Of a DNA stretch of 61,554 bases, positions 1 through 61,554 are shown one piece after another. The DNA is taken from contig CALDFW010000106.1 of assembly GCA_937942165.1 (NCBI GenBank), forward strand, positions 1-61,554, read 5' to 3'. Position numbers and translations under genes: made by a program. Numbering within the stretch: position 1 is the first letter of the stretch; the number at the start of each line of letters is the position of its first letter. This DNA comes from an uncultured bacterium. GTDB lineage: Bacteria; Latescibacterota; UBA2968; UBA8231. The notes below the pieces were generated by a model. The model was not told where the DNA came from, searched no databases, and saw nothing but the letters and a program-made list of their open reading frames with translations.

Positions 1-180
1 CTGGGATATATGGAAGTTACATCGCACCACAGGGGCGCACCCATCTCTGAAGAAGAGCTCAACGTCGTTGCCAGCTTCGCTCTTCAAGCGGCCAAAGCGA
101 TCAGCGACGCGCAGGCCCACAGTGATATAGATACTTGGAAGGGCGAAGTCGCCGCCGCTCTTAAAGACTGGGACCTATAA
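1..180 (+). CDS. C-terminal fragment of a gene truncated by the window edge (possible GAF-type sensor tail)
   Basis: Frame 1 is open from nt 1 to TAA at 178-180 (LGYMEVTSHHRGAPISEEELNVVASFALQAAKAISDAQAH...). The pattern 'short phrase + EEL..V..FA.QAA.AI..A' resembles the last strand/helix of GAF domains. It is too short for a firm call. Confidence 0.35.
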   Translation: MGYMEVTSHHRGAPISEEELNVVASFALQAAKAISDAQAHSDIDTWKGEVAAALKDWDL

Positions 181-196
181 GGCGACCAAAGAGAAG

Positions 197-2380
197 ATGG
201 CATACGAAAACCAACCAGTAGACAGTCAAGAGAAATCCTCTGGGGCGCCGACAGATGCCACAGAGGCTCCAAACGATGAACAAACTCCACCGCCTGACCG
301 ACAGTCGTTCGGAGACGAGTCCGCCGCCTGGATGGTCGTCAATATTTCTGGCGACGGCCTGCAGGCGACGCTCAAACAAATTAGCTTCGGCGGCGACGAA
401 AGCCTGACAAACAGAGACATTTCTACTGCACTTGCCGAGCAGTATGACATCAAGCACGGCCTACAGGGTGAAGTAGTTGCAGAGATCACCGAAAAAGCGA
501 AGGAAGATTTAGAAGCGACCGTTCAGGGGAATTATGTAGTGGCACAGGGAGACGCCCCTGAAGCTGGCATAGATGGGCGCATCGAGTACGATTTCTTGGG
601 CGATAACCCAGGCGAGGTCATACTCTACAAACAGATACAAGATGCCTTTGCCGAAGAAACGGTTGAAGGCGTCCTCTCAAAGAGCACTACGAGTATGCTA
701 GCCACCCCCGGCCAACAGCTAGCTCATATTGTCGCTGCCACAGCGGGCACGACCGGTCGCGACGTGTACGGCAACGTCCTAGAAAAACCAGGGAAAGAAG
801 TAACGCTCGAGGCCGGACGATACACGAGCCAGAACGACAGCACGTTTATCGCAGACCAGCTCGGCTATGTCCTTATCAACCAAAACAAGCTATCTATTAT
901 CCCTCCGGTTTGGGTTGCACCCGACAGTATGAAGGCCTACTTCATCCACTTCCCCTTACCTGAGAAACAGCCTCCCATCAGGGCAGACATCCTACAAGAT
1001 CTGCTTAAGGAACTGGGCATTCAATCGGGCTTTGTAACCAAAACGATGGACTTGATTACAAGTAAGGCTCCTCCATCAAAGCAGCCGAAGGCACGGTTAA
1101 TTGCACGCGGAACAGCGCCCGTTCATGGAAATGACGCGAATATCGATCTCGGCTTTAACCCAGAAAAAATGGCGGGAAAGGTCAACCCTGACGGCAGCAT
1201 CGACCTGCGAGAGCGAAATTCAGTTATCGCAGTTGAGGAAGGCCAACTGCTCGGAACCTTGATCCAGGCAACCCAGGGAGAAGCGGGCATAGACGTTATG
1301 GGCAACGTGCTGCCCGCGGACGATGGCGATGACTCGCTCACCTTCACACCGGGCGAAAACGTGCGCGGAGAAGGCAATCCTCCCACGCAATTTTATGCCC
1401 TGACCAGCGGCAATGTACATCTCGGCAAGGGCACTATTGAAGTGAAACAGGTCTTTGTCGTCAGCGGCGACGTAAATTACGAGATTGGCAATATAGATAC
1501 GCCGCACGATGTGCAAATAAACGGCGACGTGCTTCCAGGTTTCACAATAAAGGCTGGAGGATCCATAACGGTTGGTGGAAATATTGAAAGCAGTGCAACT
1601 CTGACGGCTCAGGGTGATATTATCGTGGCACGCGGTATCATAGGCGGTGATACCCACGTCAAAGCTGCTGGAACCATCTCACAGGGTTCCATACAAACGC
1701 AGTACGTTTTGAACGCCAGTATTGCGGCCAAAGGCGACGTAGAGATCGGCAGCTACGCTTTTAACTCTTACGTGCGCTCCAACAGATCTATTACCGTTCA
1801 TCCAGGAGGTGGCGATCGCGGCGGCAGCATAGTCGGCGGCGAGGCTATGGCTGCAGAACGCATCACCTGTCAAAACGCCGGATCCTCTACTACCGCCGGC
1901 ACACTCGTCAGCATCAACCCCAATCCCGAGGTCGCAGCCCAGATAGCTGAGATTGACAAGACGATAGAATTCTGCGATACGAATGCGATCCGCCTGCTCC
2001 GCACCCTAGGCCTCAAACGAGCCCATTCTCAGTATATAAAAACCCTGCTGCGCCAGGCTCCGGAGTCAAAGAAGAAAGTATTGAAAGAAATTGTGAAGAA
2101 ACTGTATGATCTACTCGATATGCGCGGCAAATCGAACACAGAAAAAGAAGAGCTAAAAAAAATGCTGGACGCTTCGACAGAAAGTGCGGAAATTGTCGTA
2201 ACGGGCAAAGCGTTTTCTGGCATCCGCATTGCAATAGGCGAGAGCGAAGACACGCTCAGCGCAGACCACGTCGGCTTTTCCTTCCGAATTGATCCAGATT
2301 CAGATGAAATCAAAGCCAGGCCCGTAGCCGACGTAGCAGAGGGCGAAGAAGAAGGCCAAGACAGTGAGGAACCGGAGTAG
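197..2380 (+). CDS. FapA/DUF342-family protein (flagellar-assembly-protein-A-like, beta-helix core)
   Basis: 727-aa ORF with ATG at 197. It has runs of short beta-helix-like turns (GDVNYEIGNIDTPHDVQINGDV; GGSITVGGNIESSATLTAQGDIIVARGIIGGDTHVKAAGTI; AKGDVEIGSYAFNSYVRSNRSITV). A coiled-coil segment and an acidic tail follow, as in DUF342 proteins. Confidence 0.65.
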   Translation: MAYENQPVDSQEKSSGAPTDATEAPNDEQTPPPDRQSFGDESAAWMVVNISGDGLQATLKQISFGGDESLTNRDISTALAEQYDIKHGLQGEVVAEITEKAKEDLEATVQGNYVVAQGDAPEAGIDGRIEYDFLGDNPGEVILYKQIQDAFAEETVEGVLSKSTTSMLATPGQQLAHIVAATAGTTGRDVYGNVLEKPGKEVTLEAGRYTSQNDSTFIADQLGYVLINQNKLSIIPPVWVAPDSMKAYFIHFPLPEKQPPIRADILQDLLKELGIQSGFVTKTMDLITSKAPPSKQPKARLIARGTAPVHGNDANIDLGFNPEKMAGKVNPDGSIDLRERNSVIAVEEGQLLGTLIQATQGEAGIDVMGNVLPADDGDDSLTFTPGENVRGEGNPPTQFYALTSGNVHLGKGTIEVKQVFVVSGDVNYEIGNIDTPHDVQINGDVLPGFTIKAGGSITVGGNIESSATLTAQGDIIVARGIIGGDTHVKAAGTISQGSIQTQYVLNASIAAKGDVEIGSYAFNSYVRSNRSITVHPGGGDRGGSIVGGEAMAAERITCQNAGSSTTAGTLVSINPNPEVAAQIAEIDKTIEFCDTNAIRLLRTLGLKRAHSQYIKTLLRQAPESKKKVLKEIVKKLYDLLDMRGKSNTEKEELKKMLDASTESAEIVVTGKAFSGIRIAIGESEDTLSADHVGFSFRIDPDSDEIKARPVADVAEGEEEGQDSEEPE

Positions 2381-2511
2381 TCGAATCCGTCGACTGCGGT
2401 GGCACCGCTTCAAGACCGCACAAGCGGACTTACTCTTGCTCTTTCTCTAGATAAATACAGATCCCGAGCTATTTTCTTTTTAGAAGTTTAAGAAAGCGCG
2501 GTGGATGCAAA

Positions 2512-3684
2512 GTGGAGCAAACTAATCGAATTATTTTATGCGTAGATGATGAACGGGAGATCTTAAGTGCCCTCCAGCGTTCCCTACGACAAAAAGCTGA
2601 CCGCATTCTAACTGCGACCAGCGGAGAAGAGGGGCTTGCGCTCTTAGAAGAACACGCTCCCGGCGTAATCGTATCCGATATGCGAATGCCGGGGATGAAC
2701 GGAGCAGAGTTTCTCAATCGCGTCTTAGAGTTCGCTCCCCATACCTTCCGCATTCTGCTAACGGGTCACGCCGATATGGATGCCGCGATCTCGGCAATTA
2801 ACAAGGGAGAAATTCACCGTTATCTGCACAAACCCTGGGATGCTGATGAGCTCGGACACGCCATCGAACAGGGGTTTGAACGCCACCAACTCATACAGGC
2901 AAACTTGGCGTTAACTGATTCTCTGAGCGAAAAAAATCAGGAATTAGAAGAGCTCAATATGACGCTTGAACAAAAAGTTGTTGAGCGAACAGAGCAGCTG
3001 CTGCACAGCGAACGTCTTTCGGTTCTGGGTCGGCTAGCGGCGGGCATCGTGCATGAGGTAATGACCCCGTTAACGATCTCTGTAGGATGGGTTGAAACGG
3101 TTTCAAAATCCCCCAATATAACCGAGGATCAGCAGAACTCGCTCTCTATAGCCACCGAGCAAATATTTCGGGCTGCGAGTATTATGGAGAGCATGCGAGA
3201 CTTTTCCCGAAAAAAACACCCCATAAAAACGCCCACGGATGCCAACAAACTAATTGGCCATGCGCTCGACCTGCTTATTCACCCTTTAAAGCAAAAAAAC
3301 ATATCCATATCGCGTTCATTTGAAGCTAATGAGCGTATCAACGTAGATGGAGAGCAAATAACCCAAGTGCTCCTCAACCTCATCAATAACGCAATAGATG
3401 CCTTAGACTCAGGTGGGCGCATTACGCTATCGACTCGGGTCGTCGGAACTGCACAAAGCGCCCGCTCTGTGCAAGTTACGGTTAAGGACAACGGATCGGG
3501 TATAGCTCCCGACCTAGTGCAGCAGATATTTGAACCCTTCTTTTCGACCAAAGGCAGCAAAGGCACGGGCTTGGGTCTATCCATCTGCAAGGGTATCATC
3601 GATAATCACGGAGGCTCGATCGACTTGGAGAGTCGACTGGGACAGGGCACAACGTTTACGTTAACACTGCCAGTCGAATCCTAG
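2512..3684 (+). CDS. Hybrid response-regulator receiver / histidine kinase (REC-HisKA-HATPase)
   Basis: GTG start at 2512. The receiver is intact (CVDDE, VSDMRMPGMNG, LLTGHAD, LHKPW). A coiled-coil linker follows, then the H-box GIVHEVMTPL, N-box LLNLINNAIDA, and G-boxes VKDNGSGI / GTGLGLSI. Confidence 0.88.
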   Translation: MEQTNRIILCVDDEREILSALQRSLRQKADRILTATSGEEGLALLEEHAPGVIVSDMRMPGMNGAEFLNRVLEFAPHTFRILLTGHADMDAAISAINKGEIHRYLHKPWDADELGHAIEQGFERHQLIQANLALTDSLSEKNQELEELNMTLEQKVVERTEQLLHSERLSVLGRLAAGIVHEVMTPLTISVGWVETVSKSPNITEDQQNSLSIATEQIFRAASIMESMRDFSRKKHPIKTPTDANKLIGHALDLLIHPLKQKNISISRSFEANERINVDGEQITQVLLNLINNAIDALDSGGRITLSTRVVGTAQSARSVQVTVKDNGSGIAPDLVQQIFEPFFSTKGSKGTGLGLSICKGIIDNHGGSIDLESRLGQGTTFTLTLPVES

Positions 3685-3720
3685 CGGCTCACTCATCGCG
3701 TTTGATCTGCAGTACATAAA

Positions 3721-3760
3721 AGAGGCCCCCCCTGATAAGAATCAGGGGGGGCCTCTTTTT
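3721..3760. terminator. Bidirectional intrinsic terminator between convergent genes
   Basis: Perfect 16-bp GC-rich stem: agaggccccccctgat (3721-3736), loop aaga, atcagggggggcctct (3741-3756). It is flanked by AAAA upstream and TTTTT downstream, so it gives a U-tract on both strands. It sits between the kinase stop (3684) and the oxidoreductase stop (3778). Confidence 0.85.
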
Positions 3761-3777
3761 AGATCACACCTAGGGGC

Positions 3778-4833
3778 TCAGTCGAACCGAATCTCTCCCC
3801 CACTCTGCTGGCTTCTATAGATACCATCCAAGATCTTGAGCACCTGAAGCGATTGCTCTGCAGGAACGGGTGACGGCTGCCCCTCAGCCAAGGCCTGGGC
3901 AAACTCAACGCATTCCTGTGCATGGGCCTCAAGACCATCGTACATCAGCTTGAGCTGGCGGTTGTATTGCTGACGCGTCTCGTAGTTGCTCTCGTATAAC
4001 TCGCACTTAGGCCAGTGGGCTCCAGCACCTGTTCCATAGAGCCACATCTGCATATCTTCACCCTGCGTATCGTGGTGAAGCAACCAGCTGACTTCAATAA
4101 CCAGCGTCGCACCGTTATCAAAGCGAACAAATGCCGCAGCAAAATCTTCAACGTCAAACTGGGGCGGAATGGCATTCCGACCCCACTGACTGAATGCCCC
4201 TTCGCGATGAGCCAGTTCCGCACGCGCCACGCCCGTGACGGCCACGGGTTCGGGATTGCCCATAAACCACAGCGTCAGGTCGAGAATATGAACACCTATG
4301 TCAATGCAGGGTCCACCGCCACTGTGCTCTTTAAGAATAAAGCCGCCGCCCGTCGGCGCGGCCGCCCGGCGCAGCATCCAACTTCTAGCATGGTAAATAT
4401 CTCCAAGTGCTCCGGTGTCAATCTCCGCTTTCATGGCCTTAGATGAACCTTGGAAACGAAAGTGCTGTGCCGTCATGAGCATCTTACCCGACCTATCCCG
4501 CGCTTCAATCATACGGTGGATTTCATCGGGCGTAGGCGCGAGCGGCTTCTCACATATGACGTGCTTGCCGGCCTCTAGGGCCGCGATGCTCAGCGGCGCA
4601 TGATACGTGCTAGGCGTGCAAACGTCGATCACATCGATATCGCTGTCACTAAAGAGCGCTTCGGGGTCGGTGTGTAATTTCTTTACGTCGTGTTCTTGGC
4701 CCCAGCGGTTTAACGCTTCTTGACTAACATCGCTTCCAGCCACGACCTCTGCGTGTTCAGAAGCCGCCCAACCGGGCATATGCGTGCGCGCAATGCCTCC
4801 TACACCTACTACGCCTACTCGTAATTTGCTCAT
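3778..4833 (-). CDS. Gfo/Idh/MocA-family NAD(P)-dependent oxidoreductase
   Basis: 351 aa. N-terminal Rossmann motif LRVGVVGVGGIARTHMPGW and the family EKP motif (VICEKPLAPT). It lies 75 nt downstream of batE on the same strand. Confidence 0.85.
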   Translation of the reverse strand: MSKLRVGVVGVGGIARTHMPGWAASEHAEVVAGSDVSQEALNRWGQEHDVKKLHTDPEALFSDSDIDVIDVCTPSTYHAPLSIAALEAGKHVICEKPLAPTPDEIHRMIEARDRSGKMLMTAQHFRFQGSSKAMKAEIDTGALGDIYHARSWMLRRAAAPTGGGFILKEHSGGGPCIDIGVHILDLTLWFMGNPEPVAVTGVARAELAHREGAFSQWGRNAIPPQFDVEDFAAAFVRFDNGATLVIEVSWLLHHDTQGEDMQMWLYGTGAGAHWPKCELYESNYETRQQYNRQLKLMYDGLEAHAQECVEFAQALAEGQPSPVPAEQSLQVLKILDGIYRSQQSGGEIRFD

Positions 4834-4908
4834 AATCCATCCTGTTGTAAGAGTGAAGACCTTTATCAGATTTCAAAGATCGCATAAGATCAGACGGGCT
4901 GCAAGAAA

Positions 4909-5658
4909 TCAGATAGGCTCGATCTGATCGACGCGAACCCATCCACCCAACCCATTTTGCAACCGCACAAGTGACCAGTCTCCCTCACTGCGCACTACGC
5001 GTACTTTCGTGCCTTCGTGCATTATAAACACTTCCGTTTGATCGACGTCAGGGCCACTGCGGGCAGTAACGACTTCGGCCAGTGCGATGGCAGACACCTC
5101 ACTTGCCTGATGGTAAAGACGAAACGAAAGCCAGCCTATTCCTCCAACCGTTAACAGGGCACAAATAGACAGCGATACCAGCCAGACGACCTGCGTGCTG
5201 CGACCCCATACCCGCCAACCCAATAGGCCGAGCAATCCCATCCAGCCCAGAGCAAAAAAGAGCGACAACTCGCTCAGGGTGGGGTAGAAAAAGGCCTTTG
5301 TTAAAAAGAGACTCACCGCATTGCCATTAGCAGGGGGATCGCGATCCTTCTTCACCTGATGAGCAAAGCGCAGATTCGCGACGATGTCCTCATCACGGGG
5401 GCTGAGTTTATAGGCTCGTTCATACCATAAAATAGCCTCACCTAAACGACCGGATTTAAAGTTTGCGTTGGCCAAGTTATAGAAAAGACGTGCGTCTTGC
5501 ACGCCGCTTTCCACTACTTGCAAATAGGCACGACGTGCACTATCAAAGTCACCGCTGCGATACCGGCCATTGGCTTCATTAAACAGCCCAACGGAAGCAG
5601 ACTGCGCCCCAGCGTCAAAAGCAACGAGCACAAGCGCTAGGATCAGAGCTCGTATCAT
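4909..5658 (-). CDS. batE: BatE-like TPR / membrane / SH3 protein
   Basis: 249 aa: signal peptide, TPR repeats (ARLFYNLANANFKSGRLGEAILWYERAYKLSP), several TM helices, and a C-terminal SH3-like segment (GTKVRVVRSEGDWSLVRLQNGLGGWVRVDQI). Its ATG overlaps the batD stop as ATGA (5655-5658). Confidence 0.65.
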   Translation of the reverse strand: MIRALILALVLVAFDAGAQSASVGLFNEANGRYRSGDFDSARRAYLQVVESGVQDARLFYNLANANFKSGRLGEAILWYERAYKLSPRDEDIVANLRFAHQVKKDRDPPANGNAVSLFLTKAFFYPTLSELSLFFALGWMGLLGLLGWRVWGRSTQVVWLVSLSICALLTVGGIGWLSFRLYHQASEVSAIALAEVVTARSGPDVDQTEVFIMHEGTKVRVVRSEGDWSLVRLQNGLGGWVRVDQIEPI

Positions 5659-7442
5659 ATCTTCTTTTCCAACAGTGTGATGAGATCTTCCGCCTCTTGG
5701 CGAATTTTGTTCATGTCCGAGCGCTCTCCCACCCCTTGAGCAAAACGCGCATAGTCACAGCGAATTAACCACTCGCGCAGCGACTGAATAGTCTCTTCTT
5801 CTAAGCCCTTTTCTCTCAGGGCGTGCTCGCAGGCATCCGGCGAGAGACTCGCGGCTGTTATGTTTAAATGATCAGCGAGAAATGCCAATACCGCGCGATG
5901 TATTTCGCCGTAGAAAGCGCCCGCTTCCCCTTCTTCTAATAGATGACTGGCTCGCTCCAGCCGCTTACCGGCTTCTCCCCGTGCACGGCGACGACGCGCA
6001 TAGGCAATATCACCCCGCAGGCGATCGCGATGACGCTGCAGTAGAATCAATCCTAGCAAGGCAAAGGGGACCGACGCCTGGACAGACCAAAATAGGCCGC
6101 TATCGTACAGCGTAAAAGTTTCGCCCAGCGTTTCTACATCGGGCTTTATATACCTTATATCGCTTCCAACAGCCTCTATGTCTTTACGACTTAAACCGTA
6201 CCCTCCCGACTCTTCCGCGGCAACCTCACCAGCGCTGTGCACAAATATGGGAGCCGATTGGAGTGTGACATATTCCTCTGCTACGGGATTAAAATAGGCA
6301 AACTGAACGGGTGGAATTTCTAAAATTCCACCCGTTTCAGGTATGAGAATGTATTCGTACGTGCGACGCCCGCCGTATTGGTCATTCTCTATCTTTTCTT
6401 CCTCTTCCAGAGTGGGATCGTACATTTTGATCCCCTCTCCGACCTCGATAAGCGGTGTTCCCACTGCGGATAGATTGCCAATGCCCGAGATCTCGACTCG
6501 CAGCGTGACCGGATCGCCGGCCTTTACGTGCGTAGGCTGAGCTCGGGCCTCTAGCTTAAACTCTCCCACTGCGCCGGAGAACGCTTTTGGCTGCCCTGCC
6601 TCAGGTAGAGGCAACACCTGTATTTCTATCGGTTCACTCTGTAGGAGAGCGCTCTGCGTGCGACCAAAAAAAGGATCGGAAGCAAAGAAGTCATCTAACA
6701 TGCTGCGACGCTGCGAACGACGGGCTGGAATCTCACATGACACGGCCATGGACTCGACGACGTGCGCACCGGATTTGGTCGGAAAGAGAGCGACGCGGCG
6801 AAGTGGGGCTACGTTGAACGTAATTCCGTTAATGACTTCTCTACTCGCCTGCAGCTGCTGGGCGACGAAAAGCTCTTCTATCCAGAATCCAGCAAACGAA
6901 GGAATCTCTTTAAAGCCTACGTTGTGCAGTTGAAAACGGTAGAATAGGTCAAAATTAACCGTTACCTGCTGTCCAACATAGACCCGTTGGAGATCGGATC
7001 GAGCCCGCACATAGAGGTGGTCTTCTACGTTAAATCCCCCTCCACGAGTCCGCCCTGATCGCTGTCCCGCACGCAAGACCTCAATATCGATAGGTCGTGT
7101 GCGATAGGTCTTTCCATCAATCTCAATGCTGGCCGAGCTGATACGTATCCGTCCCTGCCTTTTCGCATAGAGACGATAGGTCAACTCGCGCGTATAGCTG
7201 GTAGTAAAATTTACCATTTCAATTCGCGAGCTCACGCTGGGTCCTTCCACGTGAAAGTCTCCCAGTGCGAGCGTAGGGGCAGCCATATGCTGCAGATTTT
7301 CGTCTGAGACAATACGCAAGGTCAGTAGCAGAGCATCCGACTGCGCTACCCGCGTTCGGTCTACGCTCGCCTCAAATTCGACCTGGACGGCTTCAAGCGA
7401 CGAAACAAATAAGAATAAAGCTGTAATAATGCGCGCACTCAT
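5655..7442 (-). CDS. batD: BatD-like (oxygen-tolerance family) membrane protein
   Basis: I prefer the ATG at 7442 (MSARIITALFLFVSSLEA, a signal-peptide-like start). The ORF-track start at 7502 would overlap batC by 56 nt. The protein has a large beta-rich periplasmic part, a TM helix, then an Arg-rich and helical cytoplasmic tail. It sits after batC in a Bat-type gene order. Confidence 0.7.
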   Translation of the reverse strand: MSARIITALFLFVSSLEAVQVEFEASVDRTRVAQSDALLLTLRIVSDENLQHMAAPTLALGDFHVEGPSVSSRIEMVNFTTSYTRELTYRLYAKRQGRIRISSASIEIDGKTYRTRPIDIEVLRAGQRSGRTRGGGFNVEDHLYVRARSDLQRVYVGQQVTVNFDLFYRFQLHNVGFKEIPSFAGFWIEELFVAQQLQASREVINGITFNVAPLRRVALFPTKSGAHVVESMAVSCEIPARRSQRRSMLDDFFASDPFFGRTQSALLQSEPIEIQVLPLPEAGQPKAFSGAVGEFKLEARAQPTHVKAGDPVTLRVEISGIGNLSAVGTPLIEVGEGIKMYDPTLEEEEKIENDQYGGRRTYEYILIPETGGILEIPPVQFAYFNPVAEEYVTLQSAPIFVHSAGEVAAEESGGYGLSRKDIEAVGSDIRYIKPDVETLGETFTLYDSGLFWSVQASVPFALLGLILLQRHRDRLRGDIAYARRRRARGEAGKRLERASHLLEEGEAGAFYGEIHRAVLAFLADHLNITAASLSPDACEHALREKGLEEETIQSLREWLIRCDYARFAQGVGERSDMNKIRQEAEDLITLLEKKI

Positions 7443-7446
7443 AGAT

Positions 7447-8286
7447 TTACCAATCCTTTCCACGACTGGCGCCCGTAGCTCGATACCGACGCTTCTGCGC
7501 ATCTATTTCGCGATTCTTTAGCGCTTCTAACAGCTGTTCTGCCTCTTTCTGACCAATCTGCTCTTCGCTCTGCTCTGGCTTCCCCTCTTCTCCGCTGCCA
7601 TCGTCGGGCTGCGACGACTCCTGTTCTTGCGGTTCGTCATTCTCCGGTTCTTGTTCACCTGGCTCCTGCTCCCCTGCCCCATCTTGCTCCTGCTGCTCTT
7701 CCCCATCCTGCTGTTGCTGTTCTTCCCCATCCTGCTGCTGCTGTTCTTCCCCACCCTGCTGCTGCTGTTCTTCCCCACCCTGCTGGTTTTGTTCCTGATT
7801 CTGCTCGTCTTGATCTTGGCTCTGCTCTTGCTGCTGTTCTTGCTGCTGCTGTTCTTCCAATTTTTGTAGCGCTAGCTCCAAGTTAGCTTTGGTATCCCGG
7901 TCGTTCGAGTTCCGTTCCAATGCCTGCCGATAGGAGGCAATCGCCTGTTCGTATTGCTGCTGCTGGAACCACGCATTTCCCATGTTATAGTGGGCAGATG
8001 CACCCAATATGCCCTCGGCCTGTTCTGCAGCTCGACTCAACTCCTGCAGCGCAGCCTCTAAGTCTCCCTGTTTAAACAACGAGCTACCAACGTTAAAATT
8101 GAGCGCGGGTTCGTCGGGCCGCTCGAGCTGCGCATCGCGGTATAGTTGAAGTGCCTGATCAAACGCTCCCTCCTCAAATAGACGGAGAGCTTCCGCACTC
8201 TTTGAAGCGACGGGATCTCCCACGGTAGCTCCGGTTAGGAGGATCCAAGCCACGGGCAACCCCCAAAAAGCGGCGAAGGGAATCAT
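7447..8286 (-). CDS. batC: BatC-like TPR protein with long Gln/Glu-rich acidic tail
   Basis: TPR repeats (ALNFNVGSSLFKQGDLEAALQEL; AHYNMGNAWFQQQQYEQAIASYRQALE). I prefer the ATG at 8286, which overlaps the batB stop as ATGA (8283-8286); the ORF-track start at 8304 is a GTG. The C-terminal ~130 aa are low-complexity E/Q/D. Confidence 0.6.
   Translation of the reverse strand: MIPFAAFWGLPVAWILLTGATVGDPVASKSAEALRLFEEGAFDQALQLYRDAQLERPDEPALNFNVGSSLFKQGDLEAALQELSRAAEQAEGILGASAHYNMGNAWFQQQQYEQAIASYRQALERNSNDRDTKANLELALQKLEEQQQQEQQQEQSQDQDEQNQEQNQQGGEEQQQQGGEEQQQQDGEEQQQQDGEEQQEQDGAGEQEPGEQEPENDEPQEQESSQPDDGSGEEGKPEQSEEQIGQKEAEQLLEALKNREIDAQKRRYRATGASRGKDW
7677..7796. repeat. Five tandem copies of a 24-bp unit inside batC
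   Basis: Plus-strand units: ccccatcttgctcctgctgctctt, ccccatcctgctgttgctgttctt, ccccatcctgctgctgctgttctt, ccccaccctgctgctgctgttctt, ccccaccctgctggttttgttcct. On the minus strand they encode (G/D)GEEQQQQ repeats. Confidence 0.9.
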
Positions 8287-9308
8287 TCGAAACGCCCTTT
8301 CCACTCGACGTTTCGAGCGCGTTTATCCCCGAGAAAGGCTTCGATAAAAAAGCAGCACAGCGCTATAAACAGAGGAAATTGAAAGCGTTCTTCATATTGC
8401 GTGAAACGCGTTGAGGAAAATTCTTTCTGGTCCATTTGGGCGATCTGCTCACTTATTTCGACGAGTTCTTGTCCACCCAGAGAAGATCGAAAATAGTCGC
8501 CGTTTGTCGACAGAGCGATCTCCTTGAGCGTGGTCTCGTCAAGACGGGTTTTTACGTAATTTCCCCGCTGGTCCTTATGATAGCTCGTTCCTCCCCCTTG
8601 CTGCATTTCTGGAATTAGCTCACCGCCTGAAGTCCCGAGCCCAATTGCAAAAACGTGAACGCCTTGCTCAGCGGCATCCCGCGCCGCAGCAAGTGGTTCA
8701 CTAATGTGATCTTCGCCATCGGTAAACAGAACTACAACCTTGTGCTGTTCGTCTTCCGCATCAAAACTTCGGGTGGCCAACCTCAGAGCATCGCCAATGG
8801 CCGTGCCTTGCACGGGAATCATTCCAGCATCGAGCACGTCGAGAAACATGTCGACGGCTCCGTAGTCTAGCGTTAGTGGACACTGGACAAACGCTTGGCC
8901 AGCAAATACGACGAGACCAACGCGATCGCCCTGCAAGAGATCGATCAATTCGCGTATTTGCTGTTTTGCTCTAGCCAATCGACTCGGTTTGAGGTCTTCT
9001 GCAAGCATGCTACGCGACACATCAAGCACTAAAACAACGTCAACTCCTTTGCGCTGCGCCATCTCCAGCTTTGCGCCAAATTGGGGACCACAGAGAGCCA
9101 ATAAAGCCCAAGTAGTTCCCATACCCAAAAAAACGTACTTGCCAAACTGGCGCCGTCGACTCAAGTCACGAGTCAGCTTTTCTGCAAGCGGCAAGCGCAC
9201 AAAGCGCAGCAGAGCTTTGCGGCGTGCCAACGTGGCCCAAGCAAAGAATACGCAGAGGAGAGGGATCAGCAGAAGAAACCAGAATGTCTCAGGTGAAGAA
9301 AAACGCAT
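8283..9308 (-). CDS. batB: BatB-like von Willebrand factor A (VWA) membrane protein
   Basis: 341 aa. Two N-terminal TM helices, then a VWA domain with the MIDAS motif (VVLVLDVSRSM ... VVVLFTDGED), and a C-terminal TM helix. Confidence 0.8.
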   Translation of the reverse strand: MRFSSPETFWFLLLIPLLCVFFAWATLARRKALLRFVRLPLAEKLTRDLSRRRQFGKYVFLGMGTTWALLALCGPQFGAKLEMAQRKGVDVVLVLDVSRSMLAEDLKPSRLARAKQQIRELIDLLQGDRVGLVVFAGQAFVQCPLTLDYGAVDMFLDVLDAGMIPVQGTAIGDALRLATRSFDAEDEQHKVVVLFTDGEDHISEPLAAARDAAEQGVHVFAIGLGTSGGELIPEMQQGGGTSYHKDQRGNYVKTRLDETTLKEIALSTNGDYFRSSLGGQELVEISEQIAQMDQKEFSSTRFTQYEERFQFPLFIALCCFFIEAFLGDKRARNVEWKGRFE

Positions 9309-9321
9309 TCTATATATGCTC

Positions 9322-10326
9322 TCAGGGCAAACGGCGAAAGCGCGTATTAGATAGAAGAATCTCAGCTAAGAGAAGCAGCAAACCAGGCCAGAGAAAGTAG
9401 AAATAGCGCTCCGAGTACTCCACGTGTACTTCAGACGTAATTTCCGTTGTTTCCAGTTCGCCGATTTCTCGATAGATGGCTTCCAGCTTCTCTTCGCTCG
9501 TGGCTCGATAGTATTTCCCCCCCGTGCGCTGGGCAACCTCCCTTAGCGTCTCTTCATCAATTTCGACCTGAACCGTTTGGTATCTCGTGCCAAAGATCCC
9601 CTGCACGGGCCGGCGGATAGAACCATCACTTCCAACGCCAATCGTATAGACGCGCACCCCTACAGCCTGCGCCACGTCCGCCGCCGTAAGCGGCTCGATC
9701 TCCCCGGCGTTATTCACTCCGTCCGTTAGCAGTATAATCACCTGACTTCGCCCCTCCGACTCACGCAGGCGATTGGTCGCATTGATTAGTGCCATGCCGA
9801 TAGCCGTTCCGTCCCAGCTCTCGTCAGCAATCTGGACCCCCTGCAAGAAAGAAGTTAACACATCGTAGTCTAAGGTCAGCGGGCACTGCGTAAAGCTCTC
9901 CCCTGCGAAGACGACCATACCGATGCGATCGCTATAGCGCCCCCCAACAAAGTCGGACACGACCTCTTTGGCAACGGCTAGCCGACTGCGCTCCCCATTG
10001 TCCAAGTCGTTGAGCTCCATACTCGACGAAACGTCCAGCGTCAGCATGATATCAATACCTTCTGCCGACATCTCCCGCTTTTCACGTCCCGCCTGCGGGC
10101 GCGCCATAGCCACGATTAAGAGTCCCAACCCCAAAACTTTAAAAACGATGAGTAGATGACGTAGACGAACCCATATCGTGTTGCCCATCTGGCGAAGGCT
10201 TGCCAAGTCAGAAAACTGCACGCTTCCCTGGCGGCGGCGCCCCTGTACGATGTGCAGGTAGACCAAAAGCGGTAGCAAGAGCAGCAGCAGCAGCCACTCG
10301 GGGTTTTCAAAGCGCAGCGTCTGCAT
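9322..10326 (-). CDS. batA: BatA-like VWA membrane protein
   Basis: 334 aa. N-terminal TM helices (WLLLLLLLPLLVYL), a VWA/MIDAS domain (IMLTLDVSSSM ... VIILLTDGVNN), and a C-terminal TM helix. It is the first VWA gene of the Bat block. Confidence 0.8.
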   Translation of the reverse strand: MQTLRFENPEWLLLLLLLPLLVYLHIVQGRRRQGSVQFSDLASLRQMGNTIWVRLRHLLIVFKVLGLGLLIVAMARPQAGREKREMSAEGIDIMLTLDVSSSMELNDLDNGERSRLAVAKEVVSDFVGGRYSDRIGMVVFAGESFTQCPLTLDYDVLTSFLQGVQIADESWDGTAIGMALINATNRLRESEGRSQVIILLTDGVNNAGEIEPLTAADVAQAVGVRVYTIGVGSDGSIRRPVQGIFGTRYQTVQVEIDEETLREVAQRTGGKYYRATSEEKLEAIYREIGELETTEITSEVHVEYSERYFYFLWPGLLLLLAEILLSNTRFRRLP

Positions 10327-11260
10327 TCATCTCTCTATCCAGCTCGTCTTTTGCCGCCTGTTTTTCCCGATGATCTTCCAGCGCACGTAGGATCGCTACG
10401 CCCACTTCTGGCACGCGATGTGCGCTGTCTAACTCTGGATGGAATCGCGCAAACTTGACTAAATCAGCCGTGGATAAATACCCCAATACCTGGCGAATCA
10501 CTCCGTCGGGCACGCCTTTCTCACGCAGCGCTAAATCTAGTTCTGCTGTCGTTTTCTCCATGGCTTCAACAACGAGAGCCTCTTCGATATATCGCCGCAA
10601 ATTATCAGCTAAAAGAGAATAATACGCTTTGAATTCACCGCGCTCTAATAGCCCCAAGGAGGCAATGCGTTCAAACTCAGCAACATAATCAACTGGCTCA
10701 GGTTCGGGTACGCCCTCTGCCGCAGCCCAACGACGGCGACGGACCCAATAAGCAATGAACCACCCCAGAGCAAGCAGCGTCAGCAACGCCACCACGACTG
10801 CCATCCAGAGCGGAATACCCCCCTCGATAACGACGGGCGGCTTTATATCACGTAGCGCCTGATCTCCCTCTTCTAAGACGCTTATTACCCCAATACTCAG
10901 CCCACGCGCTACCGCGCTGAGCGTATCTCCACTCTCCCTAACGAAAACTACCTCTACATCGGGTATCGCCTGTTCACCGAGCTCGTAATAGCGGACAGTA
11001 CCGGTAAGCGTTACGTGCGTAAGACCGTCTATGACCTCAGGTCCTAACCGGCTCTCCGGACGATAAGACGCTGCACTCAGGAGGTTCTTCAGGTCAGGTT
11101 CATCCGGTTTAATATCAGAGGGAAATCCCATGACAAGGCGAAGATCAACCGGCTGTCCCAGCGTTACTTCTGTCGTATCAGCCTGCCAGTATGCCTCTAC
11201 CTGCCCCCAGGCGTTGGCAGTGCAGACCAAGATTAAACATAGGAACCGTGCAGACCACAT
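10307..11260 (-). CDS. Single-pass membrane protein, DUF4381/BatD-C-terminal-like
   Basis: 317 aa: signal peptide, beta-rich ectodomain, TM helix followed by WVRRRRW, and a helical tail. The tail (LALREKGVPDGVIRQVLGYLSTADLVKFARF) visibly matches the BatD tail (HALREKGLEEETIQSLREWLIRCDYARFA). The gene occupies the slot just upstream of batA. Confidence 0.5.
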   Translation of the reverse strand: MWSARFLCLILVCTANAWGQVEAYWQADTTEVTLGQPVDLRLVMGFPSDIKPDEPDLKNLLSAASYRPESRLGPEVIDGLTHVTLTGTVRYYELGEQAIPDVEVVFVRESGDTLSAVARGLSIGVISVLEEGDQALRDIKPPVVIEGGIPLWMAVVVALLTLLALGWFIAYWVRRRRWAAAEGVPEPEPVDYVAEFERIASLGLLERGEFKAYYSLLADNLRRYIEEALVVEAMEKTTAELDLALREKGVPDGVIRQVLGYLSTADLVKFARFHPELDSAHRVPEVGVAILRALEDHREKQAAKDELDREMNADAAL

Positions 11261-11263
11261 AGC

Positions 11264-12640
11264 CTACTCATCGACTCGGGTCGAATCTACGGCTTCGGGC
11301 ACCTGACGCACTTCGTCAAGCTCAAGATCGATATCCGCAAAGACGTCGGTATCTATCTTATAAGCATGGGGATCGCCGTCCTGCTCAAGATAAATCTCCC
11401 CGTCACGCAGAAAGAACTGCGCATAATTTACGGACTGGCCGCCTTCCATAAGCCGCACGCTCAGAGGAGGCTCTCCCCCTTGAGCCGTTGAAAAATCTAT
11501 CGCTTCGAGGCTCTCTAGATCCGTCAGTAGTGCGTTAAGTTTCCACGACTTTGTCTGCTGTCCAGGGGGATCTTGTATATTCCAAACGCCCGATGAATCC
11601 TTTTCGGCTGCAAAGATTAGCACTGGGCCGCGACGGTATTCCATTCGATCTATCCCATCGCGATCTATCCTCAGTGGCTTCCTATCGCGCAGTTGAGCCG
11701 CGTCTTGCGACAGCCTGTGCACCAGCGTCGAATCAATCAGGAAGACCTGAGGCCTACTCTCTTCGCGAGCATAGTAGCGTCCCTCTTCGTCTTCGCGCCC
11801 TATGGATAAACGCCTTTCTCGACGGTCTTGACCGAATGTGAAGGACCACTGCACTGCGCCAGATCCAAAGCCGTATGCTGCCAGCGCTTCTCCGCTGGGC
11901 GCTTCGTCTACGAAAGCGCTTATTTCGCTCGACTCAATCTTGGCAAGTACCCCGTCAACGGCTTCGGAAGAAGCACGCGCAACAATCGGCTCTTGCATCA
12001 GCCACTCTGGCCCCTCTTTGCGAAGAGAGACTGGCCCAGCACTGCCCGTGCGCGCGGCCTCGATGATCTCACTCTTTGGGAAGGCCAAGACGCGTCGATC
12101 TCGCAGATCAAAAACGCTTTTGTCGAGGTTGTCATAGCGCCAAGCCCGAACCACGAAAATCTCCGGATTGCTTCCGCTCTCTTGCACATAGGTATATCGA
12201 TCGGTAGGCGCGTCGGTGCCAAAAAAGAGCGTGTCCAACGTGCCCTCTTCCGTCTCAATTGAGACCTTTAGACGCGGCCGATCCAAACCGTAGCGAGCGG
12301 CCGTCTCCGCAGAGAGGGCGTCTGCACTATCAACAACCACCTTTTCTCGCTCTGATTCAGCAATGTTGCGTAAGTATCGCTCAACCGCTTCACCGTCGGC
12401 ACCGTCCTCTACAGGCAGCACAATACGCCACTGGCTTCCCTCCGTGCGCTCTACTTCGATGCCGCCCTCAGGCCGGATTAGAGAGAGCCGTTTCACCTCT
12501 GACTCTTTAAAGTCAACCAGCTGCTTTGAACGCTCTGCCGCCTGGCGCCGCTCCTGTCCCCCCTTTATTTCATGGAAGTAGACAAAAGTCAGTAGAAGCG
12601 CGAATATCGCACCGACAATTACGTTAGTTTTCAGCTTCAT
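11264..12640 (-). CDS. DUF4340-like N-terminally anchored protein (usual partner of GldG-type ABC auxiliary proteins)
   Basis: 458 aa. One N-terminal TM helix (NVIVGAIFALLLTFVYF), then a long soluble repeat-like region. Its ATG overlaps the stop of the GldG fusion as ATGA (12637-12640). The family call rests on architecture and position only. Confidence 0.45.
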   Translation of the reverse strand: MKLKTNVIVGAIFALLLTFVYFHEIKGGQERRQAAERSKQLVDFKESEVKRLSLIRPEGGIEVERTEGSQWRIVLPVEDGADGEAVERYLRNIAESEREKVVVDSADALSAETAARYGLDRPRLKVSIETEEGTLDTLFFGTDAPTDRYTYVQESGSNPEIFVVRAWRYDNLDKSVFDLRDRRVLAFPKSEIIEAARTGSAGPVSLRKEGPEWLMQEPIVARASSEAVDGVLAKIESSEISAFVDEAPSGEALAAYGFGSGAVQWSFTFGQDRRERRLSIGREDEEGRYYAREESRPQVFLIDSTLVHRLSQDAAQLRDRKPLRIDRDGIDRMEYRRGPVLIFAAEKDSSGVWNIQDPPGQQTKSWKLNALLTDLESLEAIDFSTAQGGEPPLSVRLMEGGQSVNYAQFFLRDGEIYLEQDGDPHAYKIDTDVFADIDLELDEVRQVPEAVDSTRVDE

Positions 12641-15600
12641 GCTGTTTCTCTCCCGACTTCAAAGACTCGGCGGATCCACACCAAGAGGGCAACATTGGTT
12701 ATAAAAGCAGCGGCGTAAAGCAGTTGGATCGTTTCGTTGGGAATAACCCAGAAGCTGCCCAAAGCACTCAACAATGCTACTGTAATTGAAGGCAGCCAAG
12801 CCCACGCAGCGCGCCGATGTAAACCATAGGCCACGGCACCGCTGAGCAGTCCCATAATCAGATTGACTTGTCCCTCGAGTCCTTTGGCCTCACTCAGCGC
12901 AACGGTCGCTGAAATCATCAGAAAGACCGCATTGGATGCAAACGAGTAGATCAGCCACGCAATAAAACCATCTTTGTAATTCTGATAGCCCCGCTTAAGG
13001 ACCATTACGAGACCGGAAAGAGCAACTGCGAAAGGAAGCACAAAGACCGAAACCCATAGCACAACTGAGCCCTGATTTCCAATCAGATTGATGGGATTAT
13101 GAGCAGGACGACGATCTGCAATTTGCAGCCGGTCTTCGTCTTCAGTTAGCCATTCCACGCTGTTGGCGACCAAGGCTCCATTGGCCTGCTGAGAGAAGTA
13201 TTCATTAGAGGCAAAATCCGCATCGCCAAATACGACGATGCGCACCTGCCCTTCTGATGTTAGGCTTGTATCGGGCTCGGCCTGCACGGCTACCGCCAGC
13301 GAAACTGGTCCCCGCAGGTCCACTTCGGGATCGAATTCGACCTGTCCGCCCTCTCCCGTAACGGGCGACAGATCGCGCTCCCCCCAACTGCTCTGGTGAG
13401 TGAGGGCCAGCGCCGCAATCTGCGGACTTTTCAATCGATGACTGGCTGGACGCACCGAACGCGCGAGTGGAAAAAAGCTCATAGTCCCGGAGGAAAGCCG
13501 CTCCGAAATAGGGTGGTCTCCATAGTTGATCACCACCGGGACCGACACGTCCGCGCCAAATAGCTGTCCCAATCCACTCAGATCAACGACAAAGTCCTGT
13601 CCAAGCTCAATGGAGTACGCGTCGAGCAGGGCCTCTAAACCCGTTGGCGCACCTGGGTCTAGCAGGAACAGCGCGCGGCCACCGCCGTCCAAATAGAGCT
13701 CTAAGACTTCAGCATCCGCCGCCGAAAAGCGCTCTTTGGGAGCAAGCACGACCAGCAAGGATGCGTCGTCTGGCACTCCGTCCTTCAGTTCGAGTCCGCC
13801 CAACACTTCAAAGTTGAGTTCCCGCAGGCGGCCTTTTAAGAGCGAGTAGCCCTTGCCATCGACCTGATCGAGTTCGGCCTCGCCGTGCCCCGTAGTGAAA
13901 TAAGCTTTCATATCGCGAGCCCGCAGGGCTTTGAGGATTGCATTGCTCAGCGCCTCTTCGCTCATCTGCATAATCCGCTCGCTGCGCACCTGCCCATCAC
14001 CGCGCACCTCGACAATCGACGTACCCCGTTCGCGAATATTGTTTTGCTCAACTTGAAGCGCATTTTTTTGCGGGTCGACCAGTTCGTATTCAAAATGGTC
14101 CGATTGGTGGTTGTACTCTTTCATGAGATCTTGAAAGCGCATACCCTCCATTTCGCTCATAAACGTCTTCACCTCAACGAATTGCCCTTCTTCCTCCACG
14201 GTGCGCATAAGGCGCTTGCTGTCATCAGACAGCGTGAAGAGCGCATCCGCCGTCATATCGTGACGAAAGTTGTACCGGTCTCCCAGAAAGTTCAGAAGCG
14301 CGGCAATGCCGAGCGAGAGAACAATGCCCAGGCCTGCGCCCGCGAGCTCTGTTACGCTCCATCGCCCCTTGCGGGAAACGACGAGTAAACCAACAAAGGC
14401 TATAGACAGCGGATAGAGCACCACGCTAATCCAAAAGATCCACTCGCCTTGACTGTCGGTAAGCGCAATCGGATTGTAGCCGGCTTGGCGCGGACGAATC
14501 GATATCAGACTCTCATCCTCCGCTAGCCAACTGAGGGCATTCAGCGCTAGATCGCCATTGCCTTGGTAGTCAAAATATTGGTTGGTTGCAAAATCGGAGT
14601 CACCAAATACAACCAGACGTCCACTCTCTCCCTCAACCGCTACGGCGAGAGAAATGGGACCCGGCGTATCCACGCCTTCGTCGAGTTTGACCGTACTGTC
14701 ACCATCTCCCTGCAAAACGCGCAGATCTTTCTCCGCCCACCCTGCCTCAGAGGTCAGGGCCAGTGCTTCCCCTTGAAATCCGGGTCCTGCCGCATCGCTA
14801 CTAAAGCCAACAGAGCGACCTAGCTGGTAGAAGGTCATAACGCCCCTGTGCTTGCGCGTTATGGGATGGTCTCCATAAGAGACAGAAACGGGCGTTGTGA
14901 AATCGAGCCCAAATAGCGATCCAATACCGCTGGTATCGATGACGAAATCATCGCCAAGAGAGACCCCCCACTCTGACAAGAGGCCTTCTAACCCACTTTC
15001 GGATAGTGGATCGAGCAGGGCTAATACAGAGCCACCTTCCCGCAGATAGGCTCTCAACGCCGCCACTTCAGTGGGTAAGAACGGAGTGCGCGGACCCGCA
15101 ATAACAAGGACGGCACAGTCGCGGGGAACGCGCTCCGCGCGCGCGAGGAAGAGTGAATCGTCAATCGCGTAGTCGACTTCCTGTAAACGCTCTTTCAGCA
15201 TTCCCAAACCGGCTGGGCCATTGCTGGGATCACGCTCACCGTGCCCCACACTCAGGTACACCTTGTCCTGACGCTCGCGAGTCACTTTGAGCAGCGCATT
15301 TGTTATTTCGCGCTCTTCTAACTCAGTGATTTGCTGCTCTTTATCCCCGCTCTTTATCAACAGCGTATTGTAGCGTCTGATGCCATTTTCTTCAGTGCGG
15401 ACCGGATCTCGATCGGGATCAATCATCTCAAAACTGAAACGACTGCCGCGATTGCTAAACTCAGCCAGCAACAGCTCCAAGTCCGCGTTCTCTCCACCGT
15501 CTATAAAGGCAAGTGCTTCGACGTCGCGATCGAGATTCTGTAGAGTTTCTATCGTCAAATCAGACAGACTGTGCAGCTGTCCCTCCGTCAGATCTAATCG

Positions 15601-15861
15601 CTCTGCGTAGCGGTTGCTGAGAAAATTGATCATTGCCACAATGCCAAAGACCATGATACCTCCCCAAAACGCATTGAGCCAGCGACCGTATTGCCGAAAT
15701 AAATCTGCGTTTATAAAGCCGGCACTCACGACGAGCAACAGACCAACTGCGGCATTTACCAAGCCCGTTGAGCCCGTATCAGGTGAGATTAGATAGGCTA
15801 ACCCACCGACGATGATTAACGCGGCCCCAACGAGACTAATAGGAATGGCGTAGTCCTTCAT
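12637..15861 (-). CDS. Tandem-duplicated GldG-like ABC-transport auxiliary protein (two ABC_transp_aux modules plus an extra C-terminal membrane domain)
   Basis: 1074 aa. Module 1 (about aa 65-497) and module 2 (about aa 505-957) share colinear motifs. These are VYLSVGHGERDP / AYFTTGHGEAEL; VLVIAGPRTPF...YLREGGSVLALLDP / LLVVLAPKERF...YLDGGGRALFLLDP; YGDHPITRK / YGDHPISER; VVFGDSDFATNQYF / VVFGDADFASNEYF; and LSWLAEDESLISIRPRQAGYNPI / VEWLTEDEDRLQIADRRPAHNPI. Each module ends in a TM helix. Residues 958-1074 add about 4 more TM helices. Confidence 0.75.
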   Translation of the reverse strand: MKDYAIPISLVGAALIIVGGLAYLISPDTGSTGLVNAAVGLLLVVSAGFINADLFRQYGRWLNAFWGGIMVFGIVAMINFLSNRYAERLDLTEGQLHSLSDLTIETLQNLDRDVEALAFIDGGENADLELLLAEFSNRGSRFSFEMIDPDRDPVRTEENGIRRYNTLLIKSGDKEQQITELEEREITNALLKVTRERQDKVYLSVGHGERDPSNGPAGLGMLKERLQEVDYAIDDSLFLARAERVPRDCAVLVIAGPRTPFLPTEVAALRAYLREGGSVLALLDPLSESGLEGLLSEWGVSLGDDFVIDTSGIGSLFGLDFTTPVSVSYGDHPITRKHRGVMTFYQLGRSVGFSSDAAGPGFQGEALALTSEAGWAEKDLRVLQGDGDSTVKLDEGVDTPGPISLAVAVEGESGRLVVFGDSDFATNQYFDYQGNGDLALNALSWLAEDESLISIRPRQAGYNPIALTDSQGEWIFWISVVLYPLSIAFVGLLVVSRKGRWSVTELAGAGLGIVLSLGIAALLNFLGDRYNFRHDMTADALFTLSDDSKRLMRTVEEEGQFVEVKTFMSEMEGMRFQDLMKEYNHQSDHFEYELVDPQKNALQVEQNNIRERGTSIVEVRGDGQVRSERIMQMSEEALSNAILKALRARDMKAYFTTGHGEAELDQVDGKGYSLLKGRLRELNFEVLGGLELKDGVPDDASLLVVLAPKERFSAADAEVLELYLDGGGRALFLLDPGAPTGLEALLDAYSIELGQDFVVDLSGLGQLFGADVSVPVVINYGDHPISERLSSGTMSFFPLARSVRPASHRLKSPQIAALALTHQSSWGERDLSPVTGEGGQVEFDPEVDLRGPVSLAVAVQAEPDTSLTSEGQVRIVVFGDADFASNEYFSQQANGALVANSVEWLTEDEDRLQIADRRPAHNPINLIGNQGSVVLWVSVFVLPFAVALSGLVMVLKRGYQNYKDGFIAWLIYSFASNAVFLMISATVALSEAKGLEGQVNLIMGLLSGAVAYGLHRRAAWAWLPSITVALLSALGSFWVIPNETIQLLYAAAFITNVALLVWIRRVFEVGRETA

Positions 15862-15862
15862 C

Positions 15863-16645
15863 TTACCGCCTCCAGCGCCGAGACTCGATAACCCGCGTAG
15901 TCAGAAATAGGCAGAAAAAGGTAAAGCTCAGATAGAAAACCACATCGCGACTATCAATGACGCCACGCTGAAAGTCTTCGAGGTGCTCTATAAAAGAGAC
16001 GTATTGTAAGATCTTAGCCGCCGTTGGCCCAGCAAAGCTGGCGGACCAATCAATAAGCCAAAACATCAACAGTATGCCGAAAGAGAGTAGGACAGCTACA
16101 ATCTGATTTTCCGTCAGTGCAGAAGCTAGGATTCCAACAGAAATAAAAGTCGCACCGAGAAATAGGTAGCCGAGATAGCCCGAGAAAATGGGACCCCAGT
16201 CTGGAGACCCATACGCTTCGAGAATTAAGAAGTACACCATTGTCAGGCTCACGATAATTGCGTAGAGCGAAAAGCAGGCAAAAAACTTACCCAAAAGAAC
16301 CTGAACAGAGCTAATAGGTGAGGTCATTAGCAGTTCGATCGTGCCCGTTTTCTTTTCTTCGGCGTACAGGCGCATCGTCAACATGGGAACGATGAGCAAC
16401 CAGATAAAATCCATTACTGCAAAAAACTGAGTTACAACCATTTCGTTGAGGTTGAGTGCTGGCATTCCTCCGCCCATCTGCTGGGCACGTTGGCCAAGCT
16501 GTAGGCAGATCATATTAAATTGCATGAGAATGCTGCGGAACAAATACCCGGACAGAAAGAGAAACACACCGGCGATAACATAGGCCACCGGCGAGACGAA
16601 ATAGGAACGCATCTCCTTTGAATAAACCGCTAAAAAGTTGCCCAT
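15863..16645 (-). CDS. ABC-2 type transporter permease (GldF/NosY-like)
   Basis: 260 aa, about 6 TM helices. N-terminus MGNFLAVYSKEMRSYFVSPVAYVIAGVFLFLSG is typical of ABC-2 permeases. Its start overlaps the ATPase stop by 1 nt (TAATG at 16645). Confidence 0.8.
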   Translation of the reverse strand: MGNFLAVYSKEMRSYFVSPVAYVIAGVFLFLSGYLFRSILMQFNMICLQLGQRAQQMGGGMPALNLNEMVVTQFFAVMDFIWLLIVPMLTMRLYAEEKKTGTIELLMTSPISSVQVLLGKFFACFSLYAIIVSLTMVYFLILEAYGSPDWGPIFSGYLGYLFLGATFISVGILASALTENQIVAVLLSFGILLMFWLIDWSASFAGPTAAKILQYVSFIEHLEDFQRGVIDSRDVVFYLSFTFFCLFLTTRVIESRRWRR

Positions 16646-17586
16646 TATGCTTTCACCTCCTCTGTCGTCAAACGCAAGAATATATCTTCAAGCGTCATAT
16701 CGAGTCCGCGCAGTTCGCGCAGCGCATATCCTCCGTCGACAATTTGCCGCGCTAAGCTATCCCGCACGTCCGTGCCCGGCGTGCTGGTTATGATAAAGAC
16801 GCCATCTTCCTCTCCACCACTCTCGACGGCTACATCTATCACGCCATCCATTGCCCGAATCATAGACAAGACCTCTTGGCCAGGTCCACCAATCGAAGCG
16901 CGTAGCACTTCGCCCTCTTTAAGCTGGGCAATTAGGCTTTCCGGCGTCCCCTCTCCGGCTATACGTCCGCCATTTATAATGACAATCTTTTCACATGTCA
17001 TACTCACTTCAGGTAATATATGCGTGCTTAGGATAACCGTATGGTCACCCGCCAACCCTTTAATTACCTCGCGAATTTCGATGATTTGTTTGGGATCTAG
17101 TCCTACGGTAGGCTCGTCAAGAATAAGCACATCAGGACTATGAACGAGCGCTTGGGCCAACCCAACGCGCTGCTTGTAGCCTTTGGAGAGATGGCTTATA
17201 ACGGTATTCTGATGGTGAGCGATTCCCGTTTTTTCCATCGTATCATCAATGCGGCCGTTGAGTTGTGGACCCGTCACCCCTTTAATTCTGGCGACAAAGC
17301 GCAGGTAAGCACGGACGGTCATATCCAGATAAAGCGGAGGCGTTTCAGGCAGGTAGCCAATGCGTTTCCGGACCTCCATGGACTCTTCAACGACGTCAAA
17401 CCCCGCAACGGTGGCCTGGCCACCGCTCGGCGGTAAATAGCATGTTAACATTCGCATCGTCGTTGTCTTGCCGGCTCCATTGGGGCCGAGAAATCCGAGT
17501 ATCGTTCCCTTTCCCACGGCAAAGGATACCCCTTCTACGGCTACAACCTCACCATAACTTTTCGAAAGCTCGTTGACTTCTATCAC
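16645..17586 (-). CDS. ABC transporter ATP-binding protein (GldA-like)
   Basis: 313 aa. Walker A GPNGAGKTT, signature LSKGYKQR, Walker B VLILDEPTVGLD. Confidence 0.92.
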   Translation of the reverse strand: MIEVNELSKSYGEVVAVEGVSFAVGKGTILGFLGPNGAGKTTTMRMLTCYLPPSGGQATVAGFDVVEESMEVRKRIGYLPETPPLYLDMTVRAYLRFVARIKGVTGPQLNGRIDDTMEKTGIAHHQNTVISHLSKGYKQRVGLAQALVHSPDVLILDEPTVGLDPKQIIEIREVIKGLAGDHTVILSTHILPEVSMTCEKIVIINGGRIAGEGTPESLIAQLKEGEVLRASIGGPGQEVLSMIRAMDGVIDVAVESGGEEDGVFIITSTPGTDVRDSLARQIVDGGYALRELRGLDMTLEDIFLRLTTEEVKA

Positions 17587-17628
17587 CGAACACCCTCCTT
17601 GACTGACATACTCAGTTGGCTAATCTCT

Positions 17629-18507
17629 CTATCCGCGTCTCCGCACGCGCGCATGAAACAGGCGCACAAGTGGATCCACATATGATTTCGTTATATCTAT
17701 GGAGACCTCATCGACCCCGTTGTGAAGAAATAGCGCGCGCCTCCGTTCGTCTTCTTGTTCTTGCTGACGAGCAAAGTAGGCACGGACTTCCTGACGGCCG
17801 CTGTCGACCAAAAACTGTTCCCCTGTCTCTGCGTCCTGTAAGTTGATAAAGCCCACGTCGGGCAATGCGCGTTCTCTCGGGTCAAAGAGCGACACCGCCA
17901 CCAGGTCATGCCGGCGCCTCATAAGCTGAAGAGAGCGCTCATAATGCTCATCAATAAAGTCTGATATGAGGAAAACAACGCTGCGACGATGTAGGACCTT
18001 TTCCAAATAATCGAGCGCGTTTGTAATGGATGTTCGCTTGCCCTGAGGCTGGAAATACAGCAGTTCTCGAATAACGCGTAGAACGTGCTTGCGACCTTTT
18101 TTCGGAGGAACAAAAACCTCCACCACATCTGTGAAAATCAGTAAACCAACGCGATCGTTATTCTTTATAGCGGCGAATGCCAAAAGCGCCGATATCTCGA
18201 CTCCCACCTCTCCTTTCATCTGCCGCACAGATCCGAAAGCACCAGAAGCGCTTGCATCTACGAGCAGCATGACGGTCTGTTCGCGCTCTTCGTCGAATAC
18301 TTTCACATACGGAGAACCCGTCCGCGCCGTAACGTTCCAATCAATGGTGCGCACATCATCTCCGCGGAGATATTCACGCACTTCGGCAAACTCCATTCCG
18401 CGTCCCTTAAATGCGGAGTGGTACTCTCCTGCGAAAAGATCGTTTACAACGTTGCGCGATCGAATTTCGATCAGGCGCACTTTTTCTAATATTTCCTTGG
18501 GAATCAC
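17629..18507 (-). CDS. DUF58-family protein (MoxR-associated, VWA-like)
   Basis: 292 aa. Hallmark segment VREYLRGDDVRTIDWNVTARTGSPYVKVFDEEREQTVMLLVDASASG. It starts 10 nt downstream of moxR. Confidence 0.85.
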   Translation of the reverse strand: MIPKEILEKVRLIEIRSRNVVNDLFAGEYHSAFKGRGMEFAEVREYLRGDDVRTIDWNVTARTGSPYVKVFDEEREQTVMLLVDASASGAFGSVRQMKGEVGVEISALLAFAAIKNNDRVGLLIFTDVVEVFVPPKKGRKHVLRVIRELLYFQPQGKRTSITNALDYLEKVLHRRSVVFLISDFIDEHYERSLQLMRRRHDLVAVSLFDPRERALPDVGFINLQDAETGEQFLVDSGRQEVRAYFARQQEQEDERRRALFLHNGVDEVSIDITKSYVDPLVRLFHARVRRRG

Positions 18508-18517
18508 GATAGCGCTC

Positions 18518-19513
18518 TTAGGGGACCTCTACGTGGTCAAATAGCTGCTGTACAATACGTTCTGAATCAACCTCCTCTGCTTCAGCCTCGTAACTAGCAA
18601 CAACTCGATGGCGCAGCACGTCTGCTCCAATCGCTTTCACATCTTCTGGTGTAACGTAGGCGCGCTGACGTAAAAATGCGTGTGCCCGAGCGGCGCGAAC
18701 GAGGAAGATAGTCGCCCTAGGAGAAGCTCCGTGTTCGATTAGAGGAGCGATCTCATTTAACCCCATCTGCTCGGGAAAACGCGTAGCGTGAACGAGATCG
18801 ACAATATAGTCTTTGATTTTATCATCGATATAAACCATCTCTACAACCTCGCGCAGTTGTAAGACCTGATCTACAGAAAGGGCATGCTGCACTTCGATAT
18901 CCCCACCGCTGGCCATCCGATCGAGGATCATGCGTTCATCCTGACGGGATGGATAAGTCACTTTCACCTTCAGCATGAACCGGTCGACCTGCGCCTCTGG
19001 CAGTGGATAGGTTCCCTCTTGTTCAATGGGGTTTTGCGTAGCCATAACCAGAAATGGATCTTCGAGGCCGTACGTCTCGTCTCCTATTGTGACCTGCCGC
19101 TCCTGCATACATTCCAACAGGGCACTCTGCACTTTGGCAGGCGCACGGTTGATCTCATCGGCCAGGACTAAATTGGCAAAGACCGGGCCCATCTTGGGAA
19201 TAAAAGCACCGTCTTGGGGATTGTAAATTAGCGTCCCCGTTAGGTCGGCAGGAAGTAAATCCGGTGTGAACTGTATCCGCTTAAAGCTCGCCTGTAGTAT
19301 GCGAGCGAGCGTAGATACAGTCAGCGTTTTAGCAAGTCCTGGCACACCTTCTAACAGGATATGCCCACCGCATATAAGGCCAATCAGCATGCGTTCAACC
19401 ATATAGCGCTGTCCAACAATTACGCGATCCATCTCAGAAAAAACGCGATCAACAAGCGGGGCCTGCTGCTGGATTTTTTCACTTATAGCATGTATATCAA
19501 TAGCGTTTTGCAT
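18518..19513 (-). CDS. moxR: MoxR-family AAA+ ATPase
   Basis: 331 aa. Walker A LEGVPGLAKT, Walker B NLVLADEINRA, and FLVMATQNPIEQEGTYPLPEAQVDRF, typical of MoxR/RavA-type AAA+ proteins. Confidence 0.92.
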   Translation of the reverse strand: MQNAIDIHAISEKIQQQAPLVDRVFSEMDRVIVGQRYMVERMLIGLICGGHILLEGVPGLAKTLTVSTLARILQASFKRIQFTPDLLPADLTGTLIYNPQDGAFIPKMGPVFANLVLADEINRAPAKVQSALLECMQERQVTIGDETYGLEDPFLVMATQNPIEQEGTYPLPEAQVDRFMLKVKVTYPSRQDERMILDRMASGGDIEVQHALSVDQVLQLREVVEMVYIDDKIKDYIVDLVHATRFPEQMGLNEIAPLIEHGASPRATIFLVRAARAHAFLRQRAYVTPEDVKAIGADVLRHRVVASYEAEAEEVDSERIVQQLFDHVEVP

Positions 19514-19705
19514 AATCTCCTACTGGGCAAAAAAAAAACCGCCTTTGCCAGGTACAGTCTCACGGCGCGACTCGGGACCCGTACGTGCATCGGCGGATAT
19601 ACTTCTAAAACGATGGATTAAAAAGACGGCTTCCGGTCTTTAGCGGCGCAAGGCCGTGCGTATGTCTTATCTTATGACCGAGCTGGGAACAGGAGTCCCT
19701 CAGCT

Positions 19706-20191
19706 CTAATTTACTCTATCCTGAAAATGCACCCACTCCTCTGGACTTTGGCCCACATGAGGCAAGAGCTGTTTGGCGCTTGCCGCGAGTTCAGAGTTGG
19801 GATAGTGATCTATGACACGCTGATAGGCACCTCGCGCTTTTTCGATATCGTTCAGATATTCCTCGTATATGAAAGCGATCATAAACTGCGCTTCGTCGCC
19901 TAAGTCACTTTGAGGATATTCGTCCAGCAAGCGCTCATACAGAGTGATTGCACTTTGCATATCCCCTTTTTGCTGTGCTACAGCCGCCCAGTTCTTTAGC
20001 GCGGCAGGCGCCTTTTCATGTTGAGGATATATACGCACAAATTCGCTGTAGGCATCTACTGCCTGGTCCATGTTTTGGTCCGCTGTCGCGCGTTCAGCTT
20101 CTTCCCATAAATCGCTCGGTTCATTGCCACCACACCCCCACTGAACGACCGTAACAAGGGGAATGAGAAATAACCTCAATACAAATAGCAT
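19706..20191 (-). CDS. Small TPR-like lipoprotein (YbgF/BamD-like fold)
   Basis: I prefer the ATG at 20191 (MLFVLRLFLIPLVTVVQWGCGG, lipoprotein-like signal with Cys). The ORF-track N-terminal extension to 20380 overlaps the FmdB gene. TPR-like repeats are present (AVDAYSEFVRIYPQHEKAPAA; AITLYERLLDEYPQSDLGDEA; ARGAYQRVIDHYPNSELA). Confidence 0.6.
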   Translation of the reverse strand: MLFVLRLFLIPLVTVVQWGCGGNEPSDLWEEAERATADQNMDQAVDAYSEFVRIYPQHEKAPAALKNWAAVAQQKGDMQSAITLYERLLDEYPQSDLGDEAQFMIAFIYEEYLNDIEKARGAYQRVIDHYPNSELAASAKQLLPHVGQSPEEWVHFQDRVN

Positions 20192-20210
20192 AGTTAACCC
20201 AGTCGAACGA

Positions 20211-20525
20211 TTAATCCGCTTTGGCGGTTCCCGATGTATCCGTCTTTTTAGACGATTTTTTAGTATCGCTCGTTCCCGAAGAATCGCTACTAGTATCGGC
20301 TTTAGCCGCTTTCTGGTAGCTTTCGCTCCGATAATCGGTCTCGTAAAAACCCGACCCTTTAAACAGCAATCCCCCTCCACTACTGATCAACCGCTTGAGT
20401 CGACCGCGCGCGCCTCCCTTGGGACATATCGCTTTGCGACAGCTCTTTAGCGGCTCGGCCGTAATGCTCTGAAATTCTTCAAAACGATGACCACACTTCT
20501 GACACTCGTACTCATATGTTGGCAT
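20211..20525 (-). CDS. FmdB-family zinc-ribbon protein
   Basis: 104 aa. [21 protein letters not shown]...C....C is the classic FmdB/CxxC zinc-ribbon N-terminus. A Ser/Thr/Lys-rich tail follows. Confidence 0.8.
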
Positions 20526-20598
20526 TGTTTTATCCTTGGATTAAACAAGCTTCATAATATAGGGTTCAGTTAGGGGGACGCAATATCTGACAGGCGGA

Positions 20599-22728
20599 TC
20601 AGTCGCCTACTGTTCTGCTGTCAATCGGTTCTTGGGGTAGACCAAAAGTAGATCCTTCTTCATCCGAAGTAAGATCGGGTAAGTCTACGCTTTCGAGAGG
20701 ACGGAATCGATCTCCATCAATTTTCAAAAGCGTCAGATCAACGTTAGTTCGACGCTGTTCAGAAAAGGAGATTTGCCCAGAAACGCCGGGAAAGCTGCGC
20801 ACGCCTGCGAGCCAGGCGCGTATTTGTTCTCGTTCCCCTCCGCCTTCTTGCCAGGCACGTATCGCGAGTTGAGCCGCATCGTAGCCATGAGCTGCATATT
20901 GAGGGTCGCTGTAAAAACGCTGTCTGTAGCTGTCTATAAAGTTGCGCTCCTCAGCTCGATCTTCGCGGTGAGCAGAGGCTACAATAACTCCATCGACATA
21001 CTTTCTTTCGCTCCCGCGCATCTGACGAACGCCCTCTGGATCATACCAAATATCATTGCCAATAATTCGAGCATCCAAGCGATAAAAGGAAACTTGGGGC
21101 GCAATTGTTTTGGCATCCTCAAAACTCTCCACTACAACTACAATGCCGTCTATAGTGTCGATAAAGATTTCGGATGAATCGGGAGGCGCTTCTTCTTCTT
21201 CTTCTTCGACCCCCTCCTCTATACCCTCCAGCAATTCCGTGAGAAATGAAGGTGCGGTTTGCGCACTATCAACGCCCGTCCACTCAAGCGAGTCTGCAAC
21301 GGCGAGCGTATCGATCGGAGGAGGCATGAGTTCGAACCCAACGCGACGAATTTCCTCAAATACGCGACGAAAGTCTTTCGTTTCATTGGGCACGTACCAA
21401 TCCGTGTGCACCACCTGCCCGCCGTTATCTTCGGCGACCCGACTAAACTCGCGCACAAAATTCCAACCGTAGTCACTGAGAGGAGAGACAAGTACCAGGG
21501 TCTGGTGTCCCAACACCAGCGTCGCATGCTCAGCCAACAGATGGCCCTGTGTTTCGGGTATCGTATTGAGCTGGAATATATACTGCCCGATTGAATCGAG
21601 CCCGCTTTGCTGAGACAGCGGAGCAATCATGGGAACACCGGCCGCCTCAGCAACCACGGCAGCAGCCACACACGAACTGCTAAAGAGCGGGCCAATAATC
21701 GCTTTGACATCCTGTTCGACTAAGCTGCGCGCTCCCTGCACTACACGCACTAAACCGCTTCCCGGATGTTCACTTATACTGCCCACGGCGTCTGTATTAA
21801 TTGGCAATTCGCCAAAGTCCATCCCCGTATCGGCTAGGACCAAGTCGAACGGCTGACCGGCAGCTTCGTTGGCCATCTGAACCCCAGAATAGAGCTCTTC
21901 CCCAAGCGCTTTATACGGCCCGCTAAAGGGCAGCAATAGGCCCAGCTTCACTCCTGAAGTAGGCACTGACTCTTCGCTCCAAGAATCGATTCGACCGTTT
22001 GGCAGTTGAATCGGTTCGTAGTCTGTGACAGGCAGCCCCCCCTCGCCATCACTCTCTCCGTATCGGTTGATCAACGTCGAAAAGATACCCGCAGTGCCGA
22101 TGCTATCGCCATAGGCCTGTTCCGCTAGTGCCGCTTCGATATCCCAACCGAGACGCCGAAACCACCGTGCACGCCCGTAAAAGAGCGCCTCACGCATCCG
22201 TTTGGCACCCACTGCTAACCGAATGCTTTCCATCGCTTTTTCGCTGATAAAGCGATTTTTATCTATGGCTGCCAGTCGTTCTGCAGCTCGCGCCTGCGTC
22301 TCAAGCGGGGCCGGCGTCGCTAAGAGCCGTCCGTATTCGGCTGCAGCTTCGTAGTATCGCTTGAGCTGAAAATAGGCATCCCCTGTTAACAGCCGAGCAT
22401 CTGGGATATAGCGACTATCGACGTGCGTTCTCGGTAGACCACGCGCAGCGGCCAGCGCGTCTTCGTAGTTGCCCAAACGAAAGTGGCTCTTTCCCAGCAT
22501 CAGTTGACCCGCGCTGGAATGCTGATGCGTCGCCATCTCCAGCAGGCGAGCAAATGCGATACGAGCCTCTTCGTATTCTCCGACGCGATAGGCCTGCAGG
22601 CCCTGCGCAAACAATCTATCGGCCTCAGGAGAATACGTTCCCTCTATCGATTGGGCCTGTAGTCGAACAGGCTGGTCCCAGGCTATTACAGCCATTATTA
22701 CGAGGAAAATGCCCGAGATCTGACGCAT
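20599..22728 (-). CDS. Exported TPR domain fused to a type-1 periplasmic-binding-protein fold (LppC/LpoA-like architecture)
   Basis: 709 aa: signal peptide, N-terminal TPR-like helices, then a Leu/Ile/Val-binding-protein-like core (VKAIIGPLFSSSCVAAAVVAEAAGVPMIAPLS). An acidic insert EGVEEEEEEAPP splits the fold. Confidence 0.55.
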   Translation of the reverse strand: MRQISGIFLVIMAVIAWDQPVRLQAQSIEGTYSPEADRLFAQGLQAYRVGEYEEARIAFARLLEMATHQHSSAGQLMLGKSHFRLGNYEDALAAARGLPRTHVDSRYIPDARLLTGDAYFQLKRYYEAAAEYGRLLATPAPLETQARAAERLAAIDKNRFISEKAMESIRLAVGAKRMREALFYGRARWFRRLGWDIEAALAEQAYGDSIGTAGIFSTLINRYGESDGEGGLPVTDYEPIQLPNGRIDSWSEESVPTSGVKLGLLLPFSGPYKALGEELYSGVQMANEAAGQPFDLVLADTGMDFGELPINTDAVGSISEHPGSGLVRVVQGARSLVEQDVKAIIGPLFSSSCVAAAVVAEAAGVPMIAPLSQQSGLDSIGQYIFQLNTIPETQGHLLAEHATLVLGHQTLVLVSPLSDYGWNFVREFSRVAEDNGGQVVHTDWYVPNETKDFRRVFEEIRRVGFELMPPPIDTLAVADSLEWTGVDSAQTAPSFLTELLEGIEEGVEEEEEEAPPDSSEIFIDTIDGIVVVVESFEDAKTIAPQVSFYRLDARIIGNDIWYDPEGVRQMRGSERKYVDGVIVASAHREDRAEERNFIDSYRQRFYSDPQYAAHGYDAAQLAIRAWQEGGGEREQIRAWLAGVRSFPGVSGQISFSEQRRTNVDLTLLKIDGDRFRPLESVDLPDLTSDEEGSTFGLPQEPIDSRTVGD
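21189..21206. repeat. (CTT)6 trinucleotide microsatellite, in frame (Glu6 on the minus strand)
   Basis: cttcttcttcttcttctt read directly. It lies in the acidic insert of the TPR-PBP protein. Confidence 0.9.
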
Positions 22729-22796
22729 GGAAACTCCTTAATAAACAGTTGGATATCGCGAAATGTAGACTTGGCAAGGCCGAGTGTCAAGCGGGG

Positions 22797-22825
22797 TTGT
22801 CGCAGCATCTCTAGCCCTGTATATT
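22797..22825 (+). promoter_or_regulatory. Candidate sigma-70-type promoter for the ClpX-like gene
   Basis: TTGTCG (22797-22802), a 17-nt spacer, TATATT (22820-22825). A GGAG ribosome-binding site lies 5 nt before the ATG at 22860. Pattern match only. Confidence 0.35.
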
Positions 22826-22859
22826 AGCATGTAAGACAACTCAACTGATCTGGAGTACA

Positions 22860-24368
22860 ATGGAAATACGCTCAGAAAAAATAGGCCTTGATCCCGAAAA
22901 ACTGCGTCAGTTCCTCGAGCAGCAAATGAAGAACCAGCCGCCGCCGCAACAGGCTGGGGCGGCCGACGGCAACGCATCGACGACCCCGTCAGAAGGGCCT
23001 CCGATCGAGTTTGACCTGATCCCCGAGGAGTTAGAGGCCTATTTGGACCAGTTCGTTATCCGCCAGAGCGAAGCAAAAGCCGTTCTTTCCACTAAAATCT
23101 GCACTCATTTTAACAGGCTCAAGCTAGAAGCGAACGAAGATGAGGAAGCCATTGGCAACATAAAGAACAACGTGCTTCTCATCGGCCCCACCGGCGTAGG
23201 AAAGACGTACCTCATCAAGCTCATAGCCCGCAAAATCGGCGTGCCCTTTGTCAAAGGAGACGCAACCAAGTTCAGTGAAACAGGCTATGTCGGTGGCGAT
23301 GTCGAGGATCTAGTCCGCGAGCTAGTCCGTGAGGCAGATGGCGATATAGCGCGTGCTGAACACGGGATAATTTACATTGATGAAATTGATAAGATCGCCT
23401 CAACGCGTGGCCTGAACGGCCCCGACGTCTCGCGCTCCGGCGTGCAGCGAAACCTCCTCAAACTCATGGAGGAGACCGAAGTTGACCTAAAATCGCCCCA
23501 AGATATCGCTTCTCAGATGGAAGCTGTCATGCAAATGCAACAATCCGGCAAGATGGAGCGAAAGAAGGTCAATACGCGCGACATACTTTTCATAGTGAGC
23601 GGTGCCTTTGCAGGGCTCGACGAAATCATCGCTCGTCGCCTCAACAAAGGTGCAATCGGATTTCAACTGGGCGAGGAAAGAGCACCGTCAGACATTGAGC
23701 CACAGCAGCTGTATCGAAACGTCCGCACGGAAGACCTTTTGGAATATGGTTTTGAGTCCGAATTTATTGGCCGTCTGCCGGTGATCGCCATTTTACACGA
23801 ATTGGCAAAAGAGGACCTACTCTCTATCCTACGCAGCCCCAAGAGCAGCGTCATATTGTCGAAAAAGCGCGACTTCAGAGCCTATGGCATTGATATTGAT
23901 TTCAGCGACAGAGCACTCGAAATTCTCGCAGCACGCGCAAACGAGGAAAAGACGGGGGCTCGCAGCCTTGTTGGCGCAGTAGAGCGCGCGCTCCTTCCCT
24001 TCGAGAAGAAACTACCCTCTAGTGCGGTACGGCGGTTTACTGTAAACGAAGGCGTAATCACAGATCCGCAAACGGAATTACTCAAGCTGCTGAGCACGTC
24101 TTCGTTGGGCAATTTTTGTCAGGAATTCTCACAAAAAAACGGAATTATCTTGCATATCGCTCCAGACGCGGAAGCGTTGATCCTACAAACTGCAGCTGCA
24201 CAAAAGAGCGAACCGAGCCAACTTTGTGAGACGCTTTTTGCGGATTACGGACACGGCCTCAAGCTGGCAGAGCTTGCGGAGTATACCATCACCGTTGAAG
24301 CCGTAAGAGACCCTCAAGAAGTGCTCAATCAGCTTATTCGTGCGTTCTATAACCGCGCAAAAGAATGA
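22860..24368 (+). CDS. ClpX-family AAA+ unfoldase paralogue lacking the N-terminal zinc-binding domain
   Basis: 502 aa. Walker A LLIGPTGVGKTY, pore loop ETGYVGGD, Walker B IIYIDEIDKI, an IGF-type loop (KGAIGFQLG), and EFIGRLPVIAILHEL plus KTGARSL as in ClpX. The N-terminal 110 aa contain a single Cys, so there is no C4 ribbon. A ~100-aa C-terminal extension is present. Confidence 0.8.
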   Translation: MEIRSEKIGLDPEKLRQFLEQQMKNQPPPQQAGAADGNASTTPSEGPPIEFDLIPEELEAYLDQFVIRQSEAKAVLSTKICTHFNRLKLEANEDEEAIGNIKNNVLLIGPTGVGKTYLIKLIARKIGVPFVKGDATKFSETGYVGGDVEDLVRELVREADGDIARAEHGIIYIDEIDKIASTRGLNGPDVSRSGVQRNLLKLMEETEVDLKSPQDIASQMEAVMQMQQSGKMERKKVNTRDILFIVSGAFAGLDEIIARRLNKGAIGFQLGEERAPSDIEPQQLYRNVRTEDLLEYGFESEFIGRLPVIAILHELAKEDLLSILRSPKSSVILSKKRDFRAYGIDIDFSDRALEILAARANEEKTGARSLVGAVERALLPFEKKLPSSAVRRFTVNEGVITDPQTELLKLLSTSSLGNFCQEFSQKNGIILHIAPDAEALILQTAAAQKSEPSQLCETLFADYGHGLKLAELAEYTITVEAVRDPQEVLNQLIRAFYNRAKE

Positions 24369-24370
24369 GC

Positions 24371-25741
24371 CTAGCGCAGATCGTACTCGATCTCTTTCCG
24401 ATAGAGCGTACTAAGGCCTATTTGAAGTATTTCAGCCGCGCGGCGACGGTCGTTGCCAACTGCTTTTAGCGTCTCGCGTATCGCCATCTTTTCCATTTCC
24501 TTTATGGACATACCGACGCGAAAATCGACGCCAGCGAACGTTCGTTCTCGACGATTTATGTAGCGAGGAATATCATCGACCTCCAGCATTCCCTCGCGTG
24601 AGGACATGACGACCATGCCCTCGATACAGTTTTTCAACTCGCGCACATTACCCGGCCATTCGTATTCAATAAGAATGTCGAGAGCGCGCGCACTAACTCC
24701 GGAAATATTCTTTTCGTTATCATCCGCGAATTGACGCACAAACTCGTCAACGAGCAGCGGAATATCTTCGTGGCACTCGCGTAAAGCAGGCACCTCAATA
24801 GTGACTACGTTGAGCCGATAGAATAAATCGGCTCTGTATGTACCGGAGTCGACCATGGTGTCCAAGTCCCGATGCGTAGCGGCTATAAGCCGCACATCAA
24901 CTCCGCGAGTCTGCGTAGCTCCCACTCGTTCGAATCGACCGTCTTGGATGACGCGCAGCAGTTTCACCTGTGTAGGCGGAGGAATATCCCCTACTTCGTC
25001 TAAAAAAAGCGTCCCCTCGTCCGCTAGTTCAAAACGCCCTTTACGCGCCGTAGCTGCGCCAGTAAACGCGCCCCTTTCGTGTCCAAATAATTCACTTTCG
25101 ACCACCCCTTCTGGCAGCGCTCCACAGTTCACTTCAACAAATGCTTCACCGCGCCTTCTGCTCTGTTGGTGAATAGCCTTGGCCACCTCACCTTTTCCCG
25201 TGCCCGTTTCCCCCCGTATTAATACGCTCGTCTTTGACTGCGCCACCTGCTCCACTTGACGATATATGCGCTGCCAAGCTGACGAGCGACGAGCGATGCC
25301 ACCAAAGCGATAGCGTTCATCTAATCGGCGCTGAAGGTTAGACACCTCTCCTACGAGCTGCTGATAGGAGAGTCCTCGCTCTAAAACGGCCTTTATCTTT
25401 GCAAAATTGAGCGGCATTAGCTGGAAATCGTAGGCCCCTTCACGCATAGCTTCTATACCCAACTCGATTTCCTCCGGCGTCGCTATAGCGATCGCGCAAA
25501 TAGACGCATTCCTATCACGCGCTATTTTTTGCAGGCGCAGGCCGTCAATCCGAACCTGTTTAAGTGGGTAAATCAGCGCATTCACAACTTCAGTATCTAG
25601 GATATCATACGCGCTTTGTCCCTCGCGCACCCAAAGGACGTCGGCCCCATCTCCCTCGAGAGCAGCTACGAGATCCTTGGCAGACGTAGACTCAGGCATT
25701 ACAACCAAAATACGCGCACGTGATACCGATGTCTCACTCAC
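24371..25741 (-). CDS. Sigma-54-dependent transcriptional activator (bEBP) with degenerate receiver domain
   Basis: 456 aa with an apparent GTG start. The AAA+ core has GETGTGKG, the sigma-54 contact loop ESELFGHERGAFTGA, and a C-terminal Fis-type HTH (AAEILQIGLSTLYRK). The N-terminal receiver-like fold lacks the phospho-acceptor residues (see finding). It starts 16 nt downstream of lon. Confidence 0.9.
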   Translation of the reverse strand: MSETSVSRARILVVMPESTSAKDLVAALEGDGADVLWVREGQSAYDILDTEVVNALIYPLKQVRIDGLRLQKIARDRNASICAIAIATPEEIELGIEAMREGAYDFQLMPLNFAKIKAVLERGLSYQQLVGEVSNLQRRLDERYRFGGIARRSSAWQRIYRQVEQVAQSKTSVLIRGETGTGKGEVAKAIHQQSRRRGEAFVEVNCGALPEGVVESELFGHERGAFTGAATARKGRFELADEGTLFLDEVGDIPPPTQVKLLRVIQDGRFERVGATQTRGVDVRLIAATHRDLDTMVDSGTYRADLFYRLNVVTIEVPALRECHEDIPLLVDEFVRQFADDNEKNISGVSARALDILIEYEWPGNVRELKNCIEGMVVMSSREGMLEVDDIPRYINRRERTFAGVDFRVGMSIKEMEKMAIRETLKAVGNDRRRAAEILQIGLSTLYRKEIEYDLR

Positions 25742-25757
25742 GAACTATCTTCTCCCT

Positions 25758-28109
25758 TTAAGCTGCGCGGCGTATCGCCTTGCCTTCTATACAAGCAGCA
25801 AAGACTTCGTCCAATTCGCCGACCAGCACAAAGTCTATATTCCGTCGAATTTTAGATGGGATATCTTCCAAATCGCGCTCGTTCGCACGCGGCAGTATCA
25901 CTCTTTTCAGACCCGATCGATGTGCGGCCAATACTTTCTCTTTAATCCCTCCCACTGGCAATACCCGTCCGCGCAGCGTAACTTCTCCGGTCATAGCCAC
26001 ATCGTCACGCACGGAGCGTCTCGTGAGTAGAGACAGCAGAGCCGTTGTAACGGCCACGCCAGCAGAAGGTCCATCCTTGGGTATGGCACCAGCCGGAAGG
26101 TGAATGTGAATATCATGGGTATCAAAGAAATCGTCTTTTATATTCCACGTTGCGGCGTGAGTTCGAATATAAGACAGGGCTATTTGGGCCGACTCTCGCA
26201 TTACGTCACCAAGCTGCCCCGTTAGCGTGAGCCCTTTTCCTCCTCTCATTTGGGTTGCTTCAACATACATTACCTCTCCACCCACCGGAGTCCAAGCTAA
26301 ACCAGCCACTAAACCCGGCATGCCTAGCTCCTCTGTAGCAGATTCACGTACCGAGACAGGCCCAAGGTAACTCCCTAATCGGTCTATAGTTACCGAAAAT
26401 GGACCCCGCTTACCCCGTACGACCTCACGCGCAATTTTTCTACAAAGGCGCCCCACCTCACGTTCCAAGTTACGCACGCCGGCTTCCTGAGTATATCCGC
26501 GAATAAGTTGACGAATTACCGGTTCCCCTATCGAGACCTTGCGGCGGGCTAAGCCGTGTTCGCGCAGCTGTTTACCCAAGATGTGATTTTGCACGATATG
26601 TACTTTCTCGTCTTCGGTATAACCGGAGAGCTGAATTACTTCCAACCGATCGCGGAGTGCCGGTGGAATGGTATCAAGCTGATTGGCGGTGGCTATAAAA
26701 GTTACATCGGAGAGATCAAACGAAACGTCTAGGTAATGATCCATAAAGCTGCTGTTCTGCTCGGGATCGAGCACCTCCAGTAGGGCGGCAGCAGGATCAC
26801 CGCGAAAATCTGAACCCAGTTTGTCCAGTTCGTCCAGCATAAACACCGGGTTCTTGGTTCCCACTTTTCGCAGCGATTGAATTATACGCCCAGGCAGCGC
26901 TCCAATATAGGTTCGTCGATGGCCGCGTATCTCGGATTCATCGCGGACTCCGCCGAGCGAAATGCGGACAAATTTACGCCCCATAGCGCGTGCGATCGAT
27001 CGTCCCAACGAAGTCTTTCCCACCCCAGGTGGCCCCACAAAACAAAAGATCGGTCCTCTTGAAGACTTCTTCAGCTGGCGCACCGAGAGGAACTCAAGCA
27101 CTCGTTCCTTCACGCTTTCTAATCCCTCGTGATCGGCATCTAACACACGCCGCCCCCGTTCTAAATCCCCACGTTCAGGAGACTTCTTGTACCATGGCAT
27201 ATCTAAAAGGCATTCTAAATAAGTGCGTGCTATCGAATATTCTGCCGCACTTTCAGCCATATGAGATAGACGATCAAATTCTCTCTGTGCTTCCCGACGC
27301 ACCTCTTTGGGCAGCTTGGATCTCTTTAAACGGCGTCGCAAACGGTCTAACTCCCCATCGCCATCACCCAATTCTTCTTGTATCACTCGGAGCTGCTCAC
27401 GCAAATAGTGTTCGCGCTGGGCCTGTCCCATTTCCTCCTGAATTTGCCCTTGGATCTGATTCCCCATCTCCAGAACTGATAGTTCCCGGTTGAGTAACCA
27501 GTTGAGACGCCGCAGGCGTGCGACGACCGATCTCTCCACAATGAGCGCCTGTTTCTCAGCAGCAGAGAGGTCTAACCCAGATGCTACGAAATCAGCCAGA
27601 TGGCCCGGATTCTTCTCCAGATTGACCGCTGTAATCTGCAATTCCTCACCCAGTTTTGGCACGAGTCCCACCATTTTTTGGAATTGCTGTGAAAGATTGT
27701 AGGCAAGGGCCTGTTCCTCTTGACTATCAACTAATTCGTCATCTATCGGCGTCCCCTTCGCCATTATATAGGGCTCTCTCTGTGTGAATTCGTCCATGTG
27801 CACACGCTGAAGACCCCGTACTACAAGCTGCATATTGCCATCAGGCAGTTTAAATGCCCTCTCAATCTCAGCTACGATGCCCACCTCGTGCAGATGTTCC
27901 CACTCGGGAAGCTCTTCGCGGTCGTCTTTCTGTAACACCGCGAATAGACGCTTTTGTCCGGCAAGTATGTCCGCCACAAGGGCAAGTGAACTTTCACGAC
28001 CTATGAGTATTTGAGACGGCATACCGGGAAAAATCACCACATTGCGGAGCGGCAATACGGGAAGTTCACGCGGGCTTTTATCTACAGCGGGTGACTTTGT
28101 ATTCTTCAT
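25758..28109 (-). CDS. lon: ATP-dependent Lon protease (LonA)
   Basis: 783 aa. LON N-domain (LPVLPLRNVVIFPGM), Walker A GPPGVGKTS, Walker B FMLDELDK, and the protease Ser-Lys site (PKDGPSAGVA ... GGIKEKVLAA). Confidence 0.96.
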   Translation of the reverse strand: MKNTKSPAVDKSPRELPVLPLRNVVIFPGMPSQILIGRESSLALVADILAGQKRLFAVLQKDDREELPEWEHLHEVGIVAEIERAFKLPDGNMQLVVRGLQRVHMDEFTQREPYIMAKGTPIDDELVDSQEEQALAYNLSQQFQKMVGLVPKLGEELQITAVNLEKNPGHLADFVASGLDLSAAEKQALIVERSVVARLRRLNWLLNRELSVLEMGNQIQGQIQEEMGQAQREHYLREQLRVIQEELGDGDGELDRLRRRLKRSKLPKEVRREAQREFDRLSHMAESAAEYSIARTYLECLLDMPWYKKSPERGDLERGRRVLDADHEGLESVKERVLEFLSVRQLKKSSRGPIFCFVGPPGVGKTSLGRSIARAMGRKFVRISLGGVRDESEIRGHRRTYIGALPGRIIQSLRKVGTKNPVFMLDELDKLGSDFRGDPAAALLEVLDPEQNSSFMDHYLDVSFDLSDVTFIATANQLDTIPPALRDRLEVIQLSGYTEDEKVHIVQNHILGKQLREHGLARRKVSIGEPVIRQLIRGYTQEAGVRNLEREVGRLCRKIAREVVRGKRGPFSVTIDRLGSYLGPVSVRESATEELGMPGLVAGLAWTPVGGEVMYVEATQMRGGKGLTLTGQLGDVMRESAQIALSYIRTHAATWNIKDDFFDTHDIHIHLPAGAIPKDGPSAGVAVTTALLSLLTRRSVRDDVAMTGEVTLRGRVLPVGGIKEKVLAAHRSGLKRVILPRANERDLEDIPSKIRRNIDFVLVGELDEVFAACIEGKAIRRAA

Positions 28110-28156
28110 TCAAAACACCTGATTAAATGTTGTATTTTTCGTTTCAATAGGCATTA

Positions 28157-28172
28157 GGCAATATCTGTGCCT
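28157..28172 (-). promoter_or_regulatory. Candidate sigma-54 (-24/-12) promoter upstream of lon
   Basis: The minus strand 28172->28157 reads AGGCACAGATATTGCC. This matches TGGCAC-N5-TTGC(A/T) at 9 of 11 specified positions, including the invariant GG and GC with exact spacing. The -12 C lies 49 nt upstream of the lon ATG. An AGGTG ribosome-binding site sits 6 nt before the ATG. Confidence 0.45.
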
Positions 28173-28192
28173 GTAGATTTACAAGAGAATTA

Positions 28193-28260
28193 TGCCATTA
28201 TGGCAAATTATAAATGACAGTATGTTATTTCATGGCATCAAAGCTCGAAGATGTGATGCC
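28193..28260. promoter_or_regulatory. Two inverted repeats sharing an ATGGCA/TGCCAT half-site (candidate activator or repressor binding sites)
   Basis: IR1 is TGCCAT-t-ATGGCA (28193-28205). IR2 is GGCATCA-N13-TGATGCC (28234-28240 / 28254-28260), with ATGGCA at 28232-28237. A further TGCCAT lies at 28294-28299. All fall in the 263-nt lon / PilZ-like divergent intergenic region. Confidence 0.35.
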
Positions 28261-28292
28261 GATATAAGACAATAGGTAAGGTCGGAGTCTGC

Positions 28293-28321
28293 TTGCCATT
28301 GTAAGTAGTTTTATATATTAT
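28293..28321 (+). promoter_or_regulatory. Candidate sigma-70-type promoter for the PilZ-like gene
   Basis: TTGCCA (28293-28298), a 17-nt spacer, TATTAT (28316-28321), about 50 nt upstream of the ORF start. Pattern match only. Confidence 0.35.
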
Positions 28322-28372
28322 AGTTTTGTAAAGTTTTTCTCTTTAAAAATCCGCTATTTTTCTCGTACGGAT

Positions 28373-29905
28373 GTGCATGACGGAGTCCTCTTTTCAATGT
28401 TTGATTTTCTTACCGGTCGAAAAAAGCAGGGATCGACTTTTAAGCCACAGCAGGAAGTAACTAAGCTGGTGGAACTGAGTCCCCCCTCTGCTTTGCTCTT
28501 CTTAGCAGAAGATGAGAGCAAGGACCTGAATGAAGCACTTGGAAAAGCCTTTTTCCTTCGCAAAGAGAAAAAACTCTACACAGAGAATAGCCATCTCTAT
28601 ATGACGACGCCTGATAATTTAAAGATCGCCAAAGATCAAAACCTAACTTCTCAGCACGTATCGCTGCAGTTTATGAACAAGCGTATTCCCTATCGCTTGG
28701 ACTGCAAAATAGTAGGGCGCTTTCGACTCCTGCCAGAAATCGTTGAAACTCTTGACTTTAACGCGAAATCAGCCTACAAGCTAATACCCACAAGTACGTT
28801 AAAGAAACAGGACCAACGGCAGTTTTTCCGCTATACACTGAAAAACTACGGCGATTCTCGCATTCCCTTAACGACTCATATAGGCTTCGACCTATATATT
28901 CGCAAAACAGATCAAACATTTCCTACCGAAGGTGCCCCACCAGTCATACTAAAAGATATCGTCCCCATTGATTTCGAAGAGGTTGAGGAGGGAGACCAGC
29001 AGTTTGCAACGCGCGATGCTATCAATGCATTTCGCGAGCTCATGCTTAAGAAACAGCCACACGACCGCACGGTCTCTGCAAGTAAAGTAGAGAAAGACGA
29101 TTCAACCAGTCTAATGAAGCGCAAAGACGAAGAGCTATTGCTGGGCGAGCTCAACCTTCTTGGCTTAGAGATGGAGTCGCTGCGCGATGTGTTATACTTA
29201 AAGAAATCGGCAAAAGCTCAGTTAAAAAAAGGTAAGGAAAACCCCTTTGCTATGAAGCCAGGGGAAAAAGTAATCACCAACTTTACGCACAGCAATGAAT
29301 ACTACCAAATGCTCGTAGAAGTGATGGAGGCCCGGACGCAAAACGAGACTGTGCGACCGGTAGAGTTACCCCGAAAGGAAACGGGCCTAAAGACAGACTT
29401 GATCGATTACAGTGTCGGCGGCGCACTGATTGAAAGTAGTCCAGAGTTCCTTCAGTTTGTGCTGGGTGATCAATGCCCGACTAACGTCGATACGGAAATA
29501 GATTTTGAGGGCGAATACTGGGAGGAAGCATTCAGACAACTACAGTTCCCAATACTTCACTTCACCTTCTATCCTAAGATTCATTTCCCAGATGCGGTGC
29601 AACGCTTCAAACCCGAATTGCCCTTTAAAATCCGCGTTCTAGCGCAGATTGTTCGAACTCGCGTACATCAGGTTGGCGAGCGCAAAATACTACAACACGG
29701 TGTGCAGTTTTGTTATGAACCGCAGGGAATTCCGCTGTATAAAAACGATGGTAATGACTGGCGTTATAGCCGCTATATACGCGACAATGAGCACTTTAAA
29801 AAAGCCCACAGCCAATTAAGTCAGTTATACGGCTACTTAGAAAACCAAAGTATGTCAAGAGGCTCAACTGATCGGAAGCGCCGTCGCCCCGAGAAAGAAA
29901 CGTAA
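28373..29905 (+). CDS. Hypothetical protein with PilZ-like C-terminal beta-barrel (candidate c-di-GMP receptor, atypical motif spacing)
   Basis: 510 aa. The start is GTG at 28373, with an alternative ATG at 28397 (MFDFLTG). A DxSxxG motif in classic context (TDLIDYSVGGALIES, 29405-29422) is followed by a PilZ-like tail (KIRVLAQIVRTRVHQVGERKILQHGVQFCYE). The only RxxxR motif (RQFFR, 28817-28831) lies 192 aa upstream. The N-terminal part is YcgR-N-like (VSLQFMNKRIPYRLDCKIVGRF). Confidence 0.5.
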   Translation: MHDGVLFSMFDFLTGRKKQGSTFKPQQEVTKLVELSPPSALLFLAEDESKDLNEALGKAFFLRKEKKLYTENSHLYMTTPDNLKIAKDQNLTSQHVSLQFMNKRIPYRLDCKIVGRFRLLPEIVETLDFNAKSAYKLIPTSTLKKQDQRQFFRYTLKNYGDSRIPLTTHIGFDLYIRKTDQTFPTEGAPPVILKDIVPIDFEEVEEGDQQFATRDAINAFRELMLKKQPHDRTVSASKVEKDDSTSLMKRKDEELLLGELNLLGLEMESLRDVLYLKKSAKAQLKKGKENPFAMKPGEKVITNFTHSNEYYQMLVEVMEARTQNETVRPVELPRKETGLKTDLIDYSVGGALIESSPEFLQFVLGDQCPTNVDTEIDFEGEYWEEAFRQLQFPILHFTFYPKIHFPDAVQRFKPELPFKIRVLAQIVRTRVHQVGERKILQHGVQFCYEPQGIPLYKNDGNDWRYSRYIRDNEHFKKAHSQLSQLYGYLENQSMSRGSTDRKRRRPEKET

Positions 29906-29922
29906 AAAAAGCGTATAGGCTC

Positions 29923-31320
29923 TTAGCCTTCTTCTTTCCTTTTTTTCGCAGCAACTCGGTCTTTAAAAGCAGAACGAATCTTGTCGTCTGTAAATTCGTG
30001 TTTCCGCTCAGCAATCCTTCCTTGTACGGACGCCACAAGCTTCTCACTCGTGCGTTTTTCATCTTCCGGCTTTTCATCTTCTCGAAAACATTGGCTGATT
30101 GCAATCAGTAGTTTGCTGTACGTGTACTGGTTCTCCGAACCGGGGTGAAGAGTATAAGGAGGCATAAATTGTAACCCCCGCTCCATACTATTCTTTGAAC
30201 GCTCTTCCACCAGATCTCGCGGAAAAACGCGAAACTTCAGTCGAAACTGTTCTTTTGACTCTGCAACGCGCTCTAAGATCAAGGGAATAAATACTTCTTC
30301 TTCTTTTCCAACTTTCCGATTAAAGGTTCGCAGTAAACCTTCTTTAACATTTTCAGCGATGTTAAAGTGGACCAAGAACCCGACAAACGTATTTATTTCA
30401 CGTAGATAATTATTCGGCTTGCTCACCATTACCTGTAATAGCTTGTCGTATTCTATCCCACCAAGTAAATCTTCTTTTAAGGTAATTGTAATCTCACCTA
30501 AATTACCAAACTCAACTATCTGGAGATTCTCAATGTGTTTAACCGCTGCCTGACCAATATATTTATCTAGAGGTTCGCGGATACTTTTAAAAAATGGGCC
30601 CTGCGTGCTACGTTGGGCCCATCCACCACCGCCGGGAATGCAGTATAATTGCGCATTGCTAATATATCTATCCAACACATCACGCCGTATACTTCCTGGG
30701 CCGTTCGGCATTGATGTGACACTGTCAACGCGCACTTCAATAATATCTTCGCCTCGAACAATCACATCTTTGGAGAGCTTAGACTGCGCCTCTTCCCGAG
30801 TGCCCACCCAAGGTTTATCTGGGTTATCTGGGCTTTCAGCTACGTAGAAACTCTTGCGCAGAAAATACGCTTTACCCACAAAGTAAATCGGCTTATGAGC
30901 ACCCTCAACTTCTGCTGTATAGCTCAGTTGCAGTGGCTCACCTGGCTTGAGTAAGCGGTCAGTAGGCTCAAAACTTCCCCCAGCAACACCCTTTGGAAAG
31001 GTGATAAAAAAAACCGCCTTGGGCTGTTCTCTAAATTTGCGAAAAACAAAGTCGCGCACAATACCTCGCCCTCGACCATGCTCGACAGACTCTGTCAACA
31101 TACGAGGCCGAACTAAATCGCAGCCTACATCCGAACTACGGAAGGTCATAAAAAGGGACTGCATCTGCTTAGGCTTTACAAAAACCTCGACTACTGAGAA
31201 CGGCGTTTTACCTTCATTGTGCCCCTCAGACGAGACTTCACGACCATCGCTTTTTTTCTTTTTGCGTTTGGTCTTTTTTATCTTCGCAATCTGCTCTTTT
31301 GTGAGTCGGCTCTTATCCAA
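29923..31320 (-). CDS. Hypothetical protein, no recognisable family; Lys-rich termini
   Basis: 465-aa ORF beginning at TTG 31320; the first in-frame ATGs are at 31164 and 31149. N-terminus KIKKTKRKKKKSDG, C-terminus RVAAKKRKEEG, central motif CIPGGGGWAQRS. It is the only long ORF in this interval and lies on the same strand as rlmD, 73 nt downstream. Confidence 0.5.
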   Translation of the reverse strand: MDKSRLTKEQIAKIKKTKRKKKKSDGREVSSEGHNEGKTPFSVVEVFVKPKQMQSLFMTFRSSDVGCDLVRPRMLTESVEHGRGRGIVRDFVFRKFREQPKAVFFITFPKGVAGGSFEPTDRLLKPGEPLQLSYTAEVEGAHKPIYFVGKAYFLRKSFYVAESPDNPDKPWVGTREEAQSKLSKDVIVRGEDIIEVRVDSVTSMPNGPGSIRRDVLDRYISNAQLYCIPGGGGWAQRSTQGPFFKSIREPLDKYIGQAAVKHIENLQIVEFGNLGEITITLKEDLLGGIEYDKLLQVMVSKPNNYLREINTFVGFLVHFNIAENVKEGLLRTFNRKVGKEEEVFIPLILERVAESKEQFRLKFRVFPRDLVEERSKNSMERGLQFMPPYTLHPGSENQYTYSKLLIAISQCFREDEKPEDEKRTSEKLVASVQGRIAERKHEFTDDKIRSAFKDRVAAKKRKEEG

Positions 31321-31393
31321 AACTAACTACACGTCCCATTATATGAATGATAACTTCCACCGTTTACCTGAAACGGTACTGGCTCATCGTTTT

Positions 31394-32743
31394 TCAGTCA
31401 AGCCTTTCTACCTCGCACACGACCTCGCAGTGAGGCGTCTGCGGAAACATGTCAACGGGCTGTACGCGACGAACACCATAACCATAATCCTTCAATATAT
31501 ATAAATTCTCTGCCAATGTCTGAGGGTTACATGATACATACAGTATACGAGCTGGTTTCATCTGACCCAGTGCTGCTAACACATTTTTGTGAAGGCCTGG
31601 CCGAGGTGGATCGACAACCACCAAGTCAAAGTCTTCATCGCGCAGTGAAAGAAGTTCATCTTCGGCCTTTCCTGCGAGAAACAAACAGTTCTTTACATCA
31701 TTGCGCTGTGCGTTTAACCGAGCATCCTCAACGGCTTCTTCAACGACTTCTATACCCAATACATGCTCAGCACGATGGGCTAAGTGTAAACTTATCGATC
31801 CCGTACCGCAGTAAAGATCCAACGTCTTGCCAATTTCTTCTCCTGCCCATTCCGAAATTAAATTATACAAGCGTTCGGCCTGAATGGAATTGGTCTGAAA
31901 GAATGACTGAGGCGAAATATCAAAACGAATAAGTCCACATGACTCTTCAATAACCCCGTCTCCCCAGAGAACAAATTCTTTTTCTCCCTTAGCTACCTGT
32001 GCTTTGCCAGTGTGTAAGGTGATAATAAATGAGTCTATCTCTGGGACTTCTTCCCTCAGGCGATTTGCCAATGTTTCAACTCCACCTTCGGGATAGTTCG
32101 AAACAACCAAGTTCACCAAAACTTGATTACTCTTTTTAGCATCTCGTATTACTAAGAAGCGTAAAAGACCACTGTGCGCTTTTAAATCATATGCGCTCAA
32201 ATCCAACTCATTAGCTAGACGTCGCACGTGCTGCACGATTTTATTGGATAAAGGGGACTGTAGATGGCATGATTCGACGTCGAAAACTCGGTTGAAGCGG
32301 CCTCTCATATGTAGACCGAGTTGTATATTACCATCGCGATCACAGCCGAACGAATATTCCATCTTGTTGCGATAAAAGAAAGGAGCATGACTCGGCATAG
32401 TCGATTCTACTTCAATGTGGTCAAAACCATATTGATTTAGCGCATTCCGAACCATACGCTCTTTTAACAACAGTTGATCCTCGTAGCTTAGGTCCTGCCA
32501 TCGACATCCTCCACACAAACCGAAATGAATACACTGAGCCTCTTTACGTGACATGCCGTAATCGACAAAGCTTGTGATTTCGACATCAGCACGCCCACGT
32601 CTTTTTTTTACAACTCTTCCTCTAATCTTATCTCCAGGTACGGCTCTACGGACAATAATATCTCGGCCTTCGCTAGTTCCGCGCCCATCTCCTTTTGAAT
32701 CCAAATCAACAATATCTATTTCAATTTCGTCACCGCGCTTCAT
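31394..32743 (-). CDS. rlmD: 23S rRNA (uracil-5)-methyltransferase, RumA/RlmD family (TRAM + SAM methyltransferase)
   Basis: I prefer the ATG at 32743 (MKRGDEIEIDIVDLDSKGDGRG, start of the TRAM domain); the ORF-track start is 32803. It has the Fe-S Cys cluster (CIHFGLCGGCRWQ), the SAM motif LDLYCGTGSISL, and the catalytic C-terminal YVSCNPQT. Confidence 0.85.
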   Translation of the reverse strand: MKRGDEIEIDIVDLDSKGDGRGTSEGRDIIVRRAVPGDKIRGRVVKKRRGRADVEITSFVDYGMSRKEAQCIHFGLCGGCRWQDLSYEDQLLLKERMVRNALNQYGFDHIEVESTMPSHAPFFYRNKMEYSFGCDRDGNIQLGLHMRGRFNRVFDVESCHLQSPLSNKIVQHVRRLANELDLSAYDLKAHSGLLRFLVIRDAKKSNQVLVNLVVSNYPEGGVETLANRLREEVPEIDSFIITLHTGKAQVAKGEKEFVLWGDGVIEESCGLIRFDISPQSFFQTNSIQAERLYNLISEWAGEEIGKTLDLYCGTGSISLHLAHRAEHVLGIEVVEEAVEDARLNAQRNDVKNCLFLAGKAEDELLSLRDEDFDLVVVDPPRPGLHKNVLAALGQMKPARILYVSCNPQTLAENLYILKDYGYGVRRVQPVDMFPQTPHCEVVCEVERLD

Positions 32744-32830
32744 AGCTATCTTCTCACCATATAACAAAATGAACGGGACGAGAATTACTCTCGCCCCGTT
32801 CATATACTGTATCTGAAATGTAAGTACGAT

Positions 32831-33250
32831 CTATTCTTCAGCAGTACCTTCGTTTGCCGCAGTCTCTTCTTCGCCAGATCCACCTGCAGCACCCGGCCGA
32901 TCTACCAACTCGATGATACTCATGAAGGTGCCATCGCCACGGCGGGGCCCCAACTTAACGATCCGAGTATATCCCCCATTACGACCTTTGTAGCGAGGCC
33001 CCAATTCGTCGAACAGCTTGGCGACGACCTGCTTGTCAGCGACAAACCGCAACACCTGACGGCGCGCATGCAGATCCCCTCTCTTGGCAAAGGTGATCAT
33101 GTGTTCTGCCGAACGACGTAATTCCTTAGCTCGTGTGTGTGTTGTCGTAATTTTCTCTTCGGACAGAAGCGACGTAACCATATTGGCCATCATTGCTTTT
33201 CTGTGGGAAGGGTTACGACCGAGCTTTGCTATTTTTTTTCCATGTCTCAT
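32831..33250 (-). CDS. rplQ: 50S ribosomal protein L17
   Basis: 139 aa, [20 protein letters not shown]... It follows rpoA as in alpha operons. Confidence 0.95.
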
Positions 33251-33270
33251 CTTTTATCTCTCAACTTGCC

Positions 33271-34287
33271 TTAGAATTCCTCAGCTAGCGGATTGACAGC
33301 ATCCTCGTCAATTTCCACGTTCTCGTACGGTGACAGGTCCATACCCCAATTCAACTTAAGAGTATCAAGTATCTCACCCAGTTCGTTGAGAGACTTCCGA
33401 CCGAAATTACGGTACTTTAGCATCTCGGCCTCACTGCGTCCCACCAGTTCACGCAGATGGGTTATACCGGCTGCTCGCAAACAGTTCGCAGAGCGCACGG
33501 AGAGCTCAAGCTCTTCAACAGGCATGGCCAGTAGTCGGGCAACGCGTTTCGTCTCTTCGTCTACTTCCTTCTCTTCAACTTCTACGGCTTCTTCTTCAAA
33601 GTTGATGAAGAGACTCAAATGCTCCATCATAATCTTAGCAGCTTGCGCCAGCGCATCTTCGGGATTAACCGAACCGTCAGTCCACACTTCTAAGCTAAGG
33701 CGATCGTAGTCAGTCCGACGTCCGACTCGCGCATTCTCAGTATCATACTTAACGTTCGTTACCGGCGAGAACGAACTGTCGATGGGCACCGAGCCAATGG
33801 GCTGGTCAGGGACTTTGTTTTCTTCTGCAAAGCTGTAACCCCGTCCCTGCCCCACGGTCAGTTCCATCGTCAGCGTGGCACCCTCGTCTAACGTTGCGAT
33901 ATGAAGATCAGGATTCAAAATTTGAACATTGGGGTCGACAGCCAAATCGCCTGCAGTCAACGCACCGGCTCCTGTCTTTTCGACCCTGAGCACTCGATCT
34001 TCATCGCCGACGTATCTCAAAGCGACTTCTTTGAGATTCAAAACGATTTCTGGAACGTCTTCGCGCACGCCTTCGACTACAGAGAACTCGTGCTGCACAC
34101 CTTGTACATTAACTTGCGTTATTGCAGCGCCCTGGATGGAAGAAAGCAATATGCGACGCAGGGAATGGCCAAGCGTAACGCCAAAACCCCTTTCTAACGG
34201 CTGCACGACAAATTTACCGTAGGTGTCGTTTAGGCTTTCTTTCTCTATTTCCACCAGCCTCGGCATCTGGAGACCTTCTAACTTCAT
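33271..34287 (-). CDS. rpoA: DNA-directed RNA polymerase subunit alpha
   Basis: 338 aa. N-terminal domain PLERGFGVTLGHSLRRILLSS and C-terminal domain VEELELSVRSANCLRAAGI. Confidence 0.96.
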   Translation of the reverse strand: MKLEGLQMPRLVEIEKESLNDTYGKFVVQPLERGFGVTLGHSLRRILLSSIQGAAITQVNVQGVQHEFSVVEGVREDVPEIVLNLKEVALRYVGDEDRVLRVEKTGAGALTAGDLAVDPNVQILNPDLHIATLDEGATLTMELTVGQGRGYSFAEENKVPDQPIGSVPIDSSFSPVTNVKYDTENARVGRRTDYDRLSLEVWTDGSVNPEDALAQAAKIMMEHLSLFINFEEEAVEVEEKEVDEETKRVARLLAMPVEELELSVRSANCLRAAGITHLRELVGRSEAEMLKYRNFGRKSLNELGEILDTLKLNWGMDLSPYENVEIDEDAVNPLAEEF

Positions 34288-34340
34288 ATAGCCTCTTACT
34301 CCCTAGAATGAGGAGAAATTTTCTCGAATCTCGAAATGAT

Positions 34341-34967
34341 TTAGACGCGAGAATAAAACTCGATAACTAACTGTTCTTCAGCAATAGTCGGAATATCTTC
34401 GCGACTTGGAACTTCCACAACGGATCCCTGCAGGTTAACCTTGTCTACAGAAAGCCATGGAACCGTATCCCTCGATCTGCGAAGAGACTCATGAATCGAT
34501 TCCATCTGCCTACTTGACTCGGCCACAGAAATGGCATCACCAACCCTTGTTAAGCAGGAAGGAATATTGACCCTGCGTCCATTAACAAGAATGTGATTGT
34601 GACGCACAAGTTGGCGAGCGGCTTTTCTCGAAGGTGCAAAACCCAGACGATAAATCACATTATCCAAGCGGCTCTCTAATAGACGCAGAAGGTTTTCACC
34701 ACTCACACCAGGCACGCGAGTCGACTCTTTATAGTATCCGCGGAACTGCCCTTCTCGAACTCCATAGAGACGAGAAAGCTTCTGTTTAGCACGTAACTGT
34801 ACGCTGTAGTCCGACTGCTTACGACGAAGGCCCTGACCGTGCTGCCCCGGCGCATAACTGCGACGCTCAAAGGAGCACTTCTCCAAATTGCATCGCTCGC
34901 CCTTCAAGAAAAGCTTGGCCCCTTCACGTCTACAATAGCGGCAGTTAGGTCCGACATATCTACTCAT
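34341..34967 (-). CDS. rpsD: 30S ribosomal protein S4
   Basis: 208 aa, MSRYVGPNCRYCRREGAKLFLKGERC... Confidence 0.95.
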   Translation of the reverse strand: MSRYVGPNCRYCRREGAKLFLKGERCNLEKCSFERRSYAPGQHGQGLRRKQSDYSVQLRAKQKLSRLYGVREGQFRGYYKESTRVPGVSGENLLRLLESRLDNVIYRLGFAPSRKAARQLVRHNHILVNGRRVNIPSCLTRVGDAISVAESSRQMESIHESLRRSRDTVPWLSVDKVNLQGSVVEVPSREDIPTIAEEQLVIEFYSRV

Positions 34968-34979
34968 TGCAATTCTCCT

Positions 34980-35369
34980 CTATACCCGGCGACGCTTGGG
35001 CGGACGACAGCCATTATGGGGAATGGGTGTCACATCGCGAATAGCCGAAATTTCCAAGCCTGCATTTTGCAATGCACGAATCGCGGATTCACGCCCAACT
35101 CCGGGACCTTTAACCCAAACCTCAACGCGACGTAACCCCATGCTCATGGCCTCTTGCGCGGCCTTTTCAGCAGCAATCTGACCGGCAAATGGGGTCGACT
35201 TCCGACTTCCTTTAATGCTCATCTTACCGGGGGTCGACCAAGAGATTACGTTACCTTCTGAATCGGTTAACGTTATAATCGTATTGTTGAAGGTAGCCAG
35301 AATATGGGCTACGCCCACAGACTCTACCTGTTTTGACTTCTTGCGTCTTCTACGTCTTTCAGGTGGCAA
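34980..35369 (-). CDS. rpsK: 30S ribosomal protein S11
   Basis: 129 aa, ...[27 protein letters not shown]... Confidence 0.95.
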
Positions 35370-35395
35370 ATGCGTTATCCTCGTTATTAACTGTT

Positions 35396-35773
35396 TTATC
35401 TAGGCGCTTTTTTCTTACCAGCAATTGCGCGACGGGGCCCCTTTCGAGTGCGGGCGTTCGTTTTGGTCCGCTGTCCATTGGCCGGCAGACCGCGACGATG
35501 CCTGAGTCCCTTGTAACTTCCAATATCCATCAGGCGTTTAACATTCATTGTAACTTCACCGCGCAAACTACCTTCGACCTTATAATTGGTCTCGATAATT
35601 GCACGCAGGCTGTTCACCTGGTCTTCTGTCAAACTGTTAATACGCTGCTGCGGATCAATACTAGCCTGCTCAATGATGCGACTAGCAACGGTCTGACCTA
35701 TACCAAAAATGTAGGTGAGCCCTATCGCAACCCGCTTGTCGCGGGGTAAATCAACGCCTGCAATACGTGCCAA
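35396..35773 (-). CDS. rpsM: 30S ribosomal protein S13
   Basis: 125 aa, [26 protein letters not shown]... Confidence 0.95.
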
Positions 35774-35785
35774 TTTCTGGCCTCC

Positions 35786-35902
35786 TCATCCTTGTCTCTG
35801 TTTGTGGCGCGGATTACGCTTGCAAATCACGCGCACAACTCCGTGTCGGCGAATGATCTTACAGTCCGGGCAGCGCTTACTAACAGATGCTTTAACTTTC
35901 AC
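35786..35902 (-). CDS. rpmJ: 50S ribosomal protein L36
   Basis: Not in the ORF track (38 aa). My manual minus-strand translation from GTG at 35902 gives (M)[37 protein letters not shown], with the stop TGA at 35788-35786. This is the canonical L36 zinc-ribbon sequence. Confidence 0.9.
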
Positions 35903-35927
35903 AATATTACTCCAACAAAAAGCGGGG

Positions 35928-37265
35928 TTATCCCCGACGTCCTTGAATACGACCCTTTTTCATAAATCCCTCGTAGTGACGCGTCATCAACTGTGATTCA
36001 ATCTGTTGCAACGTGTCCAGGGCAACTCCCACTATGATTAGCAAACCGGTGCCACCGAAAAACTGTGCCATTGAAGGATGAACATTAAACTGGCGAATCA
36101 CAAAAAAGGGAAATATAGCAACAGCTGCGAGAGCAATCGAACCAGGAAGCGTTATTCTCGTCATGATGCCGTCAATATATTGAGCTGTACGCGGTCCAGG
36201 ACGAATTCCCGGTATGAAACCACCGTGTTTCTTCATATTATCCGCAATTGAGTTAGGATCCATTACAATTGCAGTGTAAAAATAGGTGAAGAAGATGATC
36301 ATCAGACCGTAAATGGTCCAGTATACCAATGACTCAGTTGAAAACAGCCCACCAATCCCCTGTAGAAACTCACTATCTGGAAATAGCTGAGTTATGGTAC
36401 CGGGCAAAAACATTATGGACTGGGCAAATATAATTGGAATCACGTTTGCAGAGTTTATTTTCAACGGAATATGTGTCGTCTGACCACCATACACCCTGCG
36501 TCCCACCACGCGCTTGGCATATTGCACCGGGATCTTGCGTATACCCTGAGTCGTGAGAATACAAAAAGCGACGATCAGGAACATGAGTCCAACTAGGAAG
36601 ATCTCCTGAATAAGCCCCTTGTTTAAATTAATGTTATTCAGGTAATGCTGATATTCATAGCGAATCGCGTTGGGCAATTCGGCAATGATACCGATGAAAA
36701 TTATGAGAGATATACCATTGCCAATACCCCGCTCGGTAATCTGCTCACCTAACCACATGATGAAGATGGTGCCCGTAGTGATCGTTATTATCGTCTCTAA
36801 GGTGAAACCCAACCCTGGATCTGGAACTGCAGCCAAACCGGAAGCAGGACCTCGAATAGTCTCAAGAAAATAGCTGACTCCGTATGCCTGCGCAGCGGCG
36901 AGAAAAACCGTCCCATAGCGCGTATACTGAGTAATTTTCTTTTTACCTTCTTCCCCTTCGCGCTGAAGCTTTTGGAAAAAAGGAATGACAGCACCTAATA
37001 ATTGCAAGATAATGGAGGCACTTATATAAGGCATTATACCCAATGCAAAGATGGTAGCCCGGGTAAAAGCACCACCAACAAACATATCGTATAAACCGAA
37101 CAGGGTGTTACCAGAGTTGCTAAAAAATTCTTGGACAACCCTTACTTCTACTCCTGGCACTGTGATCTGCCCACCTATGCGGTAGACAATCAACAAACCC
37201 AGTGTAAATAGAATCCGCGTTCGCAGTTCTGGAATTTTAAAGCAGTTTTGAAAGCTCTGGAGCAT
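35928..37265 (-). CDS. secY: Preprotein translocase subunit SecY
   Basis: 445 aa, polytopic. [18 protein letters not shown] and the position after rplO support the call. Confidence 0.96.
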
Positions 37266-37272
37266 TGGTTCC

Positions 37273-37722
37273 TCAGATTACCTCGGCTTGACCGCCGGCT
37301 TTTTCGATTTTCTCGCGCGCACTTTTTGAAAAGTGTTGTGCTTTAATCGTAACGCTACGACTCAATTCGCCATCACCAAGAATTTTAATTGGCTGCTTGT
37401 CTGAGCGCACCAATCCGGCCGCGAGTAGCGCATCAACACCAACTTCGCCTTCCAAACCACGCGATTCAATATCAGCGACATTAACAGTCTGATAAACAAC
37501 CCTGAAGTTGTGGTTAGAAAAGCCGACCTTAGGCATATGCCGAAAATAAGCAAGCGTACCACCAATAAAGCCGATACGATTACCCCTTCGCGCTCCTGAA
37601 CGCGCGCGTTGCCCCTTATGCCCTTTACCTGCCGTCTTACCCGTTCCCGAACCTGGCCCTTGTCCCAAACGCTTGCGATTGCGACGTGCCCCTTTCGGAC
37701 ATTTAATTTCCCCTAAGCGCAT
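37273..37722 (-). CDS. rplO: 50S ribosomal protein L15
   Basis: 149 aa, ...GSGTGKTAGKGHKGQRARSG... Confidence 0.95.
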   Translation of the reverse strand: MRLGEIKCPKGARRNRKRLGQGPGSGTGKTAGKGHKGQRARSGARRGNRIGFIGGTLAYFRHMPKVGFSNHNFRVVYQTVNVADIESRGLEGEVGVDALLAAGLVRSDKQPIKILGDGELSRSVTIKAQHFSKSAREKIEKAGGQAEVI

Positions 37723-37739
37723 CCTAGCTAATCTCCTGC

Positions 37740-37922
37740 TTAAGCATCTTGTTCTTGCACATCAACTAGATGCTTGACTTTTTCAATCATGCCGCGAATC
37801 TGCGGCGTATCCTCGTGCACAACCTGCTGGTAGAGGCGCCTAAAACCCAACGCTTCAATTGTGGCCTTCTGATTTTGTGCTCGGCCGATAGCGCTACGAC
37901 GCTGCGTAATAACTAACTTCAT
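37740..37922 (-). CDS. rpmD: 50S ribosomal protein L30
   Basis: 60 aa, [27 protein letters not shown]... Confidence 0.92.
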
Positions 37923-37936
37923 CGACTTATCTTCTC

Positions 37937-38443
37937 CTAACCTCGCAAAACTTCCATGGGTACGCCACGCAAACGCGCGGTTGACTCCGCATCCCGCAAT
38001 TCACTCAATGCAGCAAGCGTCGCCTTTACGGCATTTTGGGGATTAGTCGAACCCAGTGATTTTGTGAGGATATCGTGGACGCCGGCGAGTTCAAGCACTA
38101 TTCGAATCCCGCCACTAGCGATAACACCCGTACCTGGAGATGCCGGCTTAAACAGTATTTGAGCCGCACCAAAACGCCCTTTAATCTCGTGGGGAATCGT
38201 GCCGTTCACCACCGGTACCTGAATCATATTCTTCTTTGCCGCCTCGGTCCCTTTACGAATTGCCTCGGAAATTTCGCCAGCTTTACCAGAGCCAGCACCG
38301 ACGCGCCCGTTGCGGTCACCGACGACTACCATCGCATTGAAACTGAAGCGACGTCCACCCTTGCGCACATGCGACACGCGCTTGATGCTGTTCTGGACTA
38401 CGACTTCGCTAAATTCCATGCTGTTGGGGTCTACTTTCGCCAC
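37937..38443 (-). CDS. rpsE: 30S ribosomal protein S5
   Basis: 168 aa, ...[28 protein letters not shown]... Confidence 0.95.
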
Positions 38444-38458
38444 AGAAGTAACTCTCCT

Positions 38459-38833
38459 CTAGAAATTCAGCCCGCCCTCGCGAGCACCGTCGGCGACGGC
38501 TTTAACAATACCATGGTACAAATAGCCCCCGCGATCGAAGACTACCTTATCAATACCTTTCTCTTTGGCTTTTCCAGCCACAATCTTCCCAACTTCCGCA
38601 CCCTGCTCTACTCGACTAGCAAAGGAACGGTCCCGCAACTCTTTACTCTGCGTCGAAAAGCCGAACAATGAGTGACCTGCCACGTCGTCAATCAGTTGGA
38701 CTTCAATATGCTTCAGGGACCGATGGACCACCAAGCGAGGGCGATCCGACGTCCCAGAAACAATTTTACGTAGACGATGCCGGCGCCGCTGAATGCGGGC
38801 GCGATTTTTACTCAGATGTTTCTTATCCTTCAT
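38459..38833 (-). CDS. rplR: 50S ribosomal protein L18
   Basis: 124 aa, ...RPRLVVHRSLKHIEVQLIDD... Confidence 0.95.
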   Translation of the reverse strand: MKDKKHLSKNRARIQRRRHRLRKIVSGTSDRPRLVVHRSLKHIEVQLIDDVAGHSLFGFSTQSKELRDRSFASRVEQGAEVGKIVAGKAKEKGIDKVVFDRGGYLYHGIVKAVADGAREGGLNF

Positions 38834-38835
38834 GA

Positions 38836-39393
38836 TTAGCCCGCTGCGGTTTTACCTTGTTTCCAGTGAATGACTTCATTTTCGTAACGGATTCCTTTGC
38901 CCTTGTAGGGTTCGGGCTTACGCTTAAAGCGAATATCTGCGGCAACCTGTCCCACTACCTGTTTATCTATGCCACTCACGGTTATTCGAGCCTGTGAACC
39001 GCTCTCCCCGTTGCCGACCTGAATATTGATTCCTTCCGGCGCGTCATATACAACAGGATGTGAATAGCCCACGTGCAAGGTCAGCTTACTTCCCTGCGCC
39101 TCAGCTCTCCAACCAACGCCAAAGAGATCTAAATTCTTGCTAAACCCTTCACTAACGCCCGCAACTGCATTTGCGATGAGCGTACGCGTTAGCCCATGAA
39201 GAGAACGTGCACCTTTTTCCAGACTATCGCAGGTCACCTGCACGGTGTCACCTTCTAGGTTAACTGCTATGTGATCATCAACAAATGGCACAGTCAGAGT
39301 GCCCTTCGGACCTTTCACTGCGACGTGTGGACCGTCGATCTTAACATCAACGCCCTGCGGCAACGCGATCGGTGTTTTTCCTATGCGAGACAA
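38836..39393 (-). CDS. rplF: 50S ribosomal protein L6
   Basis: 185 aa, MSRIGKTPIALPQGVDVKI... Confidence 0.95.
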   Translation of the reverse strand: MSRIGKTPIALPQGVDVKIDGPHVAVKGPKGTLTVPFVDDHIAVNLEGDTVQVTCDSLEKGARSLHGLTRTLIANAVAGVSEGFSKNLDLFGVGWRAEAQGSKLTLHVGYSHPVVYDAPEGINIQVGNGESGSQARITVSGIDKQVVGQVAADIRFKRKPEPYKGKGIRYENEVIHWKQGKTAAG

Positions 39394-39411
39394 CTTATTT
39401 CTCTCCTCAGT

Positions 39412-39810
39412 CTACCAGACACTACACAAAATCTCGCCGCCGACACCAGCTTTGCGAGCTTCACGATCTGTCATAACGCCTCGCGACGTTGAGACAATGG
39501 CAATACCTAAACCACGACGGACGCGCGGAACATCAGCGTTCCCAGAATATTGGCGCAATCCAGGGCGACTAATACGCTTGATCCCCTGAATCAAACTCTT
39601 GTTGTCACTATCATAACGAAGATAAAGACGCAAAACCCCCTGCTTATCGTCTTCGATAAAAGCGAAGTTATCAATAAAGCGGGTCTCAGCTAGGACACGG
39701 GCAATCTCTCTTTTTAGCTTGGAAGCAGGAACGTCAACGCGCGCATGCTTTGCACTACTTGCGTTGCGCACCCGCGTCAGCATATCTGCAACTGGATCGG
39801 TCATACTCAT
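39412..39810 (-). CDS. rpsH: 30S ribosomal protein S8
   Basis: 132 aa, MSMTDPVADMLTRVRNA... Confidence 0.95.
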   Translation of the reverse strand: MSMTDPVADMLTRVRNASSAKHARVDVPASKLKREIARVLAETRFIDNFAFIEDDKQGVLRLYLRYDSDNKSLIQGIKRISRPGLRQYSGNADVPRVRRGLGIAIVSTSRGVMTDREARKAGVGGEILCSVW

Positions 39811-39822
39811 ATGGCTATCTCC

Positions 39823-40008
39823 CTACCAGCTAGCTTTAGTGACGCCGGGAATTTCACCCCGCAGGGCGAGTTCTCGGAAACAGATACGACAGAGACCAAA
39901 CTTGCGATAATAGGCTCTCGGCCTGCCGCAGCGCTGGCAACGATTATATTTGCGCGAGCTAAACTTAGGAGTGCGACGCGCTTTGGCTATCATAGACTTT
40001 TTAGGCAT
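39823..40008 (-). CDS. rpsZ: 30S ribosomal protein S14, short zinc-binding (type Z) form
   Basis: 61 aa, with [20 protein letters not shown] (CxxC...CxxC). Confidence 0.93.
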
Positions 40009-40026
40009 TCACCAATTCTCCCAACA

Positions 40027-40572
40027 TTAATTACCGAAGGGCATACCGAACGACTTCAGCAGTTCGCGCCCCTCTTCATCGGTCTGAGCCGAAGTAACGA
40101 TTGTTATATTCATCCCGCGAATATGATCTATTCTATCGTAATCGATTTCGGGGAATATAATCTGCTCTTTAATTCCCAAATTGTAGTTGCCACGGCCGTC
40201 AAAGCCTTTTGCGGGAACGCCACGAAAGTCTCGCACCTGTGGAAGTGCGAGCGTTATTAGCCTATCGAGAAATTCATACATTCGATTGCCGCGCAAAGTA
40301 ACCATGCAACCAACTGCAACCCCTTCGCGAAGCTTGAAGTTTGAAATGGCCTTCTTAGCACGACGCAATGCAGGCTTTTGCCCTGCAATAGCAGTCATCT
40401 CACTAACCGCATTCTCAAGGGCTTTAGGCTCTCCTACTGACTCGCCGACTCCCATATTGATCACGACTTTGTCGACAGCGGGTACCTGCATGACGTTGCT
40501 GTAAGAAAAACTTTCTACCAGCTGCGACTTGATCTCTTCTCTGTATAATACTTTTAGTCTGGGCTCGCTCAT
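40027..40572 (-). CDS. rplE: 50S ribosomal protein L5
   Basis: 181 aa, ...[19 protein letters not shown]... Confidence 0.95.
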
Positions 40573-40583
40573 GACAGCTCTTT

Positions 40584-40901
40584 CTACTGCGAGTCAATCA
40601 TCTCGCCACTCCGGGCAGAGACGCGTACGTTTTTACCATTATCGAGCTTCTTATGACGAATCCGCGTAGGCTGATCAGTCTTGGGACACACAACCATAAC
40701 GTTAGAGAGATGAATCGGCGCCTCCCGTTCGATAATTCCACCTTGGGGATCTCTCGAAGAGGGACGTGAATGATGCTTCCGCATATTAACGCCCTCAACA
40801 ATGACCCTACTCTTTTCTTTCATTACGGCTAAGACGGTTGAGCGACGACCCTTATCGTTACCGCTAACAACCTGCACCGTATCCCCTTTTTTAATATCCA
40901 T
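40584..40901 (-). CDS. rplX: 50S ribosomal protein L24
   Basis: 105 aa, KOW motif [19 protein letters not shown]. Confidence 0.95.
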
Positions 40902-40929
40902 TCGTATCCTCTATTCCCGTTGGCACAGT

Positions 40930-41298
40930 TCAGACAACTTCCGGTGCGAGCGAGACAATGCGCATATATTGTTTGTCGCGCAGTTCCCTAGCAACCGGAC
41001 CGAAAATGCGGGTGCCCCGCGGCTCTTTTTCGTCGTTTATTAAAACAGCTGCGTTCTCATCAAAACGGATGTAGGACCCATCAGGACGACGGTACTCTTT
41101 CTTTGTCCGGACTACGACTGCTTTAGCCACTTGGCCCTCTTGCAGAGGACCGTTAGGGATCACATTGTGTACTGCAACCACAATGATATCGCCAACTGAA
41201 GCATAACGCTTGCGAGTTCCACCCAGTACTCGGATGCATTTCGCGGTGCGTGCCCCAGCATTATCTGCCATCTTTAGTATCGTGTATTCGTGTATCAT
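40930..41298 (-). CDS. rplN: 50S ribosomal protein L14
   Basis: 122 aa, [17 protein letters not shown]... Confidence 0.95.
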
Positions 41299-41568
41299 TT
41301 AATCCTGATCCGCGTTCCGCTCCATGATTTCAATCAGACGCCAACGCTTGGTCCGACTCATGGGACGACATTCTTCAATACGAACTAAATCTCCAACGTT
41401 CGACTCATTTTTCTCGTCGTGGGCGACAAATTTAGCCGTGCGACGAATGACGCGACCGTATAATGGGTGAGCAATACGCTGCTCAACCGCAATCACACGC
41501 GTCTTGAGGTTATTAGCTCTTAAAACCCGCCCCTCTGCGGTGCGGCGCTCTACTGTTTTATCGGACAT
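41299..41568 (-). CDS. rpsQ: 30S ribosomal protein S17
   Basis: 89 aa, ...[31 protein letters not shown]... Confidence 0.94.
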
Positions 41569-41571
41569 TGC

Positions 41572-41790
41572 TTACGACTCTCCCCCGGGCAGGCTTTGCT
41601 GCTGTAAATCGCGCTCGCGCATCAGCGTACGCACACGCGCAATATCGCGTCGAACCTGACGCAGACGTATAGGGCTGGTCAACTGGCCGGAGACGTGCTG
41701 AAAGCGCAGATTGAACGCTTCTTCCTCAAGCTCTTCCAGTTTATTCTTTGCATCTTCCGCGTTTAAGCCACGCAGTTCGCTAGCCTTCAT
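41572..41790 (-). CDS. rpmC: 50S ribosomal protein L29
   Basis: 72 aa, MKASELRGLNAEDAKNKLEELEEEAFNLRFQ... Confidence 0.93.
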   Translation of the reverse strand: MKASELRGLNAEDAKNKLEELEEEAFNLRFQHVSGQLTSPIRLRQVRRDIARVRTLMRERDLQQQSLPGGES

Positions 41791-41792
41791 AA

Positions 41793-42203
41793 CTATACCA
41801 CTCGCTCTACGAATTTGGTTTTAATGGGCAACTTATGGCCCGCTTTTCGGAAGGCTTCCTTTGCCAATTCAACTGGCACACCAGAAAGCTCAAACATCAC
41901 GCGACCAGGCTTCACTACAGCGACCCAACCTTCGGGTGAACCCTTACCTTTACCCATTCGCGTTTCGGCCGGCTTTTTTGTAATTGGCTTGTCGGGAAAA
42001 ACGCGGATCCACATCTTCCCAGTTCTACTCATCGTTCTACTAATCGTGACGCGAACAGCCTCAATTTGCCGGCTTGTAATCCATCCCGGCTCAAGTGCCT
42101 TCAAGCCATACTCGCCAAAGGAAACCATGTCGCCCCCCTTGGTCTGGCCGCGCATGCGGCCCCGAGACTGCTTTCTCCATTTTGCTTTTTTGGGCATTAA
42201 CAT
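41793..42203 (-). CDS. rplP: 50S ribosomal protein L16
   Basis: 136 aa, [19 protein letters not shown]... Confidence 0.95.
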
Positions 42204-42227
42204 GGTAAAACGTCCTCTTGATTCTAT

Positions 42228-42881
42228 CTATGCCTGATTACTGGATCCCGTATCTGCCACAACCTCACCATGGCAGATCCACACTTTTACACCAACCGTC
42301 CCCGAAACAGTGTAGGCGGTCGACTGAGCATAATCGATATCAGCGCGCAACGTGTGCAGTGGAACACGCCCGGCCGGTTCAGACCGCTCACGACGTCCCA
42401 TTTCGGATCCACCAATACGACCTGAGCAGGCAATGCGTATGCCTTCTGCACCCATCCGCATAGAGGAAGCAACCGACTTTTTCATGGCACGGCGAAACGA
42501 AACACGCTGTTCCAACTGGCGCGCCAAATTGTCGGCGACTAATTGCGCATCTAGCTCTGGTTTCTTCACTTCTTGGATATTAAGGGAAACATCCTTACCT
42601 GTGAGTTGCTTTAACTCATCGCGCAGTTTATCGACCTCGGCCCCGCGACGGCCGATGGCGATACCAGGACGAGCTGTGTGCACCTCAACGGTGACTCGCT
42701 TCGGCTGCCGCTCGATATTGATCCGAGAAACCCCTGCGCGTAGGAGACGCTGCTTGACATATCGACGCAGCATCTGATCTTCATTCAAAAGTTCGGCAAA
42801 GTCTTTTTCGGCAAACCAGTTGGATCGCCAACCCTTGATGACACCAAGCCGAAAGCCGTATGGGTGTGTTTTCTGTCCCAA
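42228..42881 (-). CDS. rpsC: 30S ribosomal protein S3
   Basis: 217 aa, [24 protein letters not shown]... Confidence 0.95.
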
Positions 42882-42892
42882 AAAGAGTTCCC

Positions 42893-43240
42893 TCAGTTGA
42901 CCTGGTCGCTGACGACCACGGTAAGATGACAGTGACGTTTGCGAATGCGATCCGCTGACCCACGAGCGCGGGGGCGAATGCGCTTGAGATCTCGACCCTC
43001 ATTGGCATAAATAGCCTTGACGTAGAGATCTTCAGCATCCACTGGATTTTCTTCGTCTTGATTGATCCCGTTAGAAATGGCAGATCGAAGCGTTTTCTCG
43101 ACTTCACGAGCAACCGGACGGGGAGAGAAGCGCAGAATGGTCAGTGCTTCTTCAACGGGCTTGCCTCGCACCAGATCAATCAACTGGCGCATCTTGGTAG
43201 CAGGTATGCCAACTTGTTTCAATATTGCTCTTGCTTCCAT
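42893..43240 (-). CDS. rplV: 50S ribosomal protein L22
   Basis: 115 aa, [27 protein letters not shown]... Confidence 0.95.
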
Positions 43241-43260
43241 AGCTATTATACCTGATCCCT

Positions 43261-43548
43261 TTAGCGCACTCGGCTGCCACGTTCCGTGAGTTTCCCACCG
43301 TGTCCGCGAAACGTGCGAGTCGGTGCGAACTCACCAAGTTTGTGGCCAACCATATTCTCGGTCACATAAACCGGAATGAACTTGTTGCCATTGTGTACGG
43401 CCAATGTATGACCAACGAAATCTGGAGTAATCGTAGAGCGGCGAGACCAAGTCTTTACCACCTTCTTACTGCCTGTGCGATTAAGCTCCTCTACTTTTTT
43501 CTCCAGATGGGCATCAATGAATGGGCCCTTTTTTACAGACCTTGGCAT
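43261..43548 (-). CDS. rpsS: 30S ribosomal protein S19
   Basis: 95 aa, [19 protein letters not shown]... Confidence 0.95.
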
Positions 43549-43565
43549 CTATCAGCTCACTCCTT

Positions 43566-44402
43566 CTACTTCGAATTACGCCGACGCAAAATCATAGCGT
43601 CAGAGCGGTTCTTGTGCTTACGCGTTTTATACCCCTTCGTGGGCTTGCCCCAAGGAGTAACCGGATGACGGCCACCCGAGGTTTTACCTTCTCCACCGCC
43701 GTGAGGATGATCTACAGGGTTCATCACTACGCCACGGACCTTTGGACGACGTCCCAACCAACGAGCGCGTCCGGCTTTGCCCAACACGACGTTGCCATGC
43801 TCGACATTCCCAACTTGACCCAAGGTCGCCATACACTGAACGGCTACTTCCCTTATTTCACCCGAAGGAAGACGCAGTTGAGCACGACCATTTTCACCAC
43901 GACCTAGCAGCTGCACTTCAGCTCCCGCACTACGCGCGAGTTGACCGCCGGCGCCAGGCTGCAGCTCGACATTGTGTATGGTGGAACCAAGCGGAACGTT
44001 CGATAGAGGCATCGCGTTACCCACGCTGATAGGAGCATCTGGTCCAGCAACCACGGCAGCGCCGACAGTGAGTCCGGCTGGAGCTAAGATGTATCTCTTA
44101 TCACCATCTGCGTAAACGATCAACGCTATGAATGATGAGCGGTTGGGATCGTATTCGACCGATGCAACTTTGCCAGGAACACCTAGCTTGTTTCGCTTGA
44201 AGTCAATAACGCGATAGCGGCGCTTATGACCACCGCCACGGCGGCGCATTGTCATTCTTCCCTGATTGTTACGCCCACCGGTTTTGCTAACCGCGCCGCG
44301 CAACAGGGCCTTTTGTGGCTTGTCTACGCTGACTTCGTCAAAAGAATTAACGGTCTTATACCGGAGTGTTGGCGTTACGGGACGAAACTTCTTAACTGGC
44401 AT
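43566..44402 (-). CDS. rplB: 50S ribosomal protein L2
   Basis: 278 aa, [15 protein letters not shown]... and ...[21 protein letters not shown]... Confidence 0.96.
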
Positions 44403-44414
44403 AATTAAATCAAC

Positions 44415-44702
44415 CTATACGTTTTCAACGATGTCAATCGAGTCACCAGCCTGGAGCGTCACGTAGGCTTTCTTCCATCCTGCACGACGCCCGGCATAGA
44501 GACCTTGTCTCTTTGGTTTGCTCGGCACTTTAATTGTCCGAACCGACTCTACCTTTACATCGAAAATGCTTTCGATAGCTTGCCGAATCTGCACCTTATT
44601 GGCCTTGGGATCGACGCGAAAGGCGTACTTATTACCTTCTCGCAATATAGTGGCCTTCTCAGTGATGACCGGTTTCTGTATGATTGAGCGAGGGTTGCTC
44701 AC
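44415..44702 (-). CDS. rplW: 50S ribosomal protein L23
   Basis: 95 aa, ...IIQKPVITEKATILREGNKYAFRVDPKANKVQI... Confidence 0.94.
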   Translation of the reverse strand: MSNPRSIIQKPVITEKATILREGNKYAFRVDPKANKVQIRQAIESIFDVKVESVRTIKVPSKPKRQGLYAGRRAGWKKAYVTLQAGDSIDIVENV

Positions 44703-44713
44703 GGTAACTTCTC

Positions 44714-45361
44714 CTAAGCCTCTTCCGAGGCGTGGTGCTCTACGAGCTTGTCCAACGCCTGACGGGTGAAAAGGACGACGTCGGCTGCGATAACATCATA
44801 TGTGCCCAAAGAACCGACGTGCGTCATGCTAACCTGCCGGATGTTACGACTGGATTTGACCAGCACATTTTCATTTTCGGGCGTTATGAACAATACCTTT
44901 TGACCATCAAGGCCGCAGGCATTTATAACACCCTTGAATGATTTCGTGCTCGGCTGCTCAAAATCAAAGTCGTCTACTACTCTGACCCGCCCGTCGCTGC
45001 CCTTAAGCGTCAAAGCAGAACGAAAAGCCAGACGTTTTAATGCCTTAGGCAGTTTGGAATAGTACGAACGTGGCTCCGGTCCAAAAGCAACACCGCCGCC
45101 TCTCACGAGTGGGGACCGATTAGATCCTCGACGCGCTCCGCCAGTGCCCTTTTGACGATGGTGTTTCTTGCTCGTCCGAGCAATCTCAGACCGCGTCTTA
45201 ACCTTTGCCGTTCCCTGCCGCTGGTTTGCCTCATATGTCACAACCGCGCGGTAAAGGGCATATTCGGAAACTTCGGCGGCGAACAAGTCGTCCGGTAAAT
45301 CTACCATACCGTTCGGCTTGCCTTCCATCGTGAGAATTTCTACCTGTGTACCCATGCCCAT
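44714..45361 (-). CDS. rplD: 50S ribosomal protein L4
   Basis: ...ANQRQGTAKVKTRSEIARTSKKHHRQKGTGGARRGSNRSPLVRGGGVAFGP... is unmistakably L4. I place the start at ATG 45361, which overlaps the rpsJ stop as TGATG. The ORF-track start at 45364 is a TTG. Confidence 0.94.
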   Translation of the reverse strand: MGMGTQVEILTMEGKPNGMVDLPDDLFAAEVSEYALYRAVVTYEANQRQGTAKVKTRSEIARTSKKHHRQKGTGGARRGSNRSPLVRGGGVAFGPEPRSYYSKLPKALKRLAFRSALTLKGSDGRVRVVDDFDFEQPSTKSFKGVINACGLDGQKVLFITPENENVLVKSSRNIRQVSMTHVGSLGTYDVIAADVVLFTRQALDKLVEHHASEEA

Positions 45362-45669
45362 CAAACCTTAATATCTATGCCAATACCAGCCGGCAAATCC
45401 AACTTCATGAGCGCATCCACTGTCTGTGGCGTCGAATCATAAATATCAATCAGACGCTTATGGACACGCGTTTCGAACTGTTCGCGCGATTTTTTGTCAA
45501 CGTGAGGCGAACGCAACACGGTGTATATACTGCGCGAGGTCGGCAGCGGCACGGGACCCGCAATACGGGCCCCGCTACGCTTAACCGTCTGCACTATTTC
45601 ATCCACGGATCTGTCTAAAGCTGCATGATCATATGCCTTTAGACGAATGCGAATTCTATCAACAGCCAC
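45361..45669 (-). CDS. rpsJ: 30S ribosomal protein S10
   Basis: 102 aa, ...[21 protein letters not shown]... Confidence 0.95.
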
Positions 45670-45691
45670 TTGGCGTGTCTCCCAGAGTTAA

Positions 45692-46882
45692 TTACTCGAT
45701 GATCTCGGTGACCACACCCGAACCAATAGTGCGACCGCCTTCGCGGATAGCGAAGCGCAAGTTCGCTTCAACGGCGATGGGCTGAATTAGATTAACTTCC
45801 ATGGTAACATTATCACCGGGCATGACCATTTCAGTTCCTTCTGGCAAAGCGATCGTACCCGTAACGTCTGTCGTACGGAAGAAAAACTGCGGGCGATAAC
45901 CAGAGAAGAAGGGCTTTTCACGGCCACCCTCTTTGTTCGTCAAAACGTAAACTTCAGCTTTGAACTTGGTATGTGGGGTAATTGAGCTGGGCTTGCACAC
46001 AACCATGCCGCGCAACAATTCCTCTTTTTCAACACCGCGGAACAGCAAACCTACGTTGTCACCAGCCTGGCCCTCGTCCAGCAACTTGCGGAACATTTCG
46101 ACGCCAGTAATGGTCGTTTTACGCGTCTCGCGAATACCAACCAATTCCACTTCTTCGCCGACTTTAATGATGCCGCGCTCAACGCGACCAGTTCCCACTG
46201 TGCCGCGACCAGAGATGCTGAAAACATCTTCAATTGGCATCAAGAAGGGCTGATCAATCGGACGGTCAGGTAACGGAATCCACTCGTCTACGCTAGACAT
46301 GAGTTCGTCGATCGCTCCCGTGCCAGTCGGTCCATCATTTCCTTCAACGGCGGCCAATGCTGAACCGCGAATAACGGGCGTATCGTCTCCCTCAAAACCG
46401 TACTCGTTTAGCAGGTCACGAGTTTCTAACTCAACCAGGTCGAGTAGTTCCTCGTCATCAACTTGGTCAACTTTGTTCAAGAAGACACAAATGCGAGGCA
46501 CGTTAACCTGACGTGCGAGCAGGATGTGCTCACGAGTCTGAATCATGGGACCATCAGCAGCGCTAACAACCAAGATAGCGCCGTCCATCTGAGCAGCACC
46601 GGTGATCATGTTCTTGATGTAATCGGCGTGACCAGGACAGTCGACGTGAGCATAGTGACGATTCTCCGTCTCATATTCCTGGTGAGAAACGTTGATTGTT
46701 ACCCCACGCGCTTTTTCTTCTGGGGCATTATCAATCTCATCAATACCCTTAGCTTGAGCCAAGCCCATGCTGGCCAAGTGATTCGTAATGGCCGCAGTAA
46801 GGGTGGTCTTGCCGTGGTCGACGTGGCCGATCGTACCGATGTTTACGTGAGGCTTATTGCGCTCAAATTGTTCCTTGGCCAT
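45692..46882 (-). CDS. tuf: Elongation factor Tu
   Basis: 396 aa, with [18 protein letters not shown] and NKVD motifs. Confidence 0.97.
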
Positions 46883-46923
46883 TTCTCCGATCCTCTCCTT
46901 ATACGTTAAAAGCTCTACGGTGT

Positions 46924-49011
46924 TTAGCTGTCTTTTCCATTGACTTTGGCGATAATCGCCTCAGTTACATTGCGAGGCACCTCGCTATACTTGGCAAACT
47001 GCAAGGTAAAAACTGCACGTCCCTGAGTAAGCGAACGCAAACGCGTCGCGTAACCAAACGTTTCACTCAGTGGAATGAAGGCCTTTATGACTTGGGCATC
47101 GGAACGTTGGTTCATACCTTGAACCTCTCCACGATGAGAGTTCAGATCTCCCATGACATCGCCCAGATATTGCTCTGGAACAACCACTTCAAGATCCATT
47201 ATGGGTTCCATCAGATACGGGTCGGACTTGGATGCCCCATCTTTAAAGCCAATCGAACCGGCAACCTTAAATGCCATTTCCGATGAATCGACTGCATGCG
47301 AAGAGCCATCAACGAGCGTAACTTTGACATCTTCGATTGGGTATCCGGCAACAGGTCCGGTCGTCATCGCTTCGGCGATGCCATCGTGTGCAGGTTTAAT
47401 AAATTCGCGCGGAACATTACCCCCAACGACCTTAGACTCAAAGACAAGTCCCGTTCCTGGTTCGCCAGGTTCAATTTCCAACTCAACGTGACCAAACTGA
47501 CCGCGACCTCCTGACTGACGGACGAAACGACCCGTCCCATGAGCCGGATTGCGAAGACCCTCTTTATAGGCGACCTGCGGCTGCCCAACGTTGGCTTCAA
47601 CCTTAAACTCACGAAATAATCGATCAATCAAGATTTCTAAGTGTAACTCACCCATACCCGACATGACCGTCTGTCCGGTCTCGTCGTCGACTTTGACTTT
47701 AAAGGTCGGATCTTCTTCACTCAGTTTGGCAAGAGCTACATGTAACTGTTCTTGATCCGCACGCGTCTTGGGCTCTATCGCTACGTGGATAACAGGCTCT
47801 GCAAACTCAATCTTTTCAAGGATAATGGGATTGCCCTCGTCGCAAAGCGTATCTCCCGTCGTCGTATCCTTTAAACCGACGAGTGCAACGATATCACCCG
47901 CATAGGCCTGCTTTAACTCTGTTCGGTCATTGGCATGCATCTCCACTAGACGAGAAACGCGCTCTCTCTTCTCAGTCATAGCGTTGTATACGTAGGATCC
48001 CGCTTCAATCACGCCAGAATATATGCGCGCAAAGGTCAAGCGCCCTACAAAAGGATCCGTCATGACCTTAAAAGCCAAAGCTGCAAAAGGCGCACCATCA
48101 TCGGTCTTGCGGATGGCTCCATCCTCAGACTTTGGCAACGTTCCATGCGTCTCACCGATGTCCGCTGGAGAAGGAAGGTAGTAAATTACCGCATCTAATA
48201 GTCGCTGAACGCCCTTGTATTTATAGGCACTACCGCAAGCAACCGGTACGGCCTTCAGAGAAACAGTCGCTTGGCGCAATGCCGAGCGAATCTCTTCCGG
48301 ACTAATGTCTTCGCCCTCAAGAAACTTTTCCAGCAGTCCGTCATCAAACTCTGCGACAGCATCAAGCATCTTTTCTCTGTACTCTAACGCCTGAGGCATT
48401 AAATCTTCGGGAATTTCTCCCTCGACAAAAGTCGATCCCTGCGATGATTCCTCAAACGTGACCGCTATCATCTCAATCAGGTCGATCATACCGTTGAACG
48501 TCTCGCCTGACCCAATAGGCAACTGAATGGGAACAAAGTTGCTGCGGAGGCGTTCCTCTAACATACCGAGGACTTTGTAGAAATCGGCGCCGCTGCGGTC
48601 CATCTTGTTTACGAAAGCAATCCGTGGCACTTCATACTTGTCAGCCTGTCGCCATACCGTTTCCGATTGGGGTTCGACGCCACCCACAGCACAAAAGACA
48701 CCAATGGCACCGTCCAAGACGCGCAGCGACCGCTCTACCTCGGCAGTGAAGTCTACATGGCCGGGTGTATCAATGATATTGACGCGATGATCTTTCCACT
48801 CACAGGCGGTTGCAGCGGATGTGATCGTGATACCGCGCTCCCTCTCCTGCTCCATCCAGTCCATGGTTGCTGTGCCCTCATGGACTTCTCCCATGCGATG
48901 CAGTCGTCCCGTATAGTACAGGATGCGTTCTGTCGTCGTCGTTTTACCCGCATCAATATGGGCGGCAATGCCGATATTTCGGGTTTTTTCAAGTGAAAAT
49001 TGACGTGCCAT
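46924..49011 (-). CDS. fusA: Elongation factor G
   Basis: 695 aa, [19 protein letters not shown] and DTPGHVDF. Confidence 0.97.
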
Positions 49012-49028
49012 CTTCTCTAATCGCCTCT

Positions 49029-49499
49029 TTAAAATCTGTAGTGAGCAAAAGCTTTGTTGGCTTCTGCCATGCGGTGGACGTCATCACGCATTCGGACGGC
49101 GCCCCCCTCCCCTTTAGATGCTGCTATAAACTCGTTGGCTAAGCGCTCGGCCATAGTCCGCTCGGAACGCTCACGGGCAAAGCGAATCAACCAACGAATG
49201 GAGCGAGCAGTGCGTTCATCGGGGCGAACCTCTACTGGCACTTGGTAAGTCTGACCACCCACGCGACGTGATTTGACCATAACCATTGGCTTGGCATTCT
49301 CCAGAGCCTTCTGAAAAATATCGATGGCATCTTGACCAGCACGCTCTTCGACCAAATCAATTGCGAGATAAAAGATGCGCTCAGCAACACTGCGCTTCCC
49401 CTGCTTCATCAAGGAGTTAATAAAACGAGCGGCCAACACATTATTGAACTTTGGATCCGGTAGTAACTTGCGCTTAATAGCTTTTTTGCGACGCGACAT
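49029..49499 (-). CDS. rpsG: 30S ribosomal protein S7
   Basis: 156 aa, [20 protein letters not shown]... Confidence 0.95.
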
Positions 49500-49518
49500 A
49501 ATTCCCTCTTATCAGCCC

Positions 49519-49890
49519 TTAATCCGGTCTGCGAGCGCCGTACTTCGAACGCCCTTGTTTGCGATCAGCTACGCCGGTGGCATCCAATACGCCCCGCACG
49601 ATATGGTAGCGCACACCCGGACAATCCTTGATGCGCCCCCCTCGTACCAAGACGATGGAGTGCTCTTGAAGAGTGTGTCCTTCGCCGGGAACATAGGCGG
49701 TAACTTCAATGCCGGTAGTGAGTCGTACGCGCGCCATTTTGCGCAATGCAGAGTTAGGCTTCTTCGGCGTCGTCGTGAAAACACGCGTGCAAACACCGCG
49801 ACGCTGTGGGCAGCTTTCAAGCGCCGGAGCGTCTGTCTTTTTCAGCGTTTTGCTTCGGCCCTTTCGGACCAGTTGGCTAATTGTCGGCAA
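49519..49890 (-). CDS. rpsL: 30S ribosomal protein S12
   Basis: 123 aa, (M)[11 protein letters not shown]... The start codon is TTG (49890-49888), with a GGGAG ribosome-binding site 10 nt upstream. Confidence 0.95.
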
Positions 49891-49932
49891 AGCCTATTTT
49901 CTCCCTTTATTGCACATAAATAGCAAACTCAT

Positions 49933-49961
49933 AAGGTAAATGCACATCAAATAACTGTCAA
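49933..49961 (-). promoter_or_regulatory. Weak candidate sigma-70 promoter in the rpoC-rpsL spacer
   Basis: The minus strand reads TTGACA (49961-49956), a 17-nt spacer, then TACCTT (49938-49933). The -10 is poor. Pattern match only. Confidence 0.25.
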
Positions 49962-49965
49962 TACT

Positions 49966-52900
49966 TTATTCGTCAAGAACACCGGTTTCTTTACTGGCAA
50001 CGACCCCTTGGCCATCTTCGGAGATTCCAACTTCTCCATCCCCTGTTCCAATTAGGTCTTCATAGCCAGCACCGCGATAAATATCTGACCCCGTTCCGGC
50101 AGGAATAAGGCGTCCAATAATGACGTTTTCCTTCAAGCCACGCAGGTGGTCAACCTTGCCCTGTACTGCGGCTTCTGTAAGCACGCGAGTTGTTTCCTGG
50201 AAAGAAGCAGCAGATATAAAGCTATCTGTGCGCAGCGATGCTCGTGTGATACCAAGCAAGATCGGCTGACAGGTTGCAGGATCTCCACCTTCCCCCAGGA
50301 CCTTCTCGTTCTCTTTGTTGAAACGAATCTTATCAACTTCCTCACCTTCGAGAAAGTTGGTATCACCCGGATCAATTATCTTCACTTTCTGAAGCATCTG
50401 ACGAACAATCGTTTCAATATGCTTGTCATTGATATCTACAGCCTGCAGGCGATACACATCCTGGATCTCGTTCACCAAGTATTCTTGAACTTTATGCGTA
50501 CCTTGGACCTTTAGAATATCATGAGGATTGACCGAGCCTTCAGATAGACGTTCACCAGCAACAACCCGGTCTCCCTCGTGCACTCTCAAGTGCTTCCCGT
50601 ATGGCACCAGGTATTTCTTTTCTTCCTCGTCAATGGAAGTTACGATCAGTTCGCGGTTACCTCGTACTATACCACCAAAACGCACCGTTCCATCAATCTC
50701 GGAAATAACCGCCGGCTCCTTGGGCCGACGCGCTTCAAAAAGCTCCGCAACGCGGGGTAAACCACCCGTAATGTCACGCGTTTTTGATCGCTCACGAGGA
50801 ATCTTGACAAGGACTTGGCCCGGTTGAATATCAGATTCATCCGAAACCAACAAACGAGCCCCAACGGGAATATGATAAGAGCGCGTTCCTTTTTCATCGC
50901 TGGAAATCTCGATGAGAGGATTCAGCGTACGGTCGCGCTGCTCCACGATGGTACGAGTACTCATACCCGTGGTCTCTTCAAACTCTTCACGCATCGTGAC
51001 CCCGTCGATGATATCTACAAAGCGCACCGAACCCGAACGATCTGAAACAATTACATTGCTGTAGGGATCCCACTCATAAAGCACTGAGTCTGATTCAACG
51101 TCTTGACCATCGACGACCTTCAACAGGGCCCCGTAAGGGACGACGATGCGTGAACGAACCCGGTTCTGCTCGTCGAGCAGTTCGATTTCGCCGTTGCGTC
51201 CCAGCACAGTAGTACCCAAATCAGGGTTTTCTACAGTATCCACGTTTACAAAGTTAACGGTACCAACGCGACGAGCTAGGATCTGCGAGTTCTCGGCGAT
51301 TCGGCTAGCGGTGCCGCCGATGTGGAACGTACGCAACGTAAGCTGTGTGCCAGGCTCACCAATACTCTGCGCAGCCACCACTCCCACAGCTTCACCGATA
51401 TTGACCAACTCACCGGTCGCCATGTTACGCCCGTAGCAATTGGCGCACACACCGCGATCCGATTCGCAGTTCAATACCGATCGAATCAGCACTTCTTCCA
51501 CGTCTTCAGCTTGAGCAATGCGGTGTGCATCCGCTTCATCTACCAGTTTGCCCAATTCCATGACGACTTCGCCGTTAGCATCAATGACGTCTTCTTGCAG
51601 CACGCGACCGACGATCCGGTCAGCCAAAGGCTGAATAACTTCCTCACCGTCTTTTAAAGCACCGACCCACAGCCCTTGACTCGTACCACAGTCGATTTCG
51701 CTTATAACGACATCTTGAGCAACATCTACCATGCGACGCGTCAAATAACCCGCTTCGGCGGTCTTCAGAGCCGTATCCGCCAGTCCCTTGCGGGCTCCGT
51801 GCGTTGAGATAAAGTATTCCAGCACCGAGAGACCCTCTTTGAAAGAGGCGATGATGGGCGTTTCAATAATCTCCCCAACGGCACCTGTCAGCTTTTTCTG
51901 AGGCTTGTTCATCAAGCCACGCATTCCGCCCAACTGCTTGATCTGGTCTTCGCTACCGCGAGCACCGGAATCCTTCATTATGTAGACTGAGTTAAAACCA
52001 TCTTCTGCTGCCTCTAAGGTCCCCTGTACGGCGCGGGATACGCTCGAGGTGGCATGTGTCCATACATCGATAATCTTGTTGTAGCGTTCACCGTCGGTAA
52101 TGATACCGTTGGCGTACTGATCGCGTATCTTCTCTACCTCGCCCAGGGCCTCGTCTATGATGTCCGTCTTGGCATCCGGCACAACTACGTCATCGATAGA
52201 GATAGTGATGCCTGCCATCGTAGCATAGTTGTAGCCAACGCGTTTCAGGCTGTCGACAAACTCGGCGGTCTGCCGATTACCCAGCAAACGATGTACGTCG
52301 GACGTGATCTTCTTTATGTCACCTTTGTCAATAGTGCGGTTAATAAAGCCGATCTCGGAAGGAAGCACTTCATTGAAGATCAGCCTACCAACAGTCGTAT
52401 CGATTATTTCACCCTCGATACGCACCTTGATAGGTTGATGTAAGGTGATACAATCCGATTCATAGGCAGAGCGTGCATCCAACACGTTAGCAAAGCAACG
52501 ATCTTCTTTTTCGGCCTCGCTGAAGCGCACTTTCGTCAAGTAGTAACAACCCAATACAATATCCTGCGGGTTATCCATGATAACTGGCTCACCATCGGCC
52601 GGTTTGAGGATATTGTTTGCAGCGAGCATGAGCAGACGGGCCTCAATTTGAGCTTCGAACGACAGCGGGACGTGCACCGCCATCTGGTCTCCGTCAAAAT
52701 CGGCGTTGAATGCAGCACATACTAATGGATGCAAACGGATCGCTTTACCTTCTACAAGACTGGGCTGAAAAGCCTGAATGCCAAGTCGGTGCAGTGTCGG
52801 CGCTCTGTTTAGCAGAACGCAGTGGTCTTGGATAATTTCTTCGAGAATATCCCAGACTTCAGGGCGCTCACGCTCGACCAATTTCTTGGCGCTCTTAACG

Positions 52901-54069
52901 GTCTGAACCAAACCTTTCTCTTCAAGTTTTTTGATTACAAATGGCTTAAACAATTCCAGCGCCATACTCTTAGGCAAGCCGCACTGATGTAACTTCAGTT
53001 CGGGGCCAACAACAATGACCGAACGTCCCGAATAATCGACGCGCTTACCCAACAGGTTTTGACGAAAACGGCCCTGCTTCCCCTTTAGCAAATCGCTAAG
53101 AGACTTGAGAGAGCGGTTACCATCGCCACGCACCGCACGTGACCGACGTCCATTGTCAAAGAGTGCGTCGACGGCTTCCTGAAGCATGCGCTTCTCGTTG
53201 CGCAAAATAACCTCAGGAGCCTTAATCTGAATAAGCTTCTTGAGCCTGTTATTCCGGTTGATCACTCGACGGTACAGATCGTTCAAATCCGACGTGGCAA
53301 ACCTCCCACCTTCGAGTGGAACAAGCGGGCGTAAATCCGGTGGAATTACGGGAATGTTATCCAATATCATCCATTCAGGACGATTCTCGGACTGGCGAAA
53401 GGCCTCGACTACCTTGAGGCGCTTTAACGCTTCCTGTTTTCTCTGCACGGAGGTTTCCATGCGAACCTGCGTCCGCAGTTCTGCAGAGAGTTCTTCAATA
53501 TCAATCTCGGCCAGCAGATTCATTACGGCGGGCGCGCCCATATCGACCTCAGGATCGTACCCCTCTTCCTGCAGATCGATCAGCTCTTCCTCGGTGAGGA
53601 GTTGAAAGCGTTCGACGTCGGGTGCATCCTTGGGGTCGGATACGACATAAGACTCGTAGTAGAGAACGCGCTCTAAATTACGCATCGATATGTCGAGTAG
53701 TGCACCGATCCGAGATGGGAGTGACTTAAAATACCAGATGTGAGATACGGGAACGGCCAGTTCGATATGACCGAGGCGCTCACGACGAACCTTCGCTTGC
53801 GTAACTTCAACGCCACAGCGATCACATACAACACCCCGGTAACGAATGCCCTTGTACTTGCCACAGTGGCAGTTCCAGTCTTTAACCGGCCCAAATATAC
53901 GTTCGCAAAATAGGCCATCACGCTCTGGCTTAAACGAGCGATAGTTAATGGTCTCGGGTTTAGTCACCTCTCCATGCGACCACGCCCGAATGGTATCGGG
54001 CGAAGCCAACTGGATGCGAATCGAGTCGAAATCTGTTGGTTTTCTTGATGCACTAGCGGTCTTTAACAC
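49966..54069 (-). CDS. rpoC: DNA-directed RNA polymerase subunit beta'
   Basis: 1367 aa, catalytic [17 protein letters not shown]-terminal zinc-finger cysteines (CHCGKY...CDRCGV). Confidence 0.97.
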
Positions 54070-54111
54070 ATCAGCCCCCTTTGCGTATAGACCTTTGCGG
54101 ATCCGCTCAGA

Positions 54112-57100
54112 TTAGTAAGTTTCAATGAGTCTGCTATCTTCTAGAATGACGTCAAGGCATAGGCTCTGAAGCTCTTTAACCAAGACGTTGAAAGATTCAG
54201 GTATGCCCGGTTCAGGCGGATTGTCTCCCTTGACGATCGCTTCGTAAATTTTTGATCTACCAGCAACGTCATCGGATTTAACCGTCAACATTTCCTGCAG
54301 CGTGTATGCCGCACCATATGCTTCCAAAGCCCAAACTTCCATCTCACCAAAGCGCTGGCCTCCAAACTGCGCTTTTCCACCCAGTGGCTGCTGCGTAACC
54401 AGTGAATATGGTCCAATTGAACGAGCATGGATCTTATCCGCCACGAGGTGGGACAACTTGAGCATGTATATGTAGCCAACGGTAACTCGCTTATCCAGCT
54501 TGTCTCCCGTTCGACCATCATACAACACTTGCTTTCCATCTTCGGCTAAACCAGCATCCTTCAGAAGTCCCTTGACCTCGCCCAGAGCAGCACCGTCAAA
54601 TACGGGCGTAGCGACATGCATTCCCAGTGCGCTAGCAGCCATACCTAAGTGCGTTTCAAAAATCTGCCCGAGGTTCATACGCGACGGCACACCAAGCGGA
54701 TTGAGGACGATATCAACCGGCCTACCGTCCTCTCCAAAAGGCATATCCTCTTCGGGAGCGATGTGGGCGACAACGCCCTTATTCCCGTGGCGGCCTGCCA
54801 TCTTATCTCCTACCGACAGCTTGCGTTTCTTAGCCACATACACCTTCACGAGTTGAGCAATACCAGGAGGAAGCTCATCGCCGCGAGTTAGGCGCTCCAC
54901 GTCACGCTCTTTCTGCTCATCTGCCAGCTGTAACTGTTCTCCGGCATACCGCAACAGCTGGTCGACGCGCGCATCGACATCATCGTCTCCGGTCCAACCA
55001 TCTTCCGGAACCACCGACGTGAAATCAATGCGCTCCAGCAGTCGTTCGCTCATCTGAGTGCCCTCGCGAACCACGACACTTTCGTCTTCTACGGAGCGCA
55101 AACGTCCCAGCTTTTGGTCGCCAATAATCTCGATCAGCATCTGATTGCGTTCGCTGAGAAGGCGCTCTTTTTTGCTTTCTGCTTCGGCCTCTATCTCAGC
55201 GATGGCATTTTTCTCTTTGCGACGAGAAGTTTCGCTTCTCTCTTTTCGAGAAAAAACCTTGCGATCAATTACCACACCCTCCATACCAGGAGGAGCTTTA
55301 AGCGAGGCATCTCTAACATCTCCGGCCTTCTCACCAAAAATCGCTCGCAGTAGACGCTCTTCTGGAGAGAGTTCACTTTCGCCTTTAGGAGTGACCTTAC
55401 CAACCAGAATATCGCCGGGACCAACTTCGGCTCCCACGCGTATGATGCCCTCATCATCCAAGTTCCGAACCGCTGTTTCACTCACATTGGGAATCTCGCG
55501 CGTTATTTCTTCCTGACCACGCTTGGTATCCCGCACCTGTAGCTCAAATTCTTCTATGTGAATTGAGGTGAACACATCACGCTTGAGCAAACGCTCGCTG
55601 ATGATTATGGCATCCTCAAAGTTATAACCGTTCCAAGGCATAAAAGCGACGCGCACGTTCATGCCTAATGCAAGGTCTCCGCGCTCTGTAGCGGCCCCGT
55701 CTGCGAGTGGATCTCCATTGCCAACCTTGTCCCCCACTTTGACCAGCGGCCGCTGGTTAATACAGCAATCCTGATTAGAGCGGGAAAATTTTGTGAGCTT
55801 ATACTCATCCGTATCGGCCATATCCAGCGGAGTAAGCGGCGTGCTGTGTTTCTTATCGCGCTGAACCACAATACGGTTTGCACTCACACTGACGACCTGC
55901 CCCGGATTCCGAGCGACGATTACCGCACCTGAATCACGAGCGACCTTACTTTCCATACCCGTTCCGACAAAAGGGGCCTGCGTAAAAAGCAGGGGCACCG
56001 CTTGACGCTGCATGTTCGATCCCATCAGCGCACGGTTTGCATCATCGTGTTCGAGGAACGGAATAAGTGCGGCTGCAGCACTGACCAACTGCTTGGGCGA
56101 CACATCCATATACTCGAGTTCGTCGGGCGTGACCATTGGATAGTCATCGCGACGACGCGCTTTTACGAGTGGATTAACATAATTGCCCTTATCGTCAATA
56201 GGCGCATTTGCCTGGGCGATGGTATACTTATCCTCTTCGGCTGCAGTAAGGAACTCTATTTCGTTTGTTACGCGTCCATTAACAACCTTGCGGTAGGGCG
56301 TTTCCAAAAACCCGAACGCGTTGACGCGAGCATACGTGCTCAACGAAGAAATTAGACCAATATTCGGACCTTCGGGCGTCTCTATAGGACAGATACGACC
56401 ATAGTGAGTGTAGTGCACATCGCGTACTTCAAAACCTGCGCGATCACGGCTCAGCCCACCTGGCCCTAACGCACTTAAACGACGCTTGTGCGTAAGCTCG
56501 TCAAGTGGGTTGGTCTGCTGCATAAACTGCGAAAGCTGACTAGACCCGAAAAACGCCTGAACTACCGTCGAAACGGTGCGTGCATTAACCAAGTCATGCG
56601 GAGTAACCTGGTCCTCATCGCGCAGACTCATTCGCTCTCGAATCGTGCGCGACATGCGTGTTAAACCAATGCTGAACTGGTTGGCAAGCAGTTCCCCCAC
56701 CAAACGCACGCGGCGATTGCCGAGATGATCAATATCGTCAGTGTTACCCTGCCCGACACGCAATCCCATGAGGTAGCGAATAATCGAGAGAAAATCTTCC
56801 ATGTACAAAATGGTGCTCTCGAAGGGAATTCCAACATCCAATCGCCGGTTAATACGATATCGCCCAACGTCGCCCAGATTGTAACGCTTAGGTTGGAAGA
56901 AGAGGCGCTCAAGCAGTCCGCGCGCTGTTTCAATATTGGGGGGATCTCCGGGGCGAAGCAGGTTGTAGACGCGCGTTAAGGCATCTTCTTCCCCTTCACT
57001 CGGATCCTTGTTAAGCGTGTTCTCCATAATGCCCGGATCGTTTCCTTCCGGAGCAACTAAAGCCGTGATCTTCTTAATCCCAGCCTCTTGGAGTGCAGTA

Positions 57101-57906
57101 ACTTTTTCATCGGTAATTAGGTCGTGAGCCTCAAGTATGATTTCACCGGTGCTCTTGTCAACTATATCATTGCCCGCATTGTGACGGCCGGCCAACTCTT
57201 CATCAACAGAGACTTCGATATCGTCGCGGAAAAGGCTTAAAACTTCGCCTTCTTTCGAGAAGCCAAGCGCCTTGAGTAGAAGCGTTACGGGCAGCTTACG
57301 GCGTCGATCAATGTGGACATACATGATATCGTTTATGTCCATACTGAACTCAAGCCAAGGCCCCTTGGCAGGCAAAATGCGAGCTGAATAAAGCTCTTTA
57401 CCGTTCGGGTGCACCGTCTCGTCGAAAAAGACACCAGGTGATCGATGCAGTTGACTTACCACAACGCGCTCAGCGCCATTGACAATGAAGGTGCCTTGAT
57501 TTGTCATGAGCGGCAGTTCGCCCAAAAAGACGGACTGCTCAACAATGTCCTTAACGGGTTTGTCTGCACTCTCCTTATCCCGCGTGACCAATCGCAGCGT
57601 GGCGCGTAGAGGCGCTGCGAAAGTCATACCGCGCTCGCGGCACTCTTCCTCACTGTAGCGTGGGTTGCCAATGGAATAGTCGACGTACTCAAGCGAGAAA
57701 ATCCCCTGGGCGTCCGTAACGGGGAAAATACTCTCAAAAACCAGATGCAACCCTCTGCGCTGGCGCCGCCTTGGCGCTACACCCAACTGCAGAAAATCCT
57801 GGTAGGAGTCGATCTGCACCGAGAGTAGATTCGGCATCTCCACAACTTCTTTGATCTTACCGAAAGAATGCCTCTCAATACTGCCGTCAGTCTTGGCCAA
57901 AGTCAA
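54112..57906 (-). CDS. rpoB: DNA-directed RNA polymerase subunit beta
   Basis: 1264 aa, ...[28 protein letters not shown]... The start is ambiguous. TTG at 57906 lies only 2 nt after the AGGAG ribosome-binding site, while TTG at 57900 has an 8-nt spacing and may be the real start. Confidence 0.96.
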
Positions 57907-57930
57907 AACTCCTTATTGCTAGTTAAGGCA

Positions 57931-57989
57931 AAAGCTCATGGAGACACCTGCTTCCTCACCGAAAGGGAAGCTGGCGAACCATGAGCTTT
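57931..57989 (-). promoter_or_regulatory. Long imperfect hairpin in the rplL-rpoB spacer (candidate attenuator / RNase processing site)
   Basis: The outer stem aaagctcatgg (57931-57941) pairs perfectly with ccatgagcttt (57979-57989). The inner stem gcttcc (57950-57955) pairs with ggaagc (57966-57971). An internal loop separates the two stems. Confidence 0.5.
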
Positions 57990-58056
57990 AATTAATTACC
58001 GCAAAATGCAGAATATATACGGAGAAAATCAATGAAAGTGCCTATGAACAAACCCT

Positions 58057-58458
58057 CTACTTGATCTCGACCGTAGCGCCGGCTTCCTGCAGGCGATTCT
58101 GAAGGTCCTCAGCTTCATCCTTGCTGACGCCTTCTTTGACAGCCTTGGGCGCTTCATCAACCATGGCCTTAGCCTCTTTCAAGCCCAGGCTGGTAATTTC
58201 GCGTACGACCTTGATGACCTGAATCTTCTTATCGCCGGCACCTGAGAGGATCACGTCAAAAGAATCCTTCTCTTCAGCAGCAGCCTCACCACCACCGGCC
58301 GCGACAGCACCACCGGCCATCATAACGGGCGCGGCAGCGGATACGCCAAACTTGTCCTCCAACGCCTTGACCAAATCGGCCAGTTCCAAAACCGTCAAGC
58401 CGCCGATCGTCTCAATAATCTCAGCAACTTTTTCGCTGGTTGTCGTTTCTTCACTCAT
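58057..58458 (-). CDS. rplL: 50S ribosomal protein L7/L12
   Basis: 133 aa, Ala/Gly hinge and ...[28 protein letters not shown]... Confidence 0.96.
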
Positions 58459-58517
58459 TTGTCCAGACCTCCTAAGGGATTTGCGGATAATTTCGAAAAC
58501 TGTTTATGAATACAGGC

Positions 58518-59048
58518 TTACTCTGCATCGCCTGTCTTTTGTTTTTCTTCGATGGCTGCAACTACGCCAACCAAATTGCGCAACAGACCGTTCAGAACGC
58601 CCGCCAAACCATACATCGGGCTCTGAACGCTTCCCAAAACTTTACCCAAGAGCTCTTCGCGCGACGGCAATTTGGCCAAAGCTTTTATCTCATCGGGAGA
58701 CAGGACTCGGCCGTCCATGAAACCCGTTTTTATAGAGAAGGTATCGTCCTCATCAGCGAAGTCTTGTAAGATCTTCGCCGGGGCAATTGGATCCTCGTTT
58801 GTAAAGGCTATAGCAGTTGGACCAATCAGATGTTCATCCATGCCAGAGATCCCGGCCTCTGCAGCAGCCCGTTTCGCCAACCTGTTTTTAACAACCTGAT
58901 AGCCCACTTCAGCCTCGCGCAGTTTGTTCCGTAAGCCCGTAACCTTAGCCACATCCAGCCCTGTAAAATCAGCCAGATAAATGGCCTTGGCATTGGACAT
59001 TGCTGCGGTTAATTCTTCAACCTTATCTATTTTTTCCGACGTAGGCAT
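58518..59048 (-). CDS. rplJ: 50S ribosomal protein L10
   Basis: 176 aa, ...AIYLADFTGLDVAKVTGLRNKLREA... Confidence 0.94.
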   Translation of the reverse strand: MPTSEKIDKVEELTAAMSNAKAIYLADFTGLDVAKVTGLRNKLREAEVGYQVVKNRLAKRAAAEAGISGMDEHLIGPTAIAFTNEDPIAPAKILQDFADEDDTFSIKTGFMDGRVLSPDEIKALAKLPSREELLGKVLGSVQSPMYGLAGVLNGLLRNLVGVVAAIEEKQKTGDAE

Positions 59049-59082
59049 TGTAGTTCCTTATTTAACTCAAGCGCTGTCTGGC

Positions 59083-59781
59083 TTAGGCTGCCAGCTGCGA
59101 GCGATCAATTTTGATTCCTGGTCCCATGGCCGAAGACAGAACGCACTTGTTGACGAACTGCCCCTTAGCGGAGGCAGGCTTGGCACGCATAATCGCCTCG
59201 GTGAATGCTTTGACATTCTCGACGAGCGATTCCGCCTCAAATGAAAGCTTACCAACGGCAGCCTGCGCATTGTTGCCAGATTTGCTGTCAGCCCGATATT
59301 CTACGCGTCCAGCTTTAGCATCGCGAACAGCCTGCCCAACTTCGCGAGTAACAGTCCCCGTTTTGGGGTTAGGCATTAACCCACGAGGCCCTAAAACGCG
59401 ACCTAACTTACCAACCTGACCCATCATGTCAGGCGAGGCTACGACCAAATCGAAGTCGAGCCATCCCCCTTCAATCTTAGCGACAAGATCTGCTCCACCA
59501 ACGTAATCAGCACCGGCCTCTTCGGCTTCCTGCGCAATTTCTCCCTGTGCGATTACCAAAACGCGGATGTCTTTTCCCGTGCCATGCGGCAACATGACTG
59601 TACCACGCAAGATTTGATCAGCTTGACGACCATCAATCCCCAGATTGAGAGTAATCTCAACCGTTTGGTCAAACTTCAGCGCGGGAAAGCTCTTGAGCAA
59701 ACCAACAGCTTCTTCAATAGTGTATGCCTTGTCGCGATCTACGTTTTCCAACGCCTGCGAATATTTTTTACTCCTGGCCAT
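59083..59781 (-). CDS. rplA: 50S ribosomal protein L1
   Basis: 232 aa, ...[34 protein letters not shown]... Confidence 0.95.
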
Positions 59782-59811
59782 AACCGTAATCCTCTCGTTC
59801 TATCTTCGGCG

Positions 59812-60234
59812 CTATTCTACCAACAACCCCATACTACGCGCAGTTCCTGCAATCATGGACATGGCAGACTCAATCGATGAGGCATTCAAATCCGGCATTT
59901 TCAACTCGGCAATTTCTCTAACCTGGCTGGGTGAGACCTTCCCGACTTTGTTCATGTTGGGAACTCCAGACCCCTTACTGAGCTTGGCCGCTCTCAAGAG
60001 AAGGACTGCAGCAGGAGGCGTCTTCGTAATGAATGAGAAACTGCGATCTGCGTAAACGGTGATAACAACGGGAATGACTAAACCCGCCTGTTCTTGAGTC
60101 TGCGCGTTGAATGCCTTACAGAACTCCATAATATTCACGCCGTGCTGGCCAAGTGCAGGGCCTACAGGCGGGGTCGGATTGGCCTGACCTGCCGGCACCT
60201 GCAATTTAATCTGTGCAACTTCCTTTTTCGCCAT
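59812..60234 (-). CDS. rplK: 50S ribosomal protein L11
   Basis: 140 aa, ...[35 protein letters not shown]... Confidence 0.96.
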
Positions 60235-60256
60235 GGGACGAAAACCCCTTCTCTAA

Positions 60257-60811
60257 TCAGGTTGTTTCTTCAGCTGGTTCGACTTGCAGCACATCGAGTT
60301 CTACAGAAGTACCGCGGCCGAATATGCTTACGGTTACTTTGAGGCGCCGCTTTTCAGGCAATACCTCTTGGACGGTGCCAACGAAATCCTTAAAAGGCCC
60401 ATCATTGACTTTGACCTGCTCACCCACCACAAACGGAATCTCTTCAATTTCCTGATCTTTCCGCTTGTCTATATGTCCGAGGATGTGATCAATTTCCTCC
60501 GGGCGAAGCGGCTGCGGCTTACGCGCGGGTCCGACAAAGTTGGTCACACCCGGAATATTGGTCACGAGATGCCATGCATCTTTGGACATTTCCATCTCGA
60601 TAAGCACATAACTAGGCAGAAAACGCTTTTTGATTACCCTCTTTTTACCGCCGCGCAGCTCGACTACTTCTTCTGTAGGCACAACGATCTGTCCGATAGC
60701 TCCATCTGCCGCATCGGATTCAATGAGCGTATCTATGTACGTCTTTACTTTGTTCTCATGTCCTGAGTAGGTATGCAGAGCATACCAGCGCTTTGCCATC
60801 TGAACTTCCAT
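60257..60811 (-). CDS. nusG: Transcription termination/antitermination factor NusG
   Basis: 184 aa, KRWYALHTYSGHENKV (NGN domain) and C-terminal KOW (GEQVKVNDGPFKDFVGTV). An alternative ATG lies at 60799. Confidence 0.95.
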   Translation of the reverse strand: MEVQMAKRWYALHTYSGHENKVKTYIDTLIESDAADGAIGQIVVPTEEVVELRGGKKRVIKKRFLPSYVLIEMEMSKDAWHLVTNIPGVTNFVGPARKPQPLRPEEIDHILGHIDKRKDQEIEEIPFVVGEQVKVNDGPFKDFVGTVQEVLPEKRRLKVTVSIFGRGTSVELDVLQVEPAEETT

Positions 60812-60873
60812 CGCTCAGCTTTCCTCAACCCAAAGGGATTCAGAAAAGCGCGTACCAATTATTGAATTATGAA

Positions 60874-61062
60874 CTATCCGAGAATAATTCCTCGGATAAA
60901 CGATATGACTAAGTCGAAAAGACCTATGATAACTGCAAACGCGGCAGAGAATACCAAAACGACATATGTCGAATTGAGAAGTTCTTCACGCGTTGGCCAA
61001 CTGACCTTCTCAAACTCAGCTCGGACATCTTTACTAAAGTTAGTTAACTTTGCCCACATCAC
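60874..61062 (-). CDS. secE: Preprotein translocase subunit SecE
   Basis: 62 aa, ...FSKDVRAEFEKVSWPTREELLNSTYVVLVFSAAFAVIIGLFD...; single TM helix; positioned before nusG. Confidence 0.9.
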   Translation of the reverse strand: MMWAKLTNFSKDVRAEFEKVSWPTREELLNSTYVVLVFSAAFAVIIGLFDLVISFIRGIILG

Positions 61063-61093
61063 CTATTTAACCGTTTCCCAAGCAGCGTAAAAA

Positions 61094-61169
61094 TGGCAGG
61101 GCCGGCAGGACTTGAACCTGCAACCGCCGGTTTTGGAGACCGGAGCTCTACCAATTGAGCTACGACCCT
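61094..61169 (-). tRNA. tRNA-Trp (anticodon CCA), CCA-3' encoded
   Basis: My manual minus-strand cloverleaf is AGGGTCG-TA-GCTC-AATTGGT-AGAGC-T-CCGGT-CTCCAAA-ACCGG-CGGTT-GCAGG-TTCAAGT-CCTGC-CGGCCCT-G-CCA. All four stems pair. It occupies the classic position upstream of secE-nusG. Confidence 0.95.
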
Positions 61170-61175
61170 ACCCTT

Positions 61176-61328
61176 TTAACGGGTCTCCTTATGAACGTAG
61201 TGTTTGCGGCAGAACCGGCAGTACTTCTTGTACTCAACTCTACCCGGTTGGGTCCTGCGATTCTTGGTTGCAGTGTAGTTACGACGACTGCACCCTTCGC
61301 ATTCCAATGTTATTTGCTCTCTCGGCAT
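61176..61328 (-). CDS. rpmG: 50S ribosomal protein L33
   Basis: Not in the ORF track (50 aa). My manual translation from ATG 61328 gives MPREQITLECEGCSRRNYTATKNRRTQPGRVEYKKYCRFCRKHYVHKETR, with the stop TAA at 61178-61176. This is the canonical L33 zinc-ribbon sequence. Confidence 0.9.
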   Translation of the reverse strand: MPREQITLECEGCSRRNYTATKNRRTQPGRVEYKKYCRFCRKHYVHKETR

Positions 61329-61373
61329 GATTACTCACAGTCTGTCAGTGTACTAAGGAAGACTTCTATTTTC

Positions 61374-61449
<76 letters not shown>

Positions 61450-61470
61450 TAAAAATCGGCCGAAACTTAG

Positions 61471-61546
61471 TGGAGCGGGAGACGGGAGTCGAACCCGCGA
61501 CATCAAGCTTGGAAGGCTTGCGCTCTGCCAACTGAGCTACTCCCGC
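61471..61546 (-). tRNA. tRNA-Gly (anticodon TCC), CCA-3' encoded
   Basis: My manual cloverleaf is GCGGGAG-TA-GCTC-AGTTGGC-AGAGC-G-CAAGC-CTTCCAA-GCTTG-ATGTC-GCGGG-TTCGACT-CCCGT-CTCCCGC-T-CCA. Confidence 0.95.
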
Positions 61547-61554
61547 GCACGCAG

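Follow-up and report, generated by a model that had tools for sequence, protein, structure and literature searches.

The 61,554-nucleotide contig analysed here (the window) carries a cluster of 12 co-directional minus-strand genes, positions 4909–19513, that unites a GldG-type ABC transporter with the MoxR/Bat 'aerotolerance' genes, both of them poorly understood systems of the bacterial envelope. The order is moxR, DUF58, ABC ATPase, ABC-2 permease, GldG, DUF4340, a DUF4381/BatD-like gene (p317), batA, batB, batC, batD and batE, with the four-gene ABC-2/GldG/DUF4340 module interrupting an otherwise canonical MoxR–DUF58–DUF4381–BatA–E operon (Table 1). We find it somewhat probable that the cluster encodes one co-expressed, functionally coupled cell-envelope system, organized as a co-transcribed and translationally coupled operon. 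Beyond confirming the gene order and the interruption given in a preliminary description of this DNA, profile searches (Pfam and NCBIfam) uphold its family assignments. Its count of fourteen genes, or fifteen with the downstream GFO/IDH/MocA oxidoreductase (GFO), becomes 12, the number that its own list names, or 13.

The genes are packed closely, with intergenic spacings from moxR to batE of 10, 42, −1, 1, −4, 3, −20, 13, −4, 4 and −4 nt. The maximum is the 42 nt previously given as a ceiling, and batE is separated from GFO by 75 nt. Five pairs of genes overlap: the sites already reported, TAATG at 16645 and ATGA at 12637–12640, 8283–8286 and 5655–5658, were verified, and to these is added the 20-nt overlap of p317 with batA, which is kept among relatives (median −20 nt in 67 loci). 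At the two boundaries of the module, labelled junctions 1 and 2, a terminator scan gave nothing terminator-like, and junction 1 has no hairpin. Among relatives, junction 1 has a median length of 22 nt (90th percentile 66 nt, 60 loci) and junction 2 of 2 nt (90th percentile 38 nt, 68 loci); with such medians across about 60 species, the junctions are too short to hold both a terminator and a promoter.

Table 1. Features of the cluster and its flanks, in order of transcription.
Feature	Position	Strand	Basis
TPR + Peripla_BP_6 protein, 709 aa; starts the co-directional run	20599..22728	-	Pfam, NCBIfam
FmdB-family zinc-ribbon protein, 104 aa	20211..20525	-	NCBIfam TIGR02605, 1.5e-14
CpoB/BamD-like TPR lipoprotein, 161 aa, directly upstream of moxR	19706..20191	-	Pfam TPR_6/YfiO
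Intergenic region upstream of moxR, 192 nt	19514..19705	-	Sequence, fold
MoxR AAA+ ATPase (AAA_3, MRP-type), 331 aa, cytoplasmic	18518..19513	-	Pfam AAA_3 7e-64, AAA_lid_2
DUF58 protein with VWA domain, MIDAS DxSxS (D84)	17629..18507	-	Pfam DUF58 2e-82, VWA_2
Junction 1 (DUF58 to ABC ATPase)	17587..17628	-	42 nt; AAGGAGG Shine-Dalgarno 6 nt before GTG start
ABC ATPase, ABC-2/ABCA-like class (GldA-like, below equivalog cut-off)	16645..17586	-	Pfam ABC_tran 4e-29
ABC-2 permease (GldF-like), 6 predicted TM segments	15863..16645	-	Pfam ABC2_membrane_2 7e-14
Tandem GldG-like protein, 1074 aa	12637..15861	-	Pfam ABC_transp_aux 1e-47, two stretches
DUF4340 protein, 458 aa	11264..12640	-	Pfam DUF4340 2e-45
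Junction 2 (DUF4340 to p317)	11261..11263	-	3 nt
p317 ('mini-BatD'), 317 aa	10307..11260	-	Orthologue Pfam matches, tail alignment
BatA: two N-terminal TM (BatA domain), VWA with MIDAS (D98), C-terminal TM	9322..10326	-	Pfam BatA/VWA, NCBIfam BatA
BatB: membrane-anchored VWA, MIDAS (D96)	8283..9308	-	Pfam, NCBIfam, TM scan, motif
BatC: TPR, acidic Q/E-rich repeat tail	7447..8286	-	Pfam TPR, NCBIfam BatC
BatD: signal peptide, large periplasmic BatD/DUF11-like region, one TM, cytoplasmic tail	5655..7442	-	Pfam BatD 5e-37
BatE: TPR, two TM segments, SH3	4909..5658	-	Pfam TPR_16, SH3_3; TM scan
GFO/IDH/MocA oxidoreductase	3778..4833	-	Pfam, NCBIfam
Bidirectional intrinsic terminator, strong	3718..3760	.	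12-bp G+C-rich stem, T-runs both strands

The sole convincing terminator (AGAGGCCCCCCC...GGGGGGGCCTCT TTT, flagged on both strands) lies after GFO, at ~3718–3760. The 75-nt spacer before GFO has no hairpin, and GFO, present downstream in 33 loci at 69–96% identity and kept in a subset of lineages, is probably the final gene of the transcription unit. At the other end, the spacer upstream of moxR is the run's only long gap (median 113 nt among 56 loci) and a probable promoter region. It has a hairpin at the stop of the TPR gene and a weak hairpin followed by U5 at ~19620–19640; its fold z-score of −0.3 is not significant and it has no Rfam match. The three genes beyond it (19706–22728) are kept in 52 (TPR–Peripla_BP_6), 54 (FmdB) and 56 (CpoB/BamD-like, Latescibacterota) related loci, so the conserved block exceeds 4909–19513. 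The last of these proteins has NCBIfam BamD, YbgF and CpoB matches below their cut-offs and, read by eye, a lipoprotein-type signal with a cysteine after a hydrophobic N-terminal leader; Calditrichota-type loci, too, have a YfiO-type gene upstream, one unannotated gene of ~300 aa before moxR. The previously described cluster, 19513–4909, is real, and the unit as a whole probably extends to GFO and possibly takes in the three upstream genes.

Within the module, the ABC ATPase has its Walker A, signature and Walker B motifs, and its nearest solved relatives are the nucleotide-binding domains of ABCA3, ABCA7, ABCA4 and ABCA1 (E 1e-65 to 1e-57) together with NosF. The permease evolves the slowest in the cluster (mean pairwise distance 0.21), staying 98% identical where DUF4340 identity is 66%, and a sequence search of the PDB gave no match to any solved chain. 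The constraint on the permease and the kinship of the ATPase with ABCA lipid exporters and NosF both count for coupling. The tandem GldG-like protein is internally duplicated, its halves being 38% identical across 453 aa, and contains two stretches of ABC_transp_aux, DUF7088, IFT52_GIFT and DUF4350 (DUF4350 9.5e-15), laid out as two periplasmic DUF7088+GIFT units with TM helices between them and a C-terminal 4-TM bundle. Its AF2 model (pLDDT 72) matches by Foldseek the GIFT domain of IFT52 (E 5e-10, TM 0.79) and OST48, a modelled resemblance to non-catalytic scaffold subunits. The tandem form fits a homodimeric ABC-2 permease; deep branches (L075, L067 and Calditrichota) have a single GldG, and other loci encode single-chain permease–GldG fusions. 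The DUF4340 protein has an N-terminal membrane anchor followed on the periplasmic side by an array in which a beta-sheet/helix unit recurs about six times (AF2 pLDDT 89.8), with no Foldseek match in the PDB at E<1e-3 and no profile match to PDB sequences, leaving it without a solved relative. Members of this family are ~450 to 1700 aa long and have as many as 8 repeats, and the Bat-linked clade is a small fraction of its 17,614 representative clusters.

The MoxR protein has a Walker B motif, LVLADE, found by motif scan, and a Walker A motif, GVPGLAKT, read by eye; the DUF58 protein, annotated as its cytoplasmic adaptor, has no TM segment in the TM scan. p317 is a small paralogue of BatD, with a signal peptide, a BatD-like Ig domain, one TM segment (151–169) and a DUF4381-like cytoplasmic tail in which its invariant residues are concentrated. 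It has no Pfam match itself and a weak match to the NCBIfam family LB_053; among 15 orthologues, DUF4381 is matched in 10 and the BatD domain in 7. Its tail aligns to the similar cytoplasmic tail of BatD (E 2e-5), which follows a TM segment at 470–488 in the numbering of the 615-aa open reading frame (~450–468 in the 595-aa annotated product), and these two tails are the only sizeable cytoplasmic handles of the Bat set. The batC region contains a 24-nt tandem repeat in five copies (7662–7785). The TM scan predicts that the GIFT, DUF4340, VWA, TPR and Ig parts share one compartment; the BatA homologue BB0173 was located experimentally to the inner membrane with a periplasmic VWA domain (PMC5700661).

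The identical 12-gene order is found in 65 species-level Latescibacterota genome loci and two metagenome contigs, with all 12 genes in reach in 49 of these 67 loci and DUF4340 identity dropping to 29% among them. Six Calditrichota-type loci, including that of cultured Caldithrix abyssi, carry the four-gene module in a different slot, between p317 and batA, and in five the DUF4340 stop overlaps the batA start or lies ≤3 nt from it. A tree built from the module proteins resolves the Latescibacterota and the Calditrichota as clades, each with 100% bootstrap, and places a third Bat-linked locus (L087) outside both. A loosened relative, L092, keeps its Bat flanks around a cluster that includes the gene of a C25 peptidase bearing a T9SS sorting tail. 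A Planctomycetota contig has no batA–E within reach and reads ABC, permease, GldG×2, DUF4340×2, HtrA, a protein joining a BatD-type Ig domain to a DUF4129-like tail, and MoxR; this locus, too, counts for coupling. The 65 genomes mostly reflect one vertically inherited event and so amount to one observation, not 65. The Bat-linked arrangement occurs in >70 independent loci and is hence not due to chance, and its recurrence in at least two phyla argues, short of proof, that both systems work together. A lack of conservation, which had been named as grounds for abandoning the proposal, is decisively not the case.

We infer from these data that the 12 genes are probably co-transcribed and that the ABC module and the MoxR/Bat module may come into physical contact. 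Two cytoplasmic ATP-driven motors, the AAA+ MoxR with its DUF58 VWA/MIDAS adaptor and the ABC ATPase, would serve a set of GIFT, DUF4340, VWA, TPR and Ig-like parts that face the periplasm from anchors in the inner membrane. The ABC-2 permease would carry the tandem GldG scaffold and the DUF4340 repeat rod, together forming a putative type-V (ABCA/NosFY-like) exporter or extractor that, on the periplasmic side, shifts or passes on an envelope component of lipid-linked or lipidated kind; the nature of this cargo is speculation. The VWA proteins BatA and BatB, the TPR proteins BatC and BatE and the Ig-like BatD and p317 would form a neighbouring periplasmic scaffold, assembled or reset from the cytoplasm by MoxR–DUF58, which might, likewise speculatively, dock on p317 and BatD through their conserved DUF4381-type tails. 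A test of evolutionary-rate covariation gave no signal between the modules, and none within them either. Independent promoters have been reported for the bat genes of Leptospira despite their operon-like layout.

Two separate envelope-maintenance devices could instead share one promoter because both are needed under the same conditions (such as envelope, oxidative or heat stress), with no contact or mutual dependence. Each module functions alone elsewhere, as lone modules and as canonical Bat operons that work without the ABC module in Bacteroidota, Spirochaetota and others; Riemerella Bat operons are stress-induced, and no protein fuses the ABC module to the Bat/MoxR module in any locus surveyed. 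We take this explanation seriously while considering it unlikely. The module is placed inside the Bat operon rather than appended to it, between the genes of the cytoplasmic MoxR/DUF58 and the membrane Bat proteins, and in two phyla it is found at two distinct positions within the operon, with stop and start codons that overlap. Furthermore, the Planctomycetota locus still pairs it with MoxR and a p317-like gene, and GIFT, MoxR and vWA proteins are associated in archaea.

A neutral history is more doubtful still, namely a chance ancestral insertion that brought no shared function or regulatory logic and was retained since excising it would break up an operon that is essential or useful, with conservation reflecting vertical inheritance. 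The 65 Latescibacterota genomes are indeed a single clade, and all ten Bat-less relatives of the module lie between rpsO and pnp, with no evident functional connection and equally tight junctions (18–21 nt, or a 4-nt overlap); the PNPases of these ten loci are 57–93% identical to that of locus L088. The module can thus long persist in an operon without any obvious tie between the functions of the two, and tight packing alone is no proof of a complex, so the gene coupling from which the preliminary description had argued for a single envelope machine does not carry that conclusion. However, at least three lineages of the module show Bat linkage, in two slots, which makes repeated chance insertion into one type of operon unlikely, and it persists in the loosened L092 and, as the MoxR/p317-like association, in the Planctomycetota. 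Gene order just downstream of the cluster differs among relatives, and the cluster is therefore under order-preserving selection.

That the module genes are true GldA–GldF–GldG orthologues, and the locus an accessory to motility or type IX secretion, is very improbable. GldA, GldF and GldG are the best NCBIfam names and the C25 peptidase of L092 bears a T9SS sorting tail, but the scores are far under the equivalog cut-offs (315 bits against 402.6 for the ATPase, 164 against 288.5 for the permease and 101 against 390 for GldG), so the earlier 'GldA/F/G-type' label holds at the superfamily level only. The cluster has no further gld or spr genes, the window encodes a flagellar FapA protein instead, and the Gld set of Flavobacterium is not known to include a DUF4340 partner. 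A MoxR–vWA biological-conflict or anti-phage system, suggested by a secondary Pfam match of MoxR to bpMoxR (2e-13), deserves almost no credence, given that PADLOC defence models match the cluster proteins solely via generic ABC-ATPase similarity, that the locus, found phylum-wide and inherited vertically, is part of the core chromosome, and that it has no beta-propeller or effector genes.

The cluster retains all eight component families of the Bat/MoxR MRP operon moxR–DUF58–hypothetical(DUF4381)–batA–E known from Bacteroides fragilis, Riemerella, Parapedobacter, Leptospira and Borrelia (bb0170–0176), in the same relative order, with MIDAS and Walker motifs intact and with moxR at the front, as is the case for the MRP subfamily (PMC11834572). 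As opposed to the published operons, which have 7–8 genes and no transporter, it has four extra genes between DUF58 and the DUF4381-like gene (between the latter and batA in Calditrichota), and its DUF4381-like protein bears a BatD-like ectodomain. With GldA–GldF–GldG of Flavobacterium johnsoniae and F. psychrophilum, where GldG is required for T9SS-dependent secretion (PMC5682007), the module shares its ABC ATPase, ABC-2 permease and ABC_transp_aux/GIFT accessory superfamilies and the predicted membrane layout. Here, however, GldG is tandem, a DUF4340 gene is always attached and a Bat operon surrounds the module, with no gliding genes nearby.

In type-V exporters, TM domains go together with extracytoplasmic domains of very large size. 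The permease, GldG and DUF4340 would likewise join TM and large extracytoplasmic parts, and the ABCA exporters (ABCA1/3/4/7) are the nearest solved relatives of the ATPase; as ABCAs are eukaryotic and single-chain, with unrelated ectodomains, the likeness is limited to the nucleotide-binding domain. NosF (7o0y, 1.8e-38) belongs to NosDFY, in which the ABC-2 NosFY energises periplasmic NosD in the copper-centre assembly of N2O reductase, and we take NosY to be, like the permease of the cluster, a member of the ABC-2 group defined by Pfam ABC2_membrane_2. Cryo-EM work on NosDFY from 2022 reportedly indicates that an ABC-2 'transporter' can work as the motor that drives an assembly factor in the periplasm and not as a pump, a role that may serve as a working analogy for the module, with no claim of membership; the cluster has no NosD, NosL or NosZ.

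A literature search found no published description of a union of Bat with ABC-2/GldG/DUF4340, in line with the earlier view that this is not a described system. The idea of a GldG-like/MoxR/vWA association nevertheless has a precedent: archaeal arCOG01314 (DUF4350) with MoxR (COG0714), vWA and Ig-like proteins was predicted to be a 'putative novel secretion or membrane-remodelling complex' (Makarova, Galperin and Koonin 2015, PMC5898192). The archaeal system lacks the ABC ATPase and permease, DUF4340 and the TPR proteins BatC and BatE. Although only a prediction, it is the closest precedent and counts for coupling: in both, a membrane-anchored protein with a GIFT/flavodoxin-like ectodomain is encoded with MoxR, vWA and Ig-like membrane proteins, and the GldG of the present cluster matches DUF4350 too.

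The cluster forms an unbroken minus-strand gene run in the window, in which every start, stop and junction was checked, with a four-gene transporter module lying inside a MoxR/DUF58/Bat operon (see table). The run from 19513 to 4909 contains 12 genes, not the 14 of the preliminary description. Successive gaps from moxR to batE are 10, 42, −1, 1, −4, 3, −20, 13, −4, 4 and −4 nt, so the earlier statement that intergenic gaps reach 42 nt at most holds, as do the four coding overlaps quoted there; the 20-nt overlap of batA with the gene for p317, the 317-aa DUF4381/BatD-like protein encoded before it, is additional. Pfam and NCBIfam bear out the family calls. Both junctions of the module (DUF58/ABC and DUF4340/p317) were scanned and are free of terminator-like sites, and the 42-nt DUF58/ABC spacer holds nothing other than a strong Shine–Dalgarno sequence.

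Location of the cluster genes, their upstream neighbours and related features in surveyed loci (plain coordinates refer to the window; L numbers denote loci in other genomes or contigs).
Feature	Location	Strand
TPR + Peripla_BP_6 protein (709 aa), FmdB zinc ribbon and CpoB/BamD-like TPR lipoprotein (three genes)	19706-22728	-
moxR	18518-19513	-
DUF58	17629-18507	-
ABC ATPase	16645-17586	-
ABC-2 permease	15863-16645	-
GldG-like protein (1074 aa)	12637-15861	-
DUF4340	11264-12640	-
p317 (317 aa)	10307-11260	-
batA	9322-10326	-
batB	8283-9308	-
batC	7447-8286	-
batD	5655-7442	-
batE	4909-5658	-
Extra lipoprotein gene, Calditrichota-type clusters	L080:3136-4062, L083:3948-5156, L085:4581-5519, L086:4757-5689, L089:4532-5494	
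Module without Bat genes	L073, L076-L079, L081, L082, L088 (6389-13546), L090, L091	

MoxR (Pfam AAA_3 7e-64, AAA_lid_2 8.5e-23) heads the operon as the first gene past a long intergenic gap and is followed by DUF58 (Pfam 2e-82), whose MIDAS motif is DASAS at D84. The MIDAS DxSxS is intact in DUF58, BatA (D98) and BatB (D96), as are the motifs of the ABC ATPase and the Walker B motif of MoxR. BatA and BatB carry the Pfam BatA N-terminal domain plus VWA, and VWA_2; they are the best NCBIfam names for these proteins, yet the scores lie below the Leptospira-specific cut-offs. Pfam and NCBIfam place BatC (TPR), BatD and BatE (TPR plus SH3) after BatB. The acidic, Q/E-rich low-complexity tail at the C terminus of BatC derives from a 24-nt tandem repeat present in about five copies (window 7662-7850), which accounts for an AT-skew dip at 7001-8000; the repeat number is polymorphic, since BatC varies from 263 to 271 aa among the otherwise near-identical contigs L001-L005. 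Elsewhere, one Latescibacterota subclade (L045, L056, L061, L062, L070) combines a longer GldG-like protein (1293-1299 aa) with a double-length BatC (578-585 aa), and L067 has a BatB of 598 aa.

On its own, p317 matches DUF4381 below threshold (0.17). Among its orthologues, 10 of 15 match DUF4381 (best 2.4e-6) and 7 of 15 match the BatD Ig-like domain, and the cytoplasmic tails of p317 and BatD align with each other. The label 'DUF4381/BatD-tail-like' given to it previously was therefore right, and p317 is a mini-BatD and the DUF4381-type small membrane protein that precedes batA. Judging from hydropathy and charge distribution, MoxR, DUF58 and the ABC ATPase are predicted to be soluble and cytoplasmic, and all other cluster proteins to be membrane-anchored with their bulk outside. 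The VWA domains of BatA and BatB are predicted to be periplasmic, because the loop between the two N-terminal helices is strongly basic; a periplasmic VWA was found by experiment in BB0173, the homologue in Borrelia (PMC5700661). Within the Bat set, only two cytoplasmic parts are of any size, namely the tails of p317 (~150 aa) and BatD (~105 aa), which are homologous to each other; most of the invariant residues of p317 lie in its tail.

The module consists of ATPase, ABC-2 permease, ABC_transp_aux (GldG-like) protein and DUF4340, tightly linked in this order. The closest solved relatives of the ATPase are ABCA lipid exporters, followed by Thermotoga ABC-2 ATPases and NosF; a PDB sequence search with the permease gave no match. 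The permease is the slowest-evolving cluster protein, with 98% identity where DUF4340 has 66%, and a mean distance of 0.21 versus 0.9-1.0 for DUF4340, BatD, BatC and p317. Identity between the two halves of the GldG-like protein is 38% over 453 residues, and the protein is thus a tandem duplication, which fits a homodimeric ABC-2 permease. Its extracytoplasmic domain has a GIFT fold, as indicated by Pfam (IFT52_GIFT 1.6e-19, OST48_N weak), phmmer against IFT52 (1.9e-5) and Foldseek (IFT52 N-domain E 5e-10, TM 0.72-0.79; OST48 E 1e-7). IFT52 and OST48 are non-catalytic scaffold subunits. Thioredoxin-like/calsequestrin Foldseek matches to part of the protein, which would have suggested a link to 'periplasmic reducing power', are marginal (E 0.002-0.04), with no CxxC seen, and were set aside. 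Single-chain fusions of ABC-2 permease and GldG (ABC_transp_aux) of ~730 aa also occur (P0347, P0350-P0360, L094:8001-10217), with only an ATPase gene alongside and no DUF4340. As Rosetta-stone evidence, the fusions suggest that GldG contacts the permease. The DUF4340 protein is predicted (pLDDT 89.8) to have an anchor at its N terminus and, after it, about six beta-sheet/helix repeats. Foldseek and profile searches returned no significant solved relative of it, the sliding-clamp and OspA matches having TM ≤0.16. Members of the DUF4340 family (17,614 representative clusters) range from ~450 to 1700 aa with up to 8 repeats, and this variation in length suggests an extended rod of adjustable length.

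The transcription unit most likely ends after the GFO/IDH/MocA oxidoreductase gene (GFO, 3778-4833), because the 75-nt batE/GFO spacer has no hairpin and a 12-bp G+C-rich perfect bidirectional terminator lies beyond GFO at ~3718-3760, shared with a convergent response-regulator/histidine-kinase gene (2512-3684). GFO is kept in 33 loci and the genes past it are not conserved. At the other end, the sole long gap of the run, 192 nt with a weak hairpin and U5, separates moxR from three further co-directional genes that extend up to a divergent gene at 22860. These three genes are kept in 52-56 Latescibacterota loci and may be part of the same system; in Calditrichota-type loci, a YfiO-type TPR gene lies upstream of moxR with one unannotated gene between them. 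No Rfam match to a riboswitch or leader was obtained upstream of moxR in a scan of 3500-23000, the fold of the 192-nt gap has a z-score of −0.3, and sigma-70 promoters were not enriched over shuffles, with a model that is probably wrong for this lineage. The remainder of the window is core chromosome, with rpoA, secY, fusA, lon and others. Pfam gives no match at E≤1e-5 for two large ORFs, 28373-29905 (+, 510 aa) and 29923-31320 (−, 465 aa), situated between lon and the gene of a tRNA/rRNA uracil methyltransferase.

The union of module and Bat operon was surveyed by scanning a DUF4340 homologue alignment against one genome per species and annotating the loci with the window proteins. Several near-identical metagenome contigs also encode the DUF4340 protein of the window and share its layout. 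The exact window order, with the module between DUF58 and p317 (slot 1), is present in 65 genome loci, of which all but a few (Gemmatimonadota or 'Handelsmanbacteria') carry the label Latescibacterota; with two metagenome contigs this makes 67 loci, 49 of which have all 12 genes in reach. Three more loci are truncated or degraded and consistent with this order as far as their sequence reaches. DUF4340 identity across slot-1 loci falls to 29%, and across species the junctions stay tight, with a median of 22 nt for DUF58-to-ABC (90th percentile 66), 2 nt for DUF4340-to-p317 (90th percentile 38) and −20 for p317/batA. Gemmatimonadota or Gemmatimonadaceae labels (one of them Gemmatimonas phototrophica) and one 'Handelsmanbacteria' label occur among L008-L010, L022, L024, L025, L028, L029, L036, L041 and L046; these NCBI labels are probably inconsistent, as the cluster proteins nest among Latescibacterota.

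In Calditrichota (L080, L084 and Caldithrix abyssi, L083), the module occupies a second slot, between the p317-like gene and batA, in the order moxR-DUF58-[TPR/SurA-like lipoprotein]-p317-[ABC, permease, single GldG, DUF4340]-batA-E. Three more contigs with this order came from a second survey, for which the Caldithrix protein served as seed, and in 5 of the 6 loci the DUF4340 stop overlaps the batA start or lies within 3 nt of it. The extra lipoprotein gene between DUF58 and the p317-like gene in Calditrichota-type clusters encodes TPR and a SurA_N_3-like chaperone domain, and L085 and L086 have a SPOR-domain gene after batE. The second survey also returned L087, with slot-1 order and different flanks, and L092, a loosened cluster with unrelated genes interspersed. 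The L092 cluster encodes a 1078-aa peptidase of the C25 (gingipain) type that carries a T9SS sorting tail (L092:3290-6526); in addition, an S26 signal peptidase gene separates DUF58 from the ABC module, and batA is preceded by a URO-D gene. From this survey, too, the module is seen to occur in Planctomycetota: in a MAG (L093, GCA_016179685.1, 8115-19875), the order is groES-groEL-ABC-permease-GldGx2-DUF4340x2-HtrA-[BatD-Ig + DUF4129-like tail]-moxR, with a tandem GldG of 1164 aa, a doubled DUF4340 of 861 aa and a BatD-Ig + DUF4129-like protein of 308 aa. Here MoxR and a p317-like protein are encoded alongside the module, which adjoins protein-quality-control genes, including the HtrA/DegP protease, with no DUF58 or batA-E in the 23-kb locus. 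A neighbour-joining tree of ATPase, permease and DUF4340 recovers Latescibacterota and Calditrichota as each monophyletic (100/100 bootstraps), with L087 in neither; the deeper order, which bears on whether Bat linkage is ancestral or repeatedly gained, is unsupported by bootstrap. Residual mirror-tree rate covariation gave no signal between module and Bat, nor within modules, with only 10 loci having all 15 families.

The preliminary description had proposed a single envelope machine. This interpretation is partly supported: the union is real, conserved and recurrent, and its reading as one machine is tentative, tempered by a natural control. In ten other loci the four-gene unit stands alone, without Bat genes, and in 10 of 10 of these it is flanked by rpsO (S15) and pnp (PNPase) within the housekeeping string nusA-infB-rbfA-truB-ribF-rpsO-pnp, with junctions of 18-21 nt or a 4-nt overlap. 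The insertion is conserved across MAGs labelled KSB1, 'Deferribacteres' and 'Cytophagia', whose PNPases share 57-93% identity with the L088 enzyme. The module can thus persist for very long, tightly packed, in an operon to which it has no evident functional connection, and tight spacing with vertical conservation is therefore insufficient to infer a complex. The case for a genuine connection to Bat rests on recurrence: two slots inside the operon, three or more lineages of the module, the Planctomycetota neighbourhood with MoxR and a p317-like protein, and the independent archaeal association discussed below. On balance, we favour a single envelope system whose genes are co-expressed and whose parts are functionally coupled. 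In it, the ABC-2/GldG/DUF4340 unit would be a type-V exporter/extractor or NosFY-like motor delivering an envelope component, lipid-linked or lipidated, on the periplasmic side; a neighbouring scaffold would be formed by the Bat VWA/TPR/Ig proteins, and MoxR–DUF58 would assemble or reset that scaffold by docking on the p317 and BatD tails. The evidence shown is at the level of genes; co-transcription, contacts between proteins, the cargo and the docking on the tails are inferences.

In a stronger version, which we regard as tentative and rather unlikely, the MoxR/DUF58/Bat proteins and the ABC-2/GldG/DUF4340 proteins would be physically assembled, as subunits, into one trans-periplasmic machine with two ATPases. 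Such an apparatus, for envelope biogenesis or secretion, would belong to a class not recognised before, with a core of GIFT-domain scaffold, MoxR-VWA remodeller and Ig-domain membrane proteins with DUF4381/DUF4129-type cytoplasmic tails. That core would be of ancient origin, with reduced forms of it in Planctomycetota, archaea and canonical Bat operons, and the 'aerotolerance' and 'gliding' phenotypes would be secondary effects of one envelope process. Co-regulation of the module and Bat without contact is the leading alternative to functional coupling and in our estimate unlikely. Neutral hitch-hiking of the module in the Bat operon draws strength from its equal persistence between rpsO and pnp, but the repeated Bat linkage, in two slots and at least three module lineages, makes it improbable. 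If either of these held, the union would still provide a useful caution, as the rpsO–pnp copies show how stable such insertions are. True GldAFG orthology is very improbable, as all three NCBIfam equivalog cut-offs are missed by wide margins: 315.4 bits against 402.6 for GldA (TIGR03522), 164.1 against 288.5 for GldF (TIGR03518) and, for GldG (TIGR03521), 100.6 in three stretches of a tandem duplicate against 389.85. No gld or spr gene was noticed within the 61-kb window, where a flagellar FapA protein is encoded. An anti-phage defence or other conflict system is scarcely credible, since PADLOC gives only generic ABC-ATPase similarity and no match to MoxR, DUF58, GldG, DUF4340, p317, BatA, BatB or BatD.

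The Bat operon and the GldA/F/G transporter are widespread, and in pathogens both influence stress tolerance, secretion or virulence. To our knowledge, a mechanism has been lacking for the former since 1999 and for the latter since 1997. Their conserved, recurrent union yields the testable hypothesis that Bat and GldA/F/G-type systems act on the same periplasmic process, with candidate contacts between DUF58 or MoxR and the p317 and BatD tails, and between DUF4340 or GldG and the VWA domains of BatA and BatB. Bat proteins would then be recast as envelope assembly or scaffold factors, not redox devices. Caldithrix abyssi is a cultured carrier of the union.

Searches of the literature on DUF4340, GldG with MoxR, Bat with Latescibacteria, and BatC/D/E returned no description of the union, and results for DUF4350/DUF58 were dominated by plant DUF58x. 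In the papers found, mentions of DUF4340 are all incidental, one of them naming it as an essential domain in Verrucomicrobium spinosum (PMC12283558). Published Bat operons comprise 7-8 genes, none of them for a transporter (PMC3557215, PMC5700661, PMC7500135, PMC11834572), and their aerotolerance or stress phenotypes are inconsistent, being seen in Bacteroides and Riemerella but not in Leptospira (PMC3557215, PMC11834572). Every compositional feature of the Bat/MoxR-MRP operon is present in the cluster, but its contiguity, moxR-DUF58-small membrane protein-batA, is broken, with four transporter genes (6.3 kb, 11264-17586) separating DUF58 from the small membrane protein. The archaeal arCOG01314-MoxR-vWA neighbourhood, a GIFT-MoxR-vWA complex predicted in 2015 in which a GldG-like DUF4350 protein accompanies MoxR and vWA proteins, is defined by a DUF4350/GldG-like ectodomain, COG0714 MoxR, vWA and Ig-like membrane proteins in one neighbourhood (PMC5898192). 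The cluster has this whole feature set, with DUF4350 matching the GldG-like protein at 9.5e-15, MoxR, the VWA domains of DUF58, BatA and BatB, and the Ig-like domains of BatD and p317, to which it adds the ABC transporter, DUF4340 and the TPR proteins. The resemblance is one of kind, not of membership, and the union adds a bacterial counterpart to the archaeal complex.
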